This document shows positions 1 through 64,000 of a DNA stretch of 64,000 nucleotides, in pieces; within the stretch, counting starts at the first letter, position 1; the number at the start of each line of letters is the position of its first letter. The translations under genes and the position numbers were made by a program. Location of the stretch: NCBI GenBank assembly GCA_008632985.1, contig QPGO01000004.1, positions 434,001 to 498,000 on the forward strand. Reading direction: 5' to 3'. The notes below the pieces were generated by a model. That model made no database searches and was not told the DNA's origin. It worked only from the letters and a program-made list of their open reading frames with translations. This stretch comes from Psammoneis japonica (lineage: Eukaryota).

Positions 1-1324
1 AAATAGCACACAAAGAAGCCATTGGTATCGTCGTCTTGATTTGCACGGATTAAGCATTGTGCTTGCTGCTGCGTCAAGCCCATCACCGCCCGTCCTCGCC
101 TCTTCCAGTGCTTCAAGCACGCCGGAGCTACAATCTCCCATTCATCATTTTCTTTTATTGCTTGTGCAACGACACCTTCGTTTTCGATATCATGAAGTGA
201 ACATGTTGAATACACAATCCGTTCCGCTTGTTTATAAGACATTGCATGTCGAAGACACGTCAATTGAAAATTCGATAGTGGCTCCAATCGCTTTTTGGTG
301 TCAATCGTACTCTCTTCTTCGACAGTATCGTGCTGTTTCTCACCATGTCTGTCAGGGGATGTGTATATACCACTTCCCGAACAGCTTGGATCCAACAGAA
401 TCCCGCGAAGATTCGGGTAGTCCTTTGGCTTGGACTGTAGAAAGTCGCAATGTTGGCACTCCACCTTGACACAACCAGATGTCGGAATTATTTGCTCCAT
501 TCGTCGTTTCAAAGATGTGAATCGACTAGAAGATCGATCCAAGGCATACACCGTCGGGCATTGAGCTTTTTTCTTTTTCTTCTTTGCCTTTGATGAATTC
601 CTGCTGCTTTCGACATTCTCGGCCAGAAGAGCTGCAACGTGACTTGTTTTGTTTCCCGGCGCTGCACAGGCGTCCAACACATCGCCCATAAACAAAGAAC
701 TAGTAGAGCTATCACCTCCATGAACCAAACAGAGTGCCGAAAAACAAGAGCTCTTGTCTTGCAACACAACTTTGTGCGACTGAACAAAATCAAAATCATT
801 GTGTAACTTGCTCAAAGGCGGCAGCACAAGCAAATTAGGGACATGCACGTCGCAGAACACCTGATCGCGGTATTGCTCCTTCTCCAACAAGACACTCGCG
901 ACTTCTTCCAGTGATGCCCTCAAGGTATTGACTCGAACATATCTTGGAAACGAAACATATGCTTTGACTCCTCCGCACGCGGCAATTGTTCTTTGATTTC
1001 GACTAACGCTTTCCGCAAAGATTCCTCCTGCTTTTTCAGTGTTCGTTTCAGTGCACCACCACCACGGATATCTTTGTTTGGTCCCAACAGTAATTCATAC
1101 AACAATACGTATGCCAGAGCCTTGTTTCGAATTGGTTGCTTGACTCGATCCATCAACGAGTCCAAGATATTTTTCGATTCCAGGACATGGCAAACTTGAG
1201 CATACGTCGCTTTGCTACACCGGAGCTCGCCCTTGGGGGTATAGGCAAGGGTCTTGAGGCTCTTGTGCTTTGTCCAGACCTCATTGAGAAGCCGAGCCGC
1301 AGGAGCGTACGGCGACGAGGACAT
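1..1324 (-). CDS. NSUN5: NOP2/Sun-family rRNA m5C methyltransferase (NSUN5/Rcm1-like); 3' end runs out of the window; one apparent frameshift near 960
   Basis: ATG at 1324 (MSSSPYAPAARLL...LLYELLLG...GGG). After a frame change the strand reads FPRYVRVNTL, VVLQDKSSC, VLDACAAPGNKTSH, ILLDPSCSGSG, IVYSTCS and DDTNGFFV, all NSUN5 motifs. Confidence 0.9.
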
Positions 1325-1723
1325 GGTGCCTTTTGTGCCTCCGACATCCGACATGCACACCACTCCATCCGCATCCGTTTTTCCCGCCGACGACGTACAG
1401 CCCGAGAAGAAGTATCGATGGTACGTACGATACTTATTAAAAATGGAAGACGATAGCTCTATCTGCTCTCTCTGCATACTAGAGAGGGGATGATTCATAC
1501 TGTTCACGCCAAAAGGCACCAGGAATAGCTGTTGCGACGAACCATAAACATCAAAATTCATCTCTCTGTCTAGTCCAACCAACGTGGTCGCCGTGATGCA
1601 TTTCATGACGTAACGTCAGAAGACCAAAGTTGGTCGTGAGATATAAACACTGAAGTTATACTGTACGGTCCTCATGTCAAGAAATGATAGCTATTGTATG
1701 GTACAGTAAATTCAAATACTAGA

Positions 1724-2858
1724 TTATACATTTGCTGGTCCTCGTGCCCCCATTTTTGCGTCCCCTTCCTGTGGATGTGGATCAAACTCATCAAAGGAAC
1801 TAGGCATGTCACTGCTGGGACCCCGATAAATGTCTCTCCAGTTTTGCGCATGAACCTCATCCAGCACCAAACTAAAGCAAGAAACGAGTGCATCGCGTTC
1901 TCTTGGAGAATTGGCCTCCAAGTCCAACGATCCCTCCTTGGTTAGAAGCGAGAAGCAAAGAGCTTCAGATACGCTTGCATTTTCTACCCGTCGAAGTGCC
2001 GTTGTCTGTTTTCCTACATCCACATACATAATGTGTGAAAGAGGCACTTGATGAAGCTTTCCCATTTTCGGTTTCGACTCCTTTTGTCCCTTCTTTCTAG
2101 TTTCTGTTCGCCAGGTAATGGCACTTTCTGTTAGCTGAAGACGCACCGTCTTTGGTTTGCCGCGAGACCCGTGCGCGACAATCAATACACCCGGATCACG
2201 GAGTTGCTGCATGGCAGCTGAAATTACAATTTCGTCGTTTTGTTGTAAATCAAGCATAGATTCGTTCGTCCTGGTATTGGTTGTTGTAGTTGAGTAGGTT
2301 GCAACACTAGCAGATCCAGCGGCGCCTAAACCAATTCCCTGCAGTTGGCGGTGATTGGGATTTACAGAAATAGAGCCGCCATGAGTTCCGCCTGTAATAA
2401 TGGATGCTGAACCACCTCCGGTCGAAAGCGAGTGCGTCTAAGAATCGCGTCATTGTCACGGGATGGGAGAACGAACAAGGGCAAATTTGTTAGACAATTC
2501 GAAATTAAATAGAATAAATACAGGCAGTAATAAGAAAATTACAACCAAGGCAAAATGGCGTTCAAAACGACAACAAAAGGCACAAAAGAAGCATGAAAGG
2601 ATACCGACAAGAAGTGCAAGACTAATTGTAAGCTCTCATGCATGGTAGACGCCAGCTATTGTTACTCACCGTGCTTCTTCCGCCTCTTGAACGCCCGCGA
2701 GCGCTCCATGCGTATCGTTTCGGATATGCTTTAAAATGATGAACACGGAATCCCCGTGGCAGTAATAAGTAGAGAACAAAGAGAACAAGCAGTATAAAGA
2801 GGAAGGCTGAGAAATGAAGAGGGTCGATGCCCAGCGGTCCCACGGGTCTGTCGCCCAT
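1724..2858 (-). CDS. Membrane-anchored PH-domain protein (PLC-type PH), 2 exons (2858-2670, 2437-1724)
   Basis: Exon 1 has a hydrophobic TM segment (FSAFLFILLVLFVLYLLL). A GT..AG intron (2669-2438) joins it in frame to the PH-like ORF (...LCFSLLTKEGSLDLEANSPRERDALV). Confidence 0.7.
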
Positions 2859-3241
2859 GGTCGCGTCGTGTCGTCTTCGTTTTGCTGGATGGAGACAGAG
2901 CGCACTGCCGTGTTATGTTCTGCGTAAGTTCTACTGATTAGCAGTATGGAGACCCAAGCATTCTTGACTGACTGTCACAAAGGGGAATGAACTTCCTTCG
3001 ATAACGTAGGTGCTTATAAAAATGATTTCCTACAATGTTGTTTACACGTATAACTTGGAACGATATGAGATAAGCAAAATGTATTCAGTCACTAAGCTTA
3101 GATCAAAGTCACTATCATAATCAGTGTACTCACCCGAACTCGCCGGTTGGCATCGCTTGTCGATGTCGGAGCAAAAAATCTTGCGAGAAAAAACTCGTCG
3201 CATTTCTTCGGCATTTGTCACTGCAAAAGACACAAGCAACC

Positions 3242-4319
3242 ATGGCGTCCGATCAGATCCGACAGATGGTGAACTTCATCCTCCAGGAGGCACACGAAAA
3301 AGCGAACGAAATTCGTGTAAAGGTACGTGTTGTTAGATCATGTTGTTGCGACGCGGCGGTGCTGCCGGTGCTATCCAATGCCACGAGCATAATGTCAGCG
3401 AGATTCCTGGCCATGTGTGGAGAATAGTATTCTTTCTACGTATATCAGGAATCCGACATTTTTCGGCATTTTGCCGAAGCGATCTTTGACGCACACGGAA
3501 ATGCTGTCGTTGGATGTGCTTCAAGCTTCTTTTTCACTATGAGGGTATGACGGACTACCTAAATGGGAATGAAAGACTGATTTCATGTGGCGTTTGTTGT
3601 TTGTGTCTTCATTTCGTTCAAGGAATACAAACATGCCGATGTTTCTGACCGTTGCTCGGAAGTTGGCGACCTCGCCTCTCGCACTATCAAATTTTGTAAG
3701 CTAAACTTTTCGATGCTCACATTTTCTTCTTCAGACCGAGCACGATTTCAACTTGGAGAAGCAAACCCTGGTGCACGAGGCTAAGCTCAATATTCAGGAC
3801 GAGTTTGCCAAGAAGGAGAAGGATCGTGAGATTCAGGAGCGCATTGCTCGTTCAGCGGAGATTGGAGAATGCCGTGTAAAGAAAATGAAGATCCGTGACG
3901 AGCTTCTTCAAACATTGTTGCAGGAGGCTGGACAAAAGTGCGCCGTTGTTGCCATGGGCCAGAACTACCCTCTTTTGCTGCAAAAGCTTATTGTGCAGGG
4001 ACTCATTAAGATTGAGGAGAACGAGGTAACAGTCTTTTGCCGTGGTGAAGACGTTGCGATCGTCAAGAAGATTCTTCCTGCTGCCATTAAGGAGTATGTT
4101 GACATTATGGAGCGGGAATCTGGCGTCAAACTTAACCCAGTCGTCACCCTCAACGGCGATCGCAGCAAAGATTTGGCCGAAACCACTTATGGAGGCGTCA
4201 TGTTGACTGCTATCGCTGGAAAGATTATCTGTGACAACACTATGGCTTCCAGGTTGAACCTAGTTTACGAGGAGCTTCTTCCGTCAATCCGTGCCATTCT
4301 TTTCCCCGAAGATCAGTAA
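3242..4319 (+). CDS. ATP6V1E: V-type H+-ATPase subunit E, 2 exons (3242-3322, 3735-4319)
   Basis: MASDQIRQMVNFILQEAHEKANEIRVK|TEHDFNLEKQTLV...GGVML...GKIICDNTMASRL...IRAILF, with a canonical GT..AG intron. Confidence 0.95.
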
Positions 4320-5112
4320 GAGAAATACTACAATGTAAAAACTATCTGGCAAACAATGAGCACGTTCATTGGAAGATCGATCGAGACACTTTGTAAATGC
4401 TAGGTTGAGAAGCAATAAATTTGTATTTATCTCCCCACTTATGCGTCTACAACAGTGCTGGAGTTTCTGTGGCGTGTACCGTGCGAGGCGGTATTGTAAT
4501 TATTGTTTGATGTGGGCGTCGAAGGAATCTGTTCGACTTACGTCTACAATTTCAACATGTACAGCACCACTAATTGCGTTTACTCAGAAAAATCTTCGTT
4601 TTGCGAGAACCAATCTCTGCAGCGCTCGACGGGACGGCGACTTTGGCAATGCCGCTTCGACCTGAAGCCTGACTAAAGCATTTTACTTGTCGTTTCAGCT
4701 TCACGGACGACGATTCATTGGGCGGGCGTTTCTCGGCTGTGAACCCTCACATTACACCCCTGTACTAGTTTTGTGGTGTTCTCAAACTAACTCTAGAGTG
4801 TTAACGCTACAGGTAAGAATACACTGATTGGATGAACGACGTTTTTAAAAGGTACGGAACGCATTCGAATGCTACGGTATCTAATTCCTTGGTGTGGTGG
4901 TGGATGGAGGCAACGCGCGGGTGGGCGGGGTGGGGCCCCAGGAGGAGTCCTTCGCGCAATGCTGGGCTAAAGAAAAAACTCAAAATTCACATATGAACAG
5001 AACCAATCGATCCCAAAATCTAACTGTGCCTTGCTCTCTTCAGCGTGTCGAGACGACCCTACGTGTACATGCATGTTGTGCACACCCAAACATTGAAATG
5101 GATGTCATCTTC

Positions 5113-5895
5113 TCACGCTTGGCGCTGAGTGCCGGTGGAAGCCTTGAGGACTTGTAGTTGAGCATTGAACTGACCAACCTGGTACGCGACGAGTGCAACG
5201 AAAGCTAACCGCCTCTCGTCAGATACATAGTCTTCTTCAACGGGGAGTTCTAGTTCGACCCTGCGAACGACATCATTGTCGTGGTAAAAGCAAGCACCAC
5301 CAGGAGTTCCGTTTGAGCCTACCGGTGTATACTGCGTGATGCACGTCTGGTCCACGCTGTCAAAGTTTGGTGAGTCCTTGCCTATGGATTCAGACACACC
5401 CATGTAGACATTGGATGAGATTGGACCCATCCAGAAAGATTCTTCTTCTTTGGCCAGCTCATCACTGAGAGCGAACTTGCGGTTGTTGATGACTGTACCA
5501 ATGGGTTTATCACGAGAATGACCATAAACGGTAGTGCTCCTTCTCGCCCTGCGGCTTGGACGTACAGGTCGCATATTTTGCCACTGCGCGACGATCAGGC
5601 GGTCTTCGTTTAGAACCTCGGACCACGCATTGTCACTTGGAGCTCCGGAGGTGCTTCCCAGAACAAACGTCATAACTTCAAACCCTTCTTCATCGTGACC
5701 AACATAACATTGCTCGTTAGTTTCATCATCGTCAGGCAAAATGTTAAGTACTACTCTGGACGATTCGAGGATGATTCCGGGTCGTGCATCTTTTGTCGCT
5801 GCTGATTCGGTCGGAACATACGGAGTAATCTCAGTAGGACTCTCCAATGCAGCCTTAGTTGACATGGTTTCGTAGTTCACTACTGCTGCTGTCAT
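5113..5895 (-). CDS. Hypothetical protein
   Basis: 260-aa ORF with normal host composition (Tyr present); no recognised domain. Confidence 0.45.
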   Translation of the reverse strand: MTAAVVNYETMSTKAALESPTEITPYVPTESAATKDARPGIILESSRVVLNILPDDDETNEQCYVGHDEEGFEVMTFVLGSTSGAPSDNAWSEVLNEDRLIVAQWQNMRPVRPSRRARRSTTVYGHSRDKPIGTVINNRKFALSDELAKEEESFWMGPISSNVYMGVSESIGKDSPNFDSVDQTCITQYTPVGSNGTPGGACFYHDNDVVRRVELELPVEEDYVSDERRLAFVALVAYQVGQFNAQLQVLKASTGTQRQA

Positions 5896-6399
5896 GATTT
5901 AAGATAAGGAATTAGCAAGAACAGTAGTTTTAATGTCTCTTTGTGAGGGTGGATATCACAGAATATTTTGAAAGATCAAGCTAAGACGGTTACACGGTCA
6001 CTGAACTTGGCGAATGAGGAGTGTCGAAGATCGATGATGCTCCTTCTTCTCAACGAGAACTTGTTTTCATTCGTGATGGCACCAGGCAGTGACGTGGACG
6101 TGATGACGTCATTATGTCTTCTTGGACATTCGGGGGTACCGCCCTAGCCCTAAAGAAGTGCAAATCGAATCGTGACGTTGGGTTGTCAGAATGCATGCCT
6201 CCCATCTCTTTTATCCCCTTTCACAGCCTCCCTCGCCTCCTTGGTGTACTCTGTTGCTGGCCAGCATTTGTCTCCGGCTGCTTTTTGCCTCGTGCTCCAA
6301 CGCAGGCTTCTTTGACTCCCGATCTCTGCTGGAGCGTGGACCAAATCCCACTCCGCGGCCTGTGTGCAGCAGAGTTGCCGACCCCTGCAGAGACCACCG

Positions 6400-7150
6400 C
6401 CATGCTCTCTGCTGTCGCTTCCCATCACACAAGACAACTCTCTCAGTTCATGCCTTCCTCCCAATGATTGGGTCACTTGCTGGTCCTTTTTGCTCCAACA
6501 AGAACTGGCCTCATCAGCACCCACCAGACCATGACCATGAACCTCCTGCTGATCTCTTTTCTCACTTGCCCCCCAAACACACCCTGCCATGTGTTGGTGT
6601 GTGCTTTGTCCCTGCACATGACACTGCCTCGCCAGCCACTCACACTTGTCTGGCCATCAGTGCAACCATCCTGAAACCACCTCCCAACTCAGCTCTTGGC
6701 TTGCCTGCCCTGCCCTGCCACCAACTGCACTGCACCGAGGCACACCATGCAAGCACCAAGAGAAAGTTTCATGGCAACCATGAAACTGGCCAAGAAGGCC
6801 CAACAATGATGTCTTCTCTCAATGATGCAGGCGTGCACCTTTTCCATTCACCACTGACCATTTTGGCTCTGCTCTTGGACACTTTGTGCACCACATCTCC
6901 TTTTCGATGATCGGCAGCACCGCCCTGTGCTGCTCATGCCACCTGCACCCCCTTTGGATTCTGAGACTTGTTTCCAGCACACCCATGCCTCCTGCTGTGC
7001 TGCCTTGTCCCATCTGAAAGGCTCCCCCTGTGATGTCTTCCCAACAGCCACTGTGGTGTGGACCAAAACCTCATTGTCTGGATTTGGCATCATGCCCCGT
7101 GCATCCAACCCCTGCCAGCGGTGCTTTCAGAGGCTCATCTCTTGGTCATC
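6400..7150 (-). mobile_element. Possible highly degenerate Gypsy RT/RNase H relic
   Basis: Fragments DARGMMPNPD, GEPFRWDKAAQQEAW and RAEPKWSVV resemble the Gypsy RT thumb/RNase H linker; frames are broken. Confidence 0.3.
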
Positions 7151-9585
7151 AGATCCCTTGCTGACTGGCTTTTTTGCCATTCATCTACACTCAACAACAA
7201 CTTGCTTGCTGCACCCTTGCAACACCAAAGCCATCCCATGCCTGTGTGATGTGCCATTGCATCATGCCTGGTGGTCCTCTGTCTGTCATTCACACTGCAC
7301 CACCAGGCAACGTGGTGCGCAACCTCCTCACATGTGTGTGGTGCACAGCTGAACAGTGCAGCAGCAAACCTCATAAAAAAAACATGCCTCTTTCGTGCTT
7401 TTCTTTTTTTGACACCCAAGCCACTGGGGCCCAAGCTGGGCAGCAGGCCAGATGATGGTGGGGTCAGCAAAACTGTGTCACTGACACTTGTTGACTCCTT
7501 TTGCTTTGAAGAGAGAGAGCAAAAAGACACTGCCAAAAAACATTTGGGGGGGGGAGGTGCCAGCACCCTGTGCACAAGGAGGCTCAGAGCTTTTTTTGGA
7601 GGTTGGGGCAGTTGTTTGGCTGGGTGCATGATGCTCTGAGCTCAAATCATGTTCATGATCCCTGCCAGCTGCCAGAAGCTCTCATCTCATCTCCACCTCC
7701 TTGTGCTTGACTTCTTTGTGGAGAGCACTGCAGCAGGTGTGTGTGCAATGTATGCTCACTAACAAGCCATCAGCACAGAGGGCCATGGGGCTGATGATGG
7801 CTGATGTCCAAGGCATTGGACCATGCCTGAATGCCGTGTCTTCATGCTGAGAGACATGGACCCACACTCCTCATGTGAGGACATTTGCAAAAGATGACTG
7901 CGCTGCTCTGGCACAGCTGTCTTTGCACAATGTCCATGTTGCAGCAGCCTTTTCTGCACATGGCAGTGCACAGACATCTGGTTGGAATGCAAGCACATGT
8001 GCAATCATGTCTGCAGATGCAACTCAATGGGAGAACCAACCAAAAATGTGGGTGTCACAAATGTGTGGTGCATGGACATCTGGGTGGAATGCAAACAAGT
8101 GCAATGTCTGAAAAGTTTTGTTGCTCTTGTTCAGAATTGATCTGTGAAGAGTTTTCATCAACCAAGCAAACCAGCAAGAAGTTGGAAACCAGAATCAAGA
8201 AAATTTGGCATTGCAGTGCATGAGATCTTGATGAGATGGATTTTTTGCACCTCTGCAACACAGTCATTGTGAGCATTGTTGTTTTGACAGTTGAGCCCAG
8301 TTGGCAAAGCAGGAAATGACAATGAATGTCACATGTGACTTGCCAGCTTTTCATCTCAACAACAGCGCACGTGTGTGACAAATTGCTGACATGGTTCATT
8401 TCTGAGAACAACTGTGCAAATCAATCTCGTTCACTCTTTTTTTGTTTGCTGTTTGATTTGTGCATTTTACAATTTGGGCTTCTAACAATGTTGACTTTCT
8501 GTGCTGTGCATTCTTGTTCTCTGCTGCCTGCTCCCTCTTGTCTTTGCTCTGTTGTTTTGTTTTGTTCTCCCGTTGTCTTTTGCCATCCACAAAGCATCTT
8601 GTTGTTGCTTCTTGGCTGTGCTGGCATTGTGTCATGCTCCAATCAGTGTCTGTGCTCCAACTGGCATTGTGCTCATGTCATCAGTCTTTCAACAAGAGCC
8701 AGTTGTTTCTGCAAGTGTCGCTCATCATTGCAAGAGAGGGCACAGCCATGCCTGCCAGAAAAAAGCAGAGAAGTCATGAGTTTTGCACATTTGGCTTGGG
8801 AACCTTTTGGGATCTTGCACTCACCAACAAGAACAGCTGTTGCAACACACCTTCCATTCGTGGAAGGTTTTGGGAGAAGGTTGGCCCCAGCACCTCAGCC
8901 ATCATGAGCCAAGAACAAAGCACTTTTGCTGCTCACCTTCAAACCCAAATGGATCACATGCTTCCCCTGAAGGCCTGCAACAACTTGTTTGCATGACCCA
9001 CCCTTGATGGTGCATTCTCCAAATGCCGCAATGTGCTCAGCTCTGAGTCTGTTGTCAAAGGCAAGCCATTCGCGCATTTTGGTGTGTTCTGTCATGTTTT
9101 CCATTCTGAGTGCACACTGCCTCACAACTTTTTGTTGTTGCCACCTCTTTGACAGGTCAGCGCACCACTGCAGATTTGTGTGAGGATCCTCCTGCCAACA
9201 TTGTGTGGCCTTTGTCACAAGAAGAACAAAATGCTGCCACACGCCATTGTGAAGGAGCTCTTCTTTGTGTGCAGCATGCCACTTCGGATGATTGGCTCCA
9301 TCTGCACGGGTCTTGTTCTTTGTTCCTGTTGCCATTGAGATCCACTTGAGTCACACTTTCTTCATGCCAATGGGCAGACAGGGTGAGAGTTGCTCACACA
9401 GCTGTCATGGACTTTGCTGTCAAGGATGTGAGGCCAGCTGTGACTCGCATCATGGAGAGTGCTGTGCAGGAGGCACTCACACAGCTGATCTGTGTGAAGT
9501 GTTGTCCCCTCATTTGCCTTTTCAAGGATCACAACAATGACTTGATGGAAAGCCTCCTCCCTTGAAGATTGCCTGCCTGTCCCTG

Positions 9586-9964
9586 TGCAACATGCGTTGT
9601 CATGTGTGTGTCACACATGCACATCTGTGCATCAAATAAAATTGCACTCCAATCGCACGTCAATCGTGGGTTCGTACGAAGCACAGATCGATCACACAGA
9701 AGTGATCGGATGTCGAGAATCGCAAATGCGATCGCACGATGATGTTGACATCTTGTGTGTCAATGTCAATCGCATCCGGACAATCTGTTGTCACGATCAT
9801 ATTCTCCGAAAGGCCTTTTGTCTGTAGGAGCAGTGCAAAAGGTTTAGGCTGTTGAGAACCCGTTCGGAGAAACCCAAAATGATTGCGCAGAAACAATTCT
9901 CACAATTTTCACTTTTCGAACTTCGTTCTACTTTCGTTTGCACTCGTTCTTCAAGCACAGTGCA
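9586..9964 (+). repeat. Gypsy 5' LTR
   Basis: Colinear with 14331-14709; starts TGCAACATGCG and ends GTGCA. Confidence 0.93.
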
Positions 9965-10000
9965 TTGTGCACACACACCACAGAAGGCAACAAGTTCAAG

Positions 10001-11154
10001 ATGAAACTTTCACCTCAAGCAACCAACGCCAAAACTTCGTCAAGGCAGGAGAAAATCGTTCCTCAACCGCTGGAATCGAATTCCGAGCCGAAGAGCCTCA
10101 AACCGAGCCAGCACCTCAAGATGGAGCAACGTTTTCATCCCGAGAAGAAGGATGGCCACACCTGCACCATCAATGTCAAGCATTACAAGAAGCAAGGTGT
10201 CCCCAAGTGCATCGAATTTCTCAAGAGCTACGATCAACTTCCAGTGGGCCAGAGTGTCAGGAAGCAATCCGACAAGTTCCGCCTCATGCGCATGTCACTC
10301 CAAGGAGATGCTCCACGTGCTTTCTAGAATGCGGCAGTGAACCTTGAAGACGAATCTGCGGAAGGAAGCTTTGAGAAATGCCTGCAGCACCTCACGAGGC
10401 ATGTGTTTCCCAAGAATGCACTTTCGGTGCAGAAACGCTGTTTGCGTCGCGATCTCAAGAAGCCGGAGTCCATGAAAGCACGCGAAATTGCTGCTTGGGT
10501 CCAGGAAGTCAACGAAGACCTCAAGTTCTGTCCTCCCTTTGGGAAGGAACAGAAGATCAAGGATGACGAGCTCAAGGACATCCTCTTCAATCTTGCACCT
10601 CGAAAGTGGCAGCGTCAGTCGACCGTCCAAGGTTTCGAAATTTTGAAACATGCCCATGACGAGTTGGTTGAGTTTTTGGAGCGCCTGGAGGTCGCAGAGG
10701 ACATGTTCGATGGCATTCATGCCAAGGCTGATGGCAGTGGCGGCACTGCATCAAAAGCCAAGAGTGGTCACCAACGTGGTTCCAAAAATGGTCACCAACA
10801 TGGTGCCGAAAAATCTCAGTCCGAGAAGTGGTGCATTTCATGCGAGAAATCCACTCATGACATGGACAAGTGCTGGTCGATCAAAAGACTTGCAAAAGAA
10901 CGCCGTGGAACTGTGAACCCAATCCAAAACGGCGCCGTTCAAATGGCAATCGCATGTGGTCTCGTTGCGATGACGACAATGCCGCTCGCAAAGAAGAGTT
11001 GAATGCCACGGCGATCCAAGCAGTTCAAAAAATGCTCAAAGCGAGTTCCTCATACAATGACAAGAAGCGCAAGAGCAAAGGCTGTGATTCTGACACCCTT
11101 GACGAGGAGAATTTTCAGTTTGAAAAAATGACATGCAGTGATTCTGAGGAATGA
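10001..11154 (+). pseudogene. gag: Gypsy gag (in-frame TAG at 10325, frameshift near 10900)
   Basis: ORFs 9938-10327 and 10337-11002 are in the same frame; degenerate zinc knuckle WCISCEKSTHDMDKC. Confidence 0.75.
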
Positions 11155-11217
11155 CTTGCACCGCAAGAGGAGTCTTGCGCTCTGCTGGACATTGGGAAGC
11201 CCAGAAAAAGGGCCAAA

Positions 11218-14200
11218 GTGATTCATGCCAGTCCAGTGGTCATCGCTTGCATGAACACCTCATTGGGCAAAGCGAAAAACAAGCCTCTGCACGTTCTCCT
11301 CGACAGCGGAACATCGTCAACCATGATTTTGCGCAAATTCACGTGGAAACTCAGAACCAAAGTGTCCGCCACCAAACTCTGGGAAACCAAAGCAGGGCTC
11401 TTTACGACTGACAGCAGATGCAAAATCCAATTCTCCTTGCCCGAATTTGACAAACACAAGACAATCGAAACAACGGCATGTGTTGACAACTCCCCTTCTT
11501 CTTCGAGTCGTTATGATGTGATCATGGGATGCGACTCAATGTCAAGTCTTGGGATGACATTGGACTTCTCGAATGAAGAGATTAAATGGGAAGATGCAGC
11601 TGCTCCCATGAAGAATGTTGACACACTCTTCGATGCCGATGCATTCAAGTTGATTGCCGATCATGTTGAGGAATCTCGTGCAGTGATCAGTCTTAATGAC
11701 AGGGTCAATCGGATCCTTGACTCAGACCATCACGCTGCAAACCTCAATGATGTGACTGCAGCAGCTGCCCATCTAACTCCTGAAGAGCAGAAGCAGCTGA
11801 ACTTCCTCTTAAAAAGATTTGAAAACCTTTTCGATGGTTCTCTGGGCAAATGGACCGGGAAACTGGTGGATTTGAAGTTGAAATCGGGCGTGAGTCCGTG
11901 TCATGCCAAACCATTTCCCGCACCACAAGCCTTGGAGGCGACCACTCGTAAAGAGGTTGAAAGACTGTGCAAGCCAAAGGTCTTGAGAAAAACAAATTGT
12001 TCTGAATGGGCAGCTCCATTGAGTCCGATTTCCACCCGACTTTCGAGAGCTGAATAAGAGGCCAATGCGCGCTCCATTTCCTCCACCCAACATTCAGGAC
12101 ATGCCACAGAAACTTGAAGGTTTCATGCATGCAACATCTCTAGATTTAAATGTGGGACATTGTCATGTCGAGCTGATGCCAAATGCACGTCGTTTGTGCA
12201 CAATCGTCATGCCTTGGGGCAAATGTGAGCACTGCAGACTCCCCATGGGAATCTGTGGAGCTCCAGACATTTTTCAAGAGCACATGAGCGAGCTCATGGC
12301 AGGTCTGGAGTTCATCAGAACTTGTGTTGACGACACATTGTGCCTTGCAAAAGGTGATTTTCAAGACCACCTCAAGAAGCTTGAGACGGTGTTTTTACGC
12401 CTGGAACAAGCCGGGTTGAAGGTCAATGCCGAGAAGTCCTTTTTCACTAAACCCGAAGCAGACTGTCCAGGCTTTCATGTCACCCGCAATGGCATCAGCC
12501 CGATTCCGAAAAAGGCAGAAGCAATTCACGCGATCACAACTCCCAAAACTCGCAAGGAATTGCGACGCTTTGCAGGTGTGATCAACCACTGTCGAGACAT
12601 GTGGCCTCGACGATCTCATGTTTTAGCTCCTTTAGCCAAACTCACTTCCACGCAAGTAAAGTGGCAATGGACCGAAACAGAACAAAAAGCCTTCGAAAAT
12701 GTGAAGCGCATCATCTCCAAAGATGTGCTGTTGTCACATCTGAACTTCAACGCACCCTTTGAGACATGTGCCGATGCCAGCAATTCTCAATTGGGGGCGG
12801 TCATCATGCAGAAAAACCGACCAATTGCCTTCTACAGCCGCAAGCTGAATGGAGCGCAGACGCGTCACACCACAATGGAAAAAGAACTGTTGTCCACAGT
12901 GGAGACGTTAAAAGAGTTCCGAAATGTGCTGTTTGGCCAACAGACAAATGTGCACACGGATCACAAGAATCTCACACATAAAAATTTCACAACGGACAGA
13001 GTCATGCGTTGGCGTCTAACAACAGAAGAATGCAGTCCCAAAACAACATGCCTTGAGGGCAAGGCAAATGTTGTCGCAGATGCGATCAGCCGACTTGCTG
13101 TGAAGAAAATAGAACCTGTGGAAACCCTCAGCACAGAAGAGTCAGCTGAAAAGGTCCCACCAAAATCCTGCGACAATGTCTTTCCGTTAAATTACAAAGT
13201 TCTTGATTGCGAACAAAAATGGGACAAAGACATTCTCTCCAAATTGTCAAACAATGCGTTTCATGCGAAGACTTTTCGTGGAGGCGAGCGAGACCGGTTG
13301 CTCATGTGTCATGAGGACAAAATTGTCGTCCCAAGGACGTTGCAAAAGGCAGTGATAGATTGGTGTCATGCGCACCTTCTTCACCCTGGCACAAATCGAA
13401 CAAAAGAAACAATCTCACAACACCTGTGGTGGTCCACCCTGCGTGAAGACATACGAAAATGTGTGTCGAGATGTGAGACGTGCCAAAAATTCAAGAAGAA
13501 ACACAAGAAATGTGGACATTTGCCTCCCAAGTGCGCAGAATCCGTGCCATGGGAACGACCATGTGTGGACCTCATTGGGCCATACAAAATGCGTCGTAAG
13601 GGAAAGAAAGAACCCCCAGTCCTGAAATGTTTGACAATGATTGATCCGGCAACCGGATGGTTTGAAGTTGTGGAAATCCCAAATGAGGAATCCATGACTG
13701 CAGCTGGACTGTTAGAACGAACATGGTCAAGCAGATGTCCTTGGCCATCGTCAATTGCATGTGACCGTGGAAGTGAGTTCATCGGACACCAATTTAAAGA
13801 AATGGTGCAAGATGATTGTGGCATTAAAGTCAAGCCTGTGACTGCACGAAATCCACAAACAAATGCAATTGTTGAACGCGCACATCAAGCACTGGGGAAC
13901 ATGCTCCACACATTTGATTTGCAACACACACCTCTAGATGCTGAGGATCCCTTCGCTGGAATGCTGTCAGCAGTGGCATTTGTGGCACGTTCTGCGCATC
14001 ATGCCACTGCGCAAGCTGCACCAGGACAACTGGTCTTCAACAGAGACATGACATTTAACGTCCAACATGTCGCAGACTGGAAATCAGTCCAGCAGTGAAA
14101 ACAAGAAATCACAAACAAAAACAACGCTTGAGAGAATGCTTGACGTGCTCCTCACACGTGCAGAGCAGGAGAAAAGACACTGCTCAAGAAAGACTTGCAA

Positions 14201-14300
14201 AAATTAGAACAGCCCTGTGTTGGACCGCATGTGATGACAACGGCACACACTGATGGCACAGTGCAGATCAAACGCGGTGACGAACAATGCCGTTTAACGA
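11218..14300 (+). pseudogene. pol: Gypsy pol (protease, RT, RNase H, integrase), disrupted
   Basis: Protease LLDSGTS; RT RLPMG and TCVDD; RNase H DASNSQLG, AFYSRKL, TDHKNL; integrase HLLHPG...CETC, DRGSEF, NAIVER. Frame break at ~12030-12065 and stops after 14096. Confidence 0.93.
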
Positions 14301-14330
14301 CTGACTCTAATGTGCAATTAGGGAGGCGAG

Positions 14331-14709
14331 TGCAACATGCGTTGTCATGCGCGCATTGCACATGTGTGTCTGCATGTCAAACAAAATCATGTTCCAATCA
14401 CACGTCAATCGTGGGTTCGCACGAAGTGCAGATCGATCACACAGAAGTGATCGGATGTCAAGAATCGCAAATGCGACAGTGCGATGATGTTGACATCTCA
14501 TGTGTCAACATCAATCGCATCCGGACAATCTGTTGTCACGATCACATTCTCCGAAAGGCCTTTTGTCTGCAGGAGCAGTGCAAAAGGTTTAGGCCATTGA
14601 GAACCCATTCGGAGAAACCCAAAATGATTGCGCAGAAATGATTCTCACAATTTTCACTTTTCGAACTTTGTTCTGCTTTCGTTTGCACTCGTTCTTTGAG
14701 CATGGTGCA
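14331..14709 (+). repeat. Gypsy 3' LTR
   Basis: Direct repeat of 9586-9964, preceded by the PPT and followed by TSD CCTG. Confidence 0.93.
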
Positions 14710-16149
14710 CCTGAACCTGCTAGCAGCAATGTGAATGACAACAATGGCAAGCACACTGGGATAAAAAAATCATTTCATCATGAGTGTCCCATTGTCCCAT
14801 TTCAAGCAGAAACATTGGCAGAGCAAGGACATTGTCCACTTTACAAAGCAACATGACATTGTCATCTCATCTGCTGCAAAGCATTGGATGGAATCTTCAA
14901 CAACACCAGTGACCCCAACTCCAGGCACAGGCTGGGGTGTCAAATGTTGAGTGTTGCTTTTGATGAACCTGCTGCCATGGCTGCTGCCATGTGAGCAGCA
15001 AGCGGTGCACTGGCCATGGACAACATTCCGGCTGGACCAACTCTTGAGTTTTTGTTTTGTGATGAAGCACCAGGCAACAAGAGCAACCTTGTCCCTGCAG
15101 ATCACATTGATTTCCCCCCACCATCTGTGTGACCCATGGACCTGGGTGATGAAACAGGCGATGATGATCATGACAACAAAGATGAAGTGTCAGATGACCA
15201 ACAATCTGCAGAACCTTGAGGTTGAGCACAACAGCAGCAGCATTCTCTGTTCTCCACCCGCCTTTGACTGACAGTCTGTCTTTTTTGCTGCAACATTGAA
15301 CAAGCTGTTTTGCACCTCACCACACAATGGCCAACTTCATTGAAATTCACATGTTTGTGAAAATCTCTTCAAAGTCATGCATTGGCTCTGTCATCCTCTC
15401 TGGCTTTCATGCAGATTGATCCACCCCTCATCCATCCCCACATGGCACAGGTCACATCTGCTGACATTTCTCTGTTGTTTTGAGTTTGGTTGGGCCACCT
15501 TTCCCATTTTCACAATGAGGAGACAAGGCTCCACACTGGCTGCTGTTGTGGGATGCCTGATCAATGGCGCGCGCCATTGGCTTCATGTGCCAAGTCAGAA
15601 AAAGAAATTCATTTTCCATCCACTCTGACATGGGCAGTGCTGCAGTCAAGAGCACATGTGCCTGGTTGAGCAAGTCACTCAAATGACTCAGGCAAGTCCC
15701 CATGTGGACTGCTCCATCATGACAAAATGATCCGGCACACAAACAAACCATGGTTTTTGCCTGCTGAAAAATTGCCATGGGTTGCAACACATGATTTGCA
15801 GTTGGAATGCATGCAACATTGGCGCTCTCTTTCAGATTGCACCAAAAGTCCAGCAAACCTCTCCATCTCAAAGAAGTGCTGCAGACTGCAGAAAGTGCCC
15901 ACATGTGTGCCATCAGCCCTGCCATGGCACCCACTGCCAACAACAGCCAGACTTCCACATGGCTTGTCATCCATGATGCAGCACAAGTCTTTGTCTCCAT
16001 CTGCCAAGTCTTTTGCCTGGCTTCAAAGGTTTTAAGTGGTTTCCTGCCACTTTTCTGCTTGTCCATCAACTCATCATGCAGCAACCAGTCCTCGCACAAT
16101 GTGCCCAGCATCATGGATTCACTCACATTTGAGATGCCAGCTTTGGTGG

Positions 16150-17200
16150 AATCTGTCATTTTTCCTTGTTCATGCTGCTGGCAAGCTTTCAGGTGAGCTT
16201 TGCAGATCCAAACCTTTCCATCTCTGTGTTCCTTGGTGTGTGGACAACTGGCACACTCAACCTTGGATTGCCCCTGCTGCCAAAATGAACTTGACATTTC
16301 TTGGAAGTCTTGTTGGCCTTCTTTCCTTTTGAAACCTCTGGTTTGCAGTCTCTGGCTTTGGTGTTCTTCTGTGTTAACTCCAGAAGCTTCTCTGTGGCAA
16401 CATTTGAGGAGGAGTTGTCCTTGCCAAGAGAGCTGGTGCCAGTTTGGTGCTGAAACAAAGGAGGTGCCTGCAATGAAGGGGTGGCAGAACCTGTTCATCA
16501 CCAACCATTTCTTCTCCTTTTTTTGACCTTCACCACAATGGGTTTGTCTGGCTCCCATTGTTTGTTGCTTTGAGTGAATGCCACCCATTGCCTTCAAAAG
16601 TGGCGCAGCTTCCTTGCAATGCTCTGCAGTTTTTGGATGTGTGCAGGTGGTGCCAGCTTGAGGAATGTGGTCACAAATGGCTTGTTTTTTGTTTTTTGTC
16701 AAATGGAACAGTCAATGACTGAACAGATTTTGGAAGCATCATCAACTCCAAAGCAATGCTGACACATGGGTCAGGGAAAGAAAGACCAGCTGTTGCCAAC
16801 AACTGAGTGCTGCACAGCAGCTGACAAAGAAGTGCTGCCAGTGGTGCACTGTTTTTTGCTTTGAAATGGCACCAAGGAAAACAATGAAGACCCCACATTG
16901 GAAAGGGTTGGCAGGTCATGTTCACAATCAGTGAATCTGCCACAGCCTCATTTTTTTTAGTCCAACTTGTCCATTGTTGTGCTTTCTCATGAGAGCAAGG
17001 CTTTGTCATCAGCAATGCTGCCACCCACAAAATTGTGAGCAACTTGCAGCTTTGTTTTTTCTGTGCAGTTGGATTGTTGGCAGCCAGCCAGGGGCTTTTT
17101 TGCAATTGAAGACATCTTGGCAAGGAGTGGACAGATTGTCCAAAAACAGCCATTGTTGCTTTTGAATCTTGACAACAGTTGTTGATTGGACAACAAGAAA
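16150..17200 (-). mobile_element. Possible degenerate piggyBac/IS4-like DNA transposase relic
   Basis: Weak fragments (AVADSLIVNM, PKTAEHCKEA..GGIHS, KKW..NRF, Cys-rich CASC...WICKAH..C tail) suggest a piggyBac-like transposase; not verifiable by eye. Confidence 0.25.
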
Positions 17201-20200
17201 AAATTCAAATTTTGCTTGATTTGATCTCAACCAGATCACAAACTCAATTTTTGCAATGCTTCCTTGTTGTTGTCAACTTCAAAGACAACACAGTGAGCAC
17301 AAACAGAGTGCACAGCACAGCAACACACCTGGCAAAGCTTTGGTGTTTTTCACACTCTGCAAGCAAAGACTGTTTCACACTCATCTGCCACAACAGCAGT
17401 CTGAGCTTGGCACAGCTGCCAGGGCTCAACACAAATGCCGCTGCAAACCCAAGTCAAGCACACACAACCCAAACATGTTGTCACTTCAGGGCACTGACAA
17501 GGCCAAACCATCTTTGCTTGCATTGGCAGTTGATGTGGCTGACTCAGAGAGCTGAGTTTGTGACATGCACAAGGCACTCCATGCTGTGTGGCCAAAGGAG
17601 AACAACAGATTGGCTCCAAAGGCATGCTCGGTGCTGCTGGCAAGCTGGCACTGCATCACGGGCAGGCTGGCAAGCAACATTGCAGACAAACAAGCCAAGA
17701 CAAAGCAATGAAGACTGAATCTCATTTTGTGTCACCACAATGCATGGTGGGAGAACCAGCGCAAGAAAAAATGGGCATTGACCACGACAATTTGTTTTTC
17801 AGCCATGCAAATCCATCTCGCTGCATGTCACATGGGGAGGGGCAGTTGTTGCTGCCAGAAAAGGTCTTAAAAAAGCTGATGCAAGGGGAAAAAACTCAGT
17901 GTTCAAAGAAATGGGTTGGTTTTGGCACATCATGAAAACACTTGCTGGCAACTTTGACAAAAGCGTGCTGGGTTTTGACCCTTTGGACAATTGTGGGGTG
18001 CACCAAAGATGATGCGGTGGGCTCCAGGAAAGCTGGAGTTGACAACCAGATTCAGACATTGAAAGCATTTAAAACAAAAGGAGCTGTTCTTGCTTGTGTG
18101 TTGCCTTCTCCACTTTGCAGCAGAGCTGGGAGAACACAGAATTTGGGTGCAACAAGAAGATGGGAAAGAAGTGCACCACATCAAAGGCGTGCTTTTCTCA
18201 AAAGCAACAGACAGATGTTGCACAAGTGGTGCAATGTGTGTGCACCAAAGCTCTGTTGAAATGCAGCAACCCTTTCAACACTTTGTTGCTTGGCATGTCT
18301 TTGGAGAAAGCAATCACTGGCAAATCCAAGCTGGCAGATTTTGCCCAGAATTGACTCAACCACAAGCACTCAATTAAGAGGCTTGCCTCAATCCAGCCAG
18401 GTGCAATGCTTGTTGGGGAAAAATGTCATGCCATTGCTGCAGAGGTTGCACAAAACAATGCTGGGTTGTTTGTTGGAGCTGCCAATTGGAAAAGCACCTG
18501 CCACGACAGCCACCAAATGCAGCGCCAAATCCAGTGGCAGGAAACTTCAGCCCACAAAGGACCAAGTCAAGCATGAAGAGTCATGTGCAGCAGAGCAAAA
18601 CAAGCCATGTGGGGTGACTGAAGAAAAAAGGATGACCGCACACACCCCTTTGTGCCAAAAAATGTGACACAACTCAAGCTTCATCACAAGACTTTGAGAG
18701 GTGGACATGTGTCTTCTTGACAGTTGCCCAGCTGACACAGCAGCACCAGCATTGAAAAAAAACTTCATGAGCTGTGACTTGCTCTCATTGGATGACCCAA
18801 TGACAGCACCAAATCTTTTGCTTCACCTGCATCTCTTTCTTTTGAAACATTTGACAAAAGCTTCAGAGCAGAGCAGAAAACGCAATGCTGAAATGACCTT
18901 GGGCAACCTTGCTGCCAACTCTCATGGGCATTCATCCAAAAATTCCCCCTCAACACAATTGCACAATTCTCAATCAGTCAATGCAAGAGTCATGTTGTGC
19001 CAGCCAGTTTTTGGTGGAACAAAAACAAAGCAGGTGGCATCCTCCACATTGTTGGGAAAAGAGGGGTCAAGTGGTGAAATCATCAACAGAAGAGTGAGTG
19101 CAGTGGAAAGAATCTGCTGCACCTTGATGACTCTGATTTCTGGCTCCATTTCATCACCTGCAAAAAATGACAAAAGAAAATCATTTGTTTCCTTCTTGCA
19201 CAGTGCACAAAAGAAAAATGCAGCAGATGTGTGTTGGGAAAAATTCAGGCCGAACATGTGCAGTGGAGTGGGTTGGCTCCAGCCCAACACAACCAGCACA
19301 CTTTGCTTTCATGCATCTCCAAAGCAGCAGAGCAGGACAAAGACTTGTGCACACGACAGTCACTCTCCTTGGTGCATCTGGCCCAAGACAAAAAAGCCTC
19401 GTGCAAACTGTGAGAAAGACGACACATCTTCATGACAACCAGCCATTCCTTTTGCTTGCTGCCAGGCTGTTTTTGGGCTTTTTTGCACATTGCATTTTTT
19501 TGTTGCCTCTTTTTCTCTTCCTCAGATTGCACAGCATCAACAAAAAATTGGGAGATGGCTGTTCTTTGTCAGATTTTGCTCCCACAAAATGCACAGTGAT
19601 GGAAGAAGAATGGACACTGTGTTTGCTTGACCATGTGCATTTCTCACCTGGGATGAGACAACACATTGGGGCAGTGCAGGTGATGGGAGCAGGCAGGTGA
19701 CTTCTCACATGCTCGCGCACAAGGCAGAGCTTGAGCGGGAGAGATGAGCACCGGCCAGGAGCAACTGTGCCAGAGCCAGCAAATGTGTGTGCCCTTTCTT
19801 TGCTTTTTTTGCCCCCCTGACTCACACAAGTGCTGGTGTGTGTGTGTGTGTGTGCACGTGCATGACGACACGCTTGCCCCCCCTTCTCTCCCAAGGGGGG
19901 CGGTCCTGCCTCAGGACAAACAAAAAATTTTCTGTTCAGCCAGCAACTCTCCACATGGCTGACCACTCCAGGTTTTCTTTTCACAAAGTCTGTGGCAGGA
20001 GCTTGTGACACATGTGCAGGCAGGGGGGCGGCTCTGCAAAGAAAAGCCTTTTTGCCAAACAGAGCGGCAGGTGCCTCCTCAGCACACCTCTTGACATTTT
20101 GCTTTGGGGGGCAGCCTGCAGTTTCTTCAGCAGCACAACAACTTTTTCCATCACCTCACATCCACTTCTCAACCTTGAGCCAACCCTCCAGGCCCATGGC

Positions 20201-20545
20201 CTTTTTGACATCCATGCTTTGAGTCACCACAGACCCAAAGCCAGTCTCACAGAAGAGAACAACTCGTCGCAGCCTAGCCACGCAAACCACGCAGCGAGCA
20301 GGCAGGCCAGACAGCGCCAGACAACGTCGGTCGGGCCGCGGGCGGTCGTGAGTCGTGACGCACGCACGAATTCTCGGGCCGTTGCGACGCGATTGGATGA
20401 TTGATTGATGAAGAGTGAATCTCAGCAATTCTGTTGTTACACCGCAGAACGACGCGAATCTCTGAATGCGGAAGAAAGCTAATCAATTGGTTCATTAGAA
20501 CGGGGGCAAGTAATTAAAAAAAAGTTATCAGAAAAAAAAAGTAAG

Positions 20546-23296
20546 ATGGTGAAGAATCGCAACTGGGAAACTCGCACCGAGATTGCTGAAGCACGACGCG
20601 TGGCAACAAGGCAACGCAAGCAACGACGAGAGAACAAAAAAGGTGCAAAGAGTATGGTGTATGATCTTTTCAACATGATGGATCGACATTGCGGGGCTTT
20701 ACAGCGTCGATCAGCAGAAGGGGTCTCTACAACGATTCATATCTGGACAGACACTGAACATTCCGATGGACCTTCTTTGGAGGAGATTCTACTGTATCAG
20801 CGATATGCCACTGAAGAAAAGAAGTTAAAGCAACGTCGGCGCTCCTCTTCTTTTAATGAGGCGTCTCCAAAAAGTAGAAAGGGGAGGACAAGACGTTCTT
20901 GTTCCTTTAGCGAGAGTGGTTCAGGAAAGAAAACGACACGAAAAAACAGTATGGACGAAGAAGAAGTTGACGCACCGCGACTGTGTCGGGATCAGTTTTT
21001 TAACGGAGAATGCAAGAATTTTCAGCGTAAGAATGGCTGTTGCAACCATGTTCATTACGGAACAGACCTTTGTCCATCACTCGCAAGCGTTTTACAGAGC
21101 GATGAATCTCTAACTATGTCTCTGGACGCTGCAGTCGCTGGTGAATCGTTGATTGACACTGCTGTAGACCCCGAGGAAGGTGGAATGGAGATGGTGTATT
21201 ACTTTTCAATCGAACTTTTTGACAAGGGTGATAATGATCAATCGATTAGCGTCAGTGAAGCAATATCAAAGGCTCTTTTCGGAAAGTCATGCGGTCTCGG
21301 TAGCATGGTCTATGTGGCTATCGGCAAAGTTTTGGTATTTGACAGAAATAGAGACGGCCTCATCATGTCAGATAACGGGTTTGCTGTGGCTGTCCTAGGT
21401 GACAAATCGCGCCGCTTAAGGTCGGTGTCCGTAGAAAGTCATGGTGCAGAAAACCAAACGTGCAGTGAAGACGCTAGTGAGAATGACAATGACGAGTGTT
21501 ACGAACTTCAGCTTCTTCCTGGTCCCCTGTTGGAGTATATTCTGACTTTTCTACCAGTCCCTAGTGTACGTGTCATGACTGAGGTTTGTCGAGTCTGGAG
21601 TCGAGAGATTGGTACGAATTCGCCTTCCTTGTGGAAGCACCTGTTACAACGTCGAAAATTCCCGTCGCCCGACGAATCCACAATGTCAGAGGAAAACGCG
21701 AGAGACGCTTACCGAAACGAATATATTAAACACCACGGGGTGATGAGAAACGTCAAAGCGATTGGAACTGCTACCGCTGCACTCACTTCATTGCCAGGTA
21801 GACCAGCGATAAGCAAAGAATTTGTAATGCAATCCTTCTCTTCACGCCGGGGTGCCCCACAAGAGCCAAACTGTTGCGTTGGTATAAAAATTTGGTCCCC
21901 ACACCGAGTTCTCGTGGCTTACGATTTCGACTGCACCTTACGCCTCTTTGAAACAGTGGCAAAACCAGTCAGTGAAGACAATGACAGCAGCCCCCGGTCA
22001 TGCAAAGAAGTGTTGTGTCTTCGTGTGGCCAACAACTCTAGACGAAAAACCTGGACCTTGTTTGCCTTCGACTTTGACGACGATATGATTGGTTGTCTCT
22101 GTAGGGCAAGTACAGAAGAAAAGGATTCGTCCTTCTTGATCGTAATTGGCAGGGAGGATTTCCTTTGCGCAAACGGCCACGTCGAAGAAGGGACTGCACA
22201 CGTAATCAATCTTGGCGAAGCCCTTCTCAACTATATTCTCAGTTCCGACGTCGTCGACCATTCCACGCTCCGCCTCCTAGATTATATTGGAGAGCACGGT
22301 TTGGCATCTTTGGATGTGAATGCCTCTACAGCTGTTACGGCATGCGGATACGGCCGTTTATGGTGGAGATGTCCATATCGGTGGATGGGGACGACTTGTT
22401 GGTTCTGGATCGAAAGCTCGTTCTTGTATCAGCTGCAGCCGGAGCCATTGTTTGGATGGGAAGCACATACGATGCTCAGGTTGACGAACTGTCATTACTT
22501 GATATGACTCTGAGTCATGCACAATTCTGTTTGACAAGGGGCCGTCTCACAACCTGTACACTTGTTGCTGCGTCAAGGGATTTCGAGGAAGTTGTGTTGG
22601 TGGACGTGGACTCGCAGGCCATGTAAGCCAGAGACGTGTCTCAGACGCGATATCTGAAGCAGCAACAGGTTTCTTGTTGACGACTGGGACACCGCGTACG
22701 TAGTGCCATGTCCACGTACCCTTACTCCCACCGACATTGTGCATGTTAAAAATTTGTGGCGAGAGAGGGGGGGCAAGATAGAGCGAAAGGCTCTCTTGAT
22801 GTTCTACCCTTATGCAGCTGCTACCTCGGAGGTGTCGGGTATAACATTTGAACTAGAAGGCATGACCCACGCTGCCCGGATGGAATCTTTTGGAGACGAA
22901 CACGTCGTAGTCCTTGTCTGTGTCTCGGAAGTTGCACACGACGGTGATTTTGAATTTCGACAAGAGTCAATGAACGCGGTTGTCGTACATGTACCGACCC
23001 GACAAGTGCTAGGTCGCATTCGCCTCTATAGGAATGTTGATTGGTATATTCCCCAAAACCCCGAGATTCACACACCCCTCTTTCTTGATGTCGCTGGCGA
23101 TACGATTGGAGTAGGGTATGCTTGGAAGGGGGTGGTGATGACTGGCGAAACGATCAGGTCTGTTGGCTACGAAAACCAGCTCGGATGTGGGAGGGAGAGT
23201 AACAGCGCCAAGAAAAAGAAGAAGAAAAAAGGCAAAGGCAACAAAAGGGGTAACAAGAAGGATGCGTTTGTTCGAGGAATCAGCCTTTCTGGTTGA
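20546..23296 (+). CDS. F-box protein with CCCH-like zinc finger (paralogue A); split by apparent frameshifts near 22360 and 22620-22700
   Basis: LCRDQFFNGEC...CCNHVH; F-box LPGPLLEYILTFLP...VCRVW...LWKHL; basic C-terminus KKDAFVRGISLSG. ORFs 20546-22507, 22165-22626 and 22703-23296 are colinear with the paralogue. Confidence 0.75.
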
Positions 23297-23367
23297 AATC
23301 GGGTCTAGAATGGTTTTTGTTGCAAAGCTGTAACAACTATGTAAGAAGTGAAATGTACCACTCAGAT

Positions 23368-24183
23368 TCAACTGCAAGGCCCTGCTCGTCCCACCTTTCT
23401 GCCGCATTCACAGTAATGAACCGTCGTTTTACATCCAGGAATGCAAAAGGGGAGCCAAAATATCGGCCAAAACACAAGCAAAAGCACAATGGAAGAAATT
23501 ACAGTGCAGGCGTCCGGAATAGATCGAGTCCGAGTGACAATATGACGTTGACAATGAGGACAGTGATATCCCGTTGGTGCACTGAACACAGAGAAGGAGG
23601 TTGAGCATATTTTTTAACACAGAATTACAGCGTAGGTCGTTTCTTCATACAACACAAAATCACAGTGCAGTGCATTATATTCTTACCTTCCAAAACGAGG
23701 AGGTGGCTGATTCGGCGGCGGAGCGCTAGAAGTTGGTGGTGGAGCCGCGTTGGGCGTTGATTGTGTCGTTGTCGTGTGACTTTTGGACGGTGGTGGGTTA
23801 CACTCGTACGGCGCACTACCCGATACCATTGTAGCTTCTGGACTCGGAATGTCTGGGTTGTATGCAGGAGGATTCTCACCTGCTCCGCCACCAATGATGA
23901 TTTCAGGGTCGTCGTCCACCACTACGGCATCGAATACTAGCGGAGGATCGCCCGCATTGTCATCTAGAGTAAGTACAAAGAAAAGTGAGGATTGTGAGAT
24001 GAGCAATGTTGAATCCGGTACTGGCGTTGAACGGACAAATCAGAAGGAATCGCGCACAAGAAAAAAGTTGCAGCAGAAACATGCCTACAACTTCTCTGAA
24101 ACATCATCTTCAGCTACTGGTAAGGAGCTAACGACTGTTCTCCCTGCGAATGATACAATCATTTTCATACCTTTGACTGTCAT
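23368..24183 (-). CDS. LITAF-domain protein (Pro-rich N-terminus, multi-exon; start uncertain)
   Basis: CPHC - hydrophobic helix - HYCECG LITAF signature in 23368-23589; PPAY and APY Pro-rich exon upstream. Confidence 0.85.
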
Positions 24184-24572
24184 TGGTCTGAATACGACGG
24201 TGGAAAATATGAAACAGAAACGTCAACAACAACCAGTGATTGCCGAGTTCAGTTGTTGCGTTTTGCTGTCGAAGTTTGTGATCGCGAGCGGGGGACAAAA
24301 AAAGAGCGAAGAATTGACTCTATCTATCTGTTCTAAGGAAATGAGGGATTTAATTTGGGTAGCGCGAAAAATATAATTATTGAAACATCAACATACTGGA
24401 ATACCTGTATTGACTTTGTGTTTGTTTGGCTGTATCGTGGGGGCTCGACCTGATCGTGGGAAAAATCGCCGCCCAAGTGCCAACCACCTCATCAACACCA
24501 TGGTCACTCTGCCGACGATAGGATTTGCTACCGGTACTAGAGTTATTGAAGTGACCCTATTGATTTGTAACC

Positions 24573-25933
24573 ATGGCGGGGAATGAGGAGCCGTCAGCCG
24601 ACGTATCTAACGCTGTAGAGGAGCAGCCAGATGAGGAAAGTCGATCGTCGACAGCACCACCACCTGCTGCTGCATCGACCTCCCCAAAGACTTCGATTCA
24701 GCAATTGAAGAAACTAAACGATGCCAACCAAAAGTACAAATCGCTGCTCAAATTAGCCAAGTCTCGCATTCAGACGCAAGAAGAGGAATTGGAACAGTTA
24801 CGTGCAGAAACGAAACGACTCGAAGGTCTAGTCTCAAATGCAAACAACAACAATAACTCGGCAGACACACAGTCATTGTTGGAAGCCGAGTTGGAGAGTT
24901 CCTCTTCCAACGTCGTGAGGGTGGTACAATGTCTGGAGGATGAAGAGGACGGAGTCGTGTGGGCCTTGATCGAGTATGATGCTTCTAATCCTGAAATGAC
25001 CATGGAAGGCAGCATTACGCCTCTCAGAATCGACACTACAAAAAGTGGAAGAAATTCAAGTCGGGCTTTGCTCTGGAGGATTATTTGAGAAGAGATACGG
25101 GAGAACCTATTGTCGTACCACCATACTCATTGACGTCATCTCAGTCGGCTGCGATTCAGGTTGAGGCGAAAAAGTCAGTGTCAGCAATTACAGAAGAGTT
25201 TAGGCGCTTTCGAGTCAAGTCCGAGATTGCAAAAAAGCAGGCGGATGCTCAAATCAAGGAGTTGCACGCACAATCGATTGAAAGCACGCAGCGGCGTATC
25301 GATGGAGGACCACAACGACAACAACAACAGCAACAGTCCCGACAGACAATGCAGCGACCCAACAATGATCAGCAGAAGCACTTGGAACGAATGCAACGAG
25401 AACTGGAGGATCAGGAGTCACGATGGAAAGAGGCGTACAATGTGCTGTTGGCCGAGAATAAGGCTCTGAAATCATCCAAAAGCGAAGCACTGTTGGCCGC
25501 TCAGTGGCGTCAGCGATACGAAACAGCCTTGGAAGAAAAGCAAAAGGCAGAAGCATGCTTGGCACTGGAGCTCGAGCGTTCTGCCGAAATGGAAAAGTCG
25601 GCGGATTCCACAAAGTACCAAGCAAAATACCGGGATTTGAAGGCATCCTTCAAGCTGTACCGACACAAGGCAAAGGAGATTTTTGAAGCGCAACAACGTG
25701 GAGACGTGTCTACGCCGCAGCTACTACAGCTGTCCAAGGATGCAAGTGACGATGCGAAATTGGACTATCTCAAGAATTTGATGGTCCAATATTTGACAGC
25801 GTCCGATGCGGACGTGAAAGAACCAATGGAACGAGCGATAGGGACGGTTCTCAAGTTTTCACCAGAAGAGTTGGAACGAATTCAACAGCGTAGAGAACAA
25901 GAGGAAGGCTGGTTTGGGATATCAGTCGGCTAA
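24573..25933 (+). CDS. Coiled-coil GRIP-domain (golgin-like) protein; apparent frameshift near 25030
   Basis: Long coiled coils and C-terminal LDYLKNLMVQYL...AIGTVLKFSPEE GRIP motif. Confidence 0.85.
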
Positions 25934-26011
25934 AAGAGATTAACAGCAATTACCATTATAGATTAGTGTGAGAAGCTACATAGGTTTATGCTCTCAGATA
26001 AAATGGGAGCT

Positions 26012-28950
26012 TCAACCCCGCAAACTCATGCCCCTTGCAAAACCATCCTTCTTGTTGTCCTTGTTATTAGACCGGCGTTTCTTTTTCTTCTTCTTGGTGC
26101 TAACACTTGGACCGTGCTCGTCGTGTGGAGTAGTTTCACCCAATGCGCGAACGGTGTCTCCGACCATAATCACACCCTTGTTCGATACAGCCACGCCTAG
26201 AATCCCATCCATGCCTGACATGAAAATGTTGCACTCACCGAAAACGCCTGTGCGATGATCACGATAATGGTTTGTCTCAGTGAGGATGACTCTTTCAACC
26301 TGCTGACGGGTTGGCACATGAATAATGATAGCCACGGTGCTTTGATCATGCTCGAACTCATCCACGAGGCCGACGGTCTCAACGGTGCAGAATCGACTGA
26401 TAATGACAGCGTAGTCTCCAACACTTTCAACGCAACAATGGTGACAGTCCCGCCATCTTCCACCTAATTCCGATTTTAGTCCACTTTCATTGAACATCAG
26501 CTCGTCGGAGGACCGAGCACGTTTTCTTGCTGTCTGTGAAACGAGAAAAAAAGGATGCGGACAAACAGTTCATAATCAGCGGTTTGTCCTCCCACTCCAT
26601 AACAGGCTGACTCCACCACTACAACGTCAGATCCAGAAATTGTCACCAAAGGTGCAGAGACGTTGTTTGACCTCAACCTGCCATAAACGGATCGAGTCAG
26701 GTCCACGGTTTCACCTTGGGGAGAAACTTGAATCTCCGATTCTGTACGTGTGACTTGGACGAGCGATAAGGATCGTCCCGTCGAGTCTCCTCTAAACGAG
26801 TTTACCATGGCAAGAAGACACGACGGCTGATTCCTCCGGAACCGACTGGCTTCTGTTCACGAAATATGCGTGACTCGCCACTGCGTCATGAAGAGGTCTA
26901 TCCATCATACAAACGACAGCACCAGTACTTAACGATACCGCAACAAGTTTGCGACAAACAGTTTCGTCAAATTCTTCTTGAAATTGGGCATCAAAATCAT
27001 GCATGTCGAGATCCACCTCCATGAGAGCTAGTCCGTTACAGCAAACAACTGCTTTGCAACGCAAACGGATATTGACATCGGAGGCACCTAAAGTTTGTGT
27101 AGTCTCATTGATATCTGATGTCCATTCAAAGGAGAAATCAGCATCATTCTCGAGGTATCGGCGAACTTCGTCACATATGTTGAAAACATGAAGACTGGTG
27201 TCATCAAGGTCGAAGGTACCGTCGTTTGTAGAGTTACCACTTTGGCAAAGAAAGTCTTCACGATTGATTGCAACCAATAGCATGTCTGCTTCTGACCTTT
27301 GATCAGACTGAGCAATACACAGACAAACAATGACGTTGTCATCAATGTCAAAAGAGCGCAGAGAGCAAAGCCTCCTGCTCTTTCTGTATGGGGACGCAAC
27401 AGCACATACCACCTGACGACAAATCTTCTTAACACCACCATCGCCTGGCTTGGTAGATGCCTCAAAAAGACGCAATGAACAATCCTGTGAGTACCCAGCT
27501 AGAATGCGATTTGATGACCACACCTTGACTCCGATACATGAATTGTTGTTATCAGGGGCTCCGCGACGAGAAGAAAACGCTTGAGCTACCCAATCCATCC
27601 CTTCGTTTCGAACCACTCTTCCTGAGGACTGCAGTGGAACCATTGCCTCTTGAACTCCCTGTAAGGTTCTCACTATTTTGTAGTGAGACACAAATGCATT
27701 GCGATATAGAGTCGTAAGCACTTTCGTGTCGACTTCTTCATCTCCACTTTGTGTCGGCTCCGCAGGAAGAGGCCAGTTCCGTCGCGAAATCAAGTATTTC
27801 CACAAATCTGGAGAGGTAGTACCAATCTCGTCGTTCCATGAGCGAGACACCCGTTTCATGGTGGACACGCATTGGTCTGGTAGAAAGTAAGAATGTTTTC
27901 CAGGACTGGCGCAAACAGAGCTATTGCTTCTCTCGAGGTGACAAGCCTTGCATCTCCACTCAACTCCCGTTTCGGTCCTTCGAGATTCCTACCGGACAAC
28001 GTCGCAAGGACTTCTTCACCCGACAACAAAAGACCGTTTCGATACCGATCGTATAGCAAGACACCATCCGTGGAAGCATAGACGACACTGCCTAACCCAC
28101 ACGACCGATTCGACAAAGCCTTGGATACAGTGTCGAGTACGGTCTGATGGTCGACATCCGTTTCTTTATTGTTGGTATTCACTGCGGATGAATCACCTTG
28201 ACCTTGTAAAGACGTTTCAGTACCATCGCCCGTGTCGTTTGATAAACCAACAGAGAAATGATAAAGCACGTCGATGCCTCGTTCCGGAGGAGTTTCGTCG
28301 TCTTCTGATCCCAAGCGAGAAGCGACATCTAAGGAACGTGCCAACTCATCTCTAGATGCTTCTGAATTCGCACCCACAACCCCAAACACGGTCTCTTTAC
28401 TAGATATGCAATGCGCGTAGTCACTGCATTTGCTGCCACCTTTTCGATTGCTCTGTTCCGGAAAACAAGTTCCAGTGAAAAAATGATTACAACAAAGCTG
28501 TACTCCAGGTCCAGAAGCATCCTGCGCTTGATCATTTTCAGTCTCATGAGACGCCTGTTTACTTCGTGGATGAGCTTTTGGTTTCTTCTTTCCACCACCA
28601 CCATGTCGTTTTTCCCTTTCTTGGACTTCGCCTCGTCGTCGTTGTCGTCGTCGTCAATGGAGTTGGACCGTGCGCTCGATGATGCCTTTTGCCGATATCC
28701 TTCTCGTCATGCTCCGCATACAACAACTTGCTCTCATCGTCCCAGTCAGATGGACACGTGTCTACCCAAAGGTGCAAAACAATCTTCTTTTTCCAATGTG
28801 AGCCATAGTAGTGTCGATCCAACGCCATTAAAAACTCGTACATGTTGGTTTGTACAAACCTCGATTTTCACGCTGTTGTTTTCGTTCCTTGGCAGCCACC
28901 TTTTTCGCTTTGGCGCTCTCAACACGCTTCTGCCAATTCCCGCGAACCAT
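26012..28950 (-). CDS. F-box protein (paralogue B), several apparent frameshifts
   Basis: Starts MVRGNWQKRVE (ATG 28950). Shares SCGLGSVVY, LENILTF, EIGTTSPDLWKYL, QAFSSRRGAP and KKDGFARGMSLRG with 20546-23296. Confidence 0.7.
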
Positions 28951-29429
28951 TGTTATGTTATTCTTCTTGACTAACGATGAAGTGCTTACAAGTTAGATTT
29001 GTTCGGTTTATAACGCGATATGGTCGGTTTGTAACGCAATATGTGAAGTGCGTCAAGAGCAACGTTCAATAAGGCTTCTGCGGGTCATCGAAACCCAAGC
29101 TCGAGCTTCCCGCCAAAAATGAGACGCGAAAGTCAGACGTGCGTTGGATAATTTCAAAATATTCGAATTCGAATGTTTTTTAATAAAACAACGTGATGCC
29201 ACGTGGAACAAAAAAGAGTGAACAACATCTTTCTTGCCACCAACAACGAGAAAAAATAGTCACAACCGAACAACTACACGAGAACAATAAAAGAAAAGAT
29301 CACATCGACTGTAACCCAACGGCGACTGGCATCTTTAACGTGGAACCAAGCAAAGGCACACAGAAAAAAATAGAGAGAAAGAAAGCGATTGTTTTTGCAA
29401 ATTTCAAAAGAGTGGGATTAACAACAATC

Positions 29430-30905
29430 ATGAGCGCTTCTCTCAAGACGAGAAACAGTAGGTGCAGATGCACGAGTCGTCGATCGCGTCGAATGAGCTC
29501 TCCTTCTACTACGAGCCATGTCGTACGAACGAGTGTTTCTCCAAGCCTCTTAAAAACACTGTTGCTTGTTTCCTTCTTGTTGCTTTTGTCACCCATATCT
29601 TTGGTGTCGGCACAGCGACAAGGACGGCAACAACGCGGAGCAGCAGCCAGCGGAAAGGATGAAGACGACTACTACAAAATCTTGGGCTTGTCCAAGACGG
29701 CAAGTCCCAAAAAGATTAAATCCGCCTACCGAAAACTAGCACTAAAATGGCATCCCGATAAAGTAACAGAAGATCAAAAAGAAGAGGCTGAAAAAGTGTT
29801 TGTCAAGGTCTCGGAAGCATATGCCGTGTTGAGCGACGAGGAGAAACGGAAAGTCTATGATAAGTATGGAAAGAATGGACTGGAAGCCATGGAGCGGGGA
29901 CAAGATCCCGAAGCAGCAGGATTTGGTGGTGGATTTCCTGGTGGTGGCTTTCCAGGTGGTGGATTTGGAGGAGGTGGTGGTGGTAGTCATACCTTTCACT
30001 TTGGAGGCGGTGGTGGCGGAGCTGGCTTTGATCCTTTCTCCATGTTTGAAGACATGTTTGGTGGCGGAAGTGAAGGATTTCACTTTGGTGGTGGAGGATT
30101 CCCAGGCGGATTTCCTGGAGGAGGCGGTGGTGGAAGACGACAACAAGCACCCGAGCTGTTTCCCAAGGGCGAATCGCCTGTCGCGAAATTGGGATCACCA
30201 AAGTTTCCAGATGCGTCTAGTAAGCATATTTGGTTGGTTATGTTCTATTCCAACAATGACCATGATTGCCAGCAAGTTAAGCCGGCAATGGAAACTCTTG
30301 CTGAAAAGGTTAAGGGCACGTTTAAGGTTGGTGCTGTCGATTGCGAGATGAACGAACGAGAGGCAAGGTTTTGTGTGGAAAAGCAACGAGTCGATATCGA
30401 TGAATTACCAGCTTTTGCCATGGTGATTGACGGCGAATCAAAATTTTATGATGATGGACGCAGAATCCCGTCTGCCAAGGCATTACACGATTTTGCAATG
30501 AAGCACATGCCCCAAGAGTTGGTTCACAACATTAATCATGCGTCACAGCTACAAGACAGATTGATTTCGAAACGCAAAAAGGCGCAGCTGGGTAGCGTTC
30601 TGCTTCTGTCCGAAAAATTCGAAACAAGTGCGCTTTATTTTAGCTTGGCGTACCAATACCGAAGTCATTTTGTGTTTGGAGAATCCCGAGCCAAGAATTT
30701 GAGCCTCGCGAAGGAATTTGGTCTCAAGAAGTATCCTCTCTTGCTTGTCATTGTTCCAAAAGGTAAAGGTTCCAAGTCATGGACTGATACTCATGATGTT
30801 ATCATCTACAGTGGTTCCGCCTTCAAGGGAGATGCTATTGGCAAATGGCTTGACGGGGTAGTAAAGAATCTGCAAGGCAGTCGACGTGGAGACTATGGGT
30901 TGTAA
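29430..30905 (+). CDS. ER DnaJ protein with J domain, G/F-rich region and thioredoxin-like folds (ERdj3A-like); start codon uncertain
   Basis: Signal-like hydrophobic stretch; DYYKILG...KWHPDK J domain; G/F region; WLVMFY...KVGAVDC thioredoxin-like domain. Confidence 0.9.
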
Positions 30906-31184
30906 GAACCAGCGGCCTCAATGGCGTTAGTATTCAGTATTCTACTCAGAAATGTTACAGGTTGAACGTCGGATAGCTTCGTCTCTAGGAGTACTGTACA
31001 GTCTGCTTCTCTTTTCTATTTTTGGAAGCTACACTTCCGTTAGTGCTGTAAAAGCAGGGTCCTTTAGCTACCATACGTCATCTATCGCGTCTGTGTTTCG
31101 TCTGTCTCTTCCATGCGCACATACAAGAAGACAAAGTAACCTTAGTTGAAAGTGATGTTGCCATTGCCTGTTACGTGCTACCGT

Positions 31185-31994
31185 ATGGACCTCTTTGCTA
31201 AAATGATAATACGCACTTTCGCTTGCGGAATCTTATGTTTAGTGTTTGCGGATGCTTACCATTCTTCTGGCGTTTTGGCACGTCGAGCGCTTCTGAAAAA
31301 ATTGGTCTTGGCTGCGCCGTCGTGCTGTGTGGCGGTATTTCCATCTCCATCACTCGGCGATGATGGCCAGATTGATCGAATACAAGATGGACGCGATACT
31401 CTTACAACTCTACTCGACAACTGGGAACGAGCTACAGTTCAGTGCAATTATGCAGACGTGCCGCGAGAGCTGCTGGAAACTAAAAACAAAGAGGAGCTGC
31501 TTGAGAAGGCATCGACATTTGCATTGTTTGACAAAAGCGCCTCTGTCGAAAGTTGTAAAACAACAAATCGAATTGTTCGAGACTATTTGGGTGCAACAGG
31601 AAAAGGGCCGCTTGTGGGAATGGAGAAGCGACTTCGACAATCTCTGGACTTTGTTGATCCCGAGCGACTGGATGACTTTGTTGCTGGTGAGTTTCGATTG
31701 GGAATCCGTTAGAGCTATGGTGACAGCATCTATACTCAAGCACGTTTCCCTTCTTTCTTTGTGTGTCACTTCTGGTCTAATTTTAAAATAGAATGTGAGA
31801 ACTTTTCACAATTCATGGCACGGGCCACATCTCTGAGTTACACATCGGGAACAGCCGATTTCGACTCAATGAATAATTTTGAAAAAGGAGACAAAGATCG
31901 AAACAGTAATTCTAACTTGGAGCAATCTAGGAGAGCAATCGTAGAGGTCAGAGATTGCCTTGATCGGATCCTCGGCATGTTGGGGACGGCATGA
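31185..31994 (+). CDS. Hypothetical, probably plastid/thylakoid-lumen-targeted protein, 2 exons
   Basis: Signal peptide followed by an RR + hydrophobic Tat-like motif; GT..AG intron at ~31687-31791 joins ORFs 31146-31712 and 31761-31994. Confidence 0.55.
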
Positions 31995-32125
31995 TATGAT
32001 GACCAGTTTACATGGCAGCTGTTTCAGCTTGTCGCTCGTCAATACATCCAAGAAACGCTAGAGAATTCAAAAATAACATGCCAGAACAAAATTTGGAGTG
32101 ATAAATTTGGTTCCGACCCAAAGAG

Positions 32126-32480
32126 TCTCTCTCTCTCTCTCTCTCTCTCTCTGGAGAGAGGGCCCAACAGAGCTTACATTGTATCTACGAACTAGCTCTA
32201 GCACTACTAGCTAGCTACCGGTAGATTAAAGATGTAGAGTACTAGGGCCCTAGAGTAGCTATGGTAACTAACTACAGGCTAATTTGAAACTACTTAGTAA
32301 AGTAAACTCTGCCTGCAACGCCTCTAGAGAGAGGGACCAACCGGCACTAACTACCTACCGGTACTCTCTCTAGCTAGCTCTACTCTAGAGCTCTAGAGAG
32401 TAGAGGCCTAACTACTTCTAGCTTTTAGTAACTACCGTACTTCACTTTACTTCTCGTAGTCTACTCTCTAGCTAGGAGTA
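32126..32480. repeat. (CT)n microsatellite followed by a CTA/TAG/TACCGGTA-rich low-complexity tract
   Basis: Seen directly: ctagctagctaccggtag, ctctagagctctagagagtag. Confidence 0.8.
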
Positions 32481-32716
32481 TTATTTTCATAATGACACAA
32501 AGAAGCTCACGTGCCTGATCCATATCACACCGGCACAACTCACATGCCCCTACTACTTCATGCTGCCCCGCAATGCCTGATAGCAATGGGCGATGGGCGA
32601 TGAACCCATGAACTGAAGGTCATCGCACGACGTTGCTGTCCCAGGTTTGTGTTTCGTTGGTTGTAGCATTCAGCATACACCTATCTGATTCTTCATCCTG
32701 GAAGAGGTTAAATCCA

Positions 32717-33562
32717 ATGATCAAAACCGTCCGCAGGCGTTGGCTAATGCTTGGGATCTTGGCCGCCGCGAGTCAATGTTTCCACGTTCAGAGCTTGTCG
32801 CTTTCGCCAATTGAATCGGTGTTGTTTAGGAAACGACAGTCCTCGATTCAGGAAGCTATTCGATTTAAGTTGGAAAAACAGATGGGCCTACCGACCAAGA
32901 AAGGCGTTGATATTGTTGCGATCTTTCCCGGTGCCGGCGGTGTTGATGACTTGACAAATGAGTTGGAAGAGCGGATCCGAGTGTCTGACAGAGAAGCAGG
33001 TATAAAAGAGGAGCGTTGGATAAGAACAATCGACTGGAAAGAGCATCGTGGCAGTGTAGTATCAGCAGCCTTTGATGGCGAAGCTGTGGGGAGTGCTGTT
33101 GCGGAATCGGTCAGTTTACTCGAGCCACGATCTGTACACTGTATCGGCATCAGCGTAGGGGCCTTTGGTGCTCACGCCATGGCAGAAACAATGTCAAAAT
33201 TACCTTCAAAACCCCACGTCCGATTAACTCTGCTGGATCCGTTTTGTTCCCGAGGCATATGGGGAATCGGATATGGGGCTAAGAACTTTGGCGTTGGCGC
33301 CGACTATGCCGAGCAGTTCCTCAATACTGACGACCCTGTTCCAACGACGAATGATCCATTGCCAAATTGCTTCTGTATAGATGTGACCAATGCTGAAGAG
33401 CGAGAAACCTTCCAGCTACCACCGGATGAGAGCATGCATTGCTGGCCAGTCAAGTACTACGCAAATTATGGCTACCAAACGCAGACTGGAGTAGACAAGA
33501 GAGTTTCGTTGTTGCAACATGATGCTTCTAGTAAACGAGGGACAGTCTTGTGTGTCCAATGA
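32717..33562 (+). CDS. Alpha/beta-hydrolase fold protein
   Basis: Nucleophile elbow IGISVGAF, LTLLDP, and a C-terminal His (SMHCWP). Confidence 0.7.
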   Translation: MIKTVRRRWLMLGILAAASQCFHVQSLSLSPIESVLFRKRQSSIQEAIRFKLEKQMGLPTKKGVDIVAIFPGAGGVDDLTNELEERIRVSDREAGIKEERWIRTIDWKEHRGSVVSAAFDGEAVGSAVAESVSLLEPRSVHCIGISVGAFGAHAMAETMSKLPSKPHVRLTLLDPFCSRGIWGIGYGAKNFGVGADYAEQFLNTDDPVPTTNDPLPNCFCIDVTNAEERETFQLPPDESMHCWPVKYYANYGYQTQTGVDKRVSLLQHDASSKRGTVLCVQ

Positions 33563-33872
33563 TGTGTCGTGGTGAAAGCTCGCTGACGCAAAGAAAAGAG
33601 GCAGTTTGAGCTAACTGACCTAGGAATTCAGAAACACGCAACGCTTTCCCTCTGTAACATGTCGAAAGATTTCTCTATAAAAGTTAGACTAGGTGCGCGT
33701 GATCTGATGAATTTGTGGAGTAGAGTTGTGCTTGGCAGCTCATACCAGTGCTAAAAATCACCTCGGGAAAAAAGAATGGGTGAGTGAAGACTGTTATGTG
33801 CTCTCTGCTGCATGACAGCGGGTGAGACGGACAAAAATATCCTAGTCATTGTCAAGATCATCTTGACGTCGC

Positions 33873-35501
33873 TTAGGTAGGACTTTTCTTCTCGTCGGCA
33901 GGTTGTGCCTTTTGGATTCGACGAATCAAGTCACTTGTGCTCAGTCCCTCTGTTCGTGGCAGTGCCCTTGCAATTCCAATCTGTCTCACATAACCATAGT
34001 AAGGATCGTCCTTTGGATCCGGATATCGTTCTTGATATTCTTCTCCAAAAGCCACCACATGAATCTGGTGCTCATCGAGAAACTCTTGTGTTAAACCGAA
34101 GCAAGGCGAATTGGGAATAACTTTTGTGACGGCCTTGCAAGCTTCAACTTCCTGACACCGCTCCGCATGAGTCATTATTGGTGGTCGCTTATATGAGCTC
34201 GCGTCCTTGTCTCCTACGACTCCCACAAAAAGACGATTACCAAAGCTCAGCGCATTTCGAAACAAAGTCTTGTGTCCAATATGACATAAATCATACACTC
34301 CGTCGCAATAGACGTTTCGACATGTCGTGAGCAACGGCATATTCAGGTAGGCGCACAAATCTGCAAAAACCGCAATATAGTAGACAAGCACCAGCGCCAG
34401 AATGGTCGAATGACTCAGTACTGCTGCCATTGACATGAGGACTACCAATGGGTGGATTTCTCTTCCAGCCATTTTGGCCAATGTAATGTCTGAAGTGAGG
34501 ACGGCCATGAAGAACCCATCACAAATGACATCCACAACTCTCAATTCAAATGCTGGCACGCCGACGTGGAGTAGAATCGCGGGCACTGATCTCATGAACA
34601 GACATGTAACTAATCCAAAACGACTCCAACCATGAGGATTCTTAAGCAAGAGAGTCTTGATAACTGCCACAATGTACACTCCATAGTAAAGCGCCATGAT
34701 GGCTTCTGGTCCAAGCGCAGATGGATCATCTCTGTATCGTTCAAAGAACTGTCCTTCATCAGGCATGATATTATCTCGAACCGCCAGCAATCGATGAAAC
34801 GTAGCTTCGTAAACTCGGAGCAACCAGTCCAATCCAAAAGTGGCGCGAATAGCCAACAACACGACGGCAGACATGATTACTTCGCCCGGTCCCGTCAGCA
34901 CATTGTACCGCAAACCGGCGTTCCGATGAAAGGCAGAGAGATGTTTCAGGAATAAAACCAGCTGCGATCCCTGCACAGCATACCATTGTGTTTCAATGGA
35001 GGTTCCTCCCAAACAATACGTGGTTAAAATGGCGAGAAAGACGGTCGAGCAACAATCGCAGCTGTACTTGAAGAGCTCGCCGAGAGCGGTTTTCTGCCGA
35101 ATGCGTTCAGCGTGACGTGAATCGACAGAGTTGGTAACGAAAAATAGTAGAATGTTCACCACGGCAAACCAAGTACATGCTGTAGGATACAGATCGCCGT
35201 AGAGATTCGTCATGTACCATGCTTGACCTAGGCAAGCGAGTCCAGCTAATGTGACAACGTTCGGTGCTACCGTCTCTGGAATGTACAGACAAACTTGATC
35301 AAACATATCCTTGGTCGCCCTGTGTGTCAGACTGGCGTCCTTCACATTCTCCTCCCAACGAGAAAAGGTGCTCTTCTCATAGGGAGTCAAGAAGAGCTCC
35401 AACCATCCTTCTGTTGCGCTCATAAAAATGTCCGACCCGAACGATGAGCCTTTTCTCATTGGTGATTGACCAACTCCATTCATTCTTGAAGAACCATTCA
35501 T
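33873..35501 (-). CDS. Fusion of a choline/ethanolamine phosphotransferase-like membrane domain with a C-terminal cytidylyltransferase (CCT/ECT-like)
   Basis: IPETVAPNVVTLAG (CEPT/AAPT family) and multiple TM helices, followed by VYCDGVYDLCHIGH, YKRPPIMT..ER and PRTEGLSTSDLIRRI. Confidence 0.9.
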   Translation of the reverse strand: MNGSSRMNGVGQSPMRKGSSFGSDIFMSATEGWLELFLTPYEKSTFSRWEENVKDASLTHRATKDMFDQVCLYIPETVAPNVVTLAGLACLGQAWYMTNLYGDLYPTACTWFAVVNILLFFVTNSVDSRHAERIRQKTALGELFKYSCDCCSTVFLAILTTYCLGGTSIETQWYAVQGSQLVLFLKHLSAFHRNAGLRYNVLTGPGEVIMSAVVLLAIRATFGLDWLLRVYEATFHRLLAVRDNIMPDEGQFFERYRDDPSALGPEAIMALYYGVYIVAVIKTLLLKNPHGWSRFGLVTCLFMRSVPAILLHVGVPAFELRVVDVICDGFFMAVLTSDITLAKMAGREIHPLVVLMSMAAVLSHSTILALVLVYYIAVFADLCAYLNMPLLTTCRNVYCDGVYDLCHIGHKTLFRNALSFGNRLFVGVVGDKDASSYKRPPIMTHAERCQEVEACKAVTKVIPNSPCFGLTQEFLDEHQIHVVAFGEEYQERYPDPKDDPYYGYVRQIGIARALPRTEGLSTSDLIRRIQKAQPADEKKSPT

Positions 35502-36284
35502 TTTTTTTCTTATTCTCGACTAGTAATTCACAGTCAAGCGCAAAAGAGTATTACATAAACTTGAAAGGCAACAACAATGCAGAATTGCTTGCCGATACCG
35601 AATGCCTGAAAAGAAAGAGTTCTGGTCTCAACATTGTTTGAACGAGAAAACGTCACGAACAGGCGGCACGTGGCACCTCGTACAAATTCTACACAGGTTT
35701 GGAATTTTGAATGCCACGTTGACGATGGATGGAGCACGTCGGCTTGTGAGCGGACACAGCACAGACCACATCTTCAGGTTCGCTTGCTTTCACATCATCG
35801 CATCCATCACGCGAAAGATGATCATTGTGACAGCGCTTTTTCATTTTTAGGCAGGGCCCTGGGGGATGACACTCTCTCTTACTTGCAGGTCTTAGCGTGC
35901 ATTGCCACTCTCTGGCATGCAGCCACCCACTGCAAATTGCAAATCACTTGACACTTTTTGTGTGTGTGCGTCAAAGTGCGTTTGATCATGCCAAACAGGA
36001 AAGCTTCCTTTTGCTGGTGGCTCATTTCGCACAACAACAAAAGGCCGCATGGGAAGGTGCGCAATCTTCTTGCACACTCTGCCTTGGGTGGTGGCCAAGC
36101 ACAAAACACACCACAACACCAGATCACCATGGCCACAAACACTGCGCACCAACCATGTCCATGTGCATGGACCAAATGCCAAAGCATGGTGAGATGTTGA
36201 GCACTGTGATGTGGAAGAAGAGAAGAAGGCCCTCTGGGAACAAAATTCTTGGTTGTCCAGGAAAGCCCAGCTCTGTGGCACAGC

Positions 36285-37558
36285 TGTTGGAACATTGCAG
36301 TGAGAGGCAGCAATTGAAGGACAAAGAACAGACAGCATTGCAGTGAAAGACACACTGACCATTGTGGATGACACATGGTGAATTTGTGCTGGCAAGTCGG
36401 GTTGAGTGGCGGGTCTTGTGCCAGCACTTTTTAGCTTCTGCACCTGGTTGACATGACAACAGAGAGCATGCCAAAAGAGCCAGAGCATCCATCAAGTGAC
36501 ACTGCATTGGAGAAGGACAAGGCAATCTGGGGCAAGCAATGCAATCACTGTGCAAAACAGAGCATGATCTGCAAAGCACAGAGGGTGGCACAAAGGTGTT
36601 TGGTGCAATCCAAGAGTGCACAAAGGCCATCAATCACAAGGTTGAAGGAGCAATGGAGTTTACAAGAGTTGCAAAGGAGTGAATGTGGCAGTGCTCCTGT
36701 CACAAATTCTCAAGTTGATCTTGCTCAATGCCAATGAGAAGAGGCACTCACATCTCCAGGTGGTCAAGCCTTGGAAGCAGCTGGCACTCATCACACATCA
36801 AGACAAAGGAGAGGCACTCAAAGATTGTTGCAGTTGGCCAATGAGCATTGTTGAGATGGTGGAAATGTCCTGGTGTGGTGGAATCATTTTGAAAGAAATT
36901 GCTGAGAAAGAAGATGGGTTCAGCAAGGATGCTGACAATGCCCAGAACAAAGAAAGGAACAAGTTGTTAGCAGCAATGCTTGTGGAAGGCACCAAGGAAC
37001 ATTGGCATGTCTCAACAGACCTGCATTGGCAGTTTGCACTGGGGGTTGACAGTTGTCCCAATTCAGCCAAGGAGGTTTTGCAGGTGTTGGGCATGCATGA
37101 GGCCAACAAGAAACCTGAGGGCACAAGTTTTGCACAAAACAAGAAGAAGCAGATCAAATGCTGGAAATGCAACAATTTTGGGAATGTGAAAAAGGATTGT
37201 CCTTTGCTCAACAATGACGCTGATGATTCATCAGCAGAGTCAGATGGTGCAGGCCATGGGAATCAGTGGAACAGTTGAAGTGGCATTTTGGATGGCATGG
37301 TTTCCACGTGTCATCCTCCTGTGCTCAATGCACACATGAGGCCAATCAATCAACAGCTTGTGCAAAAGAGTGTGTTGGAACATTGGGGTGAGACTGAGAG
37401 GCAGTTTTTGCAGAACAAACACAGACAACATTGCAGTGACAGACATGCTGACAATTGTGGATGACATGGTGAATTTGCACTCACAACTTGGGTTGAGTCA
37501 AGTTGTGGGTCTTGTGCTCACTTTTGAGCTTCTGCACCAGGCAGTTGACATGACAACA
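36285..37558 (+). mobile_element. Short gag-only Copia-type LTR element (~1.3 kb), degenerate
   Basis: Diverged direct repeats 36285-36461 and 37373-37558 (TGTTGGAACATTG...ATGACAACA), AAAAGAGTG before the 3' copy, and internal QFALGVDSCP...IKCWKCNNFGNVKKDC gag zinc knuckle. Confidence 0.7.
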
Positions 37559-38869
37559 GTGGTTGACAGCATTGGGAATGTGTTTGCAAGCCAGATGGTG
37601 AGATCTGGGTTGGTGAGACCAAGTGTGTGCCAGTTGGCAAGCCACAAAACTCTGACAATGGTGGTGGACAAAAAAGAAGAAGCCAGTTGAGGTTTTCATT
37701 CGAAACAAAGTGGAGGAAGTCAAGAACAGGACAGGCATGAAGAGTGCTCACATCTTTCAAGCACTCCAGAAAGGCACTGTCCCTCACCAGCCGCAGAACA
37801 GAGAGTGGTGTGCTTGATTGCTTGCAAAAGAAAGAGCAACACACACCACTCTCATGCTGAGCATGCAGACCCAGTGACAAAGATTGTTGCTTCTCAAGTG
37901 AAGGATGTTGTGCTGTCAGTGAAAACTGCAGCTTGCCATGTGGCATCACATGCATGAAAAAAAGAACAGGCCAAGGCAGTGTCTCTGACATGACCAAGAA
38001 AGAGCATGGCCACAAGTTTCTATTTGAAGAATCAATGACAGAGAATGAGGCATGCCACAGCTGTTGTGGCTGCATGGTTGCCCTGCTGTTGGTGAGCCAA
38101 ATGGAAACAGAAATGTTGTGCAGGGGAGCAAGAATGAGCTTGAGGGCTGGCAGGCTTTGGTGGATGAATTTGACAACTTCAAACAGAGTGGTGAACCACA
38201 AGGCGGACCTGGTGGCAACACCAGTTTCATCAACCAGTGAGGCCCAAGGAAAAGACAGCATGCGTTCAATGCCATTGTGCATGGTTTGGGTGTCTGTTGA
38301 ATGCTGGAGATGTTTCTGTTGCAGAGCACCCAATCAAATGCACTGACAGAATGCTGCTGTAGAATGTTGCAGCTTTGACAAGAGCTGAGACTGCCTCCTT
38401 TGGCTTCAGTTTCTTGCCACTGTGGATGTGGTGTGGTGGAAACAAAAGCAAACAATCACACACAACACCGTGCTTTTGCAATTCTCTTGTTTGATGATGC
38501 ATCTAAATGCATGCCTTGTGTGATGTGTTGTCAAAAGCTGTTTTCTGAGCTGGCAGCCAAGATGGCACGCATGCTTGGTCACATGAATGCCTGCAATGTG
38601 CTGACCCCAGTTTGGGCATCACAAGTGGGGCCAGCACTGCCCACCTCAGCAACATCTTTGATTGAGCTGCCAAAGCCCAGCTCTAGGAGCAACTTTGGCA
38701 TGCTCCAACTGAACTCAAGCAAGAGGACATGCAGCTCCAAAAATGAGGTGCAAGCAACTCTTGAATGGCGCATCTGAAGACATGGCTGTGCACATGTCAA
38801 ATGACTTTTGTGGTGACTCATCCCACCAAGAGTGCATTGAACAGGCTAGAAAGTTTGTGGGTGCATGAG

Positions 38870-40450
38870 CATCAATGGCTGTTCTTCTGAATGGAGCCTT
38901 GTTTAACTCTTGAGTGCTTGGGGTGTTGAAAAAGAGCTGTTGTGATCACAACAACCATCTCAACCTGGGGCGCCAACCTGGAAGATGGAGGTGGCAAACC
39001 TCCTGCAAGAGGATGAGGATGGCCAATCCTCTCCTTCATCCAGACAAACTTCCAGACAAATTTGGGCCACCTCAACTGACATTTGAGGCTGGACCCAGGG
39101 ATGTGGTGAACCCCTTTGATGGGATGGCTGTCCACAGCAATGGGGTGGTGGGGCTGCTGAGACTGTTCAGCTGACCACCCAGCAGGTTGCAGCTGACCAA
39201 CACAGAGGTGTGCCACTTGCCTTCTGATTTGCCAAGAACTCCTGCTGCAGCAAATGAAGTTTCTGAATCTGACAACCTGTGGTGGGCCATTTGCCCTCAT
39301 CCTCCTCAGGGCAGCTTTTTCCATTGTCCTCATGCTGGTGGTTTGAGCAAAGACCTTCTGGATCTTGCCATCCCCCCCCCCTCACCCTTGCAGAAGCCCA
39401 GAGATGGCAGTGCACAAGCACCTTGTTGACAGATCTCTGGGTGAAGTCAGAGCCAGAGAAGTGCTTGGAGTGTTCAACACCAATGCTTGCCCATTTGCCA
39501 GCATCAATGCAGCCAACAAAGCCACCAGAGCCAGGCACCATCTGCACATGCTTCTTGACAAACCATCAAAATCTGCGGCCCTGATTTCCAGTGCTTTGCA
39601 CATGAATCCCTCAATGCACCTTTCACACCAGAGGTTGTTCATCTCAGTGCTTGTGTTGTTGGCTGTCATCAGCAATGCAGTGCATTGAGTGAGTCAGGGC
39701 CTGCTGAATGACATTGAATGCAAGTTCAGCAGACCCATGGTTGGCTGCAGGGGGCTTGTGGGACAAGCCTGTGGCTGGCACCATGGATGAGCTGTGCTGC
39801 CAACTGTTCCCTGCAAAATTCAAAGAAAAATGTGAGCACATTGGATTGCATTCATGGCATGGAAAGAGACAAATGTCTCTCATTGGTTTGCTCACATGTG
39901 TGACAACAGGTCATCAAAAGTGAAACACCTCCTGCCATGCTGAGTGGCATGGGCACCTGGGCCAACATCTTGCAAGATTTGGCAAAATGAGTGTCACAAA
40001 TTGACTTGCCACAGTTCTGCCATGGCTTCACATTTTAACCCAGCACTCCACTTGCTGGCCCTGCTGACCAGGACATTCCAAGACTGCAATTGGCATGCTC
40101 AGCTTCTTGAAATGACCATGCAGCCCAATCTCATCTGGCAGATGCACACACCAGTTGAGCCACTTTCTCCCAAAGTTTTGACTGCACGACTCAGCGAACA
40201 CACAAAATTCATCCAAATCAATGTCACCCCAATGCCTGACACCAACCACCCAAATCAGGTGTGGAATCCAAGACAGCAGTGTGTCTTTGCTGGCACTTGT
40301 GGAGCTCTTGACTGGCATGCTTGGGCAGAGCCATGCTTTTGCATCAACCCAAGAACCTTGGCCCATGCTCTCAAGTGATTTGAGATGATGGGCTGTGAAA
40401 GTGGCCTTGGCAGCAACACAAAAATGCAATGATCTCAGAAGCCATTGCCT
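38870..40450 (-). mobile_element. Possible degenerate DIRS/Ngaro-type RT-RNase H relic
   Basis: Fragments FVGCIDAGK, LSDSET and HHIPG resemble RNase H motifs of tyrosine-recombinase retroelements; frames are broken. Confidence 0.3.
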
Positions 40451-40945
40451 TTGGAAACAGAGCTCTCAACTGAGTGTGCAAGCATGAGTGCATTGTGTCC
40501 TTGGAGCACTTGTTCATGATGGTGGTTTGTGGTTTCCTTGTTGTTTAGATTGATGCAAATGGCCAAGGACCAGTTGTTGGTGTTTCCAAAGGCAAATTGT
40601 CCTGTTGCTTGGGCACTCTCACCTTTGCTTGCTGCAGCCAGCACTGAATGATGTGGGCTTGATTCTGCCCCAAGTGCAAGGTGACCATGACCTTGGTGCA
40701 GAAGTCATGGCCACAAGCCTGGAGGATGTTGAAAGTGCTGTTTTCTCCACTGAGTGCGCTTGTGCCTCCTCCCCACTTGTGTCAGGACAACATCATTGTT
40801 GTGCTGTCATTGCCTCCTGTCATTGCGGTCCTTGTTTTGTGCACACAAATGTTGTTGGTTGGTGTCAGAGGGAGAAAATGTGATGGCAGCATCTTTCTCC
40901 ACAGCCTGGTGCAAATGAGCAATGAATGGACAATTTCCTCTTTAA

Positions 40946-41374
40946 CCCTTCAACCACCATGGGAGCAAATCTCCATGGGTGGAGATCTGCTCTGCTTGCA
41001 GATGTGTGACGTGTCATGCACTTTTATGACAATGTGATGTACACAGCATAAAAATGTCATGTCCTGTGCAATCTGCGCAAAAGCACCGCATTTGCTCCAA
41101 GGGTGTGGCATTGTTGCTCTGTTTGTGACAGCAATTGATGACAACCGCCATTGTCAATGGTTGAGATTTAGTTCCTCTCTGTTCTAAAAGTCGACATCGA
41201 ACTTTCTAAATTACAAAAAGGTTGCCCCCAGATTTTTGGCAAATGCGCGTTCCAAAACAAAATCATGCGAACAAAATGTTGTGCACATCTGAGGTTGCTT
41301 CATTTGCTGTGTTTGTGATGCAAGCAAGCAAATCTCCACCCGTGGAGATTTGCTCAAGTCTGGTGGTTGAAGGG
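40946..41374. mobile_element. piggyBac-type MITE (429 bp)
   Basis: Perfect 14-bp TIR CCCTTCAACCACCA / TGGTGGTTGAAGGG, subterminal palindromes (GCAAATCTCCA..TGGAGAT), flanks TTAA (40942-40945) and TTGA (41375-41378). Confidence 0.8.
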
Positions 41375-41421
41375 TTGACAACCAATGAGAGGTCTGAACT
41401 CTTCCTGCACCCCTGATCCTG

Positions 41422-41698
41422 TGATGGAAATTGAAGGCAAATGGCAAGAATTCAAACAATGACTCCTTGCTGCTGTCTAAATGGCAGATGAGTCTCCGCT
41501 CAGAGACAGTCACAGGAGCCGAAGGACGTGCAAGTCAAGTGTGATCGGGCTACTGTCATTGTTCTTGTGAGCCTTGTGGCTCGAAAGCAAACCACATCGC
41601 GCGTGAACGCGCGGAACTAAAGCACACAAAACTGTGCACGGTAAACTAAACAGCGCGCGATGCTTCGCGCGCACCCAAATCCTGTTCAAATCCTGTCA
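41422..41698 (-). repeat. Copia 3' LTR (TpA-converted copy)
   Basis: Direct repeat of 48257-48532. Confidence 0.95.
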
Positions 41699-44600
41699 CT
41701 CCCCAGTTTGCTTGAGGAGCCACAGAAACAGATTTGACTTCGGATGGAATGAAGTTCCAGAACATGAGGGGGCGGAGAAGGTCCCAGATTTGGGAGCAAC
41801 CCCAATGCTTGCTGAGAATGTCAGCAGGGTTGCGGGAGCCTTCGATGAAGTGGAACTCAAGGTGACCAGAGGCAATTGCCTCACGCACACGGTGGAACGA
41901 CAGTGCAGTGTGTCGCTTGTGTAACTTGGAGTGCGGGATGGTGGCACTGTCTACAACCGACTTGTTGTCACCGAACATGTAACCAACGTTACGGATCGGG
42001 ACGCCAAGGCAGCGCAGGGTGATGCGCAGGTCGACAATCTGCTCAACACAAGTCCTTGCGGCAACAAATTCAGACCCGCAGGTCGCAGTCTCCACGGTGG
42101 CTTGTTTCTTAGAGAACCAATCAGCCGGGAATTTGTTGAGGAAGTGGAGCATTCCCATGACAGAGCGTCCGGTGAGCATGCAATGGTACAAGTTTGCATC
42201 GACGCAGTGGGTGGCAGTGACGAACTTGCCAAGGGGCGGTGGAGCGTCCTTCGGGATCATCTCTTCTGCTTCACCATACACGGAATGCATCCATTCATAG
42301 GCCGGAGCAGGGAGATCCGAACAGTCGGGCTCTTCCGTGCGAACGCGGAGAGCACCATGTCGCATCTTGGAGAGGCACCCACAGACGCGCTTGGCACGAT
42401 CCAAGTGGCCTTGACGGGGCGCAGCTCGGAAGCTAGAGAGTGACATGACGGCCGTGGCAATGTCAATTCGACCAAGGGACACTGCCCATTGGAGTGAACC
42501 AACAAGAGACTGGAACTTGTGGATGCCATCGGGTCCCAGCAGTTCGGAAGTGTCCAGTTCGGGGTGGTCACCCTTCTCTAGAGGTGACAGGGCGTTGGTG
42601 GCAGGTTTCTCCCCAAACAGTCGGGCACAGCTGTCGACCATGCGCTCGATGTACTTGCGCGGAGACAGGCACAAGGTTCCGTCGGGTTCCCGGGAAAAGT
42701 CGCAACCCAGATGGAACTCAATGGGTCCCGCACCCTTGAGCTTGAACTTGTGCTTTTCCGTGAGGGTGTCGACGAAAGATTGAGGGTCCTTCATGGCAAT
42801 GGCGAGGTCATCCACATAAACGGCAATGTGTTCACAGTGGTCGCCGTTCCTGCGCATCCAAATGTCGGGTTCGGCGCGGCAGGGGAAGAAGCCTTCAGCT
42901 CGCAGGCAGTCGGCGAAGCGCTCATGCCAGTGGAGACCGGAGCTGCGCAGTCCATGCAGTGCCTTGTGGATGACAAGGATGTGTCCTTCGAGTTTGCCGA
43001 ACTCGGGTCCAGCTACAATGTAAAGCTTCTCCTTGGTGGTGGCTTCAAGGCAGGCATTGCCAATGTCGGTGGCCCATGTCTCCAACTCGTTGAGTTCGGC
43101 CAGGAAAATCATCAGCCGAAGGCCACGGAGGGAGACTACTCCGGAGCAGACACTGTCGACAGGTGCGTCCGTGAGGTGCCCGTCGGCTACGAGTCGTGCC
43201 TTGTGGCGACCGTCGTGTTTCACGTCGTGCACCAGGTGCACTCGGATCTTCTTGTGTCCCGCAGGAGGAGTGGAAGACTTGAAGGGCCCGCAGTCATGGA
43301 AGACTTCGTATTCGTCGAGTTGGTCCATCTCAAGATTAGTTGTGTCTCCCCACTTGCGGTTGCCGTTGCGTTCGTCTAGTGACATGGCGTGTTTGTAGTT
43401 CCGGGGAACTTCGCATCCATGCTTGTGGCGAGGTGCAGTGCGGAAGGAGCGAAGCTTGGCTTGGTTGGCCATGCGAAATGGCTTCTTTTGGCGCCTCGCG
43501 ATGGTGCGGAACCGCTTCCAGCCATCCGTGTCGAGGAGTCCGTTCTCTCGTGCATAGATGGCACAGGTGACGGGGTCGTCCTTGGCGATGATGGCAAGAG
43601 GCTCGGACGTGATCTCCCCACTTTCCCATTCAAGCATGATGTTGTAGCTGGAGCCTTTCCAGGTTGGGTCGTGAGGCTTCAGAGGTCCTTCGTGTGACAC
43701 GATGCGTCGAAATTTCCAAACAGTGGTGTCTTCGTCTTCTTGCTCAATGTGATTCATGATGTCATTGTGGGCAAGGACTTCCTCGTATTTGTCATTGTTG
43801 ACAGAGCAGACGAACTTAGTGAGCTCGGGATTGCCGTTCACTTTCCATTCGTGGTCTTCGACGGCCTTGACGATGCGAGCTCTGTGGCGTTGTCCGTCCT
43901 CTTGTGGCTGCATGAGGAAGGCACGTCCAATGATGTCTTGCGGATCGAAAACTGGCATCTTGGGTGTCCTGATCTCCCCATCAGGAGAGTCAACGGGGTT
44001 GTCGTCATGGCGAGATTTGATGATGGGTTCAGGTGGCTCCCCATCAGGAGGATCAAGACGCAGGTTTCGGACGGCAGGATCGGGGGTAGCGGAGCGGACA
44101 TTGGACCGGCAGAGGATCTTCTGATTCTCGTCAGATAGAATCTTGAAGGTCATCTGGTGGCCGACGTGCTCAGCAATGCCAACGAAGCGTCCATGCAACT
44201 CACGGGATTCGGACGGCCAATCGGAGTCATCGAGGTGGAAGCACACGGGTTCCCACCAGTGAAAGCGAAGCAATGGGCTGATGTCCGGGGTGGAGCCAGT
44301 GAGAGTCTCAAGGGGCGTGCGCCAGTGGAGACGTGGGGACGCTGCATGGTTGAGTGTGAAGCACACGTGCATGAGCGCCAGCAGCCATGCATGGGCGGGC
44401 GAACCAAAACGATCCATGACAGTGTTCGCCATGCGCTTCACGGTCTGGTGTCGATGCTCGGCAAAGTTTTGGTGTTGCTGGTGAGGCTCACTTTGCCAGC
44501 TAGAGATGAAGAGGGCGCGTAGGATCCCGAGCACTTTGTTGCTGATCTCAACTTGAGCACGGTCGCCAATGAGTTTGGATGGGGCACCACGTTCACGGAT

Positions 44601-45750
44601 CTGATCCTCGAGTGTGTTGACAAACTCTTTGTCCGTCTTAGTGCCGTAGACGTCAGTGACGGTAGACTCGGTGCCAACAAACAGTTGGGCGCTGGTGCAA
44701 CCAGAGTCGACGGCCGGGGTGTCGGCACAAACGGTGTCAGTGGCGATGGGCTCGTTGCGGCGGTGCACATTAAGGGCGGGGTTGGGTGATTTGCAGGCCT
44801 TGCGAAGGTGTGTACCGGCGGGCATGCGGGCGCACTGCGTGGTGCAGTCAAAAGTACGACGGACCGCATCGGCAGGTGGGAAGCCAAAGTGAGGCCGAAG
44901 AGACTCGAAGGGGGGGTCCTTGGGCTGTACAGTGCGCTCCGGAGGTGGAACATCATCGCCCTGGGGGCCAATCGCATGCAGATGACACTCGTAGAACACA
45001 TCGTCGTTCGGAATGAGGTGATCATCGAGGGCGGACGCGTGATCGGCAGACAAGGAAGCGGACATGATGGTCTCGTTGACAACGACACGATGACGGCAGT
45101 TGCCGCACTCGTCAAACAGGTTGGCAGTGGGATCGTCCTGCAGGTCAGAGATCGCGTCGCACCACTGGTCGTCGTCAGTGACAGAGTGATCGAGGACGGA
45201 AGGGTCCCATGTGTCATCACCGGTGAGGATGACATGGGGCAGGGTGTCCCATTCGGCGTCAGTGTAAGGTCGCATGGCAACACAAGGCAGGCCAGCCTTG
45301 ATGTCAATGGGGATGACATAGCCATCAGGAGTGGCAATGCGTTGCAAGCCGTTGGGCACCTTGACAGAGCGATCGTTGACATCCTGTTTGCACCATTCGA
45401 GCTGGCCGCAGGAATGGATGGTCTTGCCCTTGCCCGTGCATGCGCACTGATGGAGCATGGCGATGACGGGACCACGCTGGGTCTCAACAACGGCACCAGC
45501 GGTGACAATGGGGATGTCCACCAATTGATGATCGTCAATGCCCTGAACGTCGACTTGGCGAGAGGTGCGTGCAATGACGCGAACGTCGTCGCCAGCAATG
45601 CCGCCGTTGGCCCCACGATCGACTAGAGCGCCAGTGCGTGTGGAGCGATGAGCAGAAGCAGAGCAAATGACATTGTGGTTGTCAACGCGGCGGTGAGTGT
45701 GACCGTTGAGTTCTGTGTCATCTGCAGAAGCTGGCGGGGCAGAGGAAGCG
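41646..45750 (-). pseudogene. pol: Copia pol (protease, integrase, RT, RNase H): open frame but with many Tyr->Cys/His changes
   Basis: Protease LVDRGANGG (~45600-45625); integrase ATDTV, DRAQVE, HQNFAE; RT HKARLVA and YVDD; RNase H SEFVAA, GDNKSV, NPADILSK. Confidence 0.93.
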
Positions 45751-47314
45751 GCGGATGGCCCGGTCGACTGGCATTGGGGGCTTGGTTAGGAGACAACAGA
45801 CGTTGCAGATCACCGGGTGGCAGTGGCTTGCGCTTGGTGAGGTGCGCCAGGATGGGATTGTCCGAAGTGGCATCCACATGTGGAGCGGAGTCACCAGAGT
45901 CAGCAGGAGTCGTGTTGGACAAGTTGACATCACCGTCACTCCCAAGGCGTTGGTCGTGAAGGTTGGCCGTAACAGACTCATGGCAGTTGCTGGCTCGCGG
46001 GTTGCGGGGAGGTGGACGAGAATGCTCAAGGATGATCGCCTTGGAGGAATCGGGCAACGAATCCCAGAGCCGTTGGTGGTCGGGAGGGAGACGTCTCCAT
46101 TGGACACCGGTGAGGCTGGGACCGCGGGTGCAGGCAGCATTGGCTTGAAGGACGTCAACGTCGCTGTCAATGTCGCAGAACACATCGTCGGACGGTTCCT
46201 CGGAGTGGACGTTGTGTGCGCACATGGCGCGTCGGGGAGCTCGAGGTGTCGTCTTGGGTTGAAACGTGCTGTCGTGCTGAGCTGCGGCGGAGAGGAGCAA
46301 GCCACAGCATTGATCGCATGTGAGGCTCTTGCCACTCTGCGCACGATGCTGATCAGCTTGGTTCTTGACAGCACGGAGTTCCTCGACAGGGTGCACGGCA
46401 TTCTCGAGCATGACGCGCTTCTGTCCTTCAGAGAAGTGGTCGCTGGCCGGGATGAGTGCCTCGCACTTGCGCAACTGATCTTGCCAATGAAGGATGAACC
46501 CGTGGGTCGGACCTTTCCAAGTGCCATCACCAAGACGCGCGGTGGTGAGGTGCGTGAGCAGGGTGGAGGACTCGACAGATGCGCGGGTGGAGGCAAGCGC
46601 GCACTCAGACAAGGAGCGGCAGACGGTCTGTGCGTCAGAAGACCCCACATTTTCGCAAATGAGAGCCTTGCCCTTGTCGGTGAGAAGGATGCGTTCGAAG
46701 ACGGCGAACATGTGCTTTTGCTGTTCAGCAAAGAGCAGTTTGTCTTCGGGGCTGGTCGGTTTGTACGACGAGTCTAGAATGCACTCGACGTCTTGGGCAC
46801 GGGCTTGTGCCACAAGTGAGGTGTGCCAAGTGTGCCACTGCTTGTCGGATTTGAGAGCCGTGAAAGCGGTGGGATCACGCTTGATGCCTCGCTTGAAGTC
46901 CCGCACCGGGTCGCGTGCCTTGGTCGGGTTGGTGACATGTGGAGGTGCAAGGGGTGAGCTGCCGATGGACACAGAAGACATGCAGTCGGGGCTGAGGTGG
47001 CAGGCAAGGAACTCGTCATGCGCAAACAAAGAGGAGTCATTGGCAACGTCAAGACCTTTGTGTGCTTTGACAATGTGCAGACTGACCAGTGCTGCTAACA
47101 TGTTCTTGTGACCACGGGGCAAAGGGATTGCATTGGTGCCGTTTTTGCACTCAAGCGAGTCGATTTGGGACGGCATGAACGTGAACAGTTCCTGACACGA
47201 GTCTGTGCCGTCTTGGGCCAAAGCCAAACGAAGAGGACTCCCAGCACCTTGGGCAAGCACGGTTCCAACCACGTGCTCGAAACCATCGGTTTGTTGCTGA
47301 CGAGTGAGAACCAT
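45750..47314 (-). pseudogene. gag: Copia gag; frameshift relative to pol near 45750
   Basis: ORF 45623-47344 with DFKRGIKRDP, AQARAQDV and LENAVHP. It leaves the protease frame upstream of LVDRGANG. Confidence 0.85.
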
Positions 47315-48256
47315 GGCAGACAAAGGTGGTGTCAGGACAATCAATTCTGGTTGGGAAGCGAAGGTAGACTCGAAACTTGGGTGAGAACAGACTTGACTTG
47401 AAATGGACTTGACTTGAAATCTTGAACTATCTTAAAATCAGAAGTCGCCGGGCTTTGTCACCCCGTTCGTTGTCAAGTGCTAAACTTCCCATCCGGTCCG
47501 CAGAGTTGTGCCGGCACGTCCGAACCCGCAGCCAGCGGCGCTTTGGGTTGCTTGCGAGCGGAGCAGCGGGTTGTAAACCCCTGCAGGTAAGCTGACTAGA
47601 GGTGGACAAGACCCCCGAACCGTTCTCATTTTTGTGTCGGTTGGATTTCCCGATCAGGCTGGCCAGTTGACGCAGGCGTCAGGCGCTGTGGACGAACGAA
47701 CAAACGCGGGAAAGCACCCTCGCCCCAACGCAGGCTGCAATCACGGCTGCCTGCTCTCACAGTCGTCCTCGTGGACCTAGCAGAACTGTAGAGCACCAGT
47801 GGTCCGGGGTAGATCAGGTGCAATGGACTCGGTGTGCTTGTAGAGTGGTGGCAAAACCGCAGTCCGAAGAGTGGATAAAGGTTCTTGGCCGTGAAGACAT
47901 GTATATATATATATATGTCTTCAGCGACGAAGATCCTTGAATATGTAGGGTTCTTGACCGTTAACCGAGGAATAGGTATATAAAGGGATGTTGATCAAGG
48001 ATAGACTTGGATATGACCGTTGAATATAAGTCTTCAGCGATCAAAGGTAGTATAATCAATCCAGATATCCAGCGGTAAGGAGACTTGACGGTGACGTTAA
48101 CTTCCTGCCGATGCCCTGGTATTGAATGCGCGTAGACTTGCCGATGTATGTAGAATATATACGGAGGTCCACGTAGAATTGAAATAGCGTCGTTGGTAAA
48201 TCAACGACGACGATGGCGGTTGCTCAATGGGTTGACAATGAGCAAGACTGTTAATC

Positions 48257-48532
48257 TGATAGAAATTGAAGGCAAATGGCAAGAATTCAAACAATAACTC
48301 CTTACTGCTGTCTAAATAGCAGATGAGTCTCCGCTCAGAGACCGTTACAGGAGCCGAAGGACGTGTAAGTCGGTATAATCGGGCTACTGTTATTATTCTT
48401 GTGAGCCTTGTGGCTCGAAAGCAAACTACATCGCGCGTGAACGCGCGGAACTAAAGCACACAAAACTGTGCACGGTAAACTAAACAGCGCGCGATGCTTC
48501 GCGCGCACCTAAATCCTGTTCAAATCCTGTCA
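48257..48532 (-). repeat. Copia 5' LTR (largely unconverted copy)
   Basis: Direct repeat of 41422-41698 that retains TpA. Confidence 0.95.
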
Positions 48533-48539
48533 TCCTGAT

Positions 48540-51280
48540 TGGTGGCTCTGTCCACTCCCTGCCAGAGGTTGTGGGCAGTTTGACTTCAAAGAAGGCTTGC
48601 AGTCTCTTTCTCTGCTCCAGAGCAGGAGCACTTTGACTGCATTTGTTGGTTGGGGAAATTGCCTGGTGCACGTGCATGAGGGCTTCATGTGTGCAACATC
48701 ACCTGGTGGCACAGGAGGAGGGACAAATGCAGAGAGCATGGGTGGAACTGAGTCACATGGGCAGGGAAAGGGATGGGTCAGAGGGTGCTGGGGGCAGCAA
48801 GTTGGGACTGCATTTTGATGGAGCAGCAGATGAGTTTGTCAGCAAGTGACTTCTTGGCAATCACAAGGCTGAGGCTTTGAAGGCCCCAATGTGATGGAGC
48901 AGAGGTGTGGTGGGTCAAGCCAAAATGTGCAGCAGATGTGTTTTTCCAAGTGGCGGTGGTGGCAGCAGGGAGAATGGCAGATGGTGACAGCTGGGCACAG
49001 GTGCATGTGGCATGGGCGGCTGGATGTTTAAAGGAGGATTCAGTGGTCCAAGGACGGGTGGGTGGAGCATGGACCAGGTCTTCTGGATCAGCTCTGAAAA
49101 GGAGACGGCAAGCAAAGTGACCAGGAGCTGCAGGGGTCAGCTGCACCATTGCAAGAAGGGCAAGAGATGGATTTGAGGTGGTCAGGTGAGATGGGAAGCT
49201 GCAGCTTGCATTGTGGCATGAGGTGGAATTGATCCAGGGCCAGGCATGATTGTTGGGGTGAGGAGTGGGCAAGGGAGTGAGAGGGAGGCTTGCAAGTGGA
49301 GAGAGAAGGGGCAGGAATGCAAGGGTGACGTGTGCAGGGCCTCGTTGTTTGAGCATTTGCAGCTGATGTTGAAAGTGGGCATGGCACAAGGTGTGGGAGA
49401 GGTTGCACAGTTTGGGAATGTTTTTACAAGGGTGGTGAGGGAGGGCAGAGCAGGGTCAAGTGTTGAGATGGTGGTGGTGCCACACTGCAGAAAGACTTGA
49501 CAAAGGTGCAGGGCAAGGAACAATGTGAAGTGGCCCATGTGCAGAGGGAGCAAGCACAAAAGGGAGGTGGTCCAGGTGCAGCACATTGCTGGGAACAGGC
49601 CAGTTGAGAGAGGAAGAAGGGGATGGTGGAAGTGGTGATGGAGCAGCAACCTGCACCACCAGCAGATTCAGGGAGATGAGTGAGGAGCAATGCACAGGGT
49701 TGCAATTGTGCTGTGAGGGTGCTGCAGGAAGGCATTGCAGCAGTGCTGGATGTCTTGTTGGAAGGGCAAAGTCCAGGAAGCAAGGGGCAGTGGGGGTTGT
49801 CTGGGTCAAAGTTGAAGCACACGTCTGAGATGAGGAGGTGTGGGAGGGAGGAAGTGGCACAAGTGTGGCAGAGGGAGCTTTTGGTTTGGGTGTCTCAAAG
49901 GCAGGAGCAGAGTTGGTCAAGGTTGGTCCAGAAAGCAGAGGCTTTTTGGTCAAGGCAGGTGCAGGCAAAGTCAGGGCTTCCAATGGCTGGCCAGAGAAGC
50001 AGAGGCCAGCAGCAATTTCAGGGCAGACAGTGGGGGTTGTTGGCGGGGTTGAGGAAGGAGATTGCTTGGTGGAGGGTGACAGCACTTGCTGGGGGCAAGT
50101 TGGGCAAAGGGCCAGTGCCAGAGATGGAGGTGAGCATGTGTGTCTTGGAGTGGTTGAGGTGAATGCCATGTGGTGGGCCAAGCTCTTCAAGGTGTTGCAG
50201 GAACCACGATGATGCTGAAGATGAGGGCAGCAAAGGAGGGAGGAGCCAGTGGCTGGGCAACCCTGGGAGAGTTCGCTTCTGGTTGAGGGAAGGATTGCCA
50301 GCAACCACCAGGGTCACAGTGCCAGCACATGTTGGGGGTGTTGTGGCAGTGGTCAAAGATGAGAATGAGGTGATGGAAGGCTGGGGTTCTGTTGAGAAGT
50401 TGTTGACAAGCATCTTGGGAGCACTCATTGATGAAGTTGGCATGAAGAAGTTGGCAAGATTGAGAGTGAGGAAAGCGTGAGTTGGTGTGGCAGCATCAAG
50501 GCAGTGTTCAATGTTGGTGCATGTGGCATGTGCCAGGCAGTCAAGGCCTCCTTTGATGCCAGCACCATGCCAACACCAAACTGGCCATCAGGAAGCAGAC
50601 ATTTGGTGAGGGCAGGTGTGTTGATGGTCACAGTGAGGGCACCTGCGACACGGCAGACTCTGCAGCACCGCAGTCAATGGGGCGAAGTTTGACAAGGTCA
50701 GTTGGATCTTTGTGTGGGGCAACCAAGAAGTTGGCAGCAACAAGGGGTTGGATGTCTTGTGGGACAGAGCCAGTTTGAAGGTGGAGCACAAAGTCCTGGA
50801 AGGCAGAGAGGTGTGTGTTTTAGTTGGGGTGGCGGTTTTGAACAGGGCACGTGCTTTGAGGAGGTCAGTGGAGTCAGTGCACGGGCCAGCAGCAGTGCCA
50901 GGTTTGCACTTGCTGAGAGCAGCTAAGAGCTTGTCATCAGAGACACAGGGCAGGGATGGCGGGGGTGGCCGGAGAGCACTGTGTGGGAGGGGCAGGGGCT
51001 TGGGGTGGTGGTCGTGGGGCACCGGGCGGGTGCAAGAAGGCATGAATGAGAGGGAGGTGAGTGTCATTGATGGTGGCAATGGGGAGGTTGGAGGTGACTT
51101 GATGGTGAGCAGCACCAAATTTGTCAGCATCGGCAGATGGCTGGGCTGTGTGGCAACAGGCGGCGGAGGGGGAGAGACAGGGTGCATGGGTGGCAGCATC
51201 ACAGTGGGAGGGAAGGGTGTGGGCAGCATCGTGGAGTTCGCAGATGCGGTCTTGCTGGAAAAGCAGACGGTCATTTCTTG
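48540..51280 (-). mobile_element. Degenerate non-LTR retrotransposon RT (CRE-like)
   Basis: Across frames: KPGTAAGPCTD, HKDPTDLVKLRP, GQFGVG, SQGCP, FLQHLEELGPPHGIHLNHSKT and GQP, in RT domain order; heavily frameshifted. Confidence 0.65.
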
Positions 51281-51523
51281 GGGTTGACAGTGCCAGAGCG
51301 GCTGGGTGGAGCGAGGATGAGGGCTTCATATAAAAGCAGCAAACGAAGACTGTGAGGAATCATTTCAATCGAATTACTGTAGTCCGAGTGCCACAAATAA
51401 TCCAGATTTGTCGCGCTGACACACGAGGCACGACTCAAGGCCGCGCCACTCTGATGTGCACGTCTGCGACGCCTCGAAAGCAAAAGCGCCAGAATCATCC
51501 AGAAGCTCTCGCAAAGTCTGAAA

Positions 51524-52012
51524 GTGAATCTGTGTGCCATGACAGAAACAACCCAAGAAGACGATCCCATCACTCTTTTGCAGTGTTGCGACTGCCACGC
51601 AGATCTGCCCCTCACAGAGTTCTCGAGGACACAACGGAAGCGACCTTTGCCACGGTGTCAAGTCTGTTGTGCGTTGTTGAACCGTCGCGAAGCAAGGCAA
51701 CAGGCACCCATTACGCATGCCTATGGTCCAAACAAGCCACACTTTTGTTGTCCCTGGTGCGGTTTCAAGTGTCCGGGACGCTGTTGGTGCGTCTCCGACA
51801 ATGGAGATTATGTCACCCAGCGCAAGGTAAGCGGTAGAGGGAAACCCAGGATCAAGACGAGGGAACCCACTTTGGTGTGTACAACGTGCCAACAGGAACG
51901 ACCAAAGTCGGCCTATAGCCATCGTAACTGGAAACAGAAGCGCCGTGCACGCTGTAGAAACTGTATGAGTATTGCCATGAGAGTTTGTGCGAGCTCGTCA
52001 TGTCAAGAGTAA
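51524..52012 (+). CDS. Small Cys-rich zinc-finger protein with two Stc1-like CxxC..(F/Y)S..CxxC repeats
   Basis: CCDCHADLPLTEFSRTQRKRPLPRCQVC and CTTCQQERPKSAYSHRNWKQKRRARCRNC; Tyr codons are intact. Confidence 0.55.
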   Translation: MNLCAMTETTQEDDPITLLQCCDCHADLPLTEFSRTQRKRPLPRCQVCCALLNRREARQQAPITHAYGPNKPHFCCPWCGFKCPGRCWCVSDNGDYVTQRKVSGRGKPRIKTREPTLVCTTCQQERPKSAYSHRNWKQKRRARCRNCMSIAMRVCASSSCQE

Positions 52013-52341
52013 CCGGATCAGTCAGAATGACAAAAGCACTAGGCCCTACCGGTACTCTAGCACGCATGCATTATGTCACACCGCATCACATTGCAAAACT
52101 GATGCTTTGCTCATTAACTGGGGTTAACTAGCTTTGCATGTACAGTAAGAAATGTAGAGGGAACGAGGCGACTCCTATGATATTTTGAGATACAACGTGC
52201 AGGTAAGAAAAAGCTGGACAAAGTGAAGAGGCCTACATTTGCTGTTTCTTCTCTTCAACGACCTAGACGCAAAAGAGAATTTAACAATAAATAAAACATT
52301 ATTTTGCATCTTTACTTGTTGGATAAGTTGAATAGTTCCTA

Positions 52342-53577
52342 CTACCACAGTTGAAAGGACTGAGTAGGTTTTTCTGAATGGGAACGAAAGAAGCGAACGT
52401 GAGATCTCATCAGCCTAGCGCAAGAGCTGTCAAAAAGCAAAGTCTCTCCCCGCGCACTTACCAGTGCATTAATTATAAATGATTCTTGTTGTGGTGGTTC
52501 TGATTTGTTGCGCTCGGACATTTGCTTGAGTTTTTCTCGCCTCTCGGCAGAAGTTAGAAATTCCTTCTCGGCAACAGACCACTCTTTCTCTCGCGCGCTT
52601 TGTTCTTCTGTCCTAGAAAGCGATCTCATCCATTGGTCATTTTGATGACTATCTCTCAAATGAGAGTAGGGACCCTGGGAAAGTTTTGGTAGTGAAAAGC
52701 TCGAGCCTCCGGCAAAACTCGGCGACACTACATTGCCCTCCACGTCACGTTCGCTTCCTTGTTGGTAGTCTAGCGTAACATTGAGCATCTCATCAAAACC
52801 TTCTCGATCATCCGATAGATAAGCATCTCTAGAGGCACTTTCGGCATCGTCCCGACTGTCTGCCGCGTCCAAAAGCGAAATCACTCGTGAAGCATCGTAG
52901 TGATTCTCATTGACGATCGAGTCGTCCCAAGAGTCCGTGCTGGAGACGATGTCAAGCGGGTCGCTCTCGTACTGTGACGAGCATGAATAAACCGAAGAAT
53001 GGCATTGTGGGCTCACAAGCTTTCGTGTTTTAGCTCTAGGAGTGGACGAAGGATCTTTTGGTGGTGGAGAGGGTATTGCTTTTGGCATGGCTTTCTTCCT
53101 GTGAACGTGTCTGTTCATATCAGCTCCTGGTTTTCGGCGATGATCGTCTGTCACCGAACCTTCCGACGTTGAAAAGGACTCTTCAATTGTTGTCATTGTT
53201 CCACTTCTCGGGTTTTCGTAAAAGGAAGAAATAGCTAACGCCTTGTCTGTTTGGTTCTCATTTTCGTGAGTGAATACCGCGGACGAAACAAACGACCTGC
53301 CAAACTCCATGATTGTTTCTTTGTCAGACATGGTTGGACACTGCGAAGACTCTGTTTTTTGTAATGCCTTGTTGTCGAGTGTCACTGTTATGGTTTCATT
53401 ATCGCTCATCGCGTAAACAAGAACTTCTGAAGTCAGGTGCATGATTGGAAAATGAATCACGCCACTCGATGACTCGCTAAAGGGGAACAAAAATTGGCGT
53501 TGTGGGAACAAAAAAGTGAGGCCCTGGCGCAGGCCATCAATATTTTCTTCGGGTGCTAACAAGCTAATAAACATCAT
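52342..53577 (-). CDS. Hypothetical Ser/Asp-rich, low-complexity protein (ends uncertain)
   Basis: 411-aa ORF with host-like composition; no recognised domain. Confidence 0.5.
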   Translation of the reverse strand: MMFISLLAPEENIDGLRQGLTFLFPQRQFLFPFSESSSGVIHFPIMHLTSEVLVYAMSDNETITVTLDNKALQKTESSQCPTMSDKETIMEFGRSFVSSAVFTHENENQTDKALAISSFYENPRSGTMTTIEESFSTSEGSVTDDHRRKPGADMNRHVHRKKAMPKAIPSPPPKDPSSTPRAKTRKLVSPQCHSSVYSCSSQYESDPLDIVSSTDSWDDSIVNENHYDASRVISLLDAADSRDDAESASRDAYLSDDREGFDEMLNVTLDYQQGSERDVEGNVVSPSFAGGSSFSLPKLSQGPYSHLRDSHQNDQWMRSLSRTEEQSAREKEWSVAEKEFLTSAERREKLKQMSERNKSEPPQQESFIINALVSARGETLLFDSSCARLMRSHVRFFRSHSEKPTQSFQLW

Positions 53578-53977
53578 AACTTATTCGTATTTATATTACA
53601 AGCAATGATGACGTGAAATTCGTTGCATTCATTGATGAAATACATATTGATAATAAGTAGGAGAAAACGATGTATATATTATCAAAGCCTATATACATCA
53701 TTTCGCTGAACATTATGATATCTGCAACCATGAAGAGCTTCTACTCAAACACACACTTTTTCCCGCCAACAAGATATATATGGAAAAAAAAAACACAACA
53801 ACCCAACCTACCCAAACCAGCCATGGCGCTGGATCGTGCCACGCGACGCCATACAGCTGGATACTGACACAATTGGGAGACCTCTATGATGAGTCATACT
53901 GTCAGGAAACTATTTGCTTTTTTTTAATAGTCAGATAGCTCAAACTGACAACAACGGAACCGACGACAACTTTGATC

Positions 53978-55478
53978 ATGATTCAAACGTCACGAAATCT
54001 AATCAGCAGACTCGGAAAATATCGCTGTCGACACTCGTCCTCGGATGAGCTTTTCACGAACGTACCCTTGATATTTCTGCATGGGATGAAAGGATCCCAC
54101 TTGGCCTTTCAAGAACCCGCATACAATCGAAGACGTGCGTGGCTTACGCTTTCGGCGCTTTTGAACTTTCCACCTCGCTCTGATGACCATCCTTCTCGGA
54201 TATTTCTCTGCCTTTGACTTATAGTGAGTGCCGTAAGATACAAGATCGTGGTCCGCTGATTGTGGATGGTACTGTGGATCACATTCTGGAGTTTGGACCT
54301 ACTTCCACGACACGGTACGAAGGAGAACGATCGTTTCTCCTCGAGCACCTTCCTTTTTACGGTCGTGTGACGAGACATGTAAAAGAGATTGACGACCGGT
54401 TCACTAAAAACGTTGAAAATCATGCATATCACGTTCGTCCCGCAAGGAACTATGCGTACGATTGGCGCCGATCCTTGCCAGAATTGTCGGAGCAATTTTA
54501 CAGTTATTGTGAAACCGAGTTTCCTGGCGAACCGGTTCAAATTTTAGCTCATTCGTTAGGAGGACTTGTCGCCTTTGGTGCCATGAAGAAGTATCCCGAA
54601 AAATACAGACCAGGTGCCGTGCTTGTGGGAGTTCCTTTTGGGACTGGCATTCAGTATTTGCAGGTATGCTTCCCGTGGTATCCACGTGAATGACGCGATT
54701 CCGTTTCCTTCTTGGAAACCCACTGACTCCTATCGTACCTCTTTCTTTTTTCAAAAAGGACCTCCATTGGGGCTATTTCACAGAGCTCGGTCGTTGCCGA
54801 CAGTTCTTGCCTTTTACACAGTTTTCCTTTTCATCACACTGGTCCTTCTTTCCATTGAACAAGGCAGAGCTTGCCGACACGTTTGTCGATGTATCCAACA
54901 ACCTCGACGCTCCCTTTGTGGTTGGAGAGAGTGCCACTGGAAAACCAGGAACAAAGTTTCAACCAACCATTTCTGGCAATGCCATTGAAATTGACTTTTA
55001 CAATGTGGACGAATGGGAACGGAACGAATTTGGAATCTTCGACCCCGCATACCGGAACATGTTCTCCGACGACGAACTGCAGCTGTACCGAGATCACTTG
55101 TCGATACAGTTTGATTCCGCCAAGGAGTGGAGAACCACCACTCTCTCCGAGGGTTCAAGTGACTTTCCTCCTTTGGTAGTTTGTTCCACCAGCACAATTC
55201 CTACTGTAAACCAAATTTTGCGAAGGGTACGCATCGACGGCGGCAACAACACGACAGAAGAACCAAGGTGTTCTTGGGAATACGACTATGTGTCTGGACG
55301 CAGTGTTCCTGGGGATGGCCGAATCGACTTTGAAAAGTCGTTTCCTCCCGATGACATTCCTTATCGAGCAGTCTGCCTCGATTCCATGCATGCCAAACAA
55401 ATGTGTTGGGAACAACACGGTGGCAGTCTTGCTACAATCTGGGCTGAAGTAACAGAACAGATTGAAAGTTATAGATAA
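53978..55478 (+). CDS. Alpha/beta hydrolase (LCAT/PGAP1-like); apparent frameshift near 54200 and intron at ~54664-54758
   Basis: IFLHGMKGS, YAYDWRR, ILAHSLGG, GVPFG, PGDGRI and a C-terminal His. Confidence 0.8.
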
Positions 55479-55647
55479 GGATGCAAGATTGAACAAAGCA
55501 TATGCCGGAGCTATCAAACATCCACAAAAACACGGTGGCAGTATGACTACAATCTGGGCGGAAGTTACTGAACAGACGGAAGAAAATTATAAACAATGAC
55601 GCAGATACCTACATACCGGTATGCCGGAAATGCCAAACACTCACAAG
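55414..55647 (+). repeat. Diverged ~115-bp tandem duplication of the hydrolase 3' end
   Basis: aacacggtggcagt...ctacaatctgggc.gaagt.ac.gaacaga occurs at 55414 and 55529. Confidence 0.8.
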
Positions 55648-55750
55648 CGATCAAATAATCTCTAGAATGAGAATTGAACTCGTAAGCAACTTTCGTGATC
55701 AATGTTCTCTAGGTTTCATCAGGTAAAATGTATGTCAAAGTCATCATCAA

Positions 55751-56967
55751 TTAGCCCATAAGCTGTTCCTTGAAAAGAGGGGCCAAGTGTTCGGCAACTC
55801 GAAGCGTCTCTACAGCAATTTCAATGGTCGCAACACCCTTTGGCTCGACTCCGTTTGCACAGTAATTGGCGACGCGTTCCTTCACTGTAATGTAATCGGG
55901 ATCCTGCGAGAAAAAATAAGGCATGGCACCGGGATAGGTCTCTTTCAAGACGGATACATTGGCCTTGTCCTCTTCATCCGGCACGCAATGACGAAAGAGC
56001 TCATTGCCGTCCTTGTCGGAAACCACGGCATACGAAGTGTCTCCACCACACCGATTCGCCTGGACACTAACTTCCTTGCCCGTTTTGGTCTTGATGGTGA
56101 ACTTGATCTTGTCAAAGTCGGTAAAGTCCTTTCCACTGCTGGGACCCTTGAGAGTTTGGCAGGATGAAAAATCCTTGTCGACTTGGGCGGATTCAATGTT
56201 TTCCACAGTGACATCATAGAATGACACCAAGAGGGCAAGCTCGTGAATGGTCATGTTTTTCAACATGCCCTCGGCGTTGCGTTCAAAGCATTCTCCCAAA
56301 CTCTCCGGAGTGTTCTCGTACGTGTTGTTGGAAACAAAGGTCACGATGGATCCGGGTGTTTTGGAAGAGAACTCTCGCGCCTTGCTGACGTATTTGCAAC
56401 GTTTTTGTTGTATCCCATGAGAACCTTCACGTCCGCCTCGGCGGCCTCCTTCTTCATGGCTTGCAGCTCGGCCACCGTGGGTGCTCCAGGCTTTTCGAGA
56501 TAAATCGTGGTGCATCCCGCCTTGATGGCTTCTCCCAAGAGACGTGGGTTATCGGCAGTACGACCCGACACGAGAGCCAATCGCTTGGTGCCCTCTGGAA
56601 CATCAGGGAGATCAGCGAGGCTCTTGAAGAATTGAACGCCATGTCTTCTTCGGTTTTCTTTTGGAATTCGGCAAACTCGGGACCTCCTGGGCCAGATGCT
56701 CCTGAAGTAAAAGTGTATAGATTAGCATTATGCAAATGAGTATCGTGCACGAATCAATTCAATTCAGTCACGTTCGAACCGAGAAAAAAAGAAGTCACTG
56801 CACTCACCGGCTCCCATAAACCACGGTTCAACGATGTAACAGAGTTTGGCCGAGGGGCACTTGTTATTCAAAAGCTGAACGGCGTGGTACCATCCCATCC
56901 CTCTAAGAGGACATCCACATCCGACGAGGACCACCTCGGCTTGACCTTTTGCGGCTGTTGCAACCAT
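55751..56967 (-). CDS. Gfo/Idh/MocA-family NAD(P)-dependent oxidoreductase; intron at ~56703-56807 and apparent frameshifts
   Basis: VVLVGCG..GMGWYH, IYLEKPGA, VLMGYNK and NMTIHE motifs. Confidence 0.8.
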
Positions 56968-57431
56968 CTTGACTGGTGTTGTGTTCCGATTCTCTTTTGA
57001 AAGATTTTATGGATGCCGATGGTTGGATCTTGGATGCATTGCGTTCGGCTCTTGAAGTTCCACGTCGGCGTTGTACTGCCGCGCCTGTGTGTAGAACTTC
57101 CCGTAGAAACCGTAGTATCCAAAAGACAGCGACGCAATCTGATGGGCGTCAGGCTCTCGACCAATCAGATTTCGCGACGACATGCGAAGCGAGGGATTTT
57201 GCGTGGTACTGAATGTATGTAGAGGTACATACGGGTTTTGGACGACGAGACCATCGTATGCCTCAGACATGCAACACGTACACGACACAGACGGCCATCG
57301 AAAATCTTCGAAATCTTCGGACACAAAATTCGCGCGCTTTTTTTGCCGCGCTACTCGGCGCTCGCTCACTTTTTCGACGAGATTTCTTCGACAATCTCAA
57401 AAACACCAACGACATAGAGCTTATCAACAAC

Positions 57432-60400
57432 ATGTTGACCCGCATGGCAGCTAGACGAGCCTTGGCTCATCAGAGTAAAGCGAGAGTGTCTTCCTCTCCA
57501 TGGGCGAGACAAGCGTTGAAAGCTTTCTCGTCGACGACTCGGTCGTGTGATACAACGAACGGCATGTTGATGAGAACTCCAACATCATCTTCTTTGATGC
57601 GTCCTACTAGAAGTTTTCGTCAAAAACCATTTACGTTGCGAACCTTTGCTTCCATGCCGGGTGGAGGCATTAATGTGATGAATCCTCAACAAGACAAGCC
57701 GGGACAGCACTTGGAGCAGTACGGTGTCGACTTGTCCAAGCTCGCCAAGGACGGCAAGCTAGATCCCGTAATTGGGAGGCACGAAGAGATTCGACGAACG
57801 CTTCAGATTTTGGCACGACGCACCAAAAACAATCCCGTCTTGATTGGTGAACCCGGTGTAGGCAAGACGGCAATTGCCGAAGGACTGGCACAGCGTATTG
57901 CTTCCGGACAAGTGCCGGAAAGCATGAAGGACAAGCGTGTGGTTAGCCTAGACCTGGCGGCGATGATTTCCGGAGCAATGTATCGGGGACAGTTTGAAGA
58001 GCGTCTCAAGGGTGTTTTGAAAGACGTGGAGCATGCGGATGGATCGATTATTTTGTTTATTGATGAATTACATACCATGGTCGGAGCGGGCAAGAGCGGA
58101 GAGGGCGGCATGGACATGAGTAACATGCTCAAACCGAGTTTGGCTCGTGGGGACTTGCAACTCGTAGGCGCCACCACATTAGACGAATACCGGAGAATTG
58201 AAAGCGATGCGGCCCTGGCGAGGCGATTCCAGAGCGTCTTTATTGCAGAACCAAACGTTCAAGACACAATTTCGATTTTGCGAGGAGTCAAGACAAACTA
58301 TGAGCTACATCACGGGATTCGCATCAAAGACGAGGCTCTCATTGCGGCCGCGACACTTTCCGACAGGTACATTTCGGATCGAAAGCAGCCAGACAAATCG
58401 ATTGACTTGGTGGATGAAGCGTGTAGTCGACTCCGTTTGGAGCAAGAGTCCAAGCCTGAAATCATATGGAAGGTGGAACGGGACTTGCTGACCAAACAAA
58501 TCGAACTCAGTGCGCTGGAGAATGAGGGAGATGATAAGAAATCGGTGGCTCGCAAGGCTCAGGTACAATCTGATGTGGATGATCTCAATGCAGAGCTCAA
58601 GCGCCTGACAGACTTGTGGCAATCCGAGAAGGATCAACTCGAACGTGGCAAACGCGTCCAAGAGGAGCTCGAGGAGGCCAAACGGCAACTCAGCCTGGCG
58701 AAGCAAAAGGGAGATTTCGCCAAGGCGGGAGAATTGGTCAATTCCAAAATACCCCAACTTGAACATGAAATGGAGGAATTTGAAAAACAAGCAGAGTCTT
58801 CTTCTTCCGCCGAAGGAGAACATGATAAAGGACCAAAGATGCTGGCCGATGCAGTCACTGCCGAGGCCATTGCTACAATCATTGCACGTCACACTGGTAT
58901 TCCAGTTTCTAGAATCACCGGTAGCGAATCGAAAAAGCTCTTGACCATGGAAGACAAATTGAGACAGGTACGAATTTTCCTTTGAAATGTGCTTGTTGTA
59001 TCTGCTTGTGTTGAGCATCACTGTACCTGACGATGCGTTTGGAATTCTCTCCAAAAAACAGAGGGTTGTTGGACAAGAGCAGGCTCTGTCAGCTGTCAGC
59101 AATTGTGTTCGTCTCGCCAGAACTCGGTTGCAGGCGCAAGTAAGTGTTTTTGTGGATTGGGTTGTTGCTCAGTCTTCTCGATTTTGGCGAAACTTATCGC
59201 TCGTCCCTCTTTCGACTTTTGTAGGATCGTACGCTTGGAAACTTTCTCTTCCTTGGGCCGACGGGAGTTGGTAAGGTACGGTTACTAGTCCCAAATGTCT
59301 TCTCGTTTATTTCCTTGTTCGCAGTAGCTTTCTCACGGTGCCTATCTTCATTCACTTCGATTTTCTTTTCTTTCTCCAGACGGAACTGTGCAAAGCATTG
59401 GCTGAATTCATCTTTGACGATCAGGATGCCATGACCAGGGTTGATATGAGTGAATACGGAGAGAAGCATACCGTTTCAAGGCTCATTGGCGCACCGCCAG
59501 GCTACGTCGGGTACGAAGAAGGAGGTGTTCTTACAGAGAGTGTGAGACGTCGTCCTTATCAAGTGTTGCTGTTGGATGAGTTTGAAAAGGTACGTTTGTT
59601 CCCCAGCTTTGTAGTTTTTGAGCTGGTAATATTTATTTACTAATCACTTTCTTCGTGTTTGCTGCTACTCTGTGTACTTTACATAGGGCCACCGAGAAGT
59701 CTGGAATCTGCTCCTGCAGCTGTTTGATGAAGGGCACTTGACAGACTCTCATGGCAGGAAGGTAGACTTCCGAAATGTCATTGTAGTGGTAGGTCTGACT
59801 TGTCTTGCTGCTTTGTATTCTTGTCGTACGAATCTGACTAACCGTCCTGTCGTTTTCCTCTGTGTTCAGATGACTTCAAACATGGGCGCCGAAATCATCT
59901 CGGAACTACCAGCCCACATGATTGGAACTGAACCAGAGGTGCAGAACTCAATCATGGAAGTTGTGCGCCACAGCCTTAGCCCCGAGTTGCTGAATCGTAT
60001 CGACGAATCCGTCATCTTCAATCGTTTGCAGCGGGAGCATATGGACAGAATTGCCGGTGAGCACAGAGCAATCATGTTCCAAGCTGTTCCTTGTCAAGTT
60101 ACGTTGTTTTCTCAATTGTTTTTTGACTCGCGTTTGACTTTATAGAGATTGGAATCAAAGATATCGCGGATCGATTGGAGAGCGCTCAAAACATGACGTT
60201 GGACGTGAGTACGACAGCACGCGATTGCCTCGCAGACCGTGGTTACGATGTTCGATATGGTGCTAGGCCCCTGAAACGTGTCCTTGCTCGAGATCTTCTC
60301 AATCCGCTTAGTCGCCTTGTCCTAGAAGGAGGGGTGATTGACGGCGACGAGGTGAAGGTGCGATCAAGAGGCGAGGCAGAGAGGTCTGACAATGAATTTG

Positions 60401-60540
60401 GCTGGATAAGCAGCGACATGGGTAGCACGGACAAGAACGATGTTGTCATCCTTAGAAACCACGAACCGGTGTCGGACGAAGACGAGACTTGGGATGACGA
60501 TGATTATCTGCTTGAAGATGGGCAACACCATCATCGCTGA
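57432..60540 (+). CDS. clpB: ClpB/Hsp100 disaggregase, probably mitochondrial (Hsp78-like, lacks the N-domain), multi-exon
   Basis: [29 protein letters not shown]-domain coiled coil, [23 protein letters not shown] and YGARPL; Arg/Ser-rich presequence. Confidence 0.95.
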
Positions 60541-60620
60541 TAAGCGCCCCCGTCTGCTGGCAACGCGTGGATACAGAGATAAAAGTACATGACGAATAAC
60601 AAAAAATGCAGTTTTAGGAG

Positions 60621-63054
60621 TTAAACAAAATCTGCGTCAACTTCATCTTCATTGGATTCTTCCACGACGACAAGCTTTCCATTTCGCGGTTCGACATTCT
60701 GCATCTTGACTCCGAGCTTCTCGGCAAATCGATATGGAACCTTTCGTTCTTGTGGACTTGTTGTGAAATTTATGACAACACCTGGTCGACCACCTCGTCC
60801 GCATCGGCCCGCTCGATGCGCGTAATGGGATGCGTCTGTTGGTAGATCAAGGTTGATCACATGTGTCAATAGAGGCGCATCAAGGCCACGGGCAGCCAGC
60901 TCTGTTGCCACCACAATACCTACGTAACCCTCACGAAGAGCTCTGCTCACTTCTGCTCTATCAGCCTTTTCGCTACCACGGCCGCCGTGGAGCGGCGCAG
61001 CGACTATGCCCATGTCGGCAAGCTACACACAACAGTCGTCAGAGAGCACGCATGACATTGAGTGACGCGCCTGCAATAACAAACGCGTGCACAGCGAAGA
61101 ATGAACTCACCTTGTCGATAACTATTTCCACTCTACGAGAGTTGTCTGCAAAAATGAGAACCTGCTGCGGTATCGGTTCTGTATGAAGTATCCTCCTCAG
61201 CGTTTCAAGTGACAAGCGACGATGTGGCACGTTCACGACACCGTGCATCACCGTTCGGCTTACCCTTGTATTACCGGACGTATCGGAACCTGAAGTGATG
61301 AGCTGATCATCTTTATCCGCCATTGCCTCGGCATATCCCGGACGAAGGAAACTTTGCAGTTTGGTTGACTTGATCATGTCGGATGCTGTTGCAGAACAAA
61401 GAATGGACTGGAGAGAATCACCGTGCCGCCGTTTCAACGTGTGTAGAATTGCGTCTGTTGGATCACGGTGCGGTTTGTATTCCATCAACGCATCAAACTC
61501 GTCTAAAACAAGCATCTGCAAAGAACTAATTTTGAGGCGACCACTCTTTTCGCCCGGTTTGCCGACTACAAGCTCGGCAACGCGTCCAGGAGTGCCAACC
61601 AATATTGTTGGCTTGCGTTTGCGAATCTGTTCTAGATTGCGCCCAAAGGTCGTCCCACCAATAGCCATCATGACTGATATGTCCGTATATTCCAAAAGAG
61701 ACCTAGCAACACTGACAATCTGGCTAGCCAATTCACGGCCTGGAGCAACAATGAGGACTTTCACGTCTTTTCCAACGTCCGTATTCAAAAGTCTTTCTAC
61801 AATGGGTACAAGAAATGCAAGAGTCTTGCCACTTCCAGTATATGTGCCGACTAGAACATCCTTACCCATCAAAGCCGGCTCGCACACCTTGTCTTGAACT
61901 GAAAGCGGCGAACCGCACTCCATGTATTCAAGGTTGTTAAGCAACTGCGGTGACGTTATTCCCAGTTCCTCCCATGATCTCGTAGCTGGTGGCGAGTATT
62001 CTGTGCCGTCGACTACATCGTTAGCATTGTCTAGAGAGGATTGGAAATCTTTCTGTGCTTGTTCTGTTGTAAGGTAGATGGGATGCCCATCATTACCATA
62101 CACGATACGCGCACGCTTCTTCTTTCTCCTCTTGGGTTTTGTTTCTGCCTGTGGCGGTGGAGATTCCTTTGGCTGCGCTTTTGCCGCTTCTGCATTGAAA
62201 AAGAAACCGCCACTGGGCGATACCTCCTCTGATTTCTGAGTCATCTTTGAATCTCTTGAGTCAAAGTCGGCATTTCTGTCGATATTTTCCATGAAATCAA
62301 CGTCATCGTCGCTGAACGCACTTCGCCAATCGTTTTCATATTCCTCGTCATGCTGGTCACTAAAATCTAGATCCGGCTCGTTTTGCACATTGCTATCTCG
62401 TCGTCTTTCATTATGCTGGTTTTCGGAAGGACCTTGCTTCTTTTTCAACCTTTCCTGATTCTTACGAACACGATTCAGCATTGCGTCGTCTTGCGTGTCG
62501 AAAAAGCCAACGGTGCTTTCTGAATCGTCTTCCAGTCCATTCTTTCGTGCCTCTTTCTGCCATGGATCTAGCACAGGCTTTCCTCGAAACGTATTGCTCT
62601 TTTGTTTGTTGCGTTTATCATCATCATCATCATCATCGTAGACAAATTCGTATTCCTCAGGGTCTGCCGTCCATTGTTTCAATTGAGTCCCCCAACGCCC
62701 AGACATGATGGCTTCCAATTCTTCAATAGACTTGCCACTCGACCTAAATTTCGCGTCTCTAGCTGAAGATGAGCCGGAGTGCTGAGAGCTTCCGCTACTA
62801 GAACGTTCAGAATCCCCTCGATGCTCGTGTTCTTCTTGATTAAAGCTCGACCGAGGCTTTTTCCGAAGTCGCTTGGGAACAGAGTGCGCTGCTTGGGAAA
62901 ACCGTCTCGGCTTTTTCTGTTGCTTTCTCGGTATGTTTTCGGCAGAACAACGAGTGGTATCCAGTGGACGGTGCTGCTGTCGACTCGGAACGAAGCCTTG
63001 CACAGACAGGCTTGATGTCGTGAGAAATATCACAACAATTCCTCGAGACTTCAT
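60621..63054 (-). CDS. DEAD-box RNA helicase (DEFD), probably plastid-targeted; intron at ~61023-61110
   Basis: TGSGKT, PGRELASQ, GTPGR, LDEFD, SAT, ARGLD and HRAGRCGR; N-terminal signal peptide with a cleavage-site Phe (VQG-FVP). Confidence 0.92.
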
Positions 63055-63289
63055 CGGGAACAATTCTTTTTTTTTAACAGAGGATATATGCAAAACAAAG
63101 AAGAATTTATCGTGGACGCCTCAAATACTTTACCCACCAACAACACTACGAAGAAAGTTGAGACTCTCAACTCTCTCTGCCGTTGATGAGACGCCGTCAA
63201 TGATGTAATAGTGTAGGCCGTAGGGCCCTTAGGTCCTAATGCGGCGGCGAAGTGATGAGTCGACTGAAAAAAATTAAAATGAATGGTGA

Positions 63290-63570
63290 AACTGGTCTAG
63301 TCTACGGTACCGTCGACCGCGCTCCGGTACTTTTGTGACTCATAACCTTACTCCTGATTCTATTCGACTCTCTACTCTACTACCGGTAGTCTAGAGACTA
63401 GAGAGAGGAAGAGTAGAAAGTAGTAGAACTACCTAGCTAGAGATAAGTTAGCGAACAGTAAGTTACTCTACTAGACTGTAGGTACGACAGAAGGTACGAC
63501 TACTGGAGTCGTCATCTAATCACTAGTATGCGTCTCTTTTTCGTCTGTTCTACTCTAGAGCTAGTAGAGA
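63290..63570. repeat. CTA/TAG/TACCGGTA-rich low-complexity tract
   Basis: Seen directly: ctactctactaccggtagtctagagactag, gtagtagaactacctagctagag. Confidence 0.75.
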
Positions 63571-64000
63571 CACTGCAGCTTGAGACGGTGCTTGAGACAA
63601 ACGTCTTTTTTCAAGTCTGGGTACTCTATTTTCATATCATCCCCGATTCATTCGCTCTTTGATAACTTTCACTCAAAGACTATCCGAATCAATGACACAC
63701 CCATCTGCGTCTTTTATTCATTTACACTTATACTAAATCACGTATGAAAAACTCTCCCCTCTTGCTTCACACGCTCTTACAAATAGTAAGGACCCAGTCT
63801 CATTGCCTAAAAACCATGGTCCCATCTAAAAACCCATTTCCCATAATGATCTCAAACAGAAGGCGCGCCTTCATTGAAATCGCCTGCAAGATCAACATCT
63901 TGGAGTTTCTCGCTCGGTTCAGACAAACTCGGATTTTCCTTGATTCCCCAATCTGCTGTTTCTTCATGTTCCTGTTTAGGTTGTTTCCGACTAAACATCT

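Follow-up and report, generated by a model that had tools for sequence, protein, structure and literature searches.

A signature of TpA-to-TpG/CpA hypermutation in mobile-element islands of a diatom nuclear genome

Described systems of dinucleotide-directed mutation

De novo hypermutation of TpA to TpG or CpA has been described in the chlorarachniophyte alga Bigelowiella natans, where it strikes integrated viral DNA of NCLDV and virophage origin (Mettrop et al., bioRxiv 2026, 10.64898/2026.01.13.699255). According to that preprint, 230 of the 231 de novo mutations in viral regions were A->G or T->C, each located at a TpA, and the de novo rate in mutation-accumulation lines was raised about 1000-fold, episodically. 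Clusters of 1 kb were TpA-poor and rich in CpA + TpG, TpA-poor coding sequences were enriched in reverse transcriptase and DDE domains, and a homologue of ADAT2 was named as a candidate, DNA editing by amphioxus ADAT2 being cited (10.64898/2026.01.13.699255). The initial annotation of the DNA analyzed here knew of no description of such a process, a statement superseded by this 2026 preprint.

Fungal RIP disables repeats by dinucleotide-specific transitions and leaves sharply bounded composition islands. It converts C:G to T:A, mostly CpA to TpA, which raises TpA and AT content; it creates stop codons and mutates both duplicate copies, and it is premeiotic, whereas the B. natans process was reported in the preprint to be active in asexual growth (10.64898/2026.01.13.699255). 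Decay of 5mC at CpG leaves an excess of TpG and CpA in silenced repeats. ADAR hyper-editing and APOBEC3 produce clustered, deaminase-driven transitions against repeats and viruses. They precede integration, affect one strand and have RNA or single-stranded cDNA as substrate, and the base altered by APOBEC is C rather than A.

TpA loss in the Psammoneis japonica window

The window is a stretch of 64,000 nucleotides (64 kb) from the nuclear genome of the diatom Psammoneis japonica, a stramenopile. A run from the same sample, X1, with contigs at about 60x word depth, served for comparison. The features are as follows.

6248-9584, no strand assigned: old block 1, repeat-like DNA with TpA and CpG almost erased
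9585-14709, plus strand: Gypsy LTR retrotransposon with RVT_1, RNase H and integrase domains; aligned LTR pair 9585-9964 and 14330-14709, pol ORF 12023-14098, probable target site duplication (TSD) CCTG at 9582-9585 and 14710-14713
14710-20274, no strand assigned: old block 2, TpA and CpG erased
20483-35519, no strand assigned: intervening host genes, the internal control (TpA O/E 0.57, CpG O/E 0.99), with a 674-aa ORF and GRIP-domain, DnaJ-thioredoxin and cytidylyltransferase ORFs (Pfam domains)
35894-40941, no strand assigned: old block 3, likewise stripped of TpA and CpG; part of it recurs in the genome
40942-41378, no strand assigned: piggyBac-like MITE (40946-41374) with CCC...GGG inverted ends, sequence read directly; TSD TTAA on the left (40942-40945) and TTGA on the right (41375-41378)
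41422-47750, minus strand: Copia LTR retrotransposon, mutated part, with RVT_2 domain; 3' LTR 41422-41698, pol ORF 41646-45785, gag-side ORF 45623-47431; TSD TCCTG at 41417-41421 and 48533-48537
47751-48532, minus strand: Copia leader and 5' LTR (LTR 48257-48532), an island that the mutator left intact
48533-51328, no strand assigned: old block 4, TpA and CpG erased, strand G-rich
51329-51800, no strand assigned: right edge zone with partial TpA loss, where window and X1 contig differ at TpA sites

Two TpA-poor blocks amid normal host genes had been noted in the initial annotation, and the TA counts, observed/expected (O/E) ratios and gap positions bear this out. TpA O/E was 0.56-0.61 in host genes (0.61, 0.57 and 0.56 by segment), 0.14 and 0.19 in the Gypsy and Copia bodies, and 0.02-0.05 in the four old repeat blocks, which together hold 38 TA against 685 expected at host TA density, the basis of all expected counts given here. 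Within the window the loss is restricted to transposon and repeat islands, and unique DNA is not equally depleted. Of the window's 38 long TA-free gaps (at least 228 bp), 36 lie inside the two blocks, the others being in the edge zone (51398-51712) and in host DNA (29990-30218), and block boundaries are sharp, with the transition completed within about 200 bp. In the old blocks TG and CA O/E were raised to 1.5-2.5, and ApT O/E was 0.75-0.87 alongside the TpA values. AA was not depleted (O/E 1.06-1.50 across the blocks' 1-kb windows), and A/T runs of at least 6 were equally frequent in host DNA (1.10 per kb) and blocks (1.19 per kb), in agreement with the earlier remark that poly-A runs are untouched. 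Tyr content was 2.0-4.6% in the 4 measured ORFs of the host control.

Old block 1 begins after the final host TA at 6247 and contains, over 6260-9584, 6 TA (132 expected; TpA O/E 0.03) and 37 CG (CpG O/E 0.18), with TG O/E 1.94 and CA O/E 1.83. The corresponding values are 9 TA (222 expected; 0.02) and 40 CG (0.13) for 14710-20270 in old block 2, where the window's longest TA-free run (18375-20275) is located, and 4 TA (111 expected; 0.03) and 33 CG (0.18) for 48533-51320 in old block 4, whose GC skew is +0.28 to +0.34. The stretch 35900-41421 has 19 TA (220 expected; 0.05) and CpG O/E 0.10; within old block 3, self-blastn identified a direct repeat (36285-36462 / 37373-37559), and summed word depth over 36202-38004 was 660-1009, versus about 60 for single-copy DNA. 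None of the 81 ORFs of the four old blocks matched a Pfam family at cut-off (0/14 in old block 1, none among 17 in old block 4), the 419-aa ORF at 15455-16711 in old block 2 was without homologue in the searches, and tblastn with 41 transposon proteins gave no match in these blocks. We regard them as older repeats, whose transposon nature is not proven. The initial annotation overlooked that CpG is also nearly gone from them; CpG O/E of 0.10-0.18 occurs only in the four old blocks, as against 0.75 in Gypsy and 0.90 in Copia. With CpG lost and TpG/CpA gained, this is probably explained by 5mC deamination, which covers the CpG layer only. CpG decay is a separate second layer confined to the older blocks, and TpA loss is much faster.

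Among the element classes first listed, Gypsy, Copia and the piggyBac-like MITE were verified and the non-LTR element was not. The Gypsy element holds 46 TA against 204 expected. Its LTR pair shares 1 TA, 5 TA are present only in the 5' LTR, and 8 sites are discordant TG versus CA, which requires a TA (or CG) ancestor; 19 CpG are shared and 6 changed. Compared with 21 homologue segments, 0/5 conserved Tyr columns were kept (3 Cys, 2 His). The MITE, with an 86% identical inverted repeat (40944-41000 / 41376-41319), shows TpA->TpG in one TSD copy and retains 7 TA in its interior, which indicates a younger insert.

The matching TSD marks Copia as one insertion. Its mutated part (GC 0.58) has 56 TA against 252 expected, and the reading frame, in homologues about 1850-1930 aa long, is broken near 45.62-45.79 kb. 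In contrast to this part, and to the Gypsy leader, which was not spared, the island at 47751-48532 has 57 TA against 31 expected (TpA O/E 1.08 in the leader, 0.89 in the 5' LTR), and (TA)7 is still intact at 47902-47914. The initial picture of a TpA-poor second block needs correcting for this 780-bp island. In the 276-bp LTR pair, 12 of the 14 mismatches are TA in the 5' LTR and TG or CA in the 3' LTR (Fisher p = 1e-10), with 0 sites in the reverse direction, so that TpA was lost at 12/17 positions in the 3' LTR versus 0/17 in the 5' LTR. These changes comprise 7 TG and 5 CA, and hence both strands; 0/18 CpG changed, 2 other changes occurred in the 276 bp, and no A:T>G:C was found at any A/T site outside TpA. 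With the two LTRs so unequally hit, chromatin-state targeting fits better than homology, and 'repeat-targeted' in the RIP sense, as originally proposed, is doubtful. Alternatively, gene conversion could account for the spared 5' LTR, or else the way in which a family with very many copies (summed word depth 67,000-127,000) was assembled or polished.

Against the best 60 of 120 homologues, the 34 conserved Tyr columns of Copia comprised 11 kept, 14 Cys, 6 His and 3 Phe, while conserved columns of other residues were 73-100% kept. The codon-polarized spectrum of 70 changed conserved columns contained 27-29 TpA transitions, 6 CpG transitions, 3 other A:T>G:C, 15 transversions and 17 multi-step changes; TpA transitions make up 27-29 of the 53 single-step changes, an enrichment as expected from the initial annotation. 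In 75 related Copia loci from metagenomes, TpA O/E was 0.35-1.02 and GC 0.39-0.53. Other copies of the family are also mutated: variant places among Copia copies in X1 were A>G 46, T>C 38, C>T 36, G>A 35 and transversions 16, and about 19 of the 35 listed variant places inside Copia were classed as TA/TG/CA alternations.

The LTR pairs, the Tyr->Cys/His changes at conserved columns and the TTAA/TTGA TSD establish that the direction is TA to TG or CA on either strand, as had been read initially, and that the change came after insertion. Among surviving TA, the shares of YTAR and RTAY were 19% and 30% in host DNA, 42% and 14% in Gypsy + Copia, and 67% and 3% in the old blocks (chi-square p = 8e-8 and 1e-9); the preferred target is TAY (A then pyrimidine), and YTAR sites survive. 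TpA loss reached 71-95% in LTRs whose CpG hardly changed (0/18; 6/25), and neither LTR pair showed a transversion at TpA. Stop codons TAA and TAG are eliminated by the process, which creates no stop of its own.

Base-calling error, a concern raised at the outset, was checked against X1, whose single-copy contigs reproduce the TA-free old blocks letter for letter in records 1-6 and with one gap in record 7. Record 5 (depth 57.7) spans 48506-48954 across the Copia end at 48532/48533, again with 0 other letters, and the window has TA at 48510 inside this span. Record 8 (single-copy, 50891-53000) showed 5 differences from the window: 51398, 51713 and 51722 are TA in the window and CA or TG in the contig, and 51162 and 52752 are CpG transitions. 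Of these 5 differences, the 3 that lie at the block edge and read TA->CA/TG (p = 0.002) are a hint only of de novo change. We are highly confident that the hypermutation is real as described, that is, TA to TG/CA in mobile-element islands, in situ and after insertion.

Comparison with described systems and rival explanations

In our reading, the TpA loss in the diatom is the same process as TpA hypermutation in B. natans. In both, the changes are A:T->G:C only and at TpA only, give TpG or CpA by strand, and stay within foreign or silent DNA, the remaining genome mutating normally (10.64898/2026.01.13.699255). Almost exclusive A:T->G:C change at TpA is reflected here in the Copia LTR mismatches (12/14) and the codon spectrum (27-29/53 versus 3 other A:T>G:C), restriction to TpA in the Copia 3' LTR (12/17, no other A/T site), and restriction to foreign DNA in the position of the long TA-free gaps (36/38 in blocks, in one window). 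The systems differ in host (chlorarachniophyte versus stramenopile) and in proven targets, which are viral inserts in B. natans and LTR retrotransposons and a MITE here. TpA loss here is near saturation (O/E 0.02-0.05), compared with an O/E of 0.45 in the B. natans NCLDV region (10.64898/2026.01.13.699255). A further difference is the CpG loss that overlies it in older parts of the islands. The 3'-pyrimidine rule and the spared 5' LTR have no mention in its Results and Discussion. As far as literature searches show, no diatom was known before to have TpA hypermutation that saturates LTR retrotransposons.

The initial annotation was right that the process is neither RIP nor 5mC decay. The direction is the reverse of RIP, as evidenced by the discordant TG/CA sites in LTRs, Tyr->Cys/His and TTAA->TTGA; stop codons are removed instead of created, and one of two identical Copia LTRs was spared (12/17 vs 0/17), an asymmetry to which gene conversion or an assembly effect may contribute. 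5mC decay cannot remove TpA, which was lost without CpG loss in Copia (0.90) and Gypsy (0.75), the Copia LTR having 0/18 CpG changed while 12/17 TpA were lost. Unlike ADAR and APOBEC3 editing, the changes occurred after integration and on both strands, also hit DNA transposon flanks, and preferred a 3' pyrimidine.

RNA or cDNA editing of ADAR-like or APOBEC-like type before integration, inherited by the inserted copies, would account for such changes in many Copia family copies, and the 5' U/T preference is a likeness to ADAR according to the preprint (10.64898/2026.01.13.699255). It was rejected as very improbable and is contradicted by the LTR and TSD data: LTRs identical at integration now differ at 12 TpA sites in Copia and about 13 in Gypsy, the host-side TSD of a DNA transposon is mutated, both strands were hit (Copia LTR 7 TG/5 CA; Copia Tyr columns 14 Cys/6 His), and old non-coding blocks are saturated. 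ADAR prefers a 3' G, against the pyrimidine found here; none of the features of ADAR-type action (pre-integration, one strand, 3' G) was seen. Low TpA as an intrinsic or selected property of the elements, through foreign origin or host-factor avoidance, is scarcely credible. The Copia pol ORF has its remaining TA somewhat enriched in Tyr/stop phase (17/40; 15-41% in 7 host ORFs, 24% pooled), which may reflect some purifying selection in the family history, but non-coding LTRs and the TSD show post-insertion change, the 20 conserved Copia Tyr that became Cys/His are not adaptive, the 75 Copia relatives have normal TpA, and TpA O/E is about 1 in the 5' LTR and leader of this very Copia; LTR, TSD, Tyr-column and relative data contradict this reading. 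There is likewise very little probability that a modified TpA base was misread in heterochromatin or that polishing altered the repeats. The confirming run comes from the same sample, without library type on record, and the word depth of Copia (versus about 60) makes polishing errors possible inside it; nevertheless, the single-copy contigs equal the TA-free blocks, and a stable inosine-like base would give mixed TG/CA calls and break k-mer contigs, neither of which was seen. In addition, conserved Tyr codons read in-frame Cys/His with the remaining Copia protein intact, and Illumina mutation-accumulation data of B. natans, as given in the preprint, contain the same changes de novo (10.64898/2026.01.13.699255).

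Error-prone patch repair of Pol eta type, drawn to methylated or heterochromatic DNA and miscopying T at WA, is improbable. Pol eta acts preferentially at WA motifs, where A->G is the commonest change, and the 5mC-decay mark in older blocks could trigger repair patches; its spectrum would also include ApA hits and sizeable transversions at A, whereas AA was kept (O/E 1.06-1.50), A/T runs are intact, neither LTR pair has a TpA transversion, and TpA loss of 71-95% stands beside CpG changes of 0/18 and 6/25. Thymine as the target is unlikely, with a TET/JBP-type oxidase making 5hmU/5fU at TpA in silenced DNA and mispairing with G or mis-repair giving T->C. T->C on either strand explains TA->CA and TA->TG equally, and the context data would then read as an RTA preference. 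In dinoflagellates, TpA and TpC are the steps at which 5hmU is concentrated, and mispairs with G are formed by 5-formyluracil. On the other side, the literature yielded no report of 5hmU/5fU in diatoms, no oxidase gene was found within the 64-kb window, and 5hmU pairs normally with A, so that saturation by transitions alone would have to come about through 5fU, the rarer route.

Candidate mechanism and implications

Considered as a whole, TpA hypermutation with an adenine-deaminase mechanism is probably the best explanation. In this model, two islands of nested mobile elements (Gypsy, Copia, piggyBac-like MITE and older repeats) have been hypermutated in situ after insertion; the agent would be an enzyme recruited to silenced chromatin, which would deaminate adenine at TpA to hypoxanthine, then copied as G. 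The result is A:T->G:C almost only at TpA, read as TG or CA by the strand hit; the action prefers 5'-TAY and ends within about 200 bp of host genes. Ordinary CpG->TpG/CpA decay is overlaid on the oldest DNA, by which all self-complementary YpR steps become TG or CA. The elements would be killed through loss of Tyr codons, TATA-like sites and TA/TTAA sites, and long open frames would remain, TAA/TAG being destroyed and no new stops made.

Adenine deamination by a chromatin-targeted DNA adenine deaminase is our best guess at the chemistry, and a tentative one. TadA/ADAT enzymes act on A after U33 in tRNA, and they resemble the inferred activity, as do laboratory adenine base editors, in A->I chemistry on A after U/T. 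The natural substrates of TadA/ADAT2 are tRNA loops, and we know of no link of these enzymes to chromatin or double-stranded DNA, nor of any natural deaminase of adenine in double-stranded DNA. To our knowledge ADAT2 is universal, and it alone therefore cannot explain a lineage-limited signature. No deaminase gene is encoded in the 64-kb window, where, as the initial annotation stated, no responsible gene was found. As TpA is palindromic, a lesion that turns T into C on the opposite strand would account for all observations equally well.

From this one 64-kb window we infer both a genome-wide extent and a defence role. The process, hitherto known from one preprint on one alga, is now seen in a diatom with whole transposon islands TA-free, and its presence in a diatom and an unrelated alga means that it may be a widespread genome defence; an old, widespread defence against mobile DNA is suggested. 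Diatoms are a major, ecologically dominant group with transformable model species. The search for the enzyme is constrained by the TAY rule, by a reach that covers both strands of integrated DNA, by a speed well beyond that of CpG decay, by sharp, chromatin-like borders and by the sparing of one of two identical LTRs. With only one of the three stop codons available to them, TA-free islands retain long spurious open reading frames, so that gene callers are misled and transposons escape homology searches. Should adenine deamination prove to be the chemistry, its enzyme would be a natural counterpart of laboratory adenine base editors.

It is conceivable, though we hold this with reserve, that diatoms and chlorarachniophytes, perhaps much of SAR, share a dedicated, chromatin-guided defence pathway in which a DNA editor erases TpA, 5'-TAY first, in silenced mobile or viral DNA during ordinary growth, but leaves alone active chromatin close to promoters, a live 5' LTR for instance. 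If true, this pathway would mirror fungal RIP with reading frames preserved, and its enzyme would become the first example in nature of an A:T->G:C editor that acts on chromosomal DNA.

TpA loss along the window

Host genes identified in the window encode V-ATPase E, an NSUN5-like N-terminal domain, a GRIP-domain protein, a DnaJ-thioredoxin protein, a cytidylyltransferase, a ClpB-like AAA ATPase and a DEAD-box helicase. Every named relative of the ClpB-like ORF among its best 120 matches was a diatom (Thalassiosira, Cyclotella, Skeletonema, Seminavis, Cylindrotheca, Epithemia and MMETSP entries; top identity 81%), so the window is diatom nuclear DNA. Its overall observed/expected ratio (O/E) was 0.37 for TpA and 1.38 for TG and CA, and the deficit was unevenly distributed, being concentrated in two islands, block 1 (about 6260-20270) and block 2 (about 35900-51320), which hold two retroelements, a MITE and four stretches of older DNA, here called old blocks.

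Features of the window and their TpA content (TA count, count expected at host density, TpA O/E)
6260-9584, old block: TA 6, expected 132, O/E 0.03
9585-14709, plus strand, Gypsy element of block 1 (LTRs 9585-9964 and 14330-14709; pol 12023-14098): TA 46, expected 204, O/E of the body 0.14
14710-20270, old block: TA 9, expected 222, O/E 0.02
35900-41421, old block: TA 19, expected 220, O/E 0.05
41422-48532, minus strand, Copia element of block 2 (LTRs 41422-41698 and 48257-48532; perfect 5-bp target-site duplication (TSD) TCCTG): over 41422-47750, TA 56, expected 252, O/E of the body 0.19
Adjoining Copia, MITE of 429 bp: inverted ends CCC...GGG; TSD TTAA on the left, TTGA on the right
48533-51320, old block: TA 4, expected 111, O/E 0.03
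Three host segments: O/E 0.61, 0.57 and 0.56

The borders were sharp, with the last TA at 6247 and the next run of TA from 20275 for block 1, and the last TA at 35893 and TA again from 51329 for block 2. Of 38 TA-free gaps of at least 228 bp (maximum 1900 bp), 36 lay within the two blocks; of the other two, the first was immediately beyond the right end of block 2 (51398-51712) and the second in host DNA. A/T homopolymers were equally frequent in blocks and host (1.19 and 1.10 per kb), and ApT was only slightly decreased in the blocks. CpG O/E was 0.10-0.18 in the four old blocks, whereas Gypsy (0.75) and Copia (0.90) had no such loss. The initial annotation had described the TpA deficit correctly, but its picture of composition lacked the CpG loss in the old blocks and a stretch of full TpA content at 47751-48532. 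A dense CpG cluster (about 30 CpG per 200 bp, 20265-20470) separates the TA-free block from a 674-aa host ORF starting at 20483; it is probably the promoter of that gene, marking where the mutated domain stops. The old block at 48533-51320 had a GC skew of +0.28 to +0.34, and its CA O/E was 2.5 against 1.48 for TG, yet the TG count was higher; this strand asymmetry may be the original composition of the element.

Gypsy is nested within the older DNA of block 1, and the Copia polyprotein, which measures about 1850-1930 aa in relatives, is divided between two frames near 45.7 kb. In the old blocks, no Pfam family reached the cut-off among 81 ORFs of at least 90 aa, which gave only three weak matches (E 0.006-0.0095); tblastn of 41 Copia and Gypsy proteins against the window gave matches confined to the two known elements, and a 419-aa ORF at 15455-16711 had neither a homologue nor an atlas match. 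The non-LTR element of the initial annotation therefore found no support in these searches. Parts of the third old block (35894-40941) were about 10-16-fold repeated in the reads of the sample. This block also contains a direct repeat pair, 36285-36462 and 37373-37559 (78% identity, about 1.1 kb spacing), which may be either a local tandem arrangement or the two LTRs of a very old, small element; rearranged joints were numerous in reads at 36371-37609. Scans of the 64-kb window for tRNA and Rfam families gave no match.

The base calls were compared with contigs of three sequencing runs. Contigs of X1, which comes from the same sample and hence is not independent (library type off record), were identical to the TA-free old blocks at about 60x word depth over 35000-36454, 37564-41118 and 48506-49894, and matched at 50121-50916 with one gap. 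The X1 contigs exclude a stable modified base called now as TG and now as CA, since mixed calls would break them. X2 contributed two contigs, and X3 contributed 62 low-depth contigs of Copia only.

Direction, context and timing of the change

On the premise that both LTRs of one insertion are identical at landing, 12 of the 14 differences between the Copia LTRs were TA in the 5' LTR against TG (7) or CA (5) in the 3' LTR, with none in reverse, and none of 18 CpG differed (Fisher p = 1e-10). The Gypsy LTRs had one TA in common, five TA in the 5' LTR only and eight sites where one LTR read TG and the other CA. The latter need a TA or CG ancestor and one change per copy; as CpG (19 intact, 6 changed) yields only about 0.2 such sites by calculation, they derive from TA, and the two Gypsy LTRs would then have lost roughly 73% and 95% of an ancestral set of about 22 TpA. 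Across the LTRs, TpA loss amounted to 71-95% against a CpG loss of 0-12%, the TpA process being much the faster.

The coding sequences gave the same direction. Of 34 Copia Tyr columns conserved in at least 80% of 60 homologues (the best 60 of 120), 11 were kept, while 14 had become Cys, 6 His and 3 Phe, and for all other conserved residue types 73-100% of columns were kept; in Gypsy none of five conserved Tyr was kept (3 Cys, 2 His). Codon comparison of 70 changed conserved Copia columns gave 27-29 single TpA transitions, 6 CpG transitions and 3 other A:T>G:C changes. The TTAA/TTGA duplication of the MITE records the same TpA step in host-side DNA, and 75 related metagenome Copia loci had TpA O/E of 0.35-1.02 and GC of 0.39-0.53, against 0.19 and 0.58 in the Copia body of the window. 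LTR pairs, Tyr columns, codons, TSD and relatives together place the change from TA to TG or CA after integration and on both strands; this direction, which the initial annotation had proposed for either strand, is proven. No strand asymmetry is claimed: Tyr to Cys against Tyr to His was 17:8 over Gypsy and Copia and the LTR sites were 7:5, neither being significant, and a ratio of 21:6 reflected detection bias, with amino-acid changes alone counted.

Surviving TA were enriched in YTAR (TTAA, CTAA/TTAG, CTAG) and depleted in RTAY, ATAT most of all, indicating that an A before a pyrimidine is the better target, or, on the other strand, a T after a purine.

Context of surviving TA (chi-square against host)
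Host: YTAR 19%, RTAY 30%
Gypsy plus Copia: YTAR 42%, RTAY 14% (p = 8e-8)
Old blocks: YTAR 67%, RTAY 3% (p = 1e-9)

The change removes TAA and TAG and creates no new stop codon, and the density of TAA plus TAG on the plus strand was 18.0 per kb for host DNA and 1.3 per kb for the old blocks. Destruction of these stops explains the 1379-aa open frame in the dead Copia (41646-45785; 20 conserved Tyr replaced), and, since TA-free DNA cannot hold TAA or TAG, also the long open frames that overlap on both strands. When ORFs of at least 150 aa were counted from stop to stop, 48 of 82 lay within the two blocks. Such frames would mislead gene callers.

Part of the variation in the reads was of this kind. 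The Copia family (window 41422-48532) reached a summed word depth of 67,000-127,000 in X1, against about 60 for single-copy DNA, with 12,985 contigs at 90% identity or above on an 18-kb stretch; by summed depth this amounts to about 1000-2000 copy-equivalents. Its variant places relative to the window were A>G 46, T>C 38, C>T 36, G>A 35 and transversions 16, and among 35 listed places inside Copia about 19 were TA/TG/CA alternations, about 10 were CpG-related and 4 were other, a further 134 places being outside this list. A single-copy contig over the right border of block 2 differed from the window at five positions, with CA or TG in place of the window's TA at three of them (51398, 51713, 51722) and CpG transitions at two; at least three of five on TA nucleotides has a chance probability of 0.002, from few sites. 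These edge differences may be allelic variation, and with the Copia-family variants they are signs of a broad and recent process.

The spared Copia 5' LTR and the possible chemistry

The TpA loss is confirmed, and the process was shown to be a TpA-specific, two-strand, post-insertional and regionally bounded A:T to G:C change; the earlier suggestion of a dedicated process on mobile or silenced DNA is supported. Within block 2, the 5' LTR of Copia together with some 480 bp of the adjacent leader (47751-48532) held 57 TA against 31 expected (O/E about 1), and a (TA)7 run in the leader at 47902-47914 was intact; the 5' LTR kept 17 of 17 TpA, while the identical 3' LTR lost 12 of 17. A single-copy-depth contig (48506-48954) crosses the outer end of this LTR (48532/48533) with no other letters and the window has TA at 48510, so the spared state is real at the outer end. 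The Gypsy LTRs pointed in the same direction (5:0, the 5' LTR keeping TA; p = 0.06), and the Gypsy leader was not spared. Protection of promoter chromatin, gene conversion and an assembly or polishing effect of the high-copy Copia family are each possible explanations of the spared LTR. As a homology sensor would mutate both LTRs, a guide based on chromatin or promoter state fits better than a RIP-like one.

RIP itself was rejected, its direction being opposite and one LTR being spared, as were CpG decay alone and pre-integration editing of the ADAR or APOBEC type. Pol eta-type WA mutagenesis was likewise rejected, as ApA was unaffected and there were no transversions at TpA. TadA/ADAT enzymes act on U33-A34, an A preceded by U. 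We tentatively favour adenine deamination, in which an enzyme recruited to silenced chromatin would convert adenine to hypoxanthine, on account of the pure transitions, the invariant 5' T and the precedent argued in a preprint on Bigelowiella natans (Mettrop et al., 2026; bioRxiv, 10.64898/2026.01.13.699255). The main rival, oxidation of thymine to a mispairing base, appears unlikely; the palindromic TpA target makes it indistinguishable from adenine deamination by sequence. A chromatin guide is plausible in diatoms, as H3K9me2/3 and H3K27me3 lie on many Copia elements of P. tricornutum (PMC4504042).

Relation to described TpA hypermutation

The initial annotation knew of no description of the process, a point overtaken by this one preprint from a different lineage. 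It reports that in two integrated viral regions of B. natans 230 of 231 de novo mutations were A to G or T to C, all of those at TpA, with a rate of about 6e-7 per site per generation; the mutations arose in some lines only. TpA-poor coding sequences were enriched in RT and DDE domains, and the authors proposed an ADAT2-like adenine deaminase (10.64898/2026.01.13.699255). Three of the four features that define the process in B. natans are found in the window, the fourth being the de novo rate of mutation-accumulation lines. No description of TpA hypermutation in diatoms was found in the literature searched. In the 75 metagenome Copia loci (455 kb), a single 1-kb segment fell below a TpA O/E of 0.2; the search patterns included a Tyr and selected against mutated copies, so this survey says little on distribution. 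That segment lies in the flank of a related Copia on a marine-metagenome contig (L030:2501-3750), where TA and CpG are both almost missing (TA O/E 0.20, CpG 0.22, TA-free run of 565 bp), and possibly reflects the same process in another diatom. The Psammoneis japonica window is a further case of a recently recognised process, to which it adds mechanistic constraints.

Follow-up and report, generated by a model that had tools for sequence, protein, structure and literature searches.

In the window, by which we mean the whole 64,000-nucleotide stretch analysed here, nearly all TA steps have very probably been rewritten to TG or CA in two retrotransposons and in the older DNA that surrounds them, and the rewriting took place after the elements had inserted. 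The process that we propose is a locally targeted mutation of T:A to C:G at TpA in the chromosomal DNA of inserted mobile elements, a reading to which we assign a probability of about 0.85.

The first element is a genuine insertion on the forward strand, with a 4-bp target-site duplication, TG..CA termini and a polypurine tract. The duplication, CCTG, was read directly at 9582-9585 on the left and matches 14710-14713 on the right. Between these copies lie a 5' LTR of 379 bp (9586-9964) that retains six TAs, a gag-like ORF (10328-11002) that contains a CX2CX4HX4C zinc knuckle (CISCEKSTHDMDKC) in its translation and gave no Pfam match at E ≤ 1, a protease-like ORF (11155-12057) with a weak RVP_2 match (E 0.005, under the curated cutoff), a pol ORF that is open for 691 aa (12023-14098; Pfam RVT_1, RT_RNaseH, Integrase_H2C2 and rve), the polypurine tract agggaggcgag (14320-14330, read directly) and a 3' LTR (14331-14709) that retains one TA. 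Paired TG..CA LTRs, a target duplication, a polypurine tract and the order reverse transcriptase (RT), RNase H, integrase place the element in Ty3/Gypsy. As a whole it has a TA observed/expected ratio (o/e) of 0.13 and a CG o/e of 0.80.

All 379 columns of the two Gypsy LTRs align without gaps, as the earlier note had claimed. Of the 46 differing positions, 45 are transitions (25 T/C and 20 A/G) and one is a transversion. The approximate tallies of that note also proved accurate. There are exactly 16 TG/CA swaps (about 16 claimed), five sites with TA in the 5' LTR opposed by CA (four) or TG (one), and six sites of CG opposed by CA (three) or TG (three). Its remark that almost nothing else differs also held, as 43 of the 46 differences fall within pyrimidine-purine steps, the rest being columns 62, 147 and 148. 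Steps shared by both LTRs are CA (31), TG (25), CG (19) and TA (one). When 46 transitions were placed at random on the LTR in 20,000 trials, swaps averaged 1.07 with a maximum of 6, against the 16 observed. The target step is TpA and the product TpG or CpA; no position pairs TA with CG, a single hit renders a site immune and TA never becomes CG. Columns 18-46, read by eye, hold 13 in-phase pyrimidine-purine units, comprising six TG/CA swaps, two of CG opposed by TG and five concordant, and it is plausible that the first ~60 bp of the LTR is a converted (TA)n-rich tract.

Under the TA model the LTRs began with ~38 ancestral TAs, of which 84% have been converted in the 5' LTR (six TAs left) and 97% in the 3' LTR (one left). 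The TA hazard is ~310 times the non-pyrimidine-purine background per dinucleotide, such that conversion at ~300-fold over background has reached near saturation, and the CpG hazard is ~17 times background. A Gypsy LTR probe found no match among metagenome contigs, and rate arithmetic together with analogy to the coding region and to another family suggests that the 16 swap sites were once TA.

The coding region provides the direction of change. We aligned the Gypsy pol with 60 related pol proteins as the outgroup and took as conserved Tyr columns those with at least 80% Tyr. Among the 21 such columns, the element has Cys (TGT/TGC) at 11, His (CAT/CAC) at six, Phe at one and Tyr at only three, whereas other conserved residues were retained in 302 of 361 columns (Fisher p 4e-11). 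Cys or His codons (TGY/CAY) thus stand at 17 of 21 conserved Tyr columns in Gypsy and, in the second element described below, at 7 of 14. As conserved Tyr (TAY) columns were lost to Cys and His, TA was the ancestral step. The excess of Cys over His in Gypsy (11 versus 6) is not significant. The test carries noise in that 36 of the 77 departures at conserved columns lack a TA or CG explanation, which fits a family ~58% identical to its outgroups. The whole pol ORF has three Tyr, 26 Cys and 30 His residues, and by eye its translation reads CVDD in place of the RT motif YxDD. Ile, Met and Thr changes that agree with the codon logic were also seen in Gypsy pol, the conserved-column test having been done for Tyr. 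At window position 11642, all 21 contigs of other copies have TA where this copy has CA.

The second case of TA loss is a Copia element on the reverse strand, in which only one of the two LTRs was affected. A TCCTG target duplication flanks it at 41417-41421 and 48533-48537. Its 3' LTR (41422-41698) retains five TAs and its ORFs (41646-47431; RVT_2; GC 0.57) have 8.4 TA/kb and a normal 72 CG/kb, whereas the leader plus 5' LTR (47801-48532, the LTR being 48257-48532) was spared, with 75 TA/kb. The LTRs differ at 15 positions, 12 of which have TA in the 5' LTR and TG (seven) or CA (five) in the 3' LTR; TA differences in the reverse direction number zero (binomial p 0.0005), as do CG hits. The spared 5' end (47.8-48.5 kb) is flanked on both sides by hit DNA. 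Hence, with one LTR hit and its identical twin not, targeting is regional rather than set by sequence. The 14 conserved Tyr columns of Copia contain five Tyr, four His, three Cys and two Phe, and 186 of 189 other conserved columns were retained.

Public Copia sequences bear the same signature. At nine conserved Tyr columns, protein P0246 has six Cys, three His and no Tyr, and protein P0192 has four Cys, three His and two Tyr. The P0192 family is represented by 80 metagenome loci, whose TA o/e ranges from 0.82 to 0.08. We aligned 36 of the 80 loci and defined as sites the 40 positions at which at least seven of the nine TA-richest copies have TA. In the eight TA-poorest copies, these sites hold CA in 129 cells, TG in 126, TA in 51 and other steps in seven (313 cells), such that CA or TG make up 255 of the 262 changed cells. 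At 26 of the 40 sites some copies have TG and others CA, and eight tests found no runs of either outcome along the copies (z -1.5 to +1.2), so either strand is hit, roughly equally and site by site. AA steps were 88.5% unchanged and are not targeted except within TA. The earlier note had proposed examining whether swap sites are TA or CG in the least-mutated copies; run on this related Copia family, the check returned TA, not CG.

The neighbors of the TA also appear to matter. The 134 TAs that survive in the depleted zones of the window are 48% YTAR and 12% RTAY, versus 19% and 30% for 1073 genic TAs (chi-square p 5e-13), and in the metagenome family conversion reached 69% at RTAY, 46% at YTAY (156 TG versus 92 CA) and 19% at YTAR, these comparisons being based on 40 sites of one family and on genic TAs, on which other constraints act. 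Given the enrichment of YTAR among survivors, the process seems to prefer RTAY and to hit YTAR least.

TA loss is not confined to the elements. An older block is split by the Gypsy insertion into a left part (6401-9581; 1.9 TA/kb, 8.8 CG/kb and 236 CA+TG/kb), in which no Pfam domain was found and which is matched by contigs of the public sequencing run X1 (word depth 52-170), and a right part (14714-20200; 1.6 TA/kb and 6.9 CG/kb), also seen in run contigs. A second older TA- and CG-free block, recognized by composition, lies to the left (36001-41416) and right (48601-51200) of Copia. TA o/e is 0.0-0.1 in these discrete blocks versus ~0.6 in the adjoining gene regions. Depleted compartments have 1.5-9.0 TA/kb and 171-236 CA+TG/kb versus 38-42 and 139-145/kb in genic DNA, and CG falls to 6-10/kb in older blocks (o/e ~0.1) versus 54-59/kb. 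The summed pyrimidine-purine steps are 231-261/kb throughout all ten compartments, as expected if the changes are transitions only. TA loss and CpG loss occupy common domains, although TA loss overshoots the CpG-poor zone by 200-400 bp into flanking DNA.

The CG sites of the LTR pair and the CpG-free older blocks belong to a second, slower process that the earlier note had not separated. Because CG is opposed by TG/CA in the LTRs, the older blocks are CpG-poor and 18 of 40 listed differences between the assembly and the run contigs are CG versus TG/CA, CpG decay operates here. It converts CpG to TpG/CpA at ~17-fold over background in the same domains as TpA conversion and is complete only in the older blocks.

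The common domains give some credence to error-prone repair synthesis at WA by a polymerase-eta-like enzyme instead of a DNA adenine deaminase, for example in response to T:G mismatches left there by methyl-CpG deamination, which would give the same TpA outcome. The A:T mutations of polymerase eta favor TA and AA in somatic hypermutation. We consider such repair unlikely. Transitions account for 45 of the 46 LTR differences and CA or TG for 255 of 262 changed metagenome cells, AA was not a target outside of TA, and TA loss ran far ahead of CpG loss in both young elements (12 versus 0 in the Copia LTRs).

Deamination of 5-methylcytosine, by which a CpG at each swap site would have become TpG in one LTR and CpA in its partner, is as parsimonious for the swaps as a TA origin, and the decay seen at the six LTR sites, in the older blocks and among the contig differences attests to its activity. 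As their origin it is nevertheless very improbable. With 19 CG/CG and six one-sided CG sites, uniform decay predicts 0.24 discordant double hits versus the 16 seen (P ~4e-24), which refutes it as the main cause of the swaps. Moreover, the Gypsy element is short of TA rather than CG, conserved Tyr codons in Gypsy and Copia alike turned into codons for Cys or His, and in the metagenome family the least-mutated copies have TA at the swap sites. The earlier proposal, that the ancestral TpAs were converted separately in the two LTRs by a process acting on chromosomal DNA and nearing saturation while background divergence was still low, is therefore supported by direction, CpG arithmetic, saturation and the related family.

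Modified bases in silent chromatin might instead have been miscalled at TpA and CpG, making the pattern an artefact of sequencing or assembly. Its block-confined and strand-symmetric form is what strand-specific miscalls might produce, and no library type is recorded for X1, the run cited in support. However, the same TA- and CG-free sequence extends over the blocks in k-mer contigs of X1 (word depth 52-65), which differ from the assembly by 3-18 letters per 0.8-3.3 kb piece. As these deviations (0.1-0.7% of letters) show that the contigs are not the assembly itself, they confirm the sequence in reads, although X1, possibly from the same sample as the assembly, is not an independent isolate. 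Independent per-base miscalls would create TA and CG, both of which are missing, and the signature recurs in unrelated metagenome assemblies and in Illumina mutation-accumulation data of the alga Bigelowiella natans (bioRxiv 10.64898/2026.01.13.699255). An artefact is thus hard to credit.

Editing before integration, either ADAR-like A-to-I conversion of RNA or a deaminase acting on cDNA, with the result copied into the insertion, would accord with the preference of ADAR-type and fungal A-to-I editing for U 5' of the edited A (PMC11156358; bioRxiv 10.64898/2026.01.13.699255) and with the known editing of vertebrate retroelements (PMC4866542), as far as these sources go. Yet the two Gypsy LTRs derive from a single template and have 37 TA-attributable differing positions, so TpA conversion happened post-integration. 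Strand usage was equal (CA 129 versus TG 126) without runs of outcomes, only one Copia LTR was hit and TA loss continues into flanking non-element DNA. The one-strand signature common to both LTRs that ADAR/APOBEC editing leaves was not found, the LTRs differing from one another at the sites concerned, and we regard this explanation as scarcely tenable. The least credible alternative is fungal-type repeat-induced point mutation (RIP; PMC7296669), in which C-to-T change at CpA would make the TA-bearing LTR the mutated copy: the TA versus CA/TG differences (five in Gypsy and 12 in Copia) taken alone cannot be polarized without an outgroup, but the outgroup tests refute it, the elements are poor rather than rich in TA, Tyr codons were lost rather than gained, TG/CA swaps are beyond its reach, TAs at the Copia end that bears them are as frequent as in unmutated DNA, and neither TpA excess, lower GC nor a duplication trigger was seen.

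TpA hypermutation has so far been reported once before, in one alga, by an April 2026 preprint of Mettrop et al. on TpA to TpG/CpA change in integrated giant-virus and virophage DNA of B. natans (bioRxiv 10.64898/2026.01.13.699255). According to its main text, 230 of 231 mutations in mutation-accumulation lines were A to G or T to C; these all fell on TpA steps of two integrated viral regions and arose at ~6e-7 per site per generation, and an ADAT2-like deaminase was proposed; clusters of TpA-poor, CpA+TpG-rich 1-kb windows were described and TpA-poor genes were enriched for reverse-transcriptase domains (bioRxiv 10.64898/2026.01.13.699255). As far as that text goes, the two cases share the TpA target, TpG/CpA products on either strand, almost exclusive transitions, discrete foreign regions and rates orders of magnitude over background. 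They differ in that de novo mutations were measured in B. natans whereas our evidence is historical (LTR pairs and outgroups), and in that Gypsy and Copia LTR retrotransposons are hit here, to 70-97% saturation, whereas the NCLDV region of B. natans keeps 3.3% TA. The main text of the preprint does not mention CpG, LTR, retrotransposon, flanking or context, although its supplements or Figure 2B might hold a motif; therefore CpG co-decay, LTR-pair timing, spread into flanks, the boundary within an element and RTAY over YTAR are not in that main text (bioRxiv 10.64898/2026.01.13.699255).

Genes in the window have uninterrupted exons of 1.6-2 kb, and a 674-aa host ORF had no protein above 38% identity in a 5.8-billion-protein collection. 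The gene structure of B. natans differs from such exons, and the organism here is probably a different one.

RIP converts CpA/TpG to TpA, lowers GC and makes stop codons; it responds to duplication and mutates both copies of a repeat. Like RIP, the present process is defence-like, dinucleotide-specific and transition-only, acts on mobile elements in chromosomal DNA, locally at very high rates, and spills over into neighboring DNA. It is the mirror image in direction, TpA to CpA/TpG with GC going up, removes the stop codons that RIP makes, and spared one of two identical Copia LTRs (12 conversions versus 0). Unlike duplication-triggered RIP, the B. natans target is described as single-copy (bioRxiv 10.64898/2026.01.13.699255). 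The six LTR CG sites and the CpG-free blocks, with a ~17-fold hazard, resemble the CpG decay of methylated transposons, which accounts for neither TA loss nor swaps. ADAR/APOBEC editing of retroelements and viruses (PMC4866542) and TadA/ADAT tRNA adenosine deaminases (bioRxiv 10.64898/2026.01.13.699255), as far as the sources describe them, offer the likeness of deamination as defence and of a U/T immediately before the edited A. The substrates of those enzymes are RNA or single-stranded replication intermediates, and the signatures they leave are confined to one strand and common to both LTRs, whereas here resident double-stranded chromosomal DNA was altered on both strands after integration. 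The TadA substrate is U33-A34-C35, and the T-A-pyrimidine preference seen here resembles its U-A-C.

As to chemistry, a TadA/ADAT-like deaminase may turn adenine into hypoxanthine in DNA at 5'-T-A-(Y)-3', which the next round of replication would treat as G. What is targeted may be set by the silent, cytosine-methylated chromatin of foreign DNA, not by homology between sequences, and TpA conversion may be a form of genome defence. By codon logic it changes Tyr to Cys or His, changes Ile to Val, Thr or Met, and abolishes TATA-like and AATAAA-like signals. By the same logic TAA and TAG vanish and no new stop codon can be created, so that dead elements would retain long 'ghost' ORFs.

The Gypsy element is a real insertion, as seen from its CCTG target duplication (9582-9585 and 14710-14713) and polypurine tract (14320-14330), both read from the sequence, its TG..CA LTR termini and its ORFs. 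These are a gag-like ORF, the translation of which carries a zinc knuckle, and a pol frame open for 691 aa with reverse transcriptase (RT), RNase H and integrase in the Gypsy order. The two LTRs (9586-9964 and 14331-14709) form a gapless alignment of 379 columns with 46 differences: 45 transitions (25 T/C and 20 A/G) and one transversion. Pyrimidine-purine steps hold 43 of the 46, the exceptions being columns 62, 147 and 148. Sixteen steps are swaps, with TG in one LTR and CA in the other. Steps involving TA are TA versus CA (4), TA versus TG (1) and TA in both LTRs (1), and those involving CG are CG versus CA (3), CG versus TG (3) and CG in both (19); CA and TG are concordant at 31 and 25 steps, respectively. 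When 46 transitions were scattered at random on the LTR, 20,000 trials gave a mean of 1.07 swaps and a maximum of 6. The gapless pair with TG/CA swaps and TA- and CG-sided sites that the earlier note had described by eye is reproduced in these counts.

A swap is two transitions away from CG or from TA alike, and thus an outgroup is required to decide which dinucleotide was ancestral. A search of metagenome contigs for LTR family relatives with a degenerate 31-letter LTR pattern gave zero matches. CpG-only decay would account for the six CpGs hit in one LTR, but given those six and the 19 intact in both, uniform decay predicts 0.24 discordant double hits versus the 16 swaps seen (P about 4e-24). 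A TA origin fits the LTR counts: one TA shared by both LTRs, five one-sided and 16 discordant sites give about 38 ancestral TAs, with a converted share of 84% in the 5' LTR and 97% in the 3' LTR. Per dinucleotide, the hazard in the LTR pair was about 310 times the non-YR background for TA and about 17 times for CpG, both rough figures as that background consists of three positions.

The pol protein supplied an outgroup. Among the best 60 of 120 listed homologs (52-58% identical), Tyr is found in at least 80% of the sequences at 21 columns, and at these the Gypsy copy has Cys 11 times (TGT/TGC), His six times (CAT/CAC), Phe once and Tyr three times. At the remaining conserved columns the residue is retained in 302 of 361 cases (Fisher p 4e-11 versus the Tyr columns). 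By eye, the translation has CVDD at the RT motif YxDD. The 691 pol residues include 3 Tyr, 26 Cys and 30 His, and the homologs have median contents of 4.0% Tyr, 1.5% Cys and 2.8% His. The Gypsy pol departs from the outgroup at 77 conserved columns, of which 36 are explained by conversion of TA to TG or CA alone, four by CG decay, one by both and 36 by neither, the last being expected because the family is so distant from its outgroups. At position 11642, 21 of 21 contigs from other copies have T, which gives TA where this copy has CA.

The Copia element (41422-48532, minus strand, target duplication TCCTG, GC 0.57) provided a replicate. With 60 of 150 listed representatives as the outgroup, the 14 conserved-Tyr columns have His (4), Cys (3), Phe (2) and Tyr (5) in this element, versus retention at 186 of 189 remaining conserved columns (p 3e-10). 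Its LTRs (5', 48257-48532; 3', 41422-41698) differ at 15 places, 12 of which have TA in the 5' LTR and TG (7) or CA (5) in the 3' LTR. There were no changes in the reverse direction (12 versus 0, p 0.0005), no swaps and no CpG hits. The 5' LTR together with a leader of about 450 bp (47801-48532) has 75 TA per kb, most TA is gone over the 3' six kilobases, and the boundary, at about 47.4-47.8 kb, lies inside the element. On its far side the spared 5' end adjoins a fully converted older block. As LTRs that began identical met different fates in one genome, the trigger of TA conversion is position rather than sequence homology, and a boundary within the element likewise argues against homology triggering. 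Hence, the reading proposed in the earlier note, that TA was ancestral and was mutated after insertion, is supported by the rates, the protein outgroups and the Copia replicate.

The signature extends beyond the LTRs, and the window is a mosaic. The gene regions (1-5800, 20401-35600 and 52001-64000) have 38-42 TA, 54-59 CG and 139-145 CA plus TG per kb, the Gypsy element has 9.0, 46 and 188, and the four older blocks that flank the insertions (6401-9581, 14714-20200, 36001-41416 and 48601-51200) have 1.5-3.5, 6-10 and 219-236. The four pyrimidine-purine steps sum to 231-261 per kb across ten compartments, and a constant sum is what transition-only conversion predicts. The Gypsy element is nested in one older block and the Copia element in the other. 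At each of the four outer borders (6001-6400, 20201-20400, 35601-36000 and 51401-51800) loss of TA outreaches loss of CG by 200-400 bp. One 200-bp border stretch, which contains 22 CG and one TA, lies immediately upstream of the ORF with its start at 20483.

The older blocks, mostly single-copy by read word depth, contained no recognizable protein domain, 20 ORFs compared with Pfam at E<=1 giving chance-level matches only. TAA plus TAG occur at 0.3-1.6 per kb in the depleted blocks versus about 9 per kb in genic sequence, and TGA persists. Many overlapping ORFs of 150-420 aa are present in several frames in 6000-20200 and 36000-51300; those in the blocks are due to the loss of TAA and TAG and are no evidence of genes. 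One older block contains an approximately 190-bp direct repeat (36285-36462 and 37373-37559, 78% identity), which may be the remnant terminal repeats of an old element. Another direct repeat, of about 115 bp and 74% identity, lies in 55411-55646 with host ORFs on both strands nearby. Rfam and tRNA scans of the 64-kb window found nothing. The host genes encode NSUN5, V-ATPase E, a GRIP-domain protein, a DnaJ-thioredoxin, a cytidylyltransferase, a ClpB-like ATPase and a DEAD helicase, and a 674-aa host ORF had 16 matches in the protein collection, all of 38% identity or less and with uninformative names. Host coding stretches run uninterrupted for 1.6-2 kb, unlike the genes of Bigelowiella natans (B. 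natans), which are broken into many short exons, so that the host is probably a different organism.

Public sequencing reads bear on whether the depleted sequence is real. Run X1, from the same sample as runs X2 and X3 and possibly that of the assembly itself (the X1 library type is not on record, which weakens the check), contains 85% of sampled words of window 1-10000. At a word depth of 52-65 its k-mer contigs cover the older blocks in 0.8-3.3 kb pieces, each of which differs from the assembly by 3-18 letters (0.1-0.7% of letters). As these contigs differ slightly from the assembly, they reproduce the TA- and CG-free sequence and not the assembly itself. Among 40 listed assembly-contig differences (887 more are unlisted), 18 are CG versus TG or CA, five are TA versus CA or TG and one dinucleotide (two rows) is a CA/TG swap. 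At 16737-16738 and elsewhere in the blocks the X1 differences are likewise mostly of the CG and TA kinds. The block differences could be allelic or strain variation from the same processes, or assembly errors. An origin of the whole signature as an artefact is opposed by its presence in unrelated metagenome assemblies and in B. natans Illumina data. The Gypsy interior has a word depth of 6,000-15,000, and 4,855 contigs map there with 797 transitions versus 114 transversions at variable places; Gypsy is a high-copy family, with perhaps 100-250 copies to judge from word depth. X2 had a word depth of 0-1.4 in two Gypsy bins and essentially no block cover and X3 had none, which is neutral either way. 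A loose-end consensus at 14341 contained several TAs and gave no convincing alignment to the LTR, and was set aside.

Two Copia proteins predicted from public metagenomes, P0246 and P0192, have Cys 6, His 3 and Tyr 0, and Cys 4, His 3 and Tyr 2, respectively, at nine conserved-Tyr columns. A search with P0192 gave 80 loci of a single Copia family in which TA observed/expected ranges from 0.82 to 0.08, and GC rises from about 0.45 to 0.51 as TA falls. We aligned the 36 loci that match over practically all 361 residues with at least about 78% identity, leaving out partial or more distant ones, and took as test sites the 40 positions with TA in at least seven of the nine TA-richest copies. In the eight TA-poorest copies (five lineages) the 313 cells at these sites read CA 129, TG 126, TA 51 and other 7. 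Only 16% were unchanged, versus 68-96% for other dinucleotides, with CG 71% unchanged (to TG 21, to CA 16). At 26 of the 40 sites the TA-poor copies include both TG and CA, and TA never becomes CG. The earlier note had asked whether the least-mutated copies have TA or CG at swapped sites; the answer is TA, obtained in this sister Copia family rather than for the Gypsy LTR. A single LTR pair was found among the 80 loci (L070), and as it is not TA-depleted the swap test could not be repeated in this family. It seems that the process also operates in at least one further organism, the source of these loci.

Strand and context offer clues to mechanism. In seven metagenome copies and the window LTR, TG versus CA outcomes along a copy gave z of -1.5 to +1.2, and no runs indicative of strand coordination were found. 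Sense/antisense bias was inconsistent (Gypsy, Cys 11 versus His 6; Copia, Cys 3 versus His 4; metagenome family, TG 126 versus CA 129). Given equal TG and CA and no runs, the hits seem to fall independently of one another on either strand and not in processive one-strand tracts. With R a purine and Y a pyrimidine, the metagenome family was converted at 69% in RTAY (12 sites), 46% in YTAY (20 sites; TG 156 versus CA 92) and 19% in YTAR (5 sites). The 134 TAs that survive in the depleted zones of the window are 48% YTAR and 12% RTAY, versus 19% and 30% for 1073 genic TAs (p 5e-13). As transitions keep purine/pyrimidine class, the process itself cannot generate this bias, which is most simply read as a preference for T-A-pyrimidine on the struck strand.

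We put at roughly 85% the probability that mobile-element DNA here underwent region-directed TpA to TpG/CpA hypermutation after integration, with CpG decay proceeding more slowly in the same domains. The chemistry would be adenine deamination, and chromatin state may provide the guidance. More tentatively, the agent could be a natural adenine deaminase that acts on resident double-stranded chromosomal DNA with a preference for RTAY and is guided by silent, cytosine-methylated chromatin and not by homology. Its action would run over element ends by a few hundred bases and could halt within an element. The deaminase would be common to several protist lineages, namely B. natans, Psammoneis japonica and the source of the metagenome Copia family, an overlooked widespread "reverse RIP" defence. 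The main mechanistic rival, error-prone repair at TA motifs, shares the TA target and seems to us unlikely. CpG-only decay, artefact, pre-integration editing (the LTR pairs date the process after integration) and fungal RIP, which runs in the opposite direction and, unlike the process seen here, is duplication-triggered, are each very improbable.

Full-text searches turned up a single description of TpA-directed hypermutation, that of Mettrop et al. (bioRxiv 10.64898/2026.01.13.699255). According to the preprint main text, 231 of 302 nuclear mutations in B. natans mutation-accumulation lines fell in two integrated viral regions, and 230 of the 231 were A to G or T to C, all of them in TpA steps and with a rate of about 6e-7 per site per generation, the hypermutation being confined to some lines. 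It also reports 124 clusters of TpA-poor, CpA+TpG-rich windows and enrichment of TpA-poor genes for reverse-transcriptase domains, and proposes an ADAT2-like DNA adenine deaminase. As target, products and regional character are all the same, we assign the process in the window to this kind. The main text makes no mention of CpG, LTR, retrotransposon, Gypsy, flanking or context, although its supplements might hold motif or element lists. The kind itself is months old, and several features described here are not in print. New relative to that main text are LTR pairs that place the process later than integration, nearly saturated conversion in ordinary Gypsy and Copia elements, co-located CpG decay, an extended target context, a boundary within an element and the presence of the signature in other public data.

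Because TAA and TAG are removed and stops are never created, dead elements retain long open frames with little Tyr and an abundance of Cys and His. Gene callers will call such ghost frames as proteins, P0246 and P0192 being examples. A natural adenine deaminase active on double-stranded DNA, if real, would be directly relevant to base editing, a technique that relies on engineered TadA. If the interpretation is true, eukaryotes would own a second hypermutation defence acting on chromosomal DNA beside RIP, with the opposite chemistry (A:T to G:C).

Follow-up and report, generated by a model that had tools for sequence, protein, structure and literature searches.

To our knowledge, no natural process that converts A:T to G:C in chromosomal DNA, and does so at a single dinucleotide, was known before 2026. 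RIP, in Neurospora and other fungi, works at the DNA level after integration, produces transitions only, leaves bordered tracts and inactivates transposons by missense change. In animals, APOBEC3 and ADAR act before integration, on cDNA or RNA and on one strand. TpA hypermutation of integrated viral DNA has now been described in Bigelowiella natans (Mettrop et al., bioRxiv, April 2026; 10.64898/2026.01.13.699255). According to the main text of that preprint, the mutations arise at about 6e-7 per site per generation and are almost only A>G/T>C, these all falling at TpA and yielding TpG or CpA; the de novo rate is about 1000-fold over that of the genome, in only some lines. The same source reports reverse transcriptase and DDE domains to be enriched among TpA-poor CDS in a scan, and proposes a DNA adenine deaminase for the signature; the evidence is from one species and two viral insertions, and the words "LTR", "retrotransposon", "diatom" and "stramenopile" have no occurrences in the main text (10.64898/2026.01.13.699255). 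Our literature search returned this preprint as the only description of the process, and no account of TpA hypermutation in diatoms.

Here we analyse two LTR elements, one Gypsy and one Copia, in a single 64-kb window (the whole stretch of Psammoneis japonica DNA under study; Table 1). Our main reading, to which we assign a probability of roughly 0.8, is that the Gypsy element is a dead copy of a high-copy family in a diatom nuclear genome, hypermutated after its integration from A:T to G:C at TpA only. The host genes resemble those of diatoms, their named diatom relatives being 62-72% identical.

Table 1. Features of the window, in order of position.
Feature	Position	Strand	Evidence
TpA-erased domain holding Gypsy	6248..20274		1-kb bins, TA-free gaps, X1 contigs
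TSD CCTG of Gypsy	left 9582..9585, right 14710-14713	+	read in flanks
Gypsy insertion, complete but dead	9586-14709	+	LTRs, TSD CCTG
Gypsy 5' LTR, TG...CA, 6 TpA left	9586..9964	+	LTR alignment
gag-like frame, one C-x2-C-x4-H-x4-C zinc knuckle	10328..11002	+	translation
Protease and RT start, frame +1	11155..12057	+	RVP_2 17 bits (below cut-off); tblastn
Frameshifting deletion, frame +1 to +2	12018..12023	+	tblastn with relative P0001
Gypsy pol frame RT-RNase H-integrase	12023..14098	+	translation, Pfam, alignment of relatives
RT catalytic motif CVDD, relatives Y[IL]DD	12323..12334	+	Y 80/80, I 57/80, L 23/80
Three in-frame TGA stops, integrase C-terminus	14096..14143	+	TGA at 14096, 14129, 14141
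Gypsy 3' LTR, TG...CA, 1 TpA left, purine-rich tract before it	14331..14709	+	LTR alignment
Older TpA- and CpG-erased domain, left of Copia insertion	35894..41421		bins, gaps, composition
Complete Ty1/Copia element (RVT_2), TSD TCCTG	41422..48532	-	LTRs, domain, TSD
Copia 3' LTR, 12/17 TpA of other LTR converted	41422..41698	-	LTR comparison
Copia 5' LTR, 17/17 TpA intact	48257..48532	-	LTR comparison
Older TpA- and CpG-erased domain, right of Copia	48533..51712		bins, gaps, composition

The Gypsy copy and its pol frame

The LTR ends and the short TSD are those of a Ty3/Gypsy LTR element. Pfam families in pol (RVT_1, RT_RNaseH_2, RT_RNaseH, Integrase_H2C2 and rve) follow the Ty3/Gypsy order, with RVT_1 (41 bits) and rve (34 bits) barely exceeding the cut-offs; the full order PR-RT-RNase H-IN is present if one counts the upstream protease match, RVP_2, which is weak and below cut-off. 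The Pfam scan gave no match for the gag-like frame, whose zinc knuckle was identified by reading the translation. Summed contig depth for the family is 5,400-14,700 versus ~55 in the flanks, which makes it high-copy; tblastn with relatives of each element revealed no further Gypsy or Copia copies in the window.

The copy is a dead member of Ty3/Gypsy. In place of an intact YxDD and a continuous pol frame it carries CVDD, a deletion that shifts the frame, and three TGA stops. Residues 3-230 of the relative P0001 align by tblastn to 11335-12018, and the 4 nt at 12018/12023 stand for residues 231-240; this deletion of ~29 nt takes out the part of RT lying between SEWAAP and RF..DFRELNK. The first TGA aligns with Arg in relatives, and the three stops remove the last ~60 residues of pol.

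The original prediction, made from the letters alone, was that pol had been disabled by systematic missense change (Tyr to Cys or His, Ile to Thr or Val, Thr to Ala) through conversion of TA to TG or CA. The letters and coordinates behind it are correct (TGT GTT GAC GAC at 12323, GAG ACA TGT GCC GAT at 12761, frame 12023-14098). From stop to stop this frame has 691 aa, or 677 counted from the ATG at 12065; its codons for Tyr, Cys and His number 3, 26 and 30, and its TpA obs/exp is 0.17. GC in the pol region is 0.48, versus a median of 0.41 across relatives.

We found 2210 relatives of pol at E<=1e-10. Conservation was assessed with the best 80 of 120 listed relatives, 52-58% identical to the Gypsy pol, from which the ancestral residue states were derived; a column was called conserved when at least 80% of the 80 relatives share a residue (n=380). 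The query differs at 75 of these columns, and the loss falls on Tyr: 3 of 21 conserved Tyr are retained versus 302/359 of the remaining residues (Fisher p = 3e-11), with 11 changed to Cys and 6 to His. Conserved D (18/18), F (18/18), H (8/8) and C (7/7) are all kept, as is P in 25/26 columns. Conversion of TA to TG/CA alone accounts for 37 of the 75 changes; CG to TG/CA accounts for 4 and any C>T/G>A for 10, so that decay at CpG is inadequate as an explanation, as had been argued, and changes of other kinds are much rarer. Among changes reachable by A>G/T>C, 37/40 sit in TpA, where 21% would be expected (p = 5e-22), an excess far beyond chance. The direction of change and its specificity for one dinucleotide are thus read directly from pol. 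Guided reversal in silico gave the same picture: with an HMM built from the 80 relatives, reverting TG/CA to TA raised the score by 164 bits, and the CG-type, GC-type and (partly overlapping) AT-type reversals by 21, 12 and 88 bits.

The individual motifs bear this out. None of the 80 relatives has Cys or His at the Tyr positions of YxDD, GYYH, RYTT or GKYEY; Tyr is found in 80/80 at YxDD, where the query has Cys, at both sites of GYYH and in RYTT, in 80/80 and 79/80 at the two sites of GKYEY, and in 66/80 at EEYSP. For ETCAD, taken to derive from EIYTD, the Ile (76/80) and Thr (78/80) hold, and the middle site is mostly His in relatives (H 63, Y 17). VHTDH had been counted as mutated in error: relatives have His there in 51/80 and Tyr in 27/80, so that this site carries no evidential weight.

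Missense change is only part of the inactivation, since the deletion and the three TGA add to the damage. The open frame is no mark of constraint. Hypermutation of this kind destroys TAA and TAG and cannot make them, and thus an open pol frame says nothing on constraint; the density of TAA and TAG is 1.8 per kb in the old hypermutated flanks versus 18 per kb in the background. All tests that we ran support the core of the prediction, and the phenomenon far exceeds the Gypsy pol: TE domains are affected over their full length, and so is another element with no relation to the Gypsy.

TpA-erased domains across the window

Three stretches are affected (6248-20274, 35894-47365 and 48511-51712); the domains that the signature fills have sharp borders and lengths of 6-14 kb. 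TA obs/exp per 1-kb bin is 0.00-0.18 in the Gypsy domain versus 0.4-0.7 outside, genic DNA included, and TA is missing over runs of up to 1,900 nt, compared with a median spacing of 18 nt between TA sites. The TA fraction of the hypermutated domains is 0.0047, versus 0.040 in the background, and TG+CA is 0.210 versus 0.142; the YR dinucleotide total is steady (0.244 versus 0.239). Within this 64-kb window the tracts are bounded and confined to mobile DNA, with host genes spared. Survival of TpA depends on context, the depletion of ATAT being 20-fold above that of TTAA.

The domains differ in age. CG obs/exp is 0.02-0.2 in the older ones, and the flanks of the Gypsy, 6248-9585 and 14710-20274, have likewise lost most CpG; the Gypsy and the Copia still have CG at 0.65-0.97 with TA already at 0.05-0.28. 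The most thoroughly TA-free domains are the oldest, where CpG is lost as well. Nine long frames in the old TA- and CG-free domains matched no Pfam family, and blastn among the four old flanks gave only short internal matches and no common repeat.

The Copia was inserted into one of these older TpA- and CpG-erased domains. Hypermutation extends through it from the 3' LTR to about 47,700 (the domain scan places the bound at 47365), with the 5' LTR and leader spared. Its pol repeats the pattern of the Gypsy, with conserved Tyr retained in 11/34 versus 573/620 for other residues (Y>C 14, Y>H 6); no Pfam family was found for its gag.

LTR pairs, sequencing runs and the alternatives

Intact TSDs flank both elements, and each LTR pair records what happened after insertion. 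The Gypsy LTRs align over 380 columns and disagree at 46, all but one by a transition; the differences group into 29 events: 16 double CA/TG, 5 TA versus CA/TG, 6 CG versus TG/CA and 2 other. In all five TA events the TA copy is the 5' LTR. Double CA/TG included, 27/29 events oppose TA or CG to TG/CA. About 90% of TpA is gone from these LTRs and CpG is mostly kept (24 and 21). The Copia pair has 15 differing columns, of which 12 are TA versus TG/CA (TG 7 and CA 5 in the 3' LTR; 0/17 conversions in the 5' LTR); the remaining differences include one CpG-type and one A/G next to a 1-nt indel. The two Copia LTRs lie 6.8 kb apart in the same TE island.

The hypermutation therefore struck chromosomal copies, after integration, and on both strands. 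Both products are present: Cys and His in the Gypsy pol, TG and CA in the Copia LTR, and CA/TG doubles in the Gypsy LTRs. The LTR test speaks for the LTRs only, and part of the pol Tyr losses may have been present in the progenitor copy before it inserted here. Gene conversion could also account for the Copia asymmetry, if the 5' 800 nt of a mutated element were restored from an intact copy.

Among the alternatives, a slow, undirected bias fares best, and we consider it unlikely. Silent methylated heterochromatin with raised TpA>TpG/CpA, for example through error-prone repair at WA motifs, would accumulate such changes passively, with no targeting system. The parallel loss of TpA and CpG in the oldest domains is what this would give, and the window differs from the contigs of a sequencing run, X1, by both CpG-type and TpA-type changes. 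It fits poorly with Copia LTRs that are barely diverged otherwise and yet so unequal in TpA loss over so short a distance, and with Gypsy LTRs that lost nearly all TpA with CpG mostly kept and two events outside YR. Moreover, AA/TT, the other half of the WA motif, is undepleted (obs/exp 1.17-1.25), and on this ground a polymerase-eta-like repair signature at WA motifs is rejected.

Editing before integration, by an ADAR-like enzyme on RNA or a single-strand DNA deaminase on cDNA, the mutated copy then being inserted, is highly improbable, and as a sole cause it is refuted by the LTR differences: LTRs made from one template should match at integration, and TpA-derived differences are found in both elements. 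Strand-specific changes common to both LTRs, which APOBEC or ADAR would be expected to leave, were not found. Editing of one strand cannot yield both A>G on the sense strand (Y>C 11 in Gypsy and 14 in Copia) and T>C (Y>H 6 and 6), and DNA beyond the TSDs is equally TA-free. These points outweigh the high copy number of the Gypsy family, the position of the least mutated stretch at the 5' end in both elements, and the 5' U favoured by ADAR-type enzymes, as noted in the preprint (10.64898/2026.01.13.699255).

We give an equally small chance to a technical artefact, in which modified bases in silenced DNA would be miscalled and true TA (and CG) written as TG/CA. The depleted domains do overlap DNA that is probably heavily modified, and the choice between TG and CA appears random. 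However, contigs from X1 (depth ~52-65), a run presumed to be DNA and possibly made on the very sample that was assembled, cover 6891-9585 and 14710-20523; over these 8.5 kb they reproduce the TA-free flank and differ at 38 letters. X1 was compared over 5000-21000, a range with the Copia outside it; from the 40 of 520 differences listed we used the 34 in single-copy flank, dropping 6 inside the multi-copy element, and these contain 3 sites where a TpA of the window is CA/TG in X1, plus one CA/TG double difference. Illumina data from mutation-accumulation lines gave the same spectrum in another alga, according to the preprint (10.64898/2026.01.13.699255). The signature also appears in a metagenomic relative from an unrelated record, L023 (TA 0.19, CG 0.04). 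It was the only hypermutated tract among 72 metagenomic loci of relatives, recovered with search patterns, GYYH included, that disfavour mutated copies. The other 71 loci have TA obs/exp of 0.56-1.02 (median 0.75) and lack the signature, and thus TpA depletion is not a trait of the family.

Selection or codon usage, by which elements would avoid UpA/TpA against RNA cleavage or sensing as many RNA viruses do, is hardly credible: the host background is itself moderately low in TpA and relatives have the median just given, but residues that are catalytic or invariant have been lost, the effect is as strong in non-coding LTRs and in old remnants past recognition, and LTRs within one element differ.

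A proposed process and its place among known systems

On our main reading, A:T to G:C changes occurred solely at TpA once the Gypsy had integrated, the strand attacked setting whether TpG or CpA appears on the strand shown. The action runs in sharply bordered kilobase tracts aimed at transposon DNA and halts a few hundred bases or less from host genes. Tyr codons (TAY), Ile codons (ATA) and T|A sites across codons are removed, so that catalytic residues are lost with frames still open; slower CpG decay, added to this, leaves old transposon remnants with neither TA nor CG. Judging by the two LTR pairs, TpA hypermutation probably outpaces methyl-CpG decay. The pattern points to a probable dedicated enzyme, presumably in the service of genome defence. 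The simplest candidate is a DNA adenine deaminase, which would turn A into inosine that is then read as G. Since TpA is palindromic, A>G seen on one strand looks the same as T>C on its complement, and a route through thymine modification may apply instead. A natural DNA adenine deaminase would, if real, be relevant for base-editing research.

The consequences for annotation are practical. HMM-based detection of TEs is weakened, with old remnants past recognition, and long open frames in TpA-erased DNA carry no meaning. Dating by LTR divergence is badly inflated: the Gypsy pair shows 12% apparent divergence, of which ordinary events make up only 2/29.

Methyl-CpG decay resembles the process in turning a palindromic YR dinucleotide into TG/CA in TE DNA, and is also active in the older domains; it cannot alter TAY codons and is clearly slower here than TpA loss. 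APOBEC3 and ADAR share with the process seen here deaminase-type, context-dependent transitions that kill retroelements, the ADARs also favouring 5' U; here, by contrast, both strands were struck and LTRs diverged after integration. With RIP the process shares post-integration transitions at the DNA level, bordered tracts and missense inactivation of transposons. In RIP, C becomes T, for the most part at CpA, with a rise in TpA and AT content (PMC2621366, PMC7882544); we found no C>T at CpA/CpG with gain of TpA and fall of GC, and the erased TpA and increased GC are the opposite in both chemistry and footprint. A RID-related DNMT4 is described in diatoms (PMC9998398). That two identical LTRs fared so differently speaks against targeting by pure homology (duplication).

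The closest match is B. natans, with A:T>G:C at TpA, TpG or CpA according to strand, TpA depletion with gain of CpA and TpG, confinement to foreign DNA and sharp bounds. The diatom LTR elements extend this very recently described type of hypermutation from a chlorarachniophyte (Rhizaria) to a stramenopile, and to LTR retrotransposons as targets. Loss of TA comes close to saturation here, with a TA fraction of 0.0047, versus 3.3% left in the NCLDV region of B. natans as given in the preprint. Unlike in B. natans, LTR pairs reveal timing, both-strand action and tract borders within one element; beyond the main text of the preprint, the process is constrained to be post-integration, on both strands, able to end inside an element, faster than CpG decay and dependent on context for TpA survival. 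So near-saturated a footprint on diatom Gypsy and Copia suggests a system widespread in ecologically dominant algae and a general device against mobile DNA. Tentatively, and at somewhat less than even odds, diatoms and chlorarachniophytes might have in common a TpA-specific, adenine-deaminating DNA defence, which the SAR supergroup may have possessed ancestrally or gained more than once. Retrotransposons and integrated viruses alike would be its post-integration targets, attacked in kilobase tracts independently of duplication and beginning away from the 5' LTR and leader. Together with methyl-CpG decay this defence would bring all silenced DNA to a state free of TA and CG and rich in TG/CA, as a counterpart of RIP with the opposite chemistry.

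Tyrosine loss in the pol frame of the Gypsy

A protein search with the pol frame of the Gypsy, a dead Ty3/Gypsy insertion, returned 2210 relatives at E<=1e-10, the best 120 of which were all metagenomic or unnamed, with identities of 52-58%. We aligned the frame to the best 80 of these 120, counting a column as conserved when it was the same in at least 80% of the relatives. The frame matches its relatives at 305 of 380 conserved columns. Among the 75 substitutions, tyrosine stands out: it was retained at 3 of 21 positions (Y>C 11, Y>H 6, Y>F 1; Fisher p = 3e-11 against the remaining residues), and isoleucine at 9 of 22. Other conserved residues were retained fully (D 18/18, F 18/18, H 8/8, C 7/7) or nearly so (W 12/13, P 25/26, R 27/29). 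This confirms the original prediction that Tyr was systematically replaced by Cys or His in this frame; the letters and coordinates were as it gave them, and its interpretation was essentially right. Tyr is present in 79-80 of the 80 relatives at the YxDD catalytic position, at both positions of GYYH, and in RYTT and GKYEY. VHTDH, also proposed as a mutated Tyr site, was not one, as 51 of the 80 relatives have H there.

The predicted predominance of changes at TpA was also found. Starting at codons for the conserved residue, TA>TG/CA alone reaches 37 of the 75 substitutions, compared with 4 for CG>TG/CA and 10 for any C>T/G>A. Any A>G/T>C could produce 40 of the substitutions, and 37 of these sit in TpA, against an expectation of 21% based on the DNA of the relatives (p = 5e-22). 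Guided in-silico reversal with control dinucleotides, scored with an HMM built from the 80 relatives, raised the observed 1093.5 bits to 1257.6 (+164) for TA-type changes, 1181.0 (+88) for the partly overlapping AT-type, 1114.8 (+21) for CG-type and 1105.6 (+12) for GC-type; since guided reversal can only raise scores, only the contrast between processes is informative.

The pol frame is part of a complete insertion (see table). Its RVT_1 and rve matches only just pass the Pfam cut-offs, at 41 and 34 bits. The 677-aa frame is open as predicted, but inactivation is not by missense changes only. In tblastn searches with relatives, the frame changes at 12018/12023, where a frameshifting deletion leaves 4 nt in place of 10 residues between SEWAAP and RF..DFRELNK, and stops at 14096, 14129 and 14141 break the last ~60 residues. 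All three stops are TGA. As the TpA process (A:T->G:C change at TpA, giving TpG or CpA by strand) destroys and never creates TAA and TAG, TGA is the only stop able to arise, e.g. from CGA. In the old flanks TAA and TAG together number 1.8 per kb against a background of 18 per kb, and frames of at least 100 aa number 4.1 per kb against 2.5 per kb in genic DNA; because the process removes stop codons, an open frame is no evidence of constraint.

Features of the window
Feature	Coordinates	Strand	Details
Gypsy LTRs	9586-9964 and 14331-14709		each TG...CA
Gypsy target-site duplication			CCTG, 4 bp
Gypsy gag-like frame			with CCHC knuckle
Gypsy protease/RT start			in a frame other than the main pol frame
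Gypsy pol frame, stop to stop	12023-14098	+	691 aa; 677 aa from ATG at 12065 (translation)
RVT_1, RT_RNaseH_2, RT_RNaseH, Integrase_H2C2, rve	within 12023-14098	+	Ty3/Gypsy order (Pfam)
Purine-rich tract	before Gypsy 3' LTR		
Copia, complete Ty1/Copia	41422-48532	-	RVT_2; target-site duplication TCCTG
TpA- and CpG-free DNA	7001-9000, 15001-20000, 36001-41000, 49001-51000		obs/exp 0.00-0.09 (TpA) and 0.02-0.20 (CpG)
Two-part host gene, diverged inverted copies	20483-23296 and 26012-28653	+ and -	
ClpB/Hsp78-like gene	57213-60540	+	short introns, four frames

Direction and timing from the LTR pairs

The two LTRs of one insertion are identical when integrated. The Gypsy pair now shows 46 differences (45 transitions) over 380 ungapped columns, forming 29 events: 16 double CA/TG, 5 TA vs CA/TG (all with TA on the 5' LTR side), 6 CG vs TG/CA and 2 other. 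A double difference arises most simply when the two LTRs convert one ancestral TA differently, one to CA and its partner to TG; these event types thus attribute nearly all of the 12% divergence to the TpA process. About 90% of TA was lost from these LTRs, while CG was mostly retained (24 and 21 sites).

The Copia, an unrelated LTR element, carries the same pattern. Compared with 60 of the 120 listed relatives, its pol retained conserved Tyr at 11 of 34 positions (Y>C 14, Y>H 6) versus 573 of 620 for other conserved residues. Its 5' LTR has 17 TpA, 12 of which read TG (7) or CA (5) in the 3' LTR; the reverse was never seen, and the remaining differences are one CpG-type change and one A/G beside a 1-nt indel. 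At ~47,700, within the element, the TA count per 250 nt goes up sharply from 0-5 to 17-20: the 3' LTR and body are hypermutated, and the 5' LTR and ~500 nt of leader are unaffected. The change therefore runs from TA to TG/CA, affects both DNA strands and acts after integration, in a tract ending inside an element. The Copia 5' end could alternatively have been repaired by gene conversion. The border in the Copia, together with the one-sided TA survivals in the Gypsy 5' LTR, suggests a process with 5'-sparing polarity. The Copia tract and LTR asymmetry argue against simple homology triggering, and also against a slow decay acting evenly across the island as a whole.

Regional footprint, artefact and polymorphism

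TpA loss is regional, and no property of the pol gene. Across the window TA obs/exp is 0.37 with a bimodal distribution: genic DNA is at 0.4-0.7, and three stretches (6001-20000, 36001-47000 and 49001-51000) are at 0.00-0.28. Runs without TA reach 1,900 nt (median TA spacing 18 nt). The four YR dinucleotides together are as frequent in these depleted domains as elsewhere (0.244 vs 0.239); TA is at 0.0047 instead of 0.040, CG at 0.029 instead of 0.056, and TG+CA is higher (0.210 vs 0.142), so that the missing TA and CG are now TG/CA. RTAY was hardest struck: as a fraction of background density, survival was 0.44 for TTAA, 0.30 for TTAG/CTAA, 0.04 for GTAT/ATAC and 0.023 for ATAT. The two LTR elements lost TA and retained CG (0.65-0.97), whereas the surrounding unrecognisable DNA lost both. 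The TpA- and CpG-free DNA, which has no Pfam-recognisable frames and no homology among its parts, presumably represents old transposon remnants into which both elements inserted.

At 20275-20483 the TA-free domain stops within ~50-200 nt of where the next host frame begins, which places the process border very close to a gene. Both copies of the two-part gene lie in normal-TpA DNA adjoining the hypermutated domain; common to both are motifs such as FSSRRGAP...C.G.K.WS and a C-terminal tail rich in lysine. The host genes are long frames with few introns, single ones except in the ClpB/Hsp78-like gene. The cytidylyltransferase-fusion gene has named relatives in diatoms only (Cyclotella, Thalassiosira, Seminavis, Eucampia, Chaetoceros and Nitzschia; 62-72% identity).

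An assembly artefact is opposed by contigs of sequencing run X1, possibly the assembly's own sample: at depth ~52-65 they span 6891-9585 and 14710-20523 with 38 letters different, so TA-free sequence is present in reads. Of the differences listed, 34 fall in single-copy DNA and comprise 17 CG vs TG/CA, 12 other, 3 TA (window) vs CA/TG (contigs) and 2 forming one CA/TG double. Window TpA at 7186, 7761 and 14763 is CA or TG in X1, and at 16737-16738 a CA is TG. These polymorphic sites hint at recent or ongoing activity. Over the Gypsy, 4,378 contigs, a summed depth of 5,400-14,700, and differing places with 471 transitions vs 48 transversions indicate a high-copy family. The relatives speak against a trait of the Gypsy family, as 71 of 72 metagenomic loci lack the footprint (TA obs/exp 0.56-1.02). 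The sole exception, L023:1-1518 (TA 0.19, CG 0.04), has Tyr>His/Cys changes (EEYSP to EEHSP, WYH to WCH, GPYT to GPHT), so the process also occurs in one or more other environmental genomes, or else in the same species in the field.

Relation to known systems

Diatoms possess a RID-related DNMT4 of unknown function (PMC9998398), but a C5-methyltransferase fails to account for A:T>G:C. Fungal RIP is analogous in logic and opposite in chemistry. Our literature search found no account of a TpA-erasing process, in diatoms or elsewhere, except Mettrop et al. (bioRxiv, April 2026, 10.64898/2026.01.13.699255), who studied mutation-accumulation lines of Bigelowiella natans. There, two integrated viral regions mutated in some lines only, at ~6e-7 per site per generation; nearly all changes were A>G/T>C, each on TpA and yielding TpG or CpA. 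Reverse transcriptase and DDE domains were enriched among TpA-poor CDS, and an ADAT2-like adenine deaminase was proposed as the cause. The words "diatom", "stramenopile", "LTR" and "retrotransposon" do not occur in the Results and Discussion of that report. Diatom Ty3/Gypsy elements (GyDi) are known (PMC2806351). The window footprint shares the three sequence-level features of the B. natans process, namely A>G/T>C on TpA, TpG together with CpA, and bounded mobile DNA. We infer DNA adenine deamination with a defence function, and the case fits best as a further instance, from a new host lineage and on a new class of target, of a hypermutation system described once before.

Follow-up and report, generated by a model that had tools for sequence, protein, structure and literature searches.

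Regional mutation at the DNA level, which turns 5'-TA-3' into TG or CA throughout islands of repeats and exempts the neighbouring genes, probably explains the damage to a Ty1/Copia retrotransposon in the window, the whole stretch of 64,000 nucleotides that was analysed. The process targets TpA specifically, yields CA as well as TG, and stays within islands that have sharp limits. At least in the long terminal repeats (LTRs) it took place after integration, and in the older repeats it is near saturation.

Structure of the Copia element

The element and its parts are located as follows:

41422-48532, minus strand: Ty1/Copia LTR retrotransposon, with 276/277-bp TG..CA LTRs and a 5-bp target duplication
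41417..41421, minus strand: target-site duplication CAGGA (minus-strand reading), adjoining the 3' LTR; the same 5 bases occur at 48533-48537
41422..41698, minus strand: 3' LTR, 277 bp, TG..CA, converted, with 5 TA remaining
41646..45785, minus strand: pol frame, 1379 codons, with the RVT_2 reverse transcriptase at residues 841-1052
45623..47431, minus strand: gag frame, likely start ATG at 47314-47312
45758..45761, minus strand: single site of the gag/pol frame change, where the window has G then CCC and other copies have one more C
47778..48256, minus strand: first ~480 bp of the leader 3' of the 5' LTR, unconverted and TA-dense, with a (TA)7 run at 47902-47915
48257..48532, minus strand: 5' LTR, 276 bp, unconverted, with 17 TA
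48533..48537, minus strand: target-site duplication CAGGA, adjoining the 5' LTR

The paired LTRs have TG..CA ends with CAGGA on both sides, and the reverse transcriptase (RT) of pol matches Pfam RVT_2 (PF07727; E 8.2e-27, residues 841-1052). About 840 residues of pol lie upstream of the RT. Of the Copia domain series protease, integrase, RT and RNase H, Pfam at E values up to 1 returned RVT_2 alone, in this pol and in two intact homologues alike; a profile built from 26 sequences found no solved structure at E <= 0.01. The CoDi groups (CoDi1-7) of diatom Copia elements are, according to the available text of their description, defined by RT phylogeny (PMC2806351).

The frames are near-open, as the first-pass annotation had described them: gag and pol overlap with one frame change between them, and inserting one N behind 45758 yields 1928 codons without an internal stop. 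Other copies in the reads carry one extra C at this same place. The pol frame also enters the 3' LTR, which starts at 41698, with the final 17 codons and the stop codon (41646-41648) inside it. The tail beyond SKHWG comprises 55 amino acids here and 27-61 in 60 homologues, 59 of which have a shorter one. Two long-tailed homologues, P0037 and P0042, carry ..RGVT.., which resembles the WGVT encoded by the start of the LTR here, and for this reason the run into the LTR may be ancestral. The CAA and TGG codons just upstream of the LTR could be a former TAA or TAG, in line with the first-pass suggestion that the pol stop may have been converted.

Loss of conserved tyrosines

We counted a column as conserved for Tyr when 70% or more of the 60 intact homologues carry it there, which gave 48 columns. 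In these the Copia copy has Tyr in 11, Cys in 20, His in 12, Phe in 4 and Trp in 1, so that 32 of the 48 are now Cys or His, whereas other conserved residues are retained in 765 of 868 columns (88%; 71-97% by residue type). In gag, a single one of the ten conserved Tyr columns is kept. Overall, Tyr makes up 1.16% of pol and 0.17% of gag, whereas the 85 homologues that exceed 1800 amino acids have 3.82%; the minimum among the 120 homologues listed is 2.86%, and the longest ORFs of 80 environmental relatives contain at least 2.78%.

The first-pass annotation had recognised this replacement from nine peptide strings and taken Tyr as the ancestral residue in them. All nine are located in the minus-strand pol frame 41646-45785, and at the replaced positions of each Tyr stands in the consensus drawn from 25 intact homologues: HQYAYxGKGK has become HQCACTGKGK, GLPY GLPC, HLVYDVK HLVHDVK, SVYSGVV SVCSGVV, DIGNAYLEA DIGNACLEA, KALYGL KALHGL, xYEYIAVYVDD HCEHIAVYVDD, ATYGSEF ATCGSEF, and LRYLGV LRCLGV. 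Intact homologues thus do have Tyr at the positions in question, and the conversion was rightly described as incomplete, since Tyr is still present in places, including YVDD (pol 990) and KYIE (pol 1045).

The Tyr codons were converted from TAY to TGY or CAY, which replaces Tyr by Cys or His. The proposed events, A:T to G:C transitions at the adenine of either strand in TpA, remove TAA and TAG while making no new stops, so that a heavily damaged gag-pol still looks open.

Dinucleotide footprint and repeat islands

From 41646 to 47431 the Copia element has an observed/expected (o/e) ratio of 0.18 for TpA and 0.90 for CpG, which bears out the earlier observation that CpG is abundant and that TpA loss is distinct from CpG decay. 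Over 41413-47749 the counts are 56 TA versus 292 expected, and 459 CG versus 505 expected. The GC content is 0.57, compared with 0.41-0.53 in relatives, and the 80 related environmental elements show no such effect (TA o/e 0.41-1.02). As CpG stands at 0.9 of expectation and TpA at 0.2, the process acting on TpA is separate from, and faster than, CpG decay. The decay of CpG through 5-methylcytosine gives the same end products, TG and CA.

The footprint occurs in two repeat islands, at about 6250-20250 and 35500-51300, and the composition elsewhere is ordinary. The features concerned are:

6250..20250, no strand assigned: first repeat island, enclosing a Gypsy element; TpA-free, older parts CpG-free, with sharp edges
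9586..14709, plus strand: Ty3/Gypsy LTR retrotransposon with the same footprint, LTRs 9586-9964 and 14331-14709, TG..CA
9582-9585 and 14710-14713: 4-bp target duplication CCTG of the Gypsy element
36000..41416, no strand assigned: older repeat block by the Copia 3' LTR, TpA and CpG both lost (dinucleotide counts)
48538..51200, no strand assigned: older repeat block by the Copia 5' LTR, TpA and CpG both lost (dinucleotide counts)

In the block by the 3' LTR (36000-41412) there are 19 TA versus 358 expected and 31 CG versus 317, together with 613 CA versus 332 and 668 TG versus 341; no Pfam domains were found in 36000..41416. In the block by the 5' LTR (48533-51200) there are 4 TA versus 130 expected and 27 CG versus 172 expected. 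When the old blocks are pooled (16.9 kb), the o/e values are 0.04 for TA, 0.13 for CG, 1.91 for CA and 1.79 for TG, and the remaining twelve dinucleotides stay within 0.81-1.25 (AA 1.20, TT 1.25). By mass balance, the Copia element lacks 236 TA and 46 CG over its converted part and has CA and TG in excess by 298, and in the flank 36000-41412 339 TA and 286 CG are missing, with an excess of 608. The loss of CpG in the older blocks is probably the work of a second, slower process, namely 5-methylcytosine deamination. Host DNA in the window has o/e values of 0.57 for TA and 1.02 for CG, and the host genes are unaffected. A host DnaJ-thioredoxin gene and the neighbouring Gypsy pol have named relatives only among diatom proteins, and the host does look like a diatom.

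The Gypsy element replicates the TpA footprint in a second superfamily, and in its pol ORF (691 amino acids) 20 conserved Tyr columns now comprise 2 that are kept, 9 Cys, 7 His and 2 Phe.

LTR pairs and the timing of conversion

The alignment of the two Copia LTRs has 277 columns and 15 differences, 12 of which are TA in the 5' LTR and CA or TG in the 3' LTR, with zero differences in the opposite direction. Twelve of the 17 TA sites of the 5' LTR have therefore been converted in the 3' LTR, which means that the process, in part at least, worked on already inserted DNA and affected both strands. In the Gypsy element, 382 ungapped bases were compared and 48 differences found, 47 transitions and 1 transversion; the last two fall just outside the 379-bp LTR, which leaves 46 differences and 45 transitions. 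The dinucleotide columns include 16 with CA versus TG, 5 with TA versus CA/TG and 6 with CG versus CA/TG, and the two LTRs are 99.7% alike in purine/pyrimidine coding versus 87% in plain letters.

The LTR pairs bear directly on the suggestion that most conversions were made before integration, by RNA or cDNA editing, and were spread by retrotransposition, so that the copy was born mutated. LTRs are identical at birth, yet those of the Copia element differ at TA sites and those of the Gypsy element have opposite CA/TG outcomes; both strands have been struck, as the 20 Tyr to Cys and 12 Tyr to His replacements indicate, and old repeat blocks with no recognised gene are near saturation. What speaks for such an origin is that abundant variants differ by about 0.7-2% from the Copia interior, suggesting shared conversions within a family represented by many contigs (see below), and that the 5' LTR and leader, which act in cis, are intact, as in a copy still mobilisable in trans. 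From the LTR, strand and old-block evidence, editing before integration is at most a contributor, and as the main cause it is quite improbable.

Ordinary composition or selection, whether through TA avoidance, GC-biased gene conversion between repeats or a change from CA to TA in the 5' patch like that of fungal repeat-induced point mutation (RIP), could appeal to the under-representation of TA everywhere, host DNA included, and to the raised GC of the Copia element. It is largely refuted, and hardly credible in our view: selection cannot split the LTRs of one insertion at 12 TA sites and hardly elsewhere, GC-biased conversion has neither a TA context nor opposite CA/TG outcomes, losing conserved Tyr from RT motifs brings no adaptive gain, and both the Tyr columns and the TA content of the relatives contradict a RIP-like direction.

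The spared 5' patch and the read evidence

The 5' LTR and the ~480 bp of leader contain 57 TA, versus 56 expected, and the inner limit of this spared patch lies somewhere in 47150-47778. The sparing of the 5' LTR, when the identical 3' LTR was converted, indicates that targets cannot be chosen simply by homology of sequence or by copy number. A defence aimed at the Copia family should not obviously spare the 5' LTR and leader.

A public run with a k-mer depth of about 60 contains 69% of the sampled 31-mers of the stretch and, judging from its depth and contig sizes, is probably an accurate-read run. Its De Bruijn contigs have 0 differences from the TA- and CG-depleted flanks over 224 and 449 bases, an X1 contig equal to 48506-48954 among them. 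The exact reproduction of flanks free of TA and CG stands against an artefact of the long-read assembly, arising either from base-calling errors at modified TpA and CpG or from a chimera at about 47.7 kb. Older long-read base callers do miscall modified bases as transitions and, among the contigs listed, none crosses the limit of the spared patch; a joining of two insertions is, however, also opposed by the equal 5-bp target duplications, and we regard an artefact as very improbable.

The Copia family is highly repeated, with 14547 X1 contigs at a likeness of at least 80%. Three small runs gave contigs that differ from the Copia interior by only 3-17 letters over 369-902 bases, in a table that mixes TA-type and CG-type differences and from which paired CA/TG differences are unpolarisable. 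So few interior differences are below the expectation for independent conversion, and part of the interior conversions may therefore have been inherited from a converted ancestor copy, and not made at this locus.

Comparison with known systems and possible mechanism

In Bigelowiella natans, integrated giant-virus and virophage DNA shows TpA hypermutation (Mettrop et al., bioRxiv 10.64898/2026.01.13.699255). According to the available text of the preprint, TpA is the sole dinucleotide struck by de novo mutations in the integrated viral DNA of mutation-accumulation lines, the products being TpG or CpA, and reverse-transcriptase and DDE endonuclease domains are over-represented among the coding sequences of that genome that are poor in TpA. 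The authors favour deamination, which they do not demonstrate, and cite ADAR as preferring a U on the 5' side of the A that it edits. In the literature that we searched, on diatoms or on TpA loss in repeats, this 2026 preprint was the sole report of a TpA-only pattern, and none was found from diatoms.

The footprint in the window shares with that described in the preprint the TpA-only transitions, to TpG or CpA depending on the strand, the depletion of TpA with a gain of CpA and TpG, and the restriction to bounded regions of invading DNA in a genome that is otherwise ordinary. Changes from A:T to G:C at TpA make up the 12 of 15 Copia LTR differences, 47 of the 48 Gypsy differences are transitions, and the mobile islands are set off from host DNA of ordinary TA and CG content. 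The host, in contrast, is apparently a diatom (a stramenopile) and not a chlorarachniophyte (a rhizarian), LTR retrotransposons and old repeats are hit instead of viral targets, and the footprint is deeper (TA o/e 0.04-0.2 versus 0.45 in the B. natans viral region). Action after integration is seen here from LTR pairs and there from mutation-accumulation lines; the older blocks here are also without CpG, on which the available preprint text is silent, and the spared 5' LTR and possible RTAY preference are, compared with that text, features of the present case only. At the level of sequence, what we observe matches a further case of the B. natans-type TpA signature, in what looks like a diatom genome.

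RIP in Neurospora and other fungi is triggered by duplication and changes C to T mainly at CpA, which creates TpA and stop codons and lowers GC. The process seen here resembles it in producing dinucleotide-specific transitions at the DNA level, on both strands and within sharp regional limits, that disable transposons, and differs in that TpA is removed, GC is raised, stops are impossible and it is the 5' LTR, the part repeated most often, that escapes. Fungal RIP itself was rejected because its direction is opposite, with TpA lost here and GC above that of relatives. In animals, APOBEC3 acts on retroviral and retrotransposon cDNA and ADAR on repeat RNA; both act before integration and on one strand, and the LTRs stay alike. 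Restriction of retroelements with clustered transitions in integrated copies, and a deaminase as its basis, would be common to these systems and the present one, whereas in our case the LTRs of a pair have diverged and neither strand is exempt. Editing of the APOBEC/ADAR type before integration was rejected, as both outcomes occur and the LTR pairs differ at TA sites.

As was put forward for the identical signature in B. natans, we infer an enzyme-driven genome defence, most likely through a putative DNA adenine deaminase that requires a 5' T; in the sequence analysed, neither an enzyme nor a targeting factor was seen. The same changes could arise with no adenine deaminase if silenced chromatin contained a modified base at TpA, such as an oxidised or otherwise altered thymine or a methylated adenine, through mispairing at replication or biased repair, which we consider unlikely. 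Some protists swap thymine for a modified base, preferentially at TpA; the only outcome visible is A:T to G:C at TpA on either strand, from which the window cannot tell a hit on A from a hit on T, and the blocks that lose TpA lose CpG too, fitting heavily modified chromatin. Excision repair, however, would be expected to give a mixed spectrum and not the near absence of transversions between the Gypsy LTRs, a WA-motif polymerase error signature does not fit as AA and TT are undepleted, and the B. natans authors, themselves without proof, favour deamination in the available text.

Returning to an adenine deaminase, a wider reading, possible but held tentatively, is that diatoms have an adenine-directed counterpart of fungal RIP. 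Deamination of A in 5'-TA-3', possibly best in RTAY, would be targeted to chromatin domains and would ruin retrotransposons in a short evolutionary time, leaving the frames open and sparing the active 5' LTR. Since the same signature is present in a chlorarachniophyte, such a system would be old and widespread in SAR lineages and, if this reading is true, would provide a natural DNA adenine editor.

Sequence context of the surviving TA

The TA that survive, classed as RTAY/YTAR/mixed, number 9/19/28 in the Copia element, 5/24/17 in the Gypsy element and 2/24/12 in the old blocks, compared with 8075/4555/11981 in relatives. In the polarised Copia LTR pair, 3 YTAR sites were kept and 1 converted, and at all other sites 2 were kept and 11 converted. 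These counts suggest a preference of the process for RTAY over YTAR, in an exploratory comparison whose classes were defined after looking at the data.

Structure of the Copia element and its reading frames

The Copia element, a Ty1/Copia LTR retrotransposon on the minus strand (41422-48532), has the following features:

41422-41698, minus strand: 3' LTR, with TG..CA ends
48257-48532, minus strand: 5' LTR, with TG..CA ends
Both ends of the element: target-site duplication CAGGA (minus strand), 5 bases
41646-45785, minus strand: pol frame, Copia-type reverse transcriptase (Pfam RVT_2, E 8.2e-27)
45623-47431, minus strand: gag frame, overlapping pol with one frame change

The first-pass annotation had described gag-pol as nearly open, and this holds with a single frame change: other Copia copies from public reads carry an extra C behind 45758, and when one N is placed there, gag-pol stays open for 1928 codons. 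The closest proteins, from a collection of 5.8 billion sequences, share 60-71% identity, and in most of them gag-pol is one ORF, about 1850-1900 residues long. Integrase and protease were not revealed in pol by Pfam at E up to 1 or by a profile search of solved structures, and these regions of the lineage are probably too divergent for current models. In this lineage, the intact homologues P0001 and P0005 included, Pfam sees the reverse transcriptase domain only (41646-45785).

The pol frame was also said to run into the 3' LTR, and indeed its stop, a TAG, lies 50 bases inside. The tail after SKHWG has 55 residues, versus 27-61 in 60 homologues, 59 of which have shorter tails. Two long-tailed homologues contain a ..RGVT.. 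stretch resembling the WGVT encoded here by the LTR start. The CAA and TGG codons just upstream of the 3' LTR could be converted stops.

Loss of tyrosine codons and depletion of TpA

The proposal that conserved Tyr residues have been replaced while CpG remains abundant is borne out by the alignment and by composition. All nine peptides that had been flagged were found, with their odd Cys and His residues at positions where the consensus of 25 intact homologues has Tyr. In the 48 columns of the alignment in which at least 70% of 60 full-length homologues have Tyr, Tyr persists in 11 in this copy, and the rest are taken by Cys (20), His (12), Phe (4) and Trp (1). Conserved residues other than Tyr, all types summed, are retained in 765 of 868 columns. 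The Tyr content is 1.16% in pol and 0.17% in gag, versus 3.82% in 85 homologues longer than 1800 aa, and the lowest value among the 120 homologues listed is 2.86%. In the Tyr columns the change has a direction, from TAY to TGY or CAY.

In the element body, TpA stands at 0.18 and CpG at 0.90 of expectation (41413-47749: TA 56 versus 292 expected, CG 459 versus 505 expected). The deficit of 236 TA and 46 CG in the converted part is balanced by a CA plus TG surplus of 298.

Among metagenome relatives of the element, of which 80 of 316 were kept as the best-scoring loci, none shows the TpA footprint: their TA observed/expected (o/e) ranges from 0.41 to 1.02 and their GC from 0.41 to 0.53, versus 0.18 and 0.57 here, and their longest ORFs contain at least 2.78% Tyr. 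Converted copies would be under-sampled in this set, because one of the two retrieval patterns includes the Tyr of SVYS and only top-scoring loci were taken. Four of the 80 (L003, L028, L039 and L076) have a CpG o/e of 0.22-0.44 and the lowest TA of the set (0.41-0.52), and are absent from the 12 lowest Tyr contents listed; this possibly reflects ordinary decay of methylated DNA in other diatoms.

The nearly open gag-pol is a by-product of the type of mutation and no sign of function, since a change of TA to CA or TG converts TAA to CAA or TGA and TAG to CAG or TGG, and turns no sense codon into a stop.

An unrelated element with the same footprint

An independent replicate of the footprint is found in an element unrelated to the Copia element:

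9586-14709, plus strand: Ty3/Gypsy LTR retrotransposon with RVT_1, RNase H and integrase domains, 379-bp TG..CA LTRs and a 4-bp duplication, CCTG

In this Gypsy element TA is present 46 times versus 342 expected and CG 235 times versus 293 expected. Its 691-aa pol ORF contains 0.43% Tyr, and the 20 conserved Tyr columns are occupied by 2 Tyr, 9 Cys, 7 His and 2 Phe.

Conversion after insertion, on either strand

The two LTRs of one insertion are copies of a single template at integration, so that differences between them date from after that event. The Copia pair differs at 15 of 277 aligned columns, and in 12 of these a TA of the 5' LTR faces CA or TG in the 3' LTR, with no case of the reverse; the 5' LTR has 17 TA and the 3' LTR 5. 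The Gypsy pair shows 48 differences over 382 ungapped bases (two of them just outside the 379-bp LTR), 47 of which are transitions. By dinucleotide columns, CA faces TG in 16, TA faces CA or TG in 5, and CG faces CA or TG in 6. As CpG is mostly intact in these LTRs, with 19 CG common to both, nearly all the CA/TG columns must descend from an ancestral TA that was converted separately, to opposite outcomes. The LTR pairs thus show that the process acted on integrated DNA, at least in the LTRs, and that it hits either strand with a roughly even outcome.

Identity of the Gypsy LTRs rises from 87% in plain letters to 99.7% in purine/pyrimidine coding, so that ordinary LTR dating would make the element appear far too old. 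Unless TA and CG sites are masked in such DNA, dating by LTR divergence overestimates ages badly.

The spared 5' LTR, possible inheritance and sequence context

From 47778 to 48532, a stretch made up of the 5' LTR and roughly 480 bp at the start of the leader, 57 TA are present versus 56 expected, unlike in the matching 3' LTR and the Copia interior, which are converted; the inner limit of this spared patch lies somewhere in 47150-47778. Since no part of the Copia family is repeated more often than the LTRs, homology or copy number alone is not the trigger, and the spared 5' LTR counts against a RIP-type rule. The patch possibly represents an active promoter that was protected, the boundary of a conversion tract, or gene conversion from an unconverted copy. 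That a crossover joined two different insertions is made less likely by the matching target duplications at both ends of the element. The unconverted leader contains a (TA)7 run at 47902-47915, which is two bases shorter in other copies.

Contigs from three small runs are only 3-17 letters off the Copia interior over 369-902 bases. If outcomes are about even, as assumed from the Gypsy LTRs, these are too few differences for every copy to have been converted independently, and part of the interior footprint is perhaps inherited. The source of that part may be a converted ancestor that continued to multiply, for which the intact LTR and leader perhaps allowed mobilisation in trans.

In both elements, Copia and Gypsy, and in the old blocks, the older repeats flanking them, the surviving TA are rich in YTAR (TTAA, CTAA, CTAG) and poor in RTAY (ATAT, ATAC, GTAC), in classes that were picked after the counts had been seen:

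Surviving TA by flanking class (RTAY, YTAR, mixed)
Copia element: 9, 19, 28
Gypsy element: 5, 24, 17
Old blocks: 2, 24, 12
Metagenome relatives: 8075, 4555, 11981

In the Copia LTR pair, where sites can be polarised, 3 YTAR were kept and 1 converted, and at other sites 2 were kept and 11 converted. A wider TA motif preference is therefore possible, as an exploratory observation. The bases flanking the Tyr codons follow no clear rule. A polymerase-eta-type WA signature was rejected, since AA and TT show no depletion.

Repeat islands and the order of decay

Two repeat islands lie in the window, one spanning about 6250-20250 and the other about 35500-51300. Their edges (about 6200, 20250, 35500-36000 and 51250) are sharp, to within about 250-500 bp, and at least one of them, near 20250, is found immediately upstream of a long host ORF (20483-22507). 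The old blocks, almost without TA or CG, are:

6250-9581: old repeat block
14714-20250: old repeat block
36000-41416: old repeat block
48538-51200: old repeat block

Pooled over 16.9 kb, the o/e values of these blocks are 0.04 for TA, 0.13 for CG, 1.91 for CA and 1.79 for TG, and the remaining twelve dinucleotides lie between 0.81 and 1.25; in host gene regions TA is 0.57 and CG 1.02. No similarity of the blocks to each other or to the Copia and Gypsy elements was detected, and comparison of the window with itself in purine/pyrimidine coding gave no matches of at least 80 bases except the two LTR pairs. As the old blocks nearly lack both dinucleotides, decay proceeds by loss of TpA first (Copia), then the start of CpG loss (Gypsy), and then the disappearance of both. 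The TpA process outpaces CpG decay and runs close to saturation.

ORFs of 110-420 codons abound in all six frames of these blocks, owing to the erasure of TAA and TAG, and no credible Pfam domain was found in 55 stop-to-stop ORFs of at least 110 aa. Gene finders would be misled in TpA-depleted blocks, in which long open frames are no indicator of function.

Relation to TpA mutation in Bigelowiella natans

A 2026 preprint on Bigelowiella natans reports, in the text available, the same TpA signature as seen in the retrotransposon islands here. Of the 302 nuclear point mutations in its mutation-accumulation lines, 231 lay within two integrated viral regions, where every change except one was an A-to-G or T-to-C transition, and all such GC-biased mutations were on TpA, giving TpG or CpA; an ADAT2-type DNA adenine deaminase is the authors' hypothesis for this organism (10.64898/2026.01.13.699255). 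Most likely, the same kind of process acts on the retrotransposon islands of this diatom. The action of an adenine deaminase-type enzyme, and its choice of target, are steps that we infer.

In a literature search that took in few subscription journals, this kind of process was met in that one very recent preprint, and TpA-specific loss was not reported for the repeats of diatoms; the diatom retrotransposon case is added here. TpA, dinucleotide, hypermut and RIP are absent from the CoDi paper (PMC2806351) and from a study that re-examined two diatom genomes with long reads (PMC8147415), and the available text of the preprint, to which supplements may add, does not contain diatom, stramenopile, retrotransposon, LTR or CpG. 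Relative to the preprint, the present data add post-integration action read from LTR pairs, near-saturation and a spared 5' LTR; the mutation-accumulation study was unable to give action on integrated DNA, on either strand, near saturation and faster than CpG decay.

If the process extends to the whole genome, hypermutation of invading DNA at TpA is shared by diatoms and is no peculiarity of a single chlorarachniophyte. Diatoms are major primary producers for which working genetic tools exist, so that the enzyme could be sought and tested in them, and a natural context-specific DNA adenine editor would be of practical interest in biotechnology.

Sequencing reads and host genes

The Copia family is highly repeated in public reads, and transitions dominate the variants at the 40 of 436 places listed, where CG- and TA-type changes are mixed and paired CA/TG differences are not polarisable. 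In one public run from the same organism, 69% of the sampled 31-mers of the stretch are present, and contigs with a k-mer depth of about 60 agree without a single difference with 41107-41330 and 48506-48954 in the flanks that lack TA and CG. From this depth and the longest contig (315 kb), the run appears to consist of accurate short reads, which would not be misled by modified bases.

Several host genes in the window are long uninterrupted ORFs of ordinary composition:

3-1094: NSUN5-like RNA methyltransferase
24995-25933: GRIP-domain protein
29187-30905: DnaJ-thioredoxin
33873-35519: cytidylyltransferase
57213-58985: ClpB-like AAA ATPase
61039-63120: DEAD-box helicase

The named relatives of the DnaJ-thioredoxin ORF are diatom only (Cylindrotheca, Nitzschia, Epithemia, Fistulifera and transcriptome entries with truncated names starting in Trice-, Chae- and Minut-), with a best identity of 59-60%, and the only named relatives of the Gypsy pol are also diatom proteins. 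On these grounds the host is treated as a diatom without close kin among the named proteins of the collection. An atlas look-up of the ClpB-like ORF gave bacterial AAA clusters only, which carry no information on the host's taxonomy.

Follow-up and report, generated by a model that had tools for sequence, protein, structure and literature searches.

TpA-specific hypermutation of transposable elements in the diatom Psammoneis japonica, recorded in the LTR pair of a Copia element

Introduction

The closest described process is that of Bigelowiella natans (Rhizaria), in which integrated NCLDV and virophage DNA undergoes TpA hypermutation and the TpA spectrum arises de novo in mutation-accumulation lines, for which the authors propose A-deamination (Mettrop et al., bioRxiv 10.64898/2026.01.13.699255). 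According to the accessible text of this preprint, two viral insertions are involved (the large one single-copy), 11 of 15 lines are active, and depletion is modest (Rho 0.45); CpG and LTR terms have 0 occurrences in that text, which contains no such analysis. RIP in ascomycete fungi likewise produces dinucleotide-specific transitions limited to repeats, on both strands and with genes spared, by C>T changes that create TpA and stop codons. Additionally, the available portions of work on amphioxus BjADAT2/3 (PMC10354150) and adenine base editors describe A>G changes with a 5' T preference, favoring hairpin loops or single strands and accepting CA.

Here, we describe a TpA process in the diatom Psammoneis japonica, based on a window of 64,000 nucleotides (the whole stretch of DNA analyzed) and on multi-copy families of the genome. 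As in B. natans, as far as the preprint's accessible text goes, the changes are almost exclusively TpA>TpG and TpA>CpA, lie orders of magnitude above background, are limited to foreign DNA, and leave a lasting TpA depletion with a gain of CpA and TpG. The diatom process differs in acting on multi-copy transposons of several classes with erasure to approximately zero, in sharing its territory with CpG decay, in sparing the 5' promoter end, and in preferring TA before a pyrimidine. In contrast to RIP, it removes TpA, raises GC, and makes no stops; C>T changes creating TpA were not found, whereas the restriction to repeats was. A literature search restricted to open-licence PMC and bioRxiv found no diatom report of such a process; a TpA-specific process has so far been found described in one unrelated alga only, and the diatom represents a second major lineage.

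Results

The features of the window used below are as follows.
9585..14709, forward strand: Gypsy-type element, within a second TA-erased domain (about 6200-20200)
36000..41416, no strand: older repeat domain, the insertion target of the Copia element (TpA o/e 0.00-0.09 and CpG o/e 0.02-0.10 over 36001-41000)
41417..41421, no strand: left copy of the TSD (TCCTG, the same 5-mer on the other side)
41422..48532, reverse strand: Copia element, flanked by an intact TSD
41422..41698, reverse strand: 3' LTR (277 nt), 5 of 17 TA left and 12 changed to TG or CA
41699..41705, reverse strand: short G-rich tract immediately upstream of the 3' LTR, recognized from the sequence, which we take to be polypurine-tract-like
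41646..45785, reverse strand: pol frame of 1379 aa without a stop, with RVT_2 at 42630-43265 (PF07727, E=8e-27)
45623..47314, reverse strand: gag-like frame of 563 aa (Tyr 0.2%)
47900..48256, reverse strand: TA-rich, spared leader, from TA and CpG counts
48257..48532, reverse strand: 5' LTR (276 nt), 17 of 17 TA kept
48533..48537, no strand: right copy of the TSD (TCCTG, the same 5-mer on the other side)
48538..51600, no strand: older TA- and CG-erased domain, continued beyond the element, from the composition profile

The structure of the element is ordinary for Ty1/copia, with which it shares LTRs with TG...CA ends, a 5-base TSD, gag-pol, and an RVT_2 reverse transcriptase; presumably it carries the diatom CoDi label. 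It serves here as a reporter, the novelty lying elsewhere. Pfam searches gave no integrase match in the eroded pol frame, which retains 16 Tyr, and no match for the gag-like frame, which is out of register with pol; a one-base gap near 45.76 kb is private to this copy. The 5' LTR has an exact match in one further 5' LTR of the genome.

Pairwise alignment of the LTRs confirmed that 12 sites are TA in the 5' LTR and TG (7) or CA (5) in the 3' LTR, with 0 in the reverse direction (sign test, p=5e-4), as a sequence-only reading had counted. Other changes are few, again as counted, since the 14 substitutions include 2 outside TA, besides one 1-base indel; at least 12 of 14 falling on TA bases by chance has a probability of 9e-10. 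The same reading held that CpG-rich stretches are identical, and the long CG-rich runs are indeed the same, but the CpGs are not fully unaffected, because both non-TA substitutions destroy a 5'-LTR CpG (20 in the 5' LTR vs 18 in the 3' LTR): a G>A transition next to the indel (48372/41538) and a C>A transversion (48343/41508). It had also taken the intact TSD as a sign of youth; the TSD is intact, but five bases are weak evidence for youth, which two counts indicate better: among 5166 columns outside TA and CG, the copy has 1 private background change, and its nearest sister copies are 9 differences away. The observation is thus real, and its interpretation as rapid TpA conversion is supported with two qualifications.

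Comparison of copies showed that TA is the family state, contrary to the reverse order (TG or CA ancestral, TA gained) that had been raised as a counter-case. The family comprises some 270 insertions. Among 40 copies, 163 of 194 TA sites showed both replacements, TG or CA depending on the copy, both outcomes were present inside each copy, and TA>CG doubles were rare (14 observed vs approximately 480 expected); a site hit on one strand stops being TpA and is therefore not hit again. Conserved Tyr codons of pol have become Cys or His in this copy, so that Tyr was lost rather than gained. The A>G change per copy reached 0.33 at TAC, 0.23 at TAT, 0.15 at TAA, and 0.12 at TAG (loss 2.7-fold faster before a pyrimidine), compared with near-background values at AAN (0.002-0.011), CAN (0.004-0.014), and GAN (0.003-0.006), and T in TT, TC, and TG steps was also near background. 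The changes are therefore almost only TpA>TpG/CpA, with CpG decay as a separate, slower class. A UV photoproduct of TA, which gives TA>TT, was ruled out, as transversions at TA are only at background level.

LTR pairs and the independence of sister copies showed that TA is lost after insertion. The 25 closest copy pairs had 980 same outcomes vs 989 expected if independent, along with 509 opposite ones, and the two LTRs of one element had opposite outcomes in 91 cases in 32 pairs. Both strands are affected (strand term -0.03 +/- 0.15); an apparent strand bias (TG 2435 vs CA 1494) was explained by sequence context. No same-strand clustering or runs of conversion were seen in the family copies, so the pattern departs from APOBEC/ADAR-type editing of retroelements, which acts on one strand, in runs, and before integration. 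TA loss showed no link with predicted hairpin loops or unpaired bases (rho 0.02-0.05, p>0.4), unlike the preference of BjADAT2/3 and base editors, and no positive effect of nearness to CpG. A spacing periodicity (one of eight bins, 131-170 bases, at p=0.012) was not accepted.

Losses in the body of the element were 0.48 per TA base and 0.024 per CpG base, against a median private background of 0.0013 per site, confirming the proposed rate order. TA loss runs approximately 20 times faster than CpG decay, which is itself approximately 16-19 times background. Both occupy one territory and spare the 5' end alike; copy by copy, the two correlate (rho 0.48). Relative to background, TA loss is 70-400 times higher, with 69-fold being a saturated lower bound and young pairs and element bodies giving about 360-380-fold as a relative rate only, compared with the approximately 1000-fold stated in the accessible text on B. 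natans. Nearly every copy has lost approximately 0.6 of its TA. Loss in the body does not clearly increase with the background age of a copy (rho 0.25, p=0.12), a pattern compatible with saturation or bursts; approximately 60% of TA is gone before one ordinary change per kb accumulates, and old repeats are near zero TA.

Young copies provide the before/after view because their 5' 600 bp are protected from TA and CpG loss, with 11 of 318 TA and 1 of 221 CpG lost, vs 278 of 383 and 19 of 272 in older copies, where protection is absent. The clean view claimed earlier thus holds for young copies with a still-spared 5' end, but only for 13 of 29 copies when the sample was drawn without regard to TA state. 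In the present element, the first 284 bases of the leader have 0 of 25 TA and 0 of 17 CpG changed, and the first converted TA lies approximately 630 bases from the element start. In 14 copies, TA loss at the 5' end (0.45-0.51) seemed uncoupled from CpG loss (under 0.01); this was a sampling effect, because these copies had been fetched by LTR likeness and the uncoupling was absent in a sample chosen by a TA-free word.

The window profile and domain borders showed TA o/e of approximately 0 in TE domains vs 0.4-1.0 in genes, and non-LTR repeats and flanks were also TA-depleted. The Gypsy-type element, a second superfamily in the window, is TA-eroded too; its LTR pair differs at 16 TG-vs-CA, 5 TA, 6 CpG, and 3 other positions. 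In 14 flanks, TA density climbed from 1.4 to about 4 per 100 bases within 600 bases, but this was not accepted as spreading, since distant TA had been the criterion for choosing these flanks. Neither an allelic nor an empty-site version of the flank was found, and no RNA data containing the sequence were among the matches listed.

Discussion

These results indicate, almost certainly, a chromosomal process that acts after insertion and turns A:T into G:C at TpA alone, hitting single sites on either strand, in repeats and not in neighboring genes. It makes no stop codons and removes Tyr codons (to Cys or His) and TA-rich promoter words. A function as genome defence is plausible, though the family still reached its present size.

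Adenine deamination in silenced chromatin is the best explanation as a whole, which we rate as an even call; with candidate enzyme(s) only, deamination chemistry there is our best reading at slightly under even confidence. TA loss would mark silenced, CG-methylated chromatin, with CpG decay as a proxy; the 5' LTR and leader would be open initially and reached later. A zinc-dependent adenosine deaminase of the host (with an ADAT2/3, TadA or ADAR fold), recruited to this chromatin, may convert the A of TpA to inosine, which would be copied as G and yield TG or CA. The lesion might be left in place, as no AAG-family hypoxanthine glycosylase matched in the genome (control positive in 4 of 14 genomes); the endonuclease V gene that is present counts against this reading. 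ADAT2-like, TadA-like, and two A_deamin genes are encoded, but no enzyme is singled out: there is no deaminase expansion and no chromatin-reader domain on any scanned frame, and the two unusual deaminases occur across diatoms. In the consulted parts of the literature, natural amphioxus ADAT2 deaminates A in DNA (PMC10354150), TadA editors prefer YA (10.1101/2024.11.19.623682), and Phaeodactylum DNMT5a methylates Copia elements (PMC9998398). Known DNA deaminases favor single strands and often leave same-strand runs, which were not seen here. TadA editors also accept CA, which is near background here. ADAR prefers a 3'-G, opposite to TAG being the coldest context.

A rather unlikely, speculative extension is that an ancient genome defence of SAR is common to diatoms and chlorarachniophytes: silent chromatin would direct a natural adenine editor that acts on double-stranded DNA. 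Equally speculatively, such a natural adenine base editor would rewrite TpA in mobile DNA as the mirror image of RIP, removing tyrosines and TA-rich promoter words without stops, with young elements temporarily shielded by their open promoters. Because little is known of natural adenine editing in DNA, the enzyme would be of interest for both genome defence and base editing. Strict TpA hypermutation from A:T to G:C is now found in a lineage with genetic tools, acting on transposons to completion; LTR pairs provide a built-in clock, and the TA-pyrimidine context and spared promoter make candidate enzymes testable. In such genomes, age estimates from LTRs, the annotation of repeats, and long open frames mislead unless TA sites are masked.

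Among the alternatives, a Pol-iota-like Y-family polymerase that fills gaps of one or very few bases within silenced chromatin, placing G opposite template T after a T:A pair (TA>TG on the new strand), is possible but unlikely. One of five Y-family loci best matches human Pol iota (E 2e-26; kappa 2e-14, eta 1e-12), and opposite T, Pol iota incorporates G more frequently than A (PMC3031609). The available literature gave no source for a strict TpA requirement of this polymerase. Short patches would yield unclustered two-strand events tracking repair in methylated DNA, and CpG losses are somewhat commoner beside converted TA (odds ratio 1.5, uncorrected for copy effects). The near-background T in TT, TC, and TG steps argues against it. 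TA changes are also 20-fold more numerous per base than CpG changes and lie no nearer to CpGs, so the gaps would have to arise in some other way.

A modified base at TpA in silenced DNA (methylated A, or a T that is oxidised or modified in another way), miscoding or decaying like 5mC at CpG, is similarly doubtful. The symmetric dinucleotide, single independent events, self-extinction, and territory shared with CpG decay resemble a mark followed by decay; however, a decay 20 times that of 5mC requires an enzyme anyway. Eukaryotic 6mA usually lies at ApT. According to the available part of one source, it is tied to active genes (10.1101/2024.10.28.620566). The genome search gave no Tet/JBP match, which weighs little as the control was also silent.

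Error-prone long-patch repair by Pol eta (WA motif), set off by T:G mismatches at methylated CpG, could use the Pol-eta-like genes present and would explain the territory shared with CpG decay. Pol eta gives clustered A>G at AA and TA alike, whereas AA>AG is at 0.002-0.011 vs 0.12-0.33 at TA and same-strand clusters are absent, making it highly improbable. An assembly or base-calling artefact is scarcely credible: the uniform TA loss might suggest one, and no listed contig piece has the 3' LTR's own allele chain (the runs being one sample, library not on record), but an X1 contig matches 1719 bases of TA-erased flank (39400-41118) with 0 differences, X1 contains 0.90 of sampled 31-mers from 38500-42500, contigs of each of the three runs include TA, TG, and CA alleles, CG doubles are missing, and TA-poor relatives exist in metagenomes. 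Editing at the retrotransposition stage (RNA or cDNA), or fungal-type RIP (CA/TG>TA) on the 5' LTR, has a close to negligible chance: an LTR pair alone gives no direction and diatoms have a DNMT4 related to RID (PMC9998398, in its available part), but single sites yield both TG and CA across copies, copies and LTR pairs carry opposite outcomes, Tyr was lost, and non-LTR repeats and flanks are affected as well.

Metagenomes give neither a presence rate nor absence, because the query favored Tyr-less copies and assemblies may merge copies. The closest relatives there (72-77% identity) have no TA depletion (o/e 0.64-1.15), and 6 of 80 relatives have a TA o/e of 0.01-0.13.

Evidence for TpA loss

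The LTRs of the window element record losses of TpA (TpA to TpG or CpA; TA loss hereafter). Judged from the closest named relatives of two genes, the host is a diatom.

41422-48532, minus strand: Copia element bounded by LTRs (277 and 276 bases, TG...CA ends), with a 5-base target site duplication (TSD) and an RVT_2 domain within its pol frame

Alignment of the two LTRs gave 14 substitutions and one indel. Twelve of the substitutions were TA in the 5' LTR and TG or CA in the 3' LTR, with none in the opposite direction (chance 9e-10), as the sequence-only reading had counted. Its statement that few other changes exist also stands, as does the identity of the CpG-rich stretches, although the other two substitutions each destroy a CpG of the 5' LTR.

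The LTR pair alone is also compatible with fungal RIP acting on the 5' LTR, and other copies were therefore examined. A TA-free 26-base LTR word had 543 genome matches, and the first sample comprised 51 elements chosen by LTR likeness plus the window copy (52; two LTRs in 50, matching TSD in 44). Forty-three full-length elements were aligned, with three real TA-rich copies as the reference and the remaining 40 scored. At 194 TA sites, the scored copies showed 3609 TA, 2435 TG, 1494 CA, 14 CG, and 32 other states, and both TG and CA were present at 163 sites. A single change leads from TA to either TG or CA, whereas two changes separate TG from CA, so TA is the ancestral state. The 14 CG doubles, against ~480 expected if both bases mutated independently, indicate that the process requires an intact TpA. 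The process is real and had been correctly polarised.

Sequencing run X1 contained 0.90 of sampled words from 38500-42500, and one of its contigs matched 39400-41118 with zero differences. At LTR sites, contigs of runs X1-X3 included TA, TG, and CA alleles; no allele chain specific to the window LTR occurred among the contig pieces listed, with 3113 further pieces outside these. As all runs come from one sample, this agreement supports the assembly but does not amount to independent proof. Additionally, among 80 metagenome loci with a related reverse transcriptase, retrieved by a query that favoured TA-depleted copies, 6 had TpA observed/expected (o/e) ratios of 0.01-0.13 (59-64% identity, one contig series), and the signature is therefore present in at least one other organism.

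Spectrum and rates

The spectrum was scored on 6125 of 7106 alignment columns. A>G changes per copy reached 0.33 in TAC, 0.23 in TAT, 0.15 in TAA, and 0.12 in TAG, and 0.002-0.014 in the 12 remaining A contexts; C>T was 0.018-0.033 at CpG and 0.002-0.011 elsewhere, and TA transversions were at background level. Across 136 sites, a 3' pyrimidine raised the TA loss rate ~2.7-fold and a 5' A also increased it, with no strand effect after fitting sequence context. Adjacent converted sites formed no same-strand runs.

In the element bodies of 39 copies (one divergent copy left out), 3313 of 5365 TA and 775 of 16856 CpG were lost. The per-base rates of 0.48 and 0.024, against a median private background (non-TA, non-CG changes unique to one copy) of 0.0013, uphold the proposed order of TpA conversion, CpG decay, and background. 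The TA:other ratio of LTR pairs was 69 without saturation correction, and ~360 in 13 young pairs, resting on only 4 background events. The window copy had lost 59% of its body TA, and across 5166 columns it carried a single private background change; in pairwise comparisons of its pol frame with the three TA-rich copies, the commonest TA-linked changes were Tyr>Cys (12-16) and Tyr>His (4-10), and no stop was gained.

Timing and the spared 5' end

The two LTRs of an element are identical at insertion, so their differences arose afterwards. In 43 LTR pairs of the first sample, TA was kept in the 5' and lost in the 3' LTR at 327 sites versus 16 in reverse, and 46 sites were TG in one and CA in the other (CpG transitions, 45 and 11; other changes, 19). 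Since this set, chosen by LTR likeness, was skewed towards intact 5' LTRs, a second was drawn from the first 100 listed 26-base-word matches (contigs C1-C22), giving 40 candidate pairs; two LTRs were present in 38 of them and a matching TSD in 32. These 32 repeated the excess of TA loss in the 3' LTR (162 versus 33), with 91 opposite outcomes, CpG changes at 78 versus 26, and 31 other changes. The 25 closest sister pairs shared 980 outcomes versus 989 expected by chance (509 opposite), and the losses were therefore not inherited from a master copy.

The contrast between LTRs is due to a spared zone comprising the 5' LTR and ~350 bases of leader. The leader could be aligned in 29 copies, of which 13 were spared (TA lost, 11/318; CpG, 1/221; 4 other LTR changes) and 16 were not (278/383; 19/272; 24), indicating that the body and 3' LTR are struck first and the 5' end afterwards, with CpG lagging throughout. 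As the 3' LTR is struck while the 5' LTR, identical in sequence, escapes, we infer that the target is set by position or chromatin, not by sequence likeness alone. In Phaeodactylum, Copia elements are methylated by DNMT5a (PMC9998398).

Window repeat domains had TpA o/e of 0.0-0.2 and genes 0.4-1.0, with boundaries sharp to a few hundred bases; CpG was also gone from the oldest repeats and retained in younger ones. Two further repeats were affected.

9585-14709: Gypsy-type element with 380-base LTRs, both TA-eroded, and an open pol frame of 677 aa (0.4% Tyr)
40941-41380: small element ending in terminal inverted repeats of ~60 bases, with 40 relatives scored at 70-87% identity

The Gypsy LTR pair showed the same change classes (16 opposite outcomes, 5 TA, 6 CpG, 3 other). 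Copies of the small element held 1 to 37 TA, and DNA-transposon-like repeats are therefore affected too.

Flanks of most Copia copies (L056-L106) were already TA-erased (median TpA o/e 0.04-0.06), which may reflect insertion preference or purging elsewhere. Positions 49001-51000 are TA- and CG-erased with strong G skew (0.39-0.47). Two host frames in opposite orientation, 20546-22507 (+) and 26792-27859 (-), look related by eye.

Known systems and candidate enzymes

Bigelowiella natans carries integrated viral DNA in which TpA>TpG/CpA runs at ~1000-fold background, and adenine deamination was proposed (Mettrop et al., bioRxiv 10.64898/2026.01.13.699255); diatoms, LTRs, and CpG are absent from the main text. 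The diatom process resembles it in mode of working and belongs to a barely known kind; no diatom report of TpA hypermutation was found among open-licence papers. Compared with B. natans, novel features are a different lineage, erasure carried to completion across transposons, its coupling with CpG decay, and a spared promoter end. The TA-pyrimidine context is new relative to that main text, and wider context may stand in its supplements.

Three chemistries are left. Adenine could be deaminated, G could be misinserted opposite T, or a modified base could miscode; because TpA is symmetric, sequence does not separate A>G from T>C. Adenine deamination ranks first, at somewhat less than an even chance, because of the 5'-T rule of the deaminase fold and because AAG had no match in the genome. 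Known deaminase versions fit less well, since neither same-strand runs nor a hairpin preference nor CA activity was seen. Endonuclease V is present. PF00383 has nine matches in the genome, among them an ADAT2-like frame, a TadA-like frame, and a fusion of a deaminase with a 2OG-oxygenase. There are also two A_deamin genes, the second of which occurs across diatoms, as does the fusion. Misinsertion of G by a Pol iota-like enzyme is unlikely, with five Y-family polymerase loci present (best matches Rev1, iota, eta, kappa, eta), and a marked base miscoding at TpA seems equally doubtful; Tet/JBP had no match in the genome, and the control was likewise silent. Fungal RIP, editing at the retrotransposition stage, and a Pol eta WA signature are contradicted by direction, strand pattern, or missing AA changes.

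At L111:313-1785 (-), a TadA-like deaminase is joined to a 2OG-Fe(II) oxygenase; this fusion, conserved across diatoms, might, at a guess, serve nucleobase salvage. The second A_deamin gene (L153, G000:C79) has the ADAT1/ADAR fold, and its relatives across diatoms are listed with PF02137 alone and with no RNA-binding domain. The ADAT2-like gene (L112:1351-1956, +) has a long insertion between its two zinc-binding motifs, and the best solved match of one Y-family polymerase (L296:1192-2355, -) is human Pol iota. Several C5 DNA methyltransferase gene copies (L121-L123, L127, L130, L133, L134), some with stops, lie inside TA-erased DNA (TpA o/e 0.01-0.11); they may travel with a mobile element or have been duplicated before being hit.
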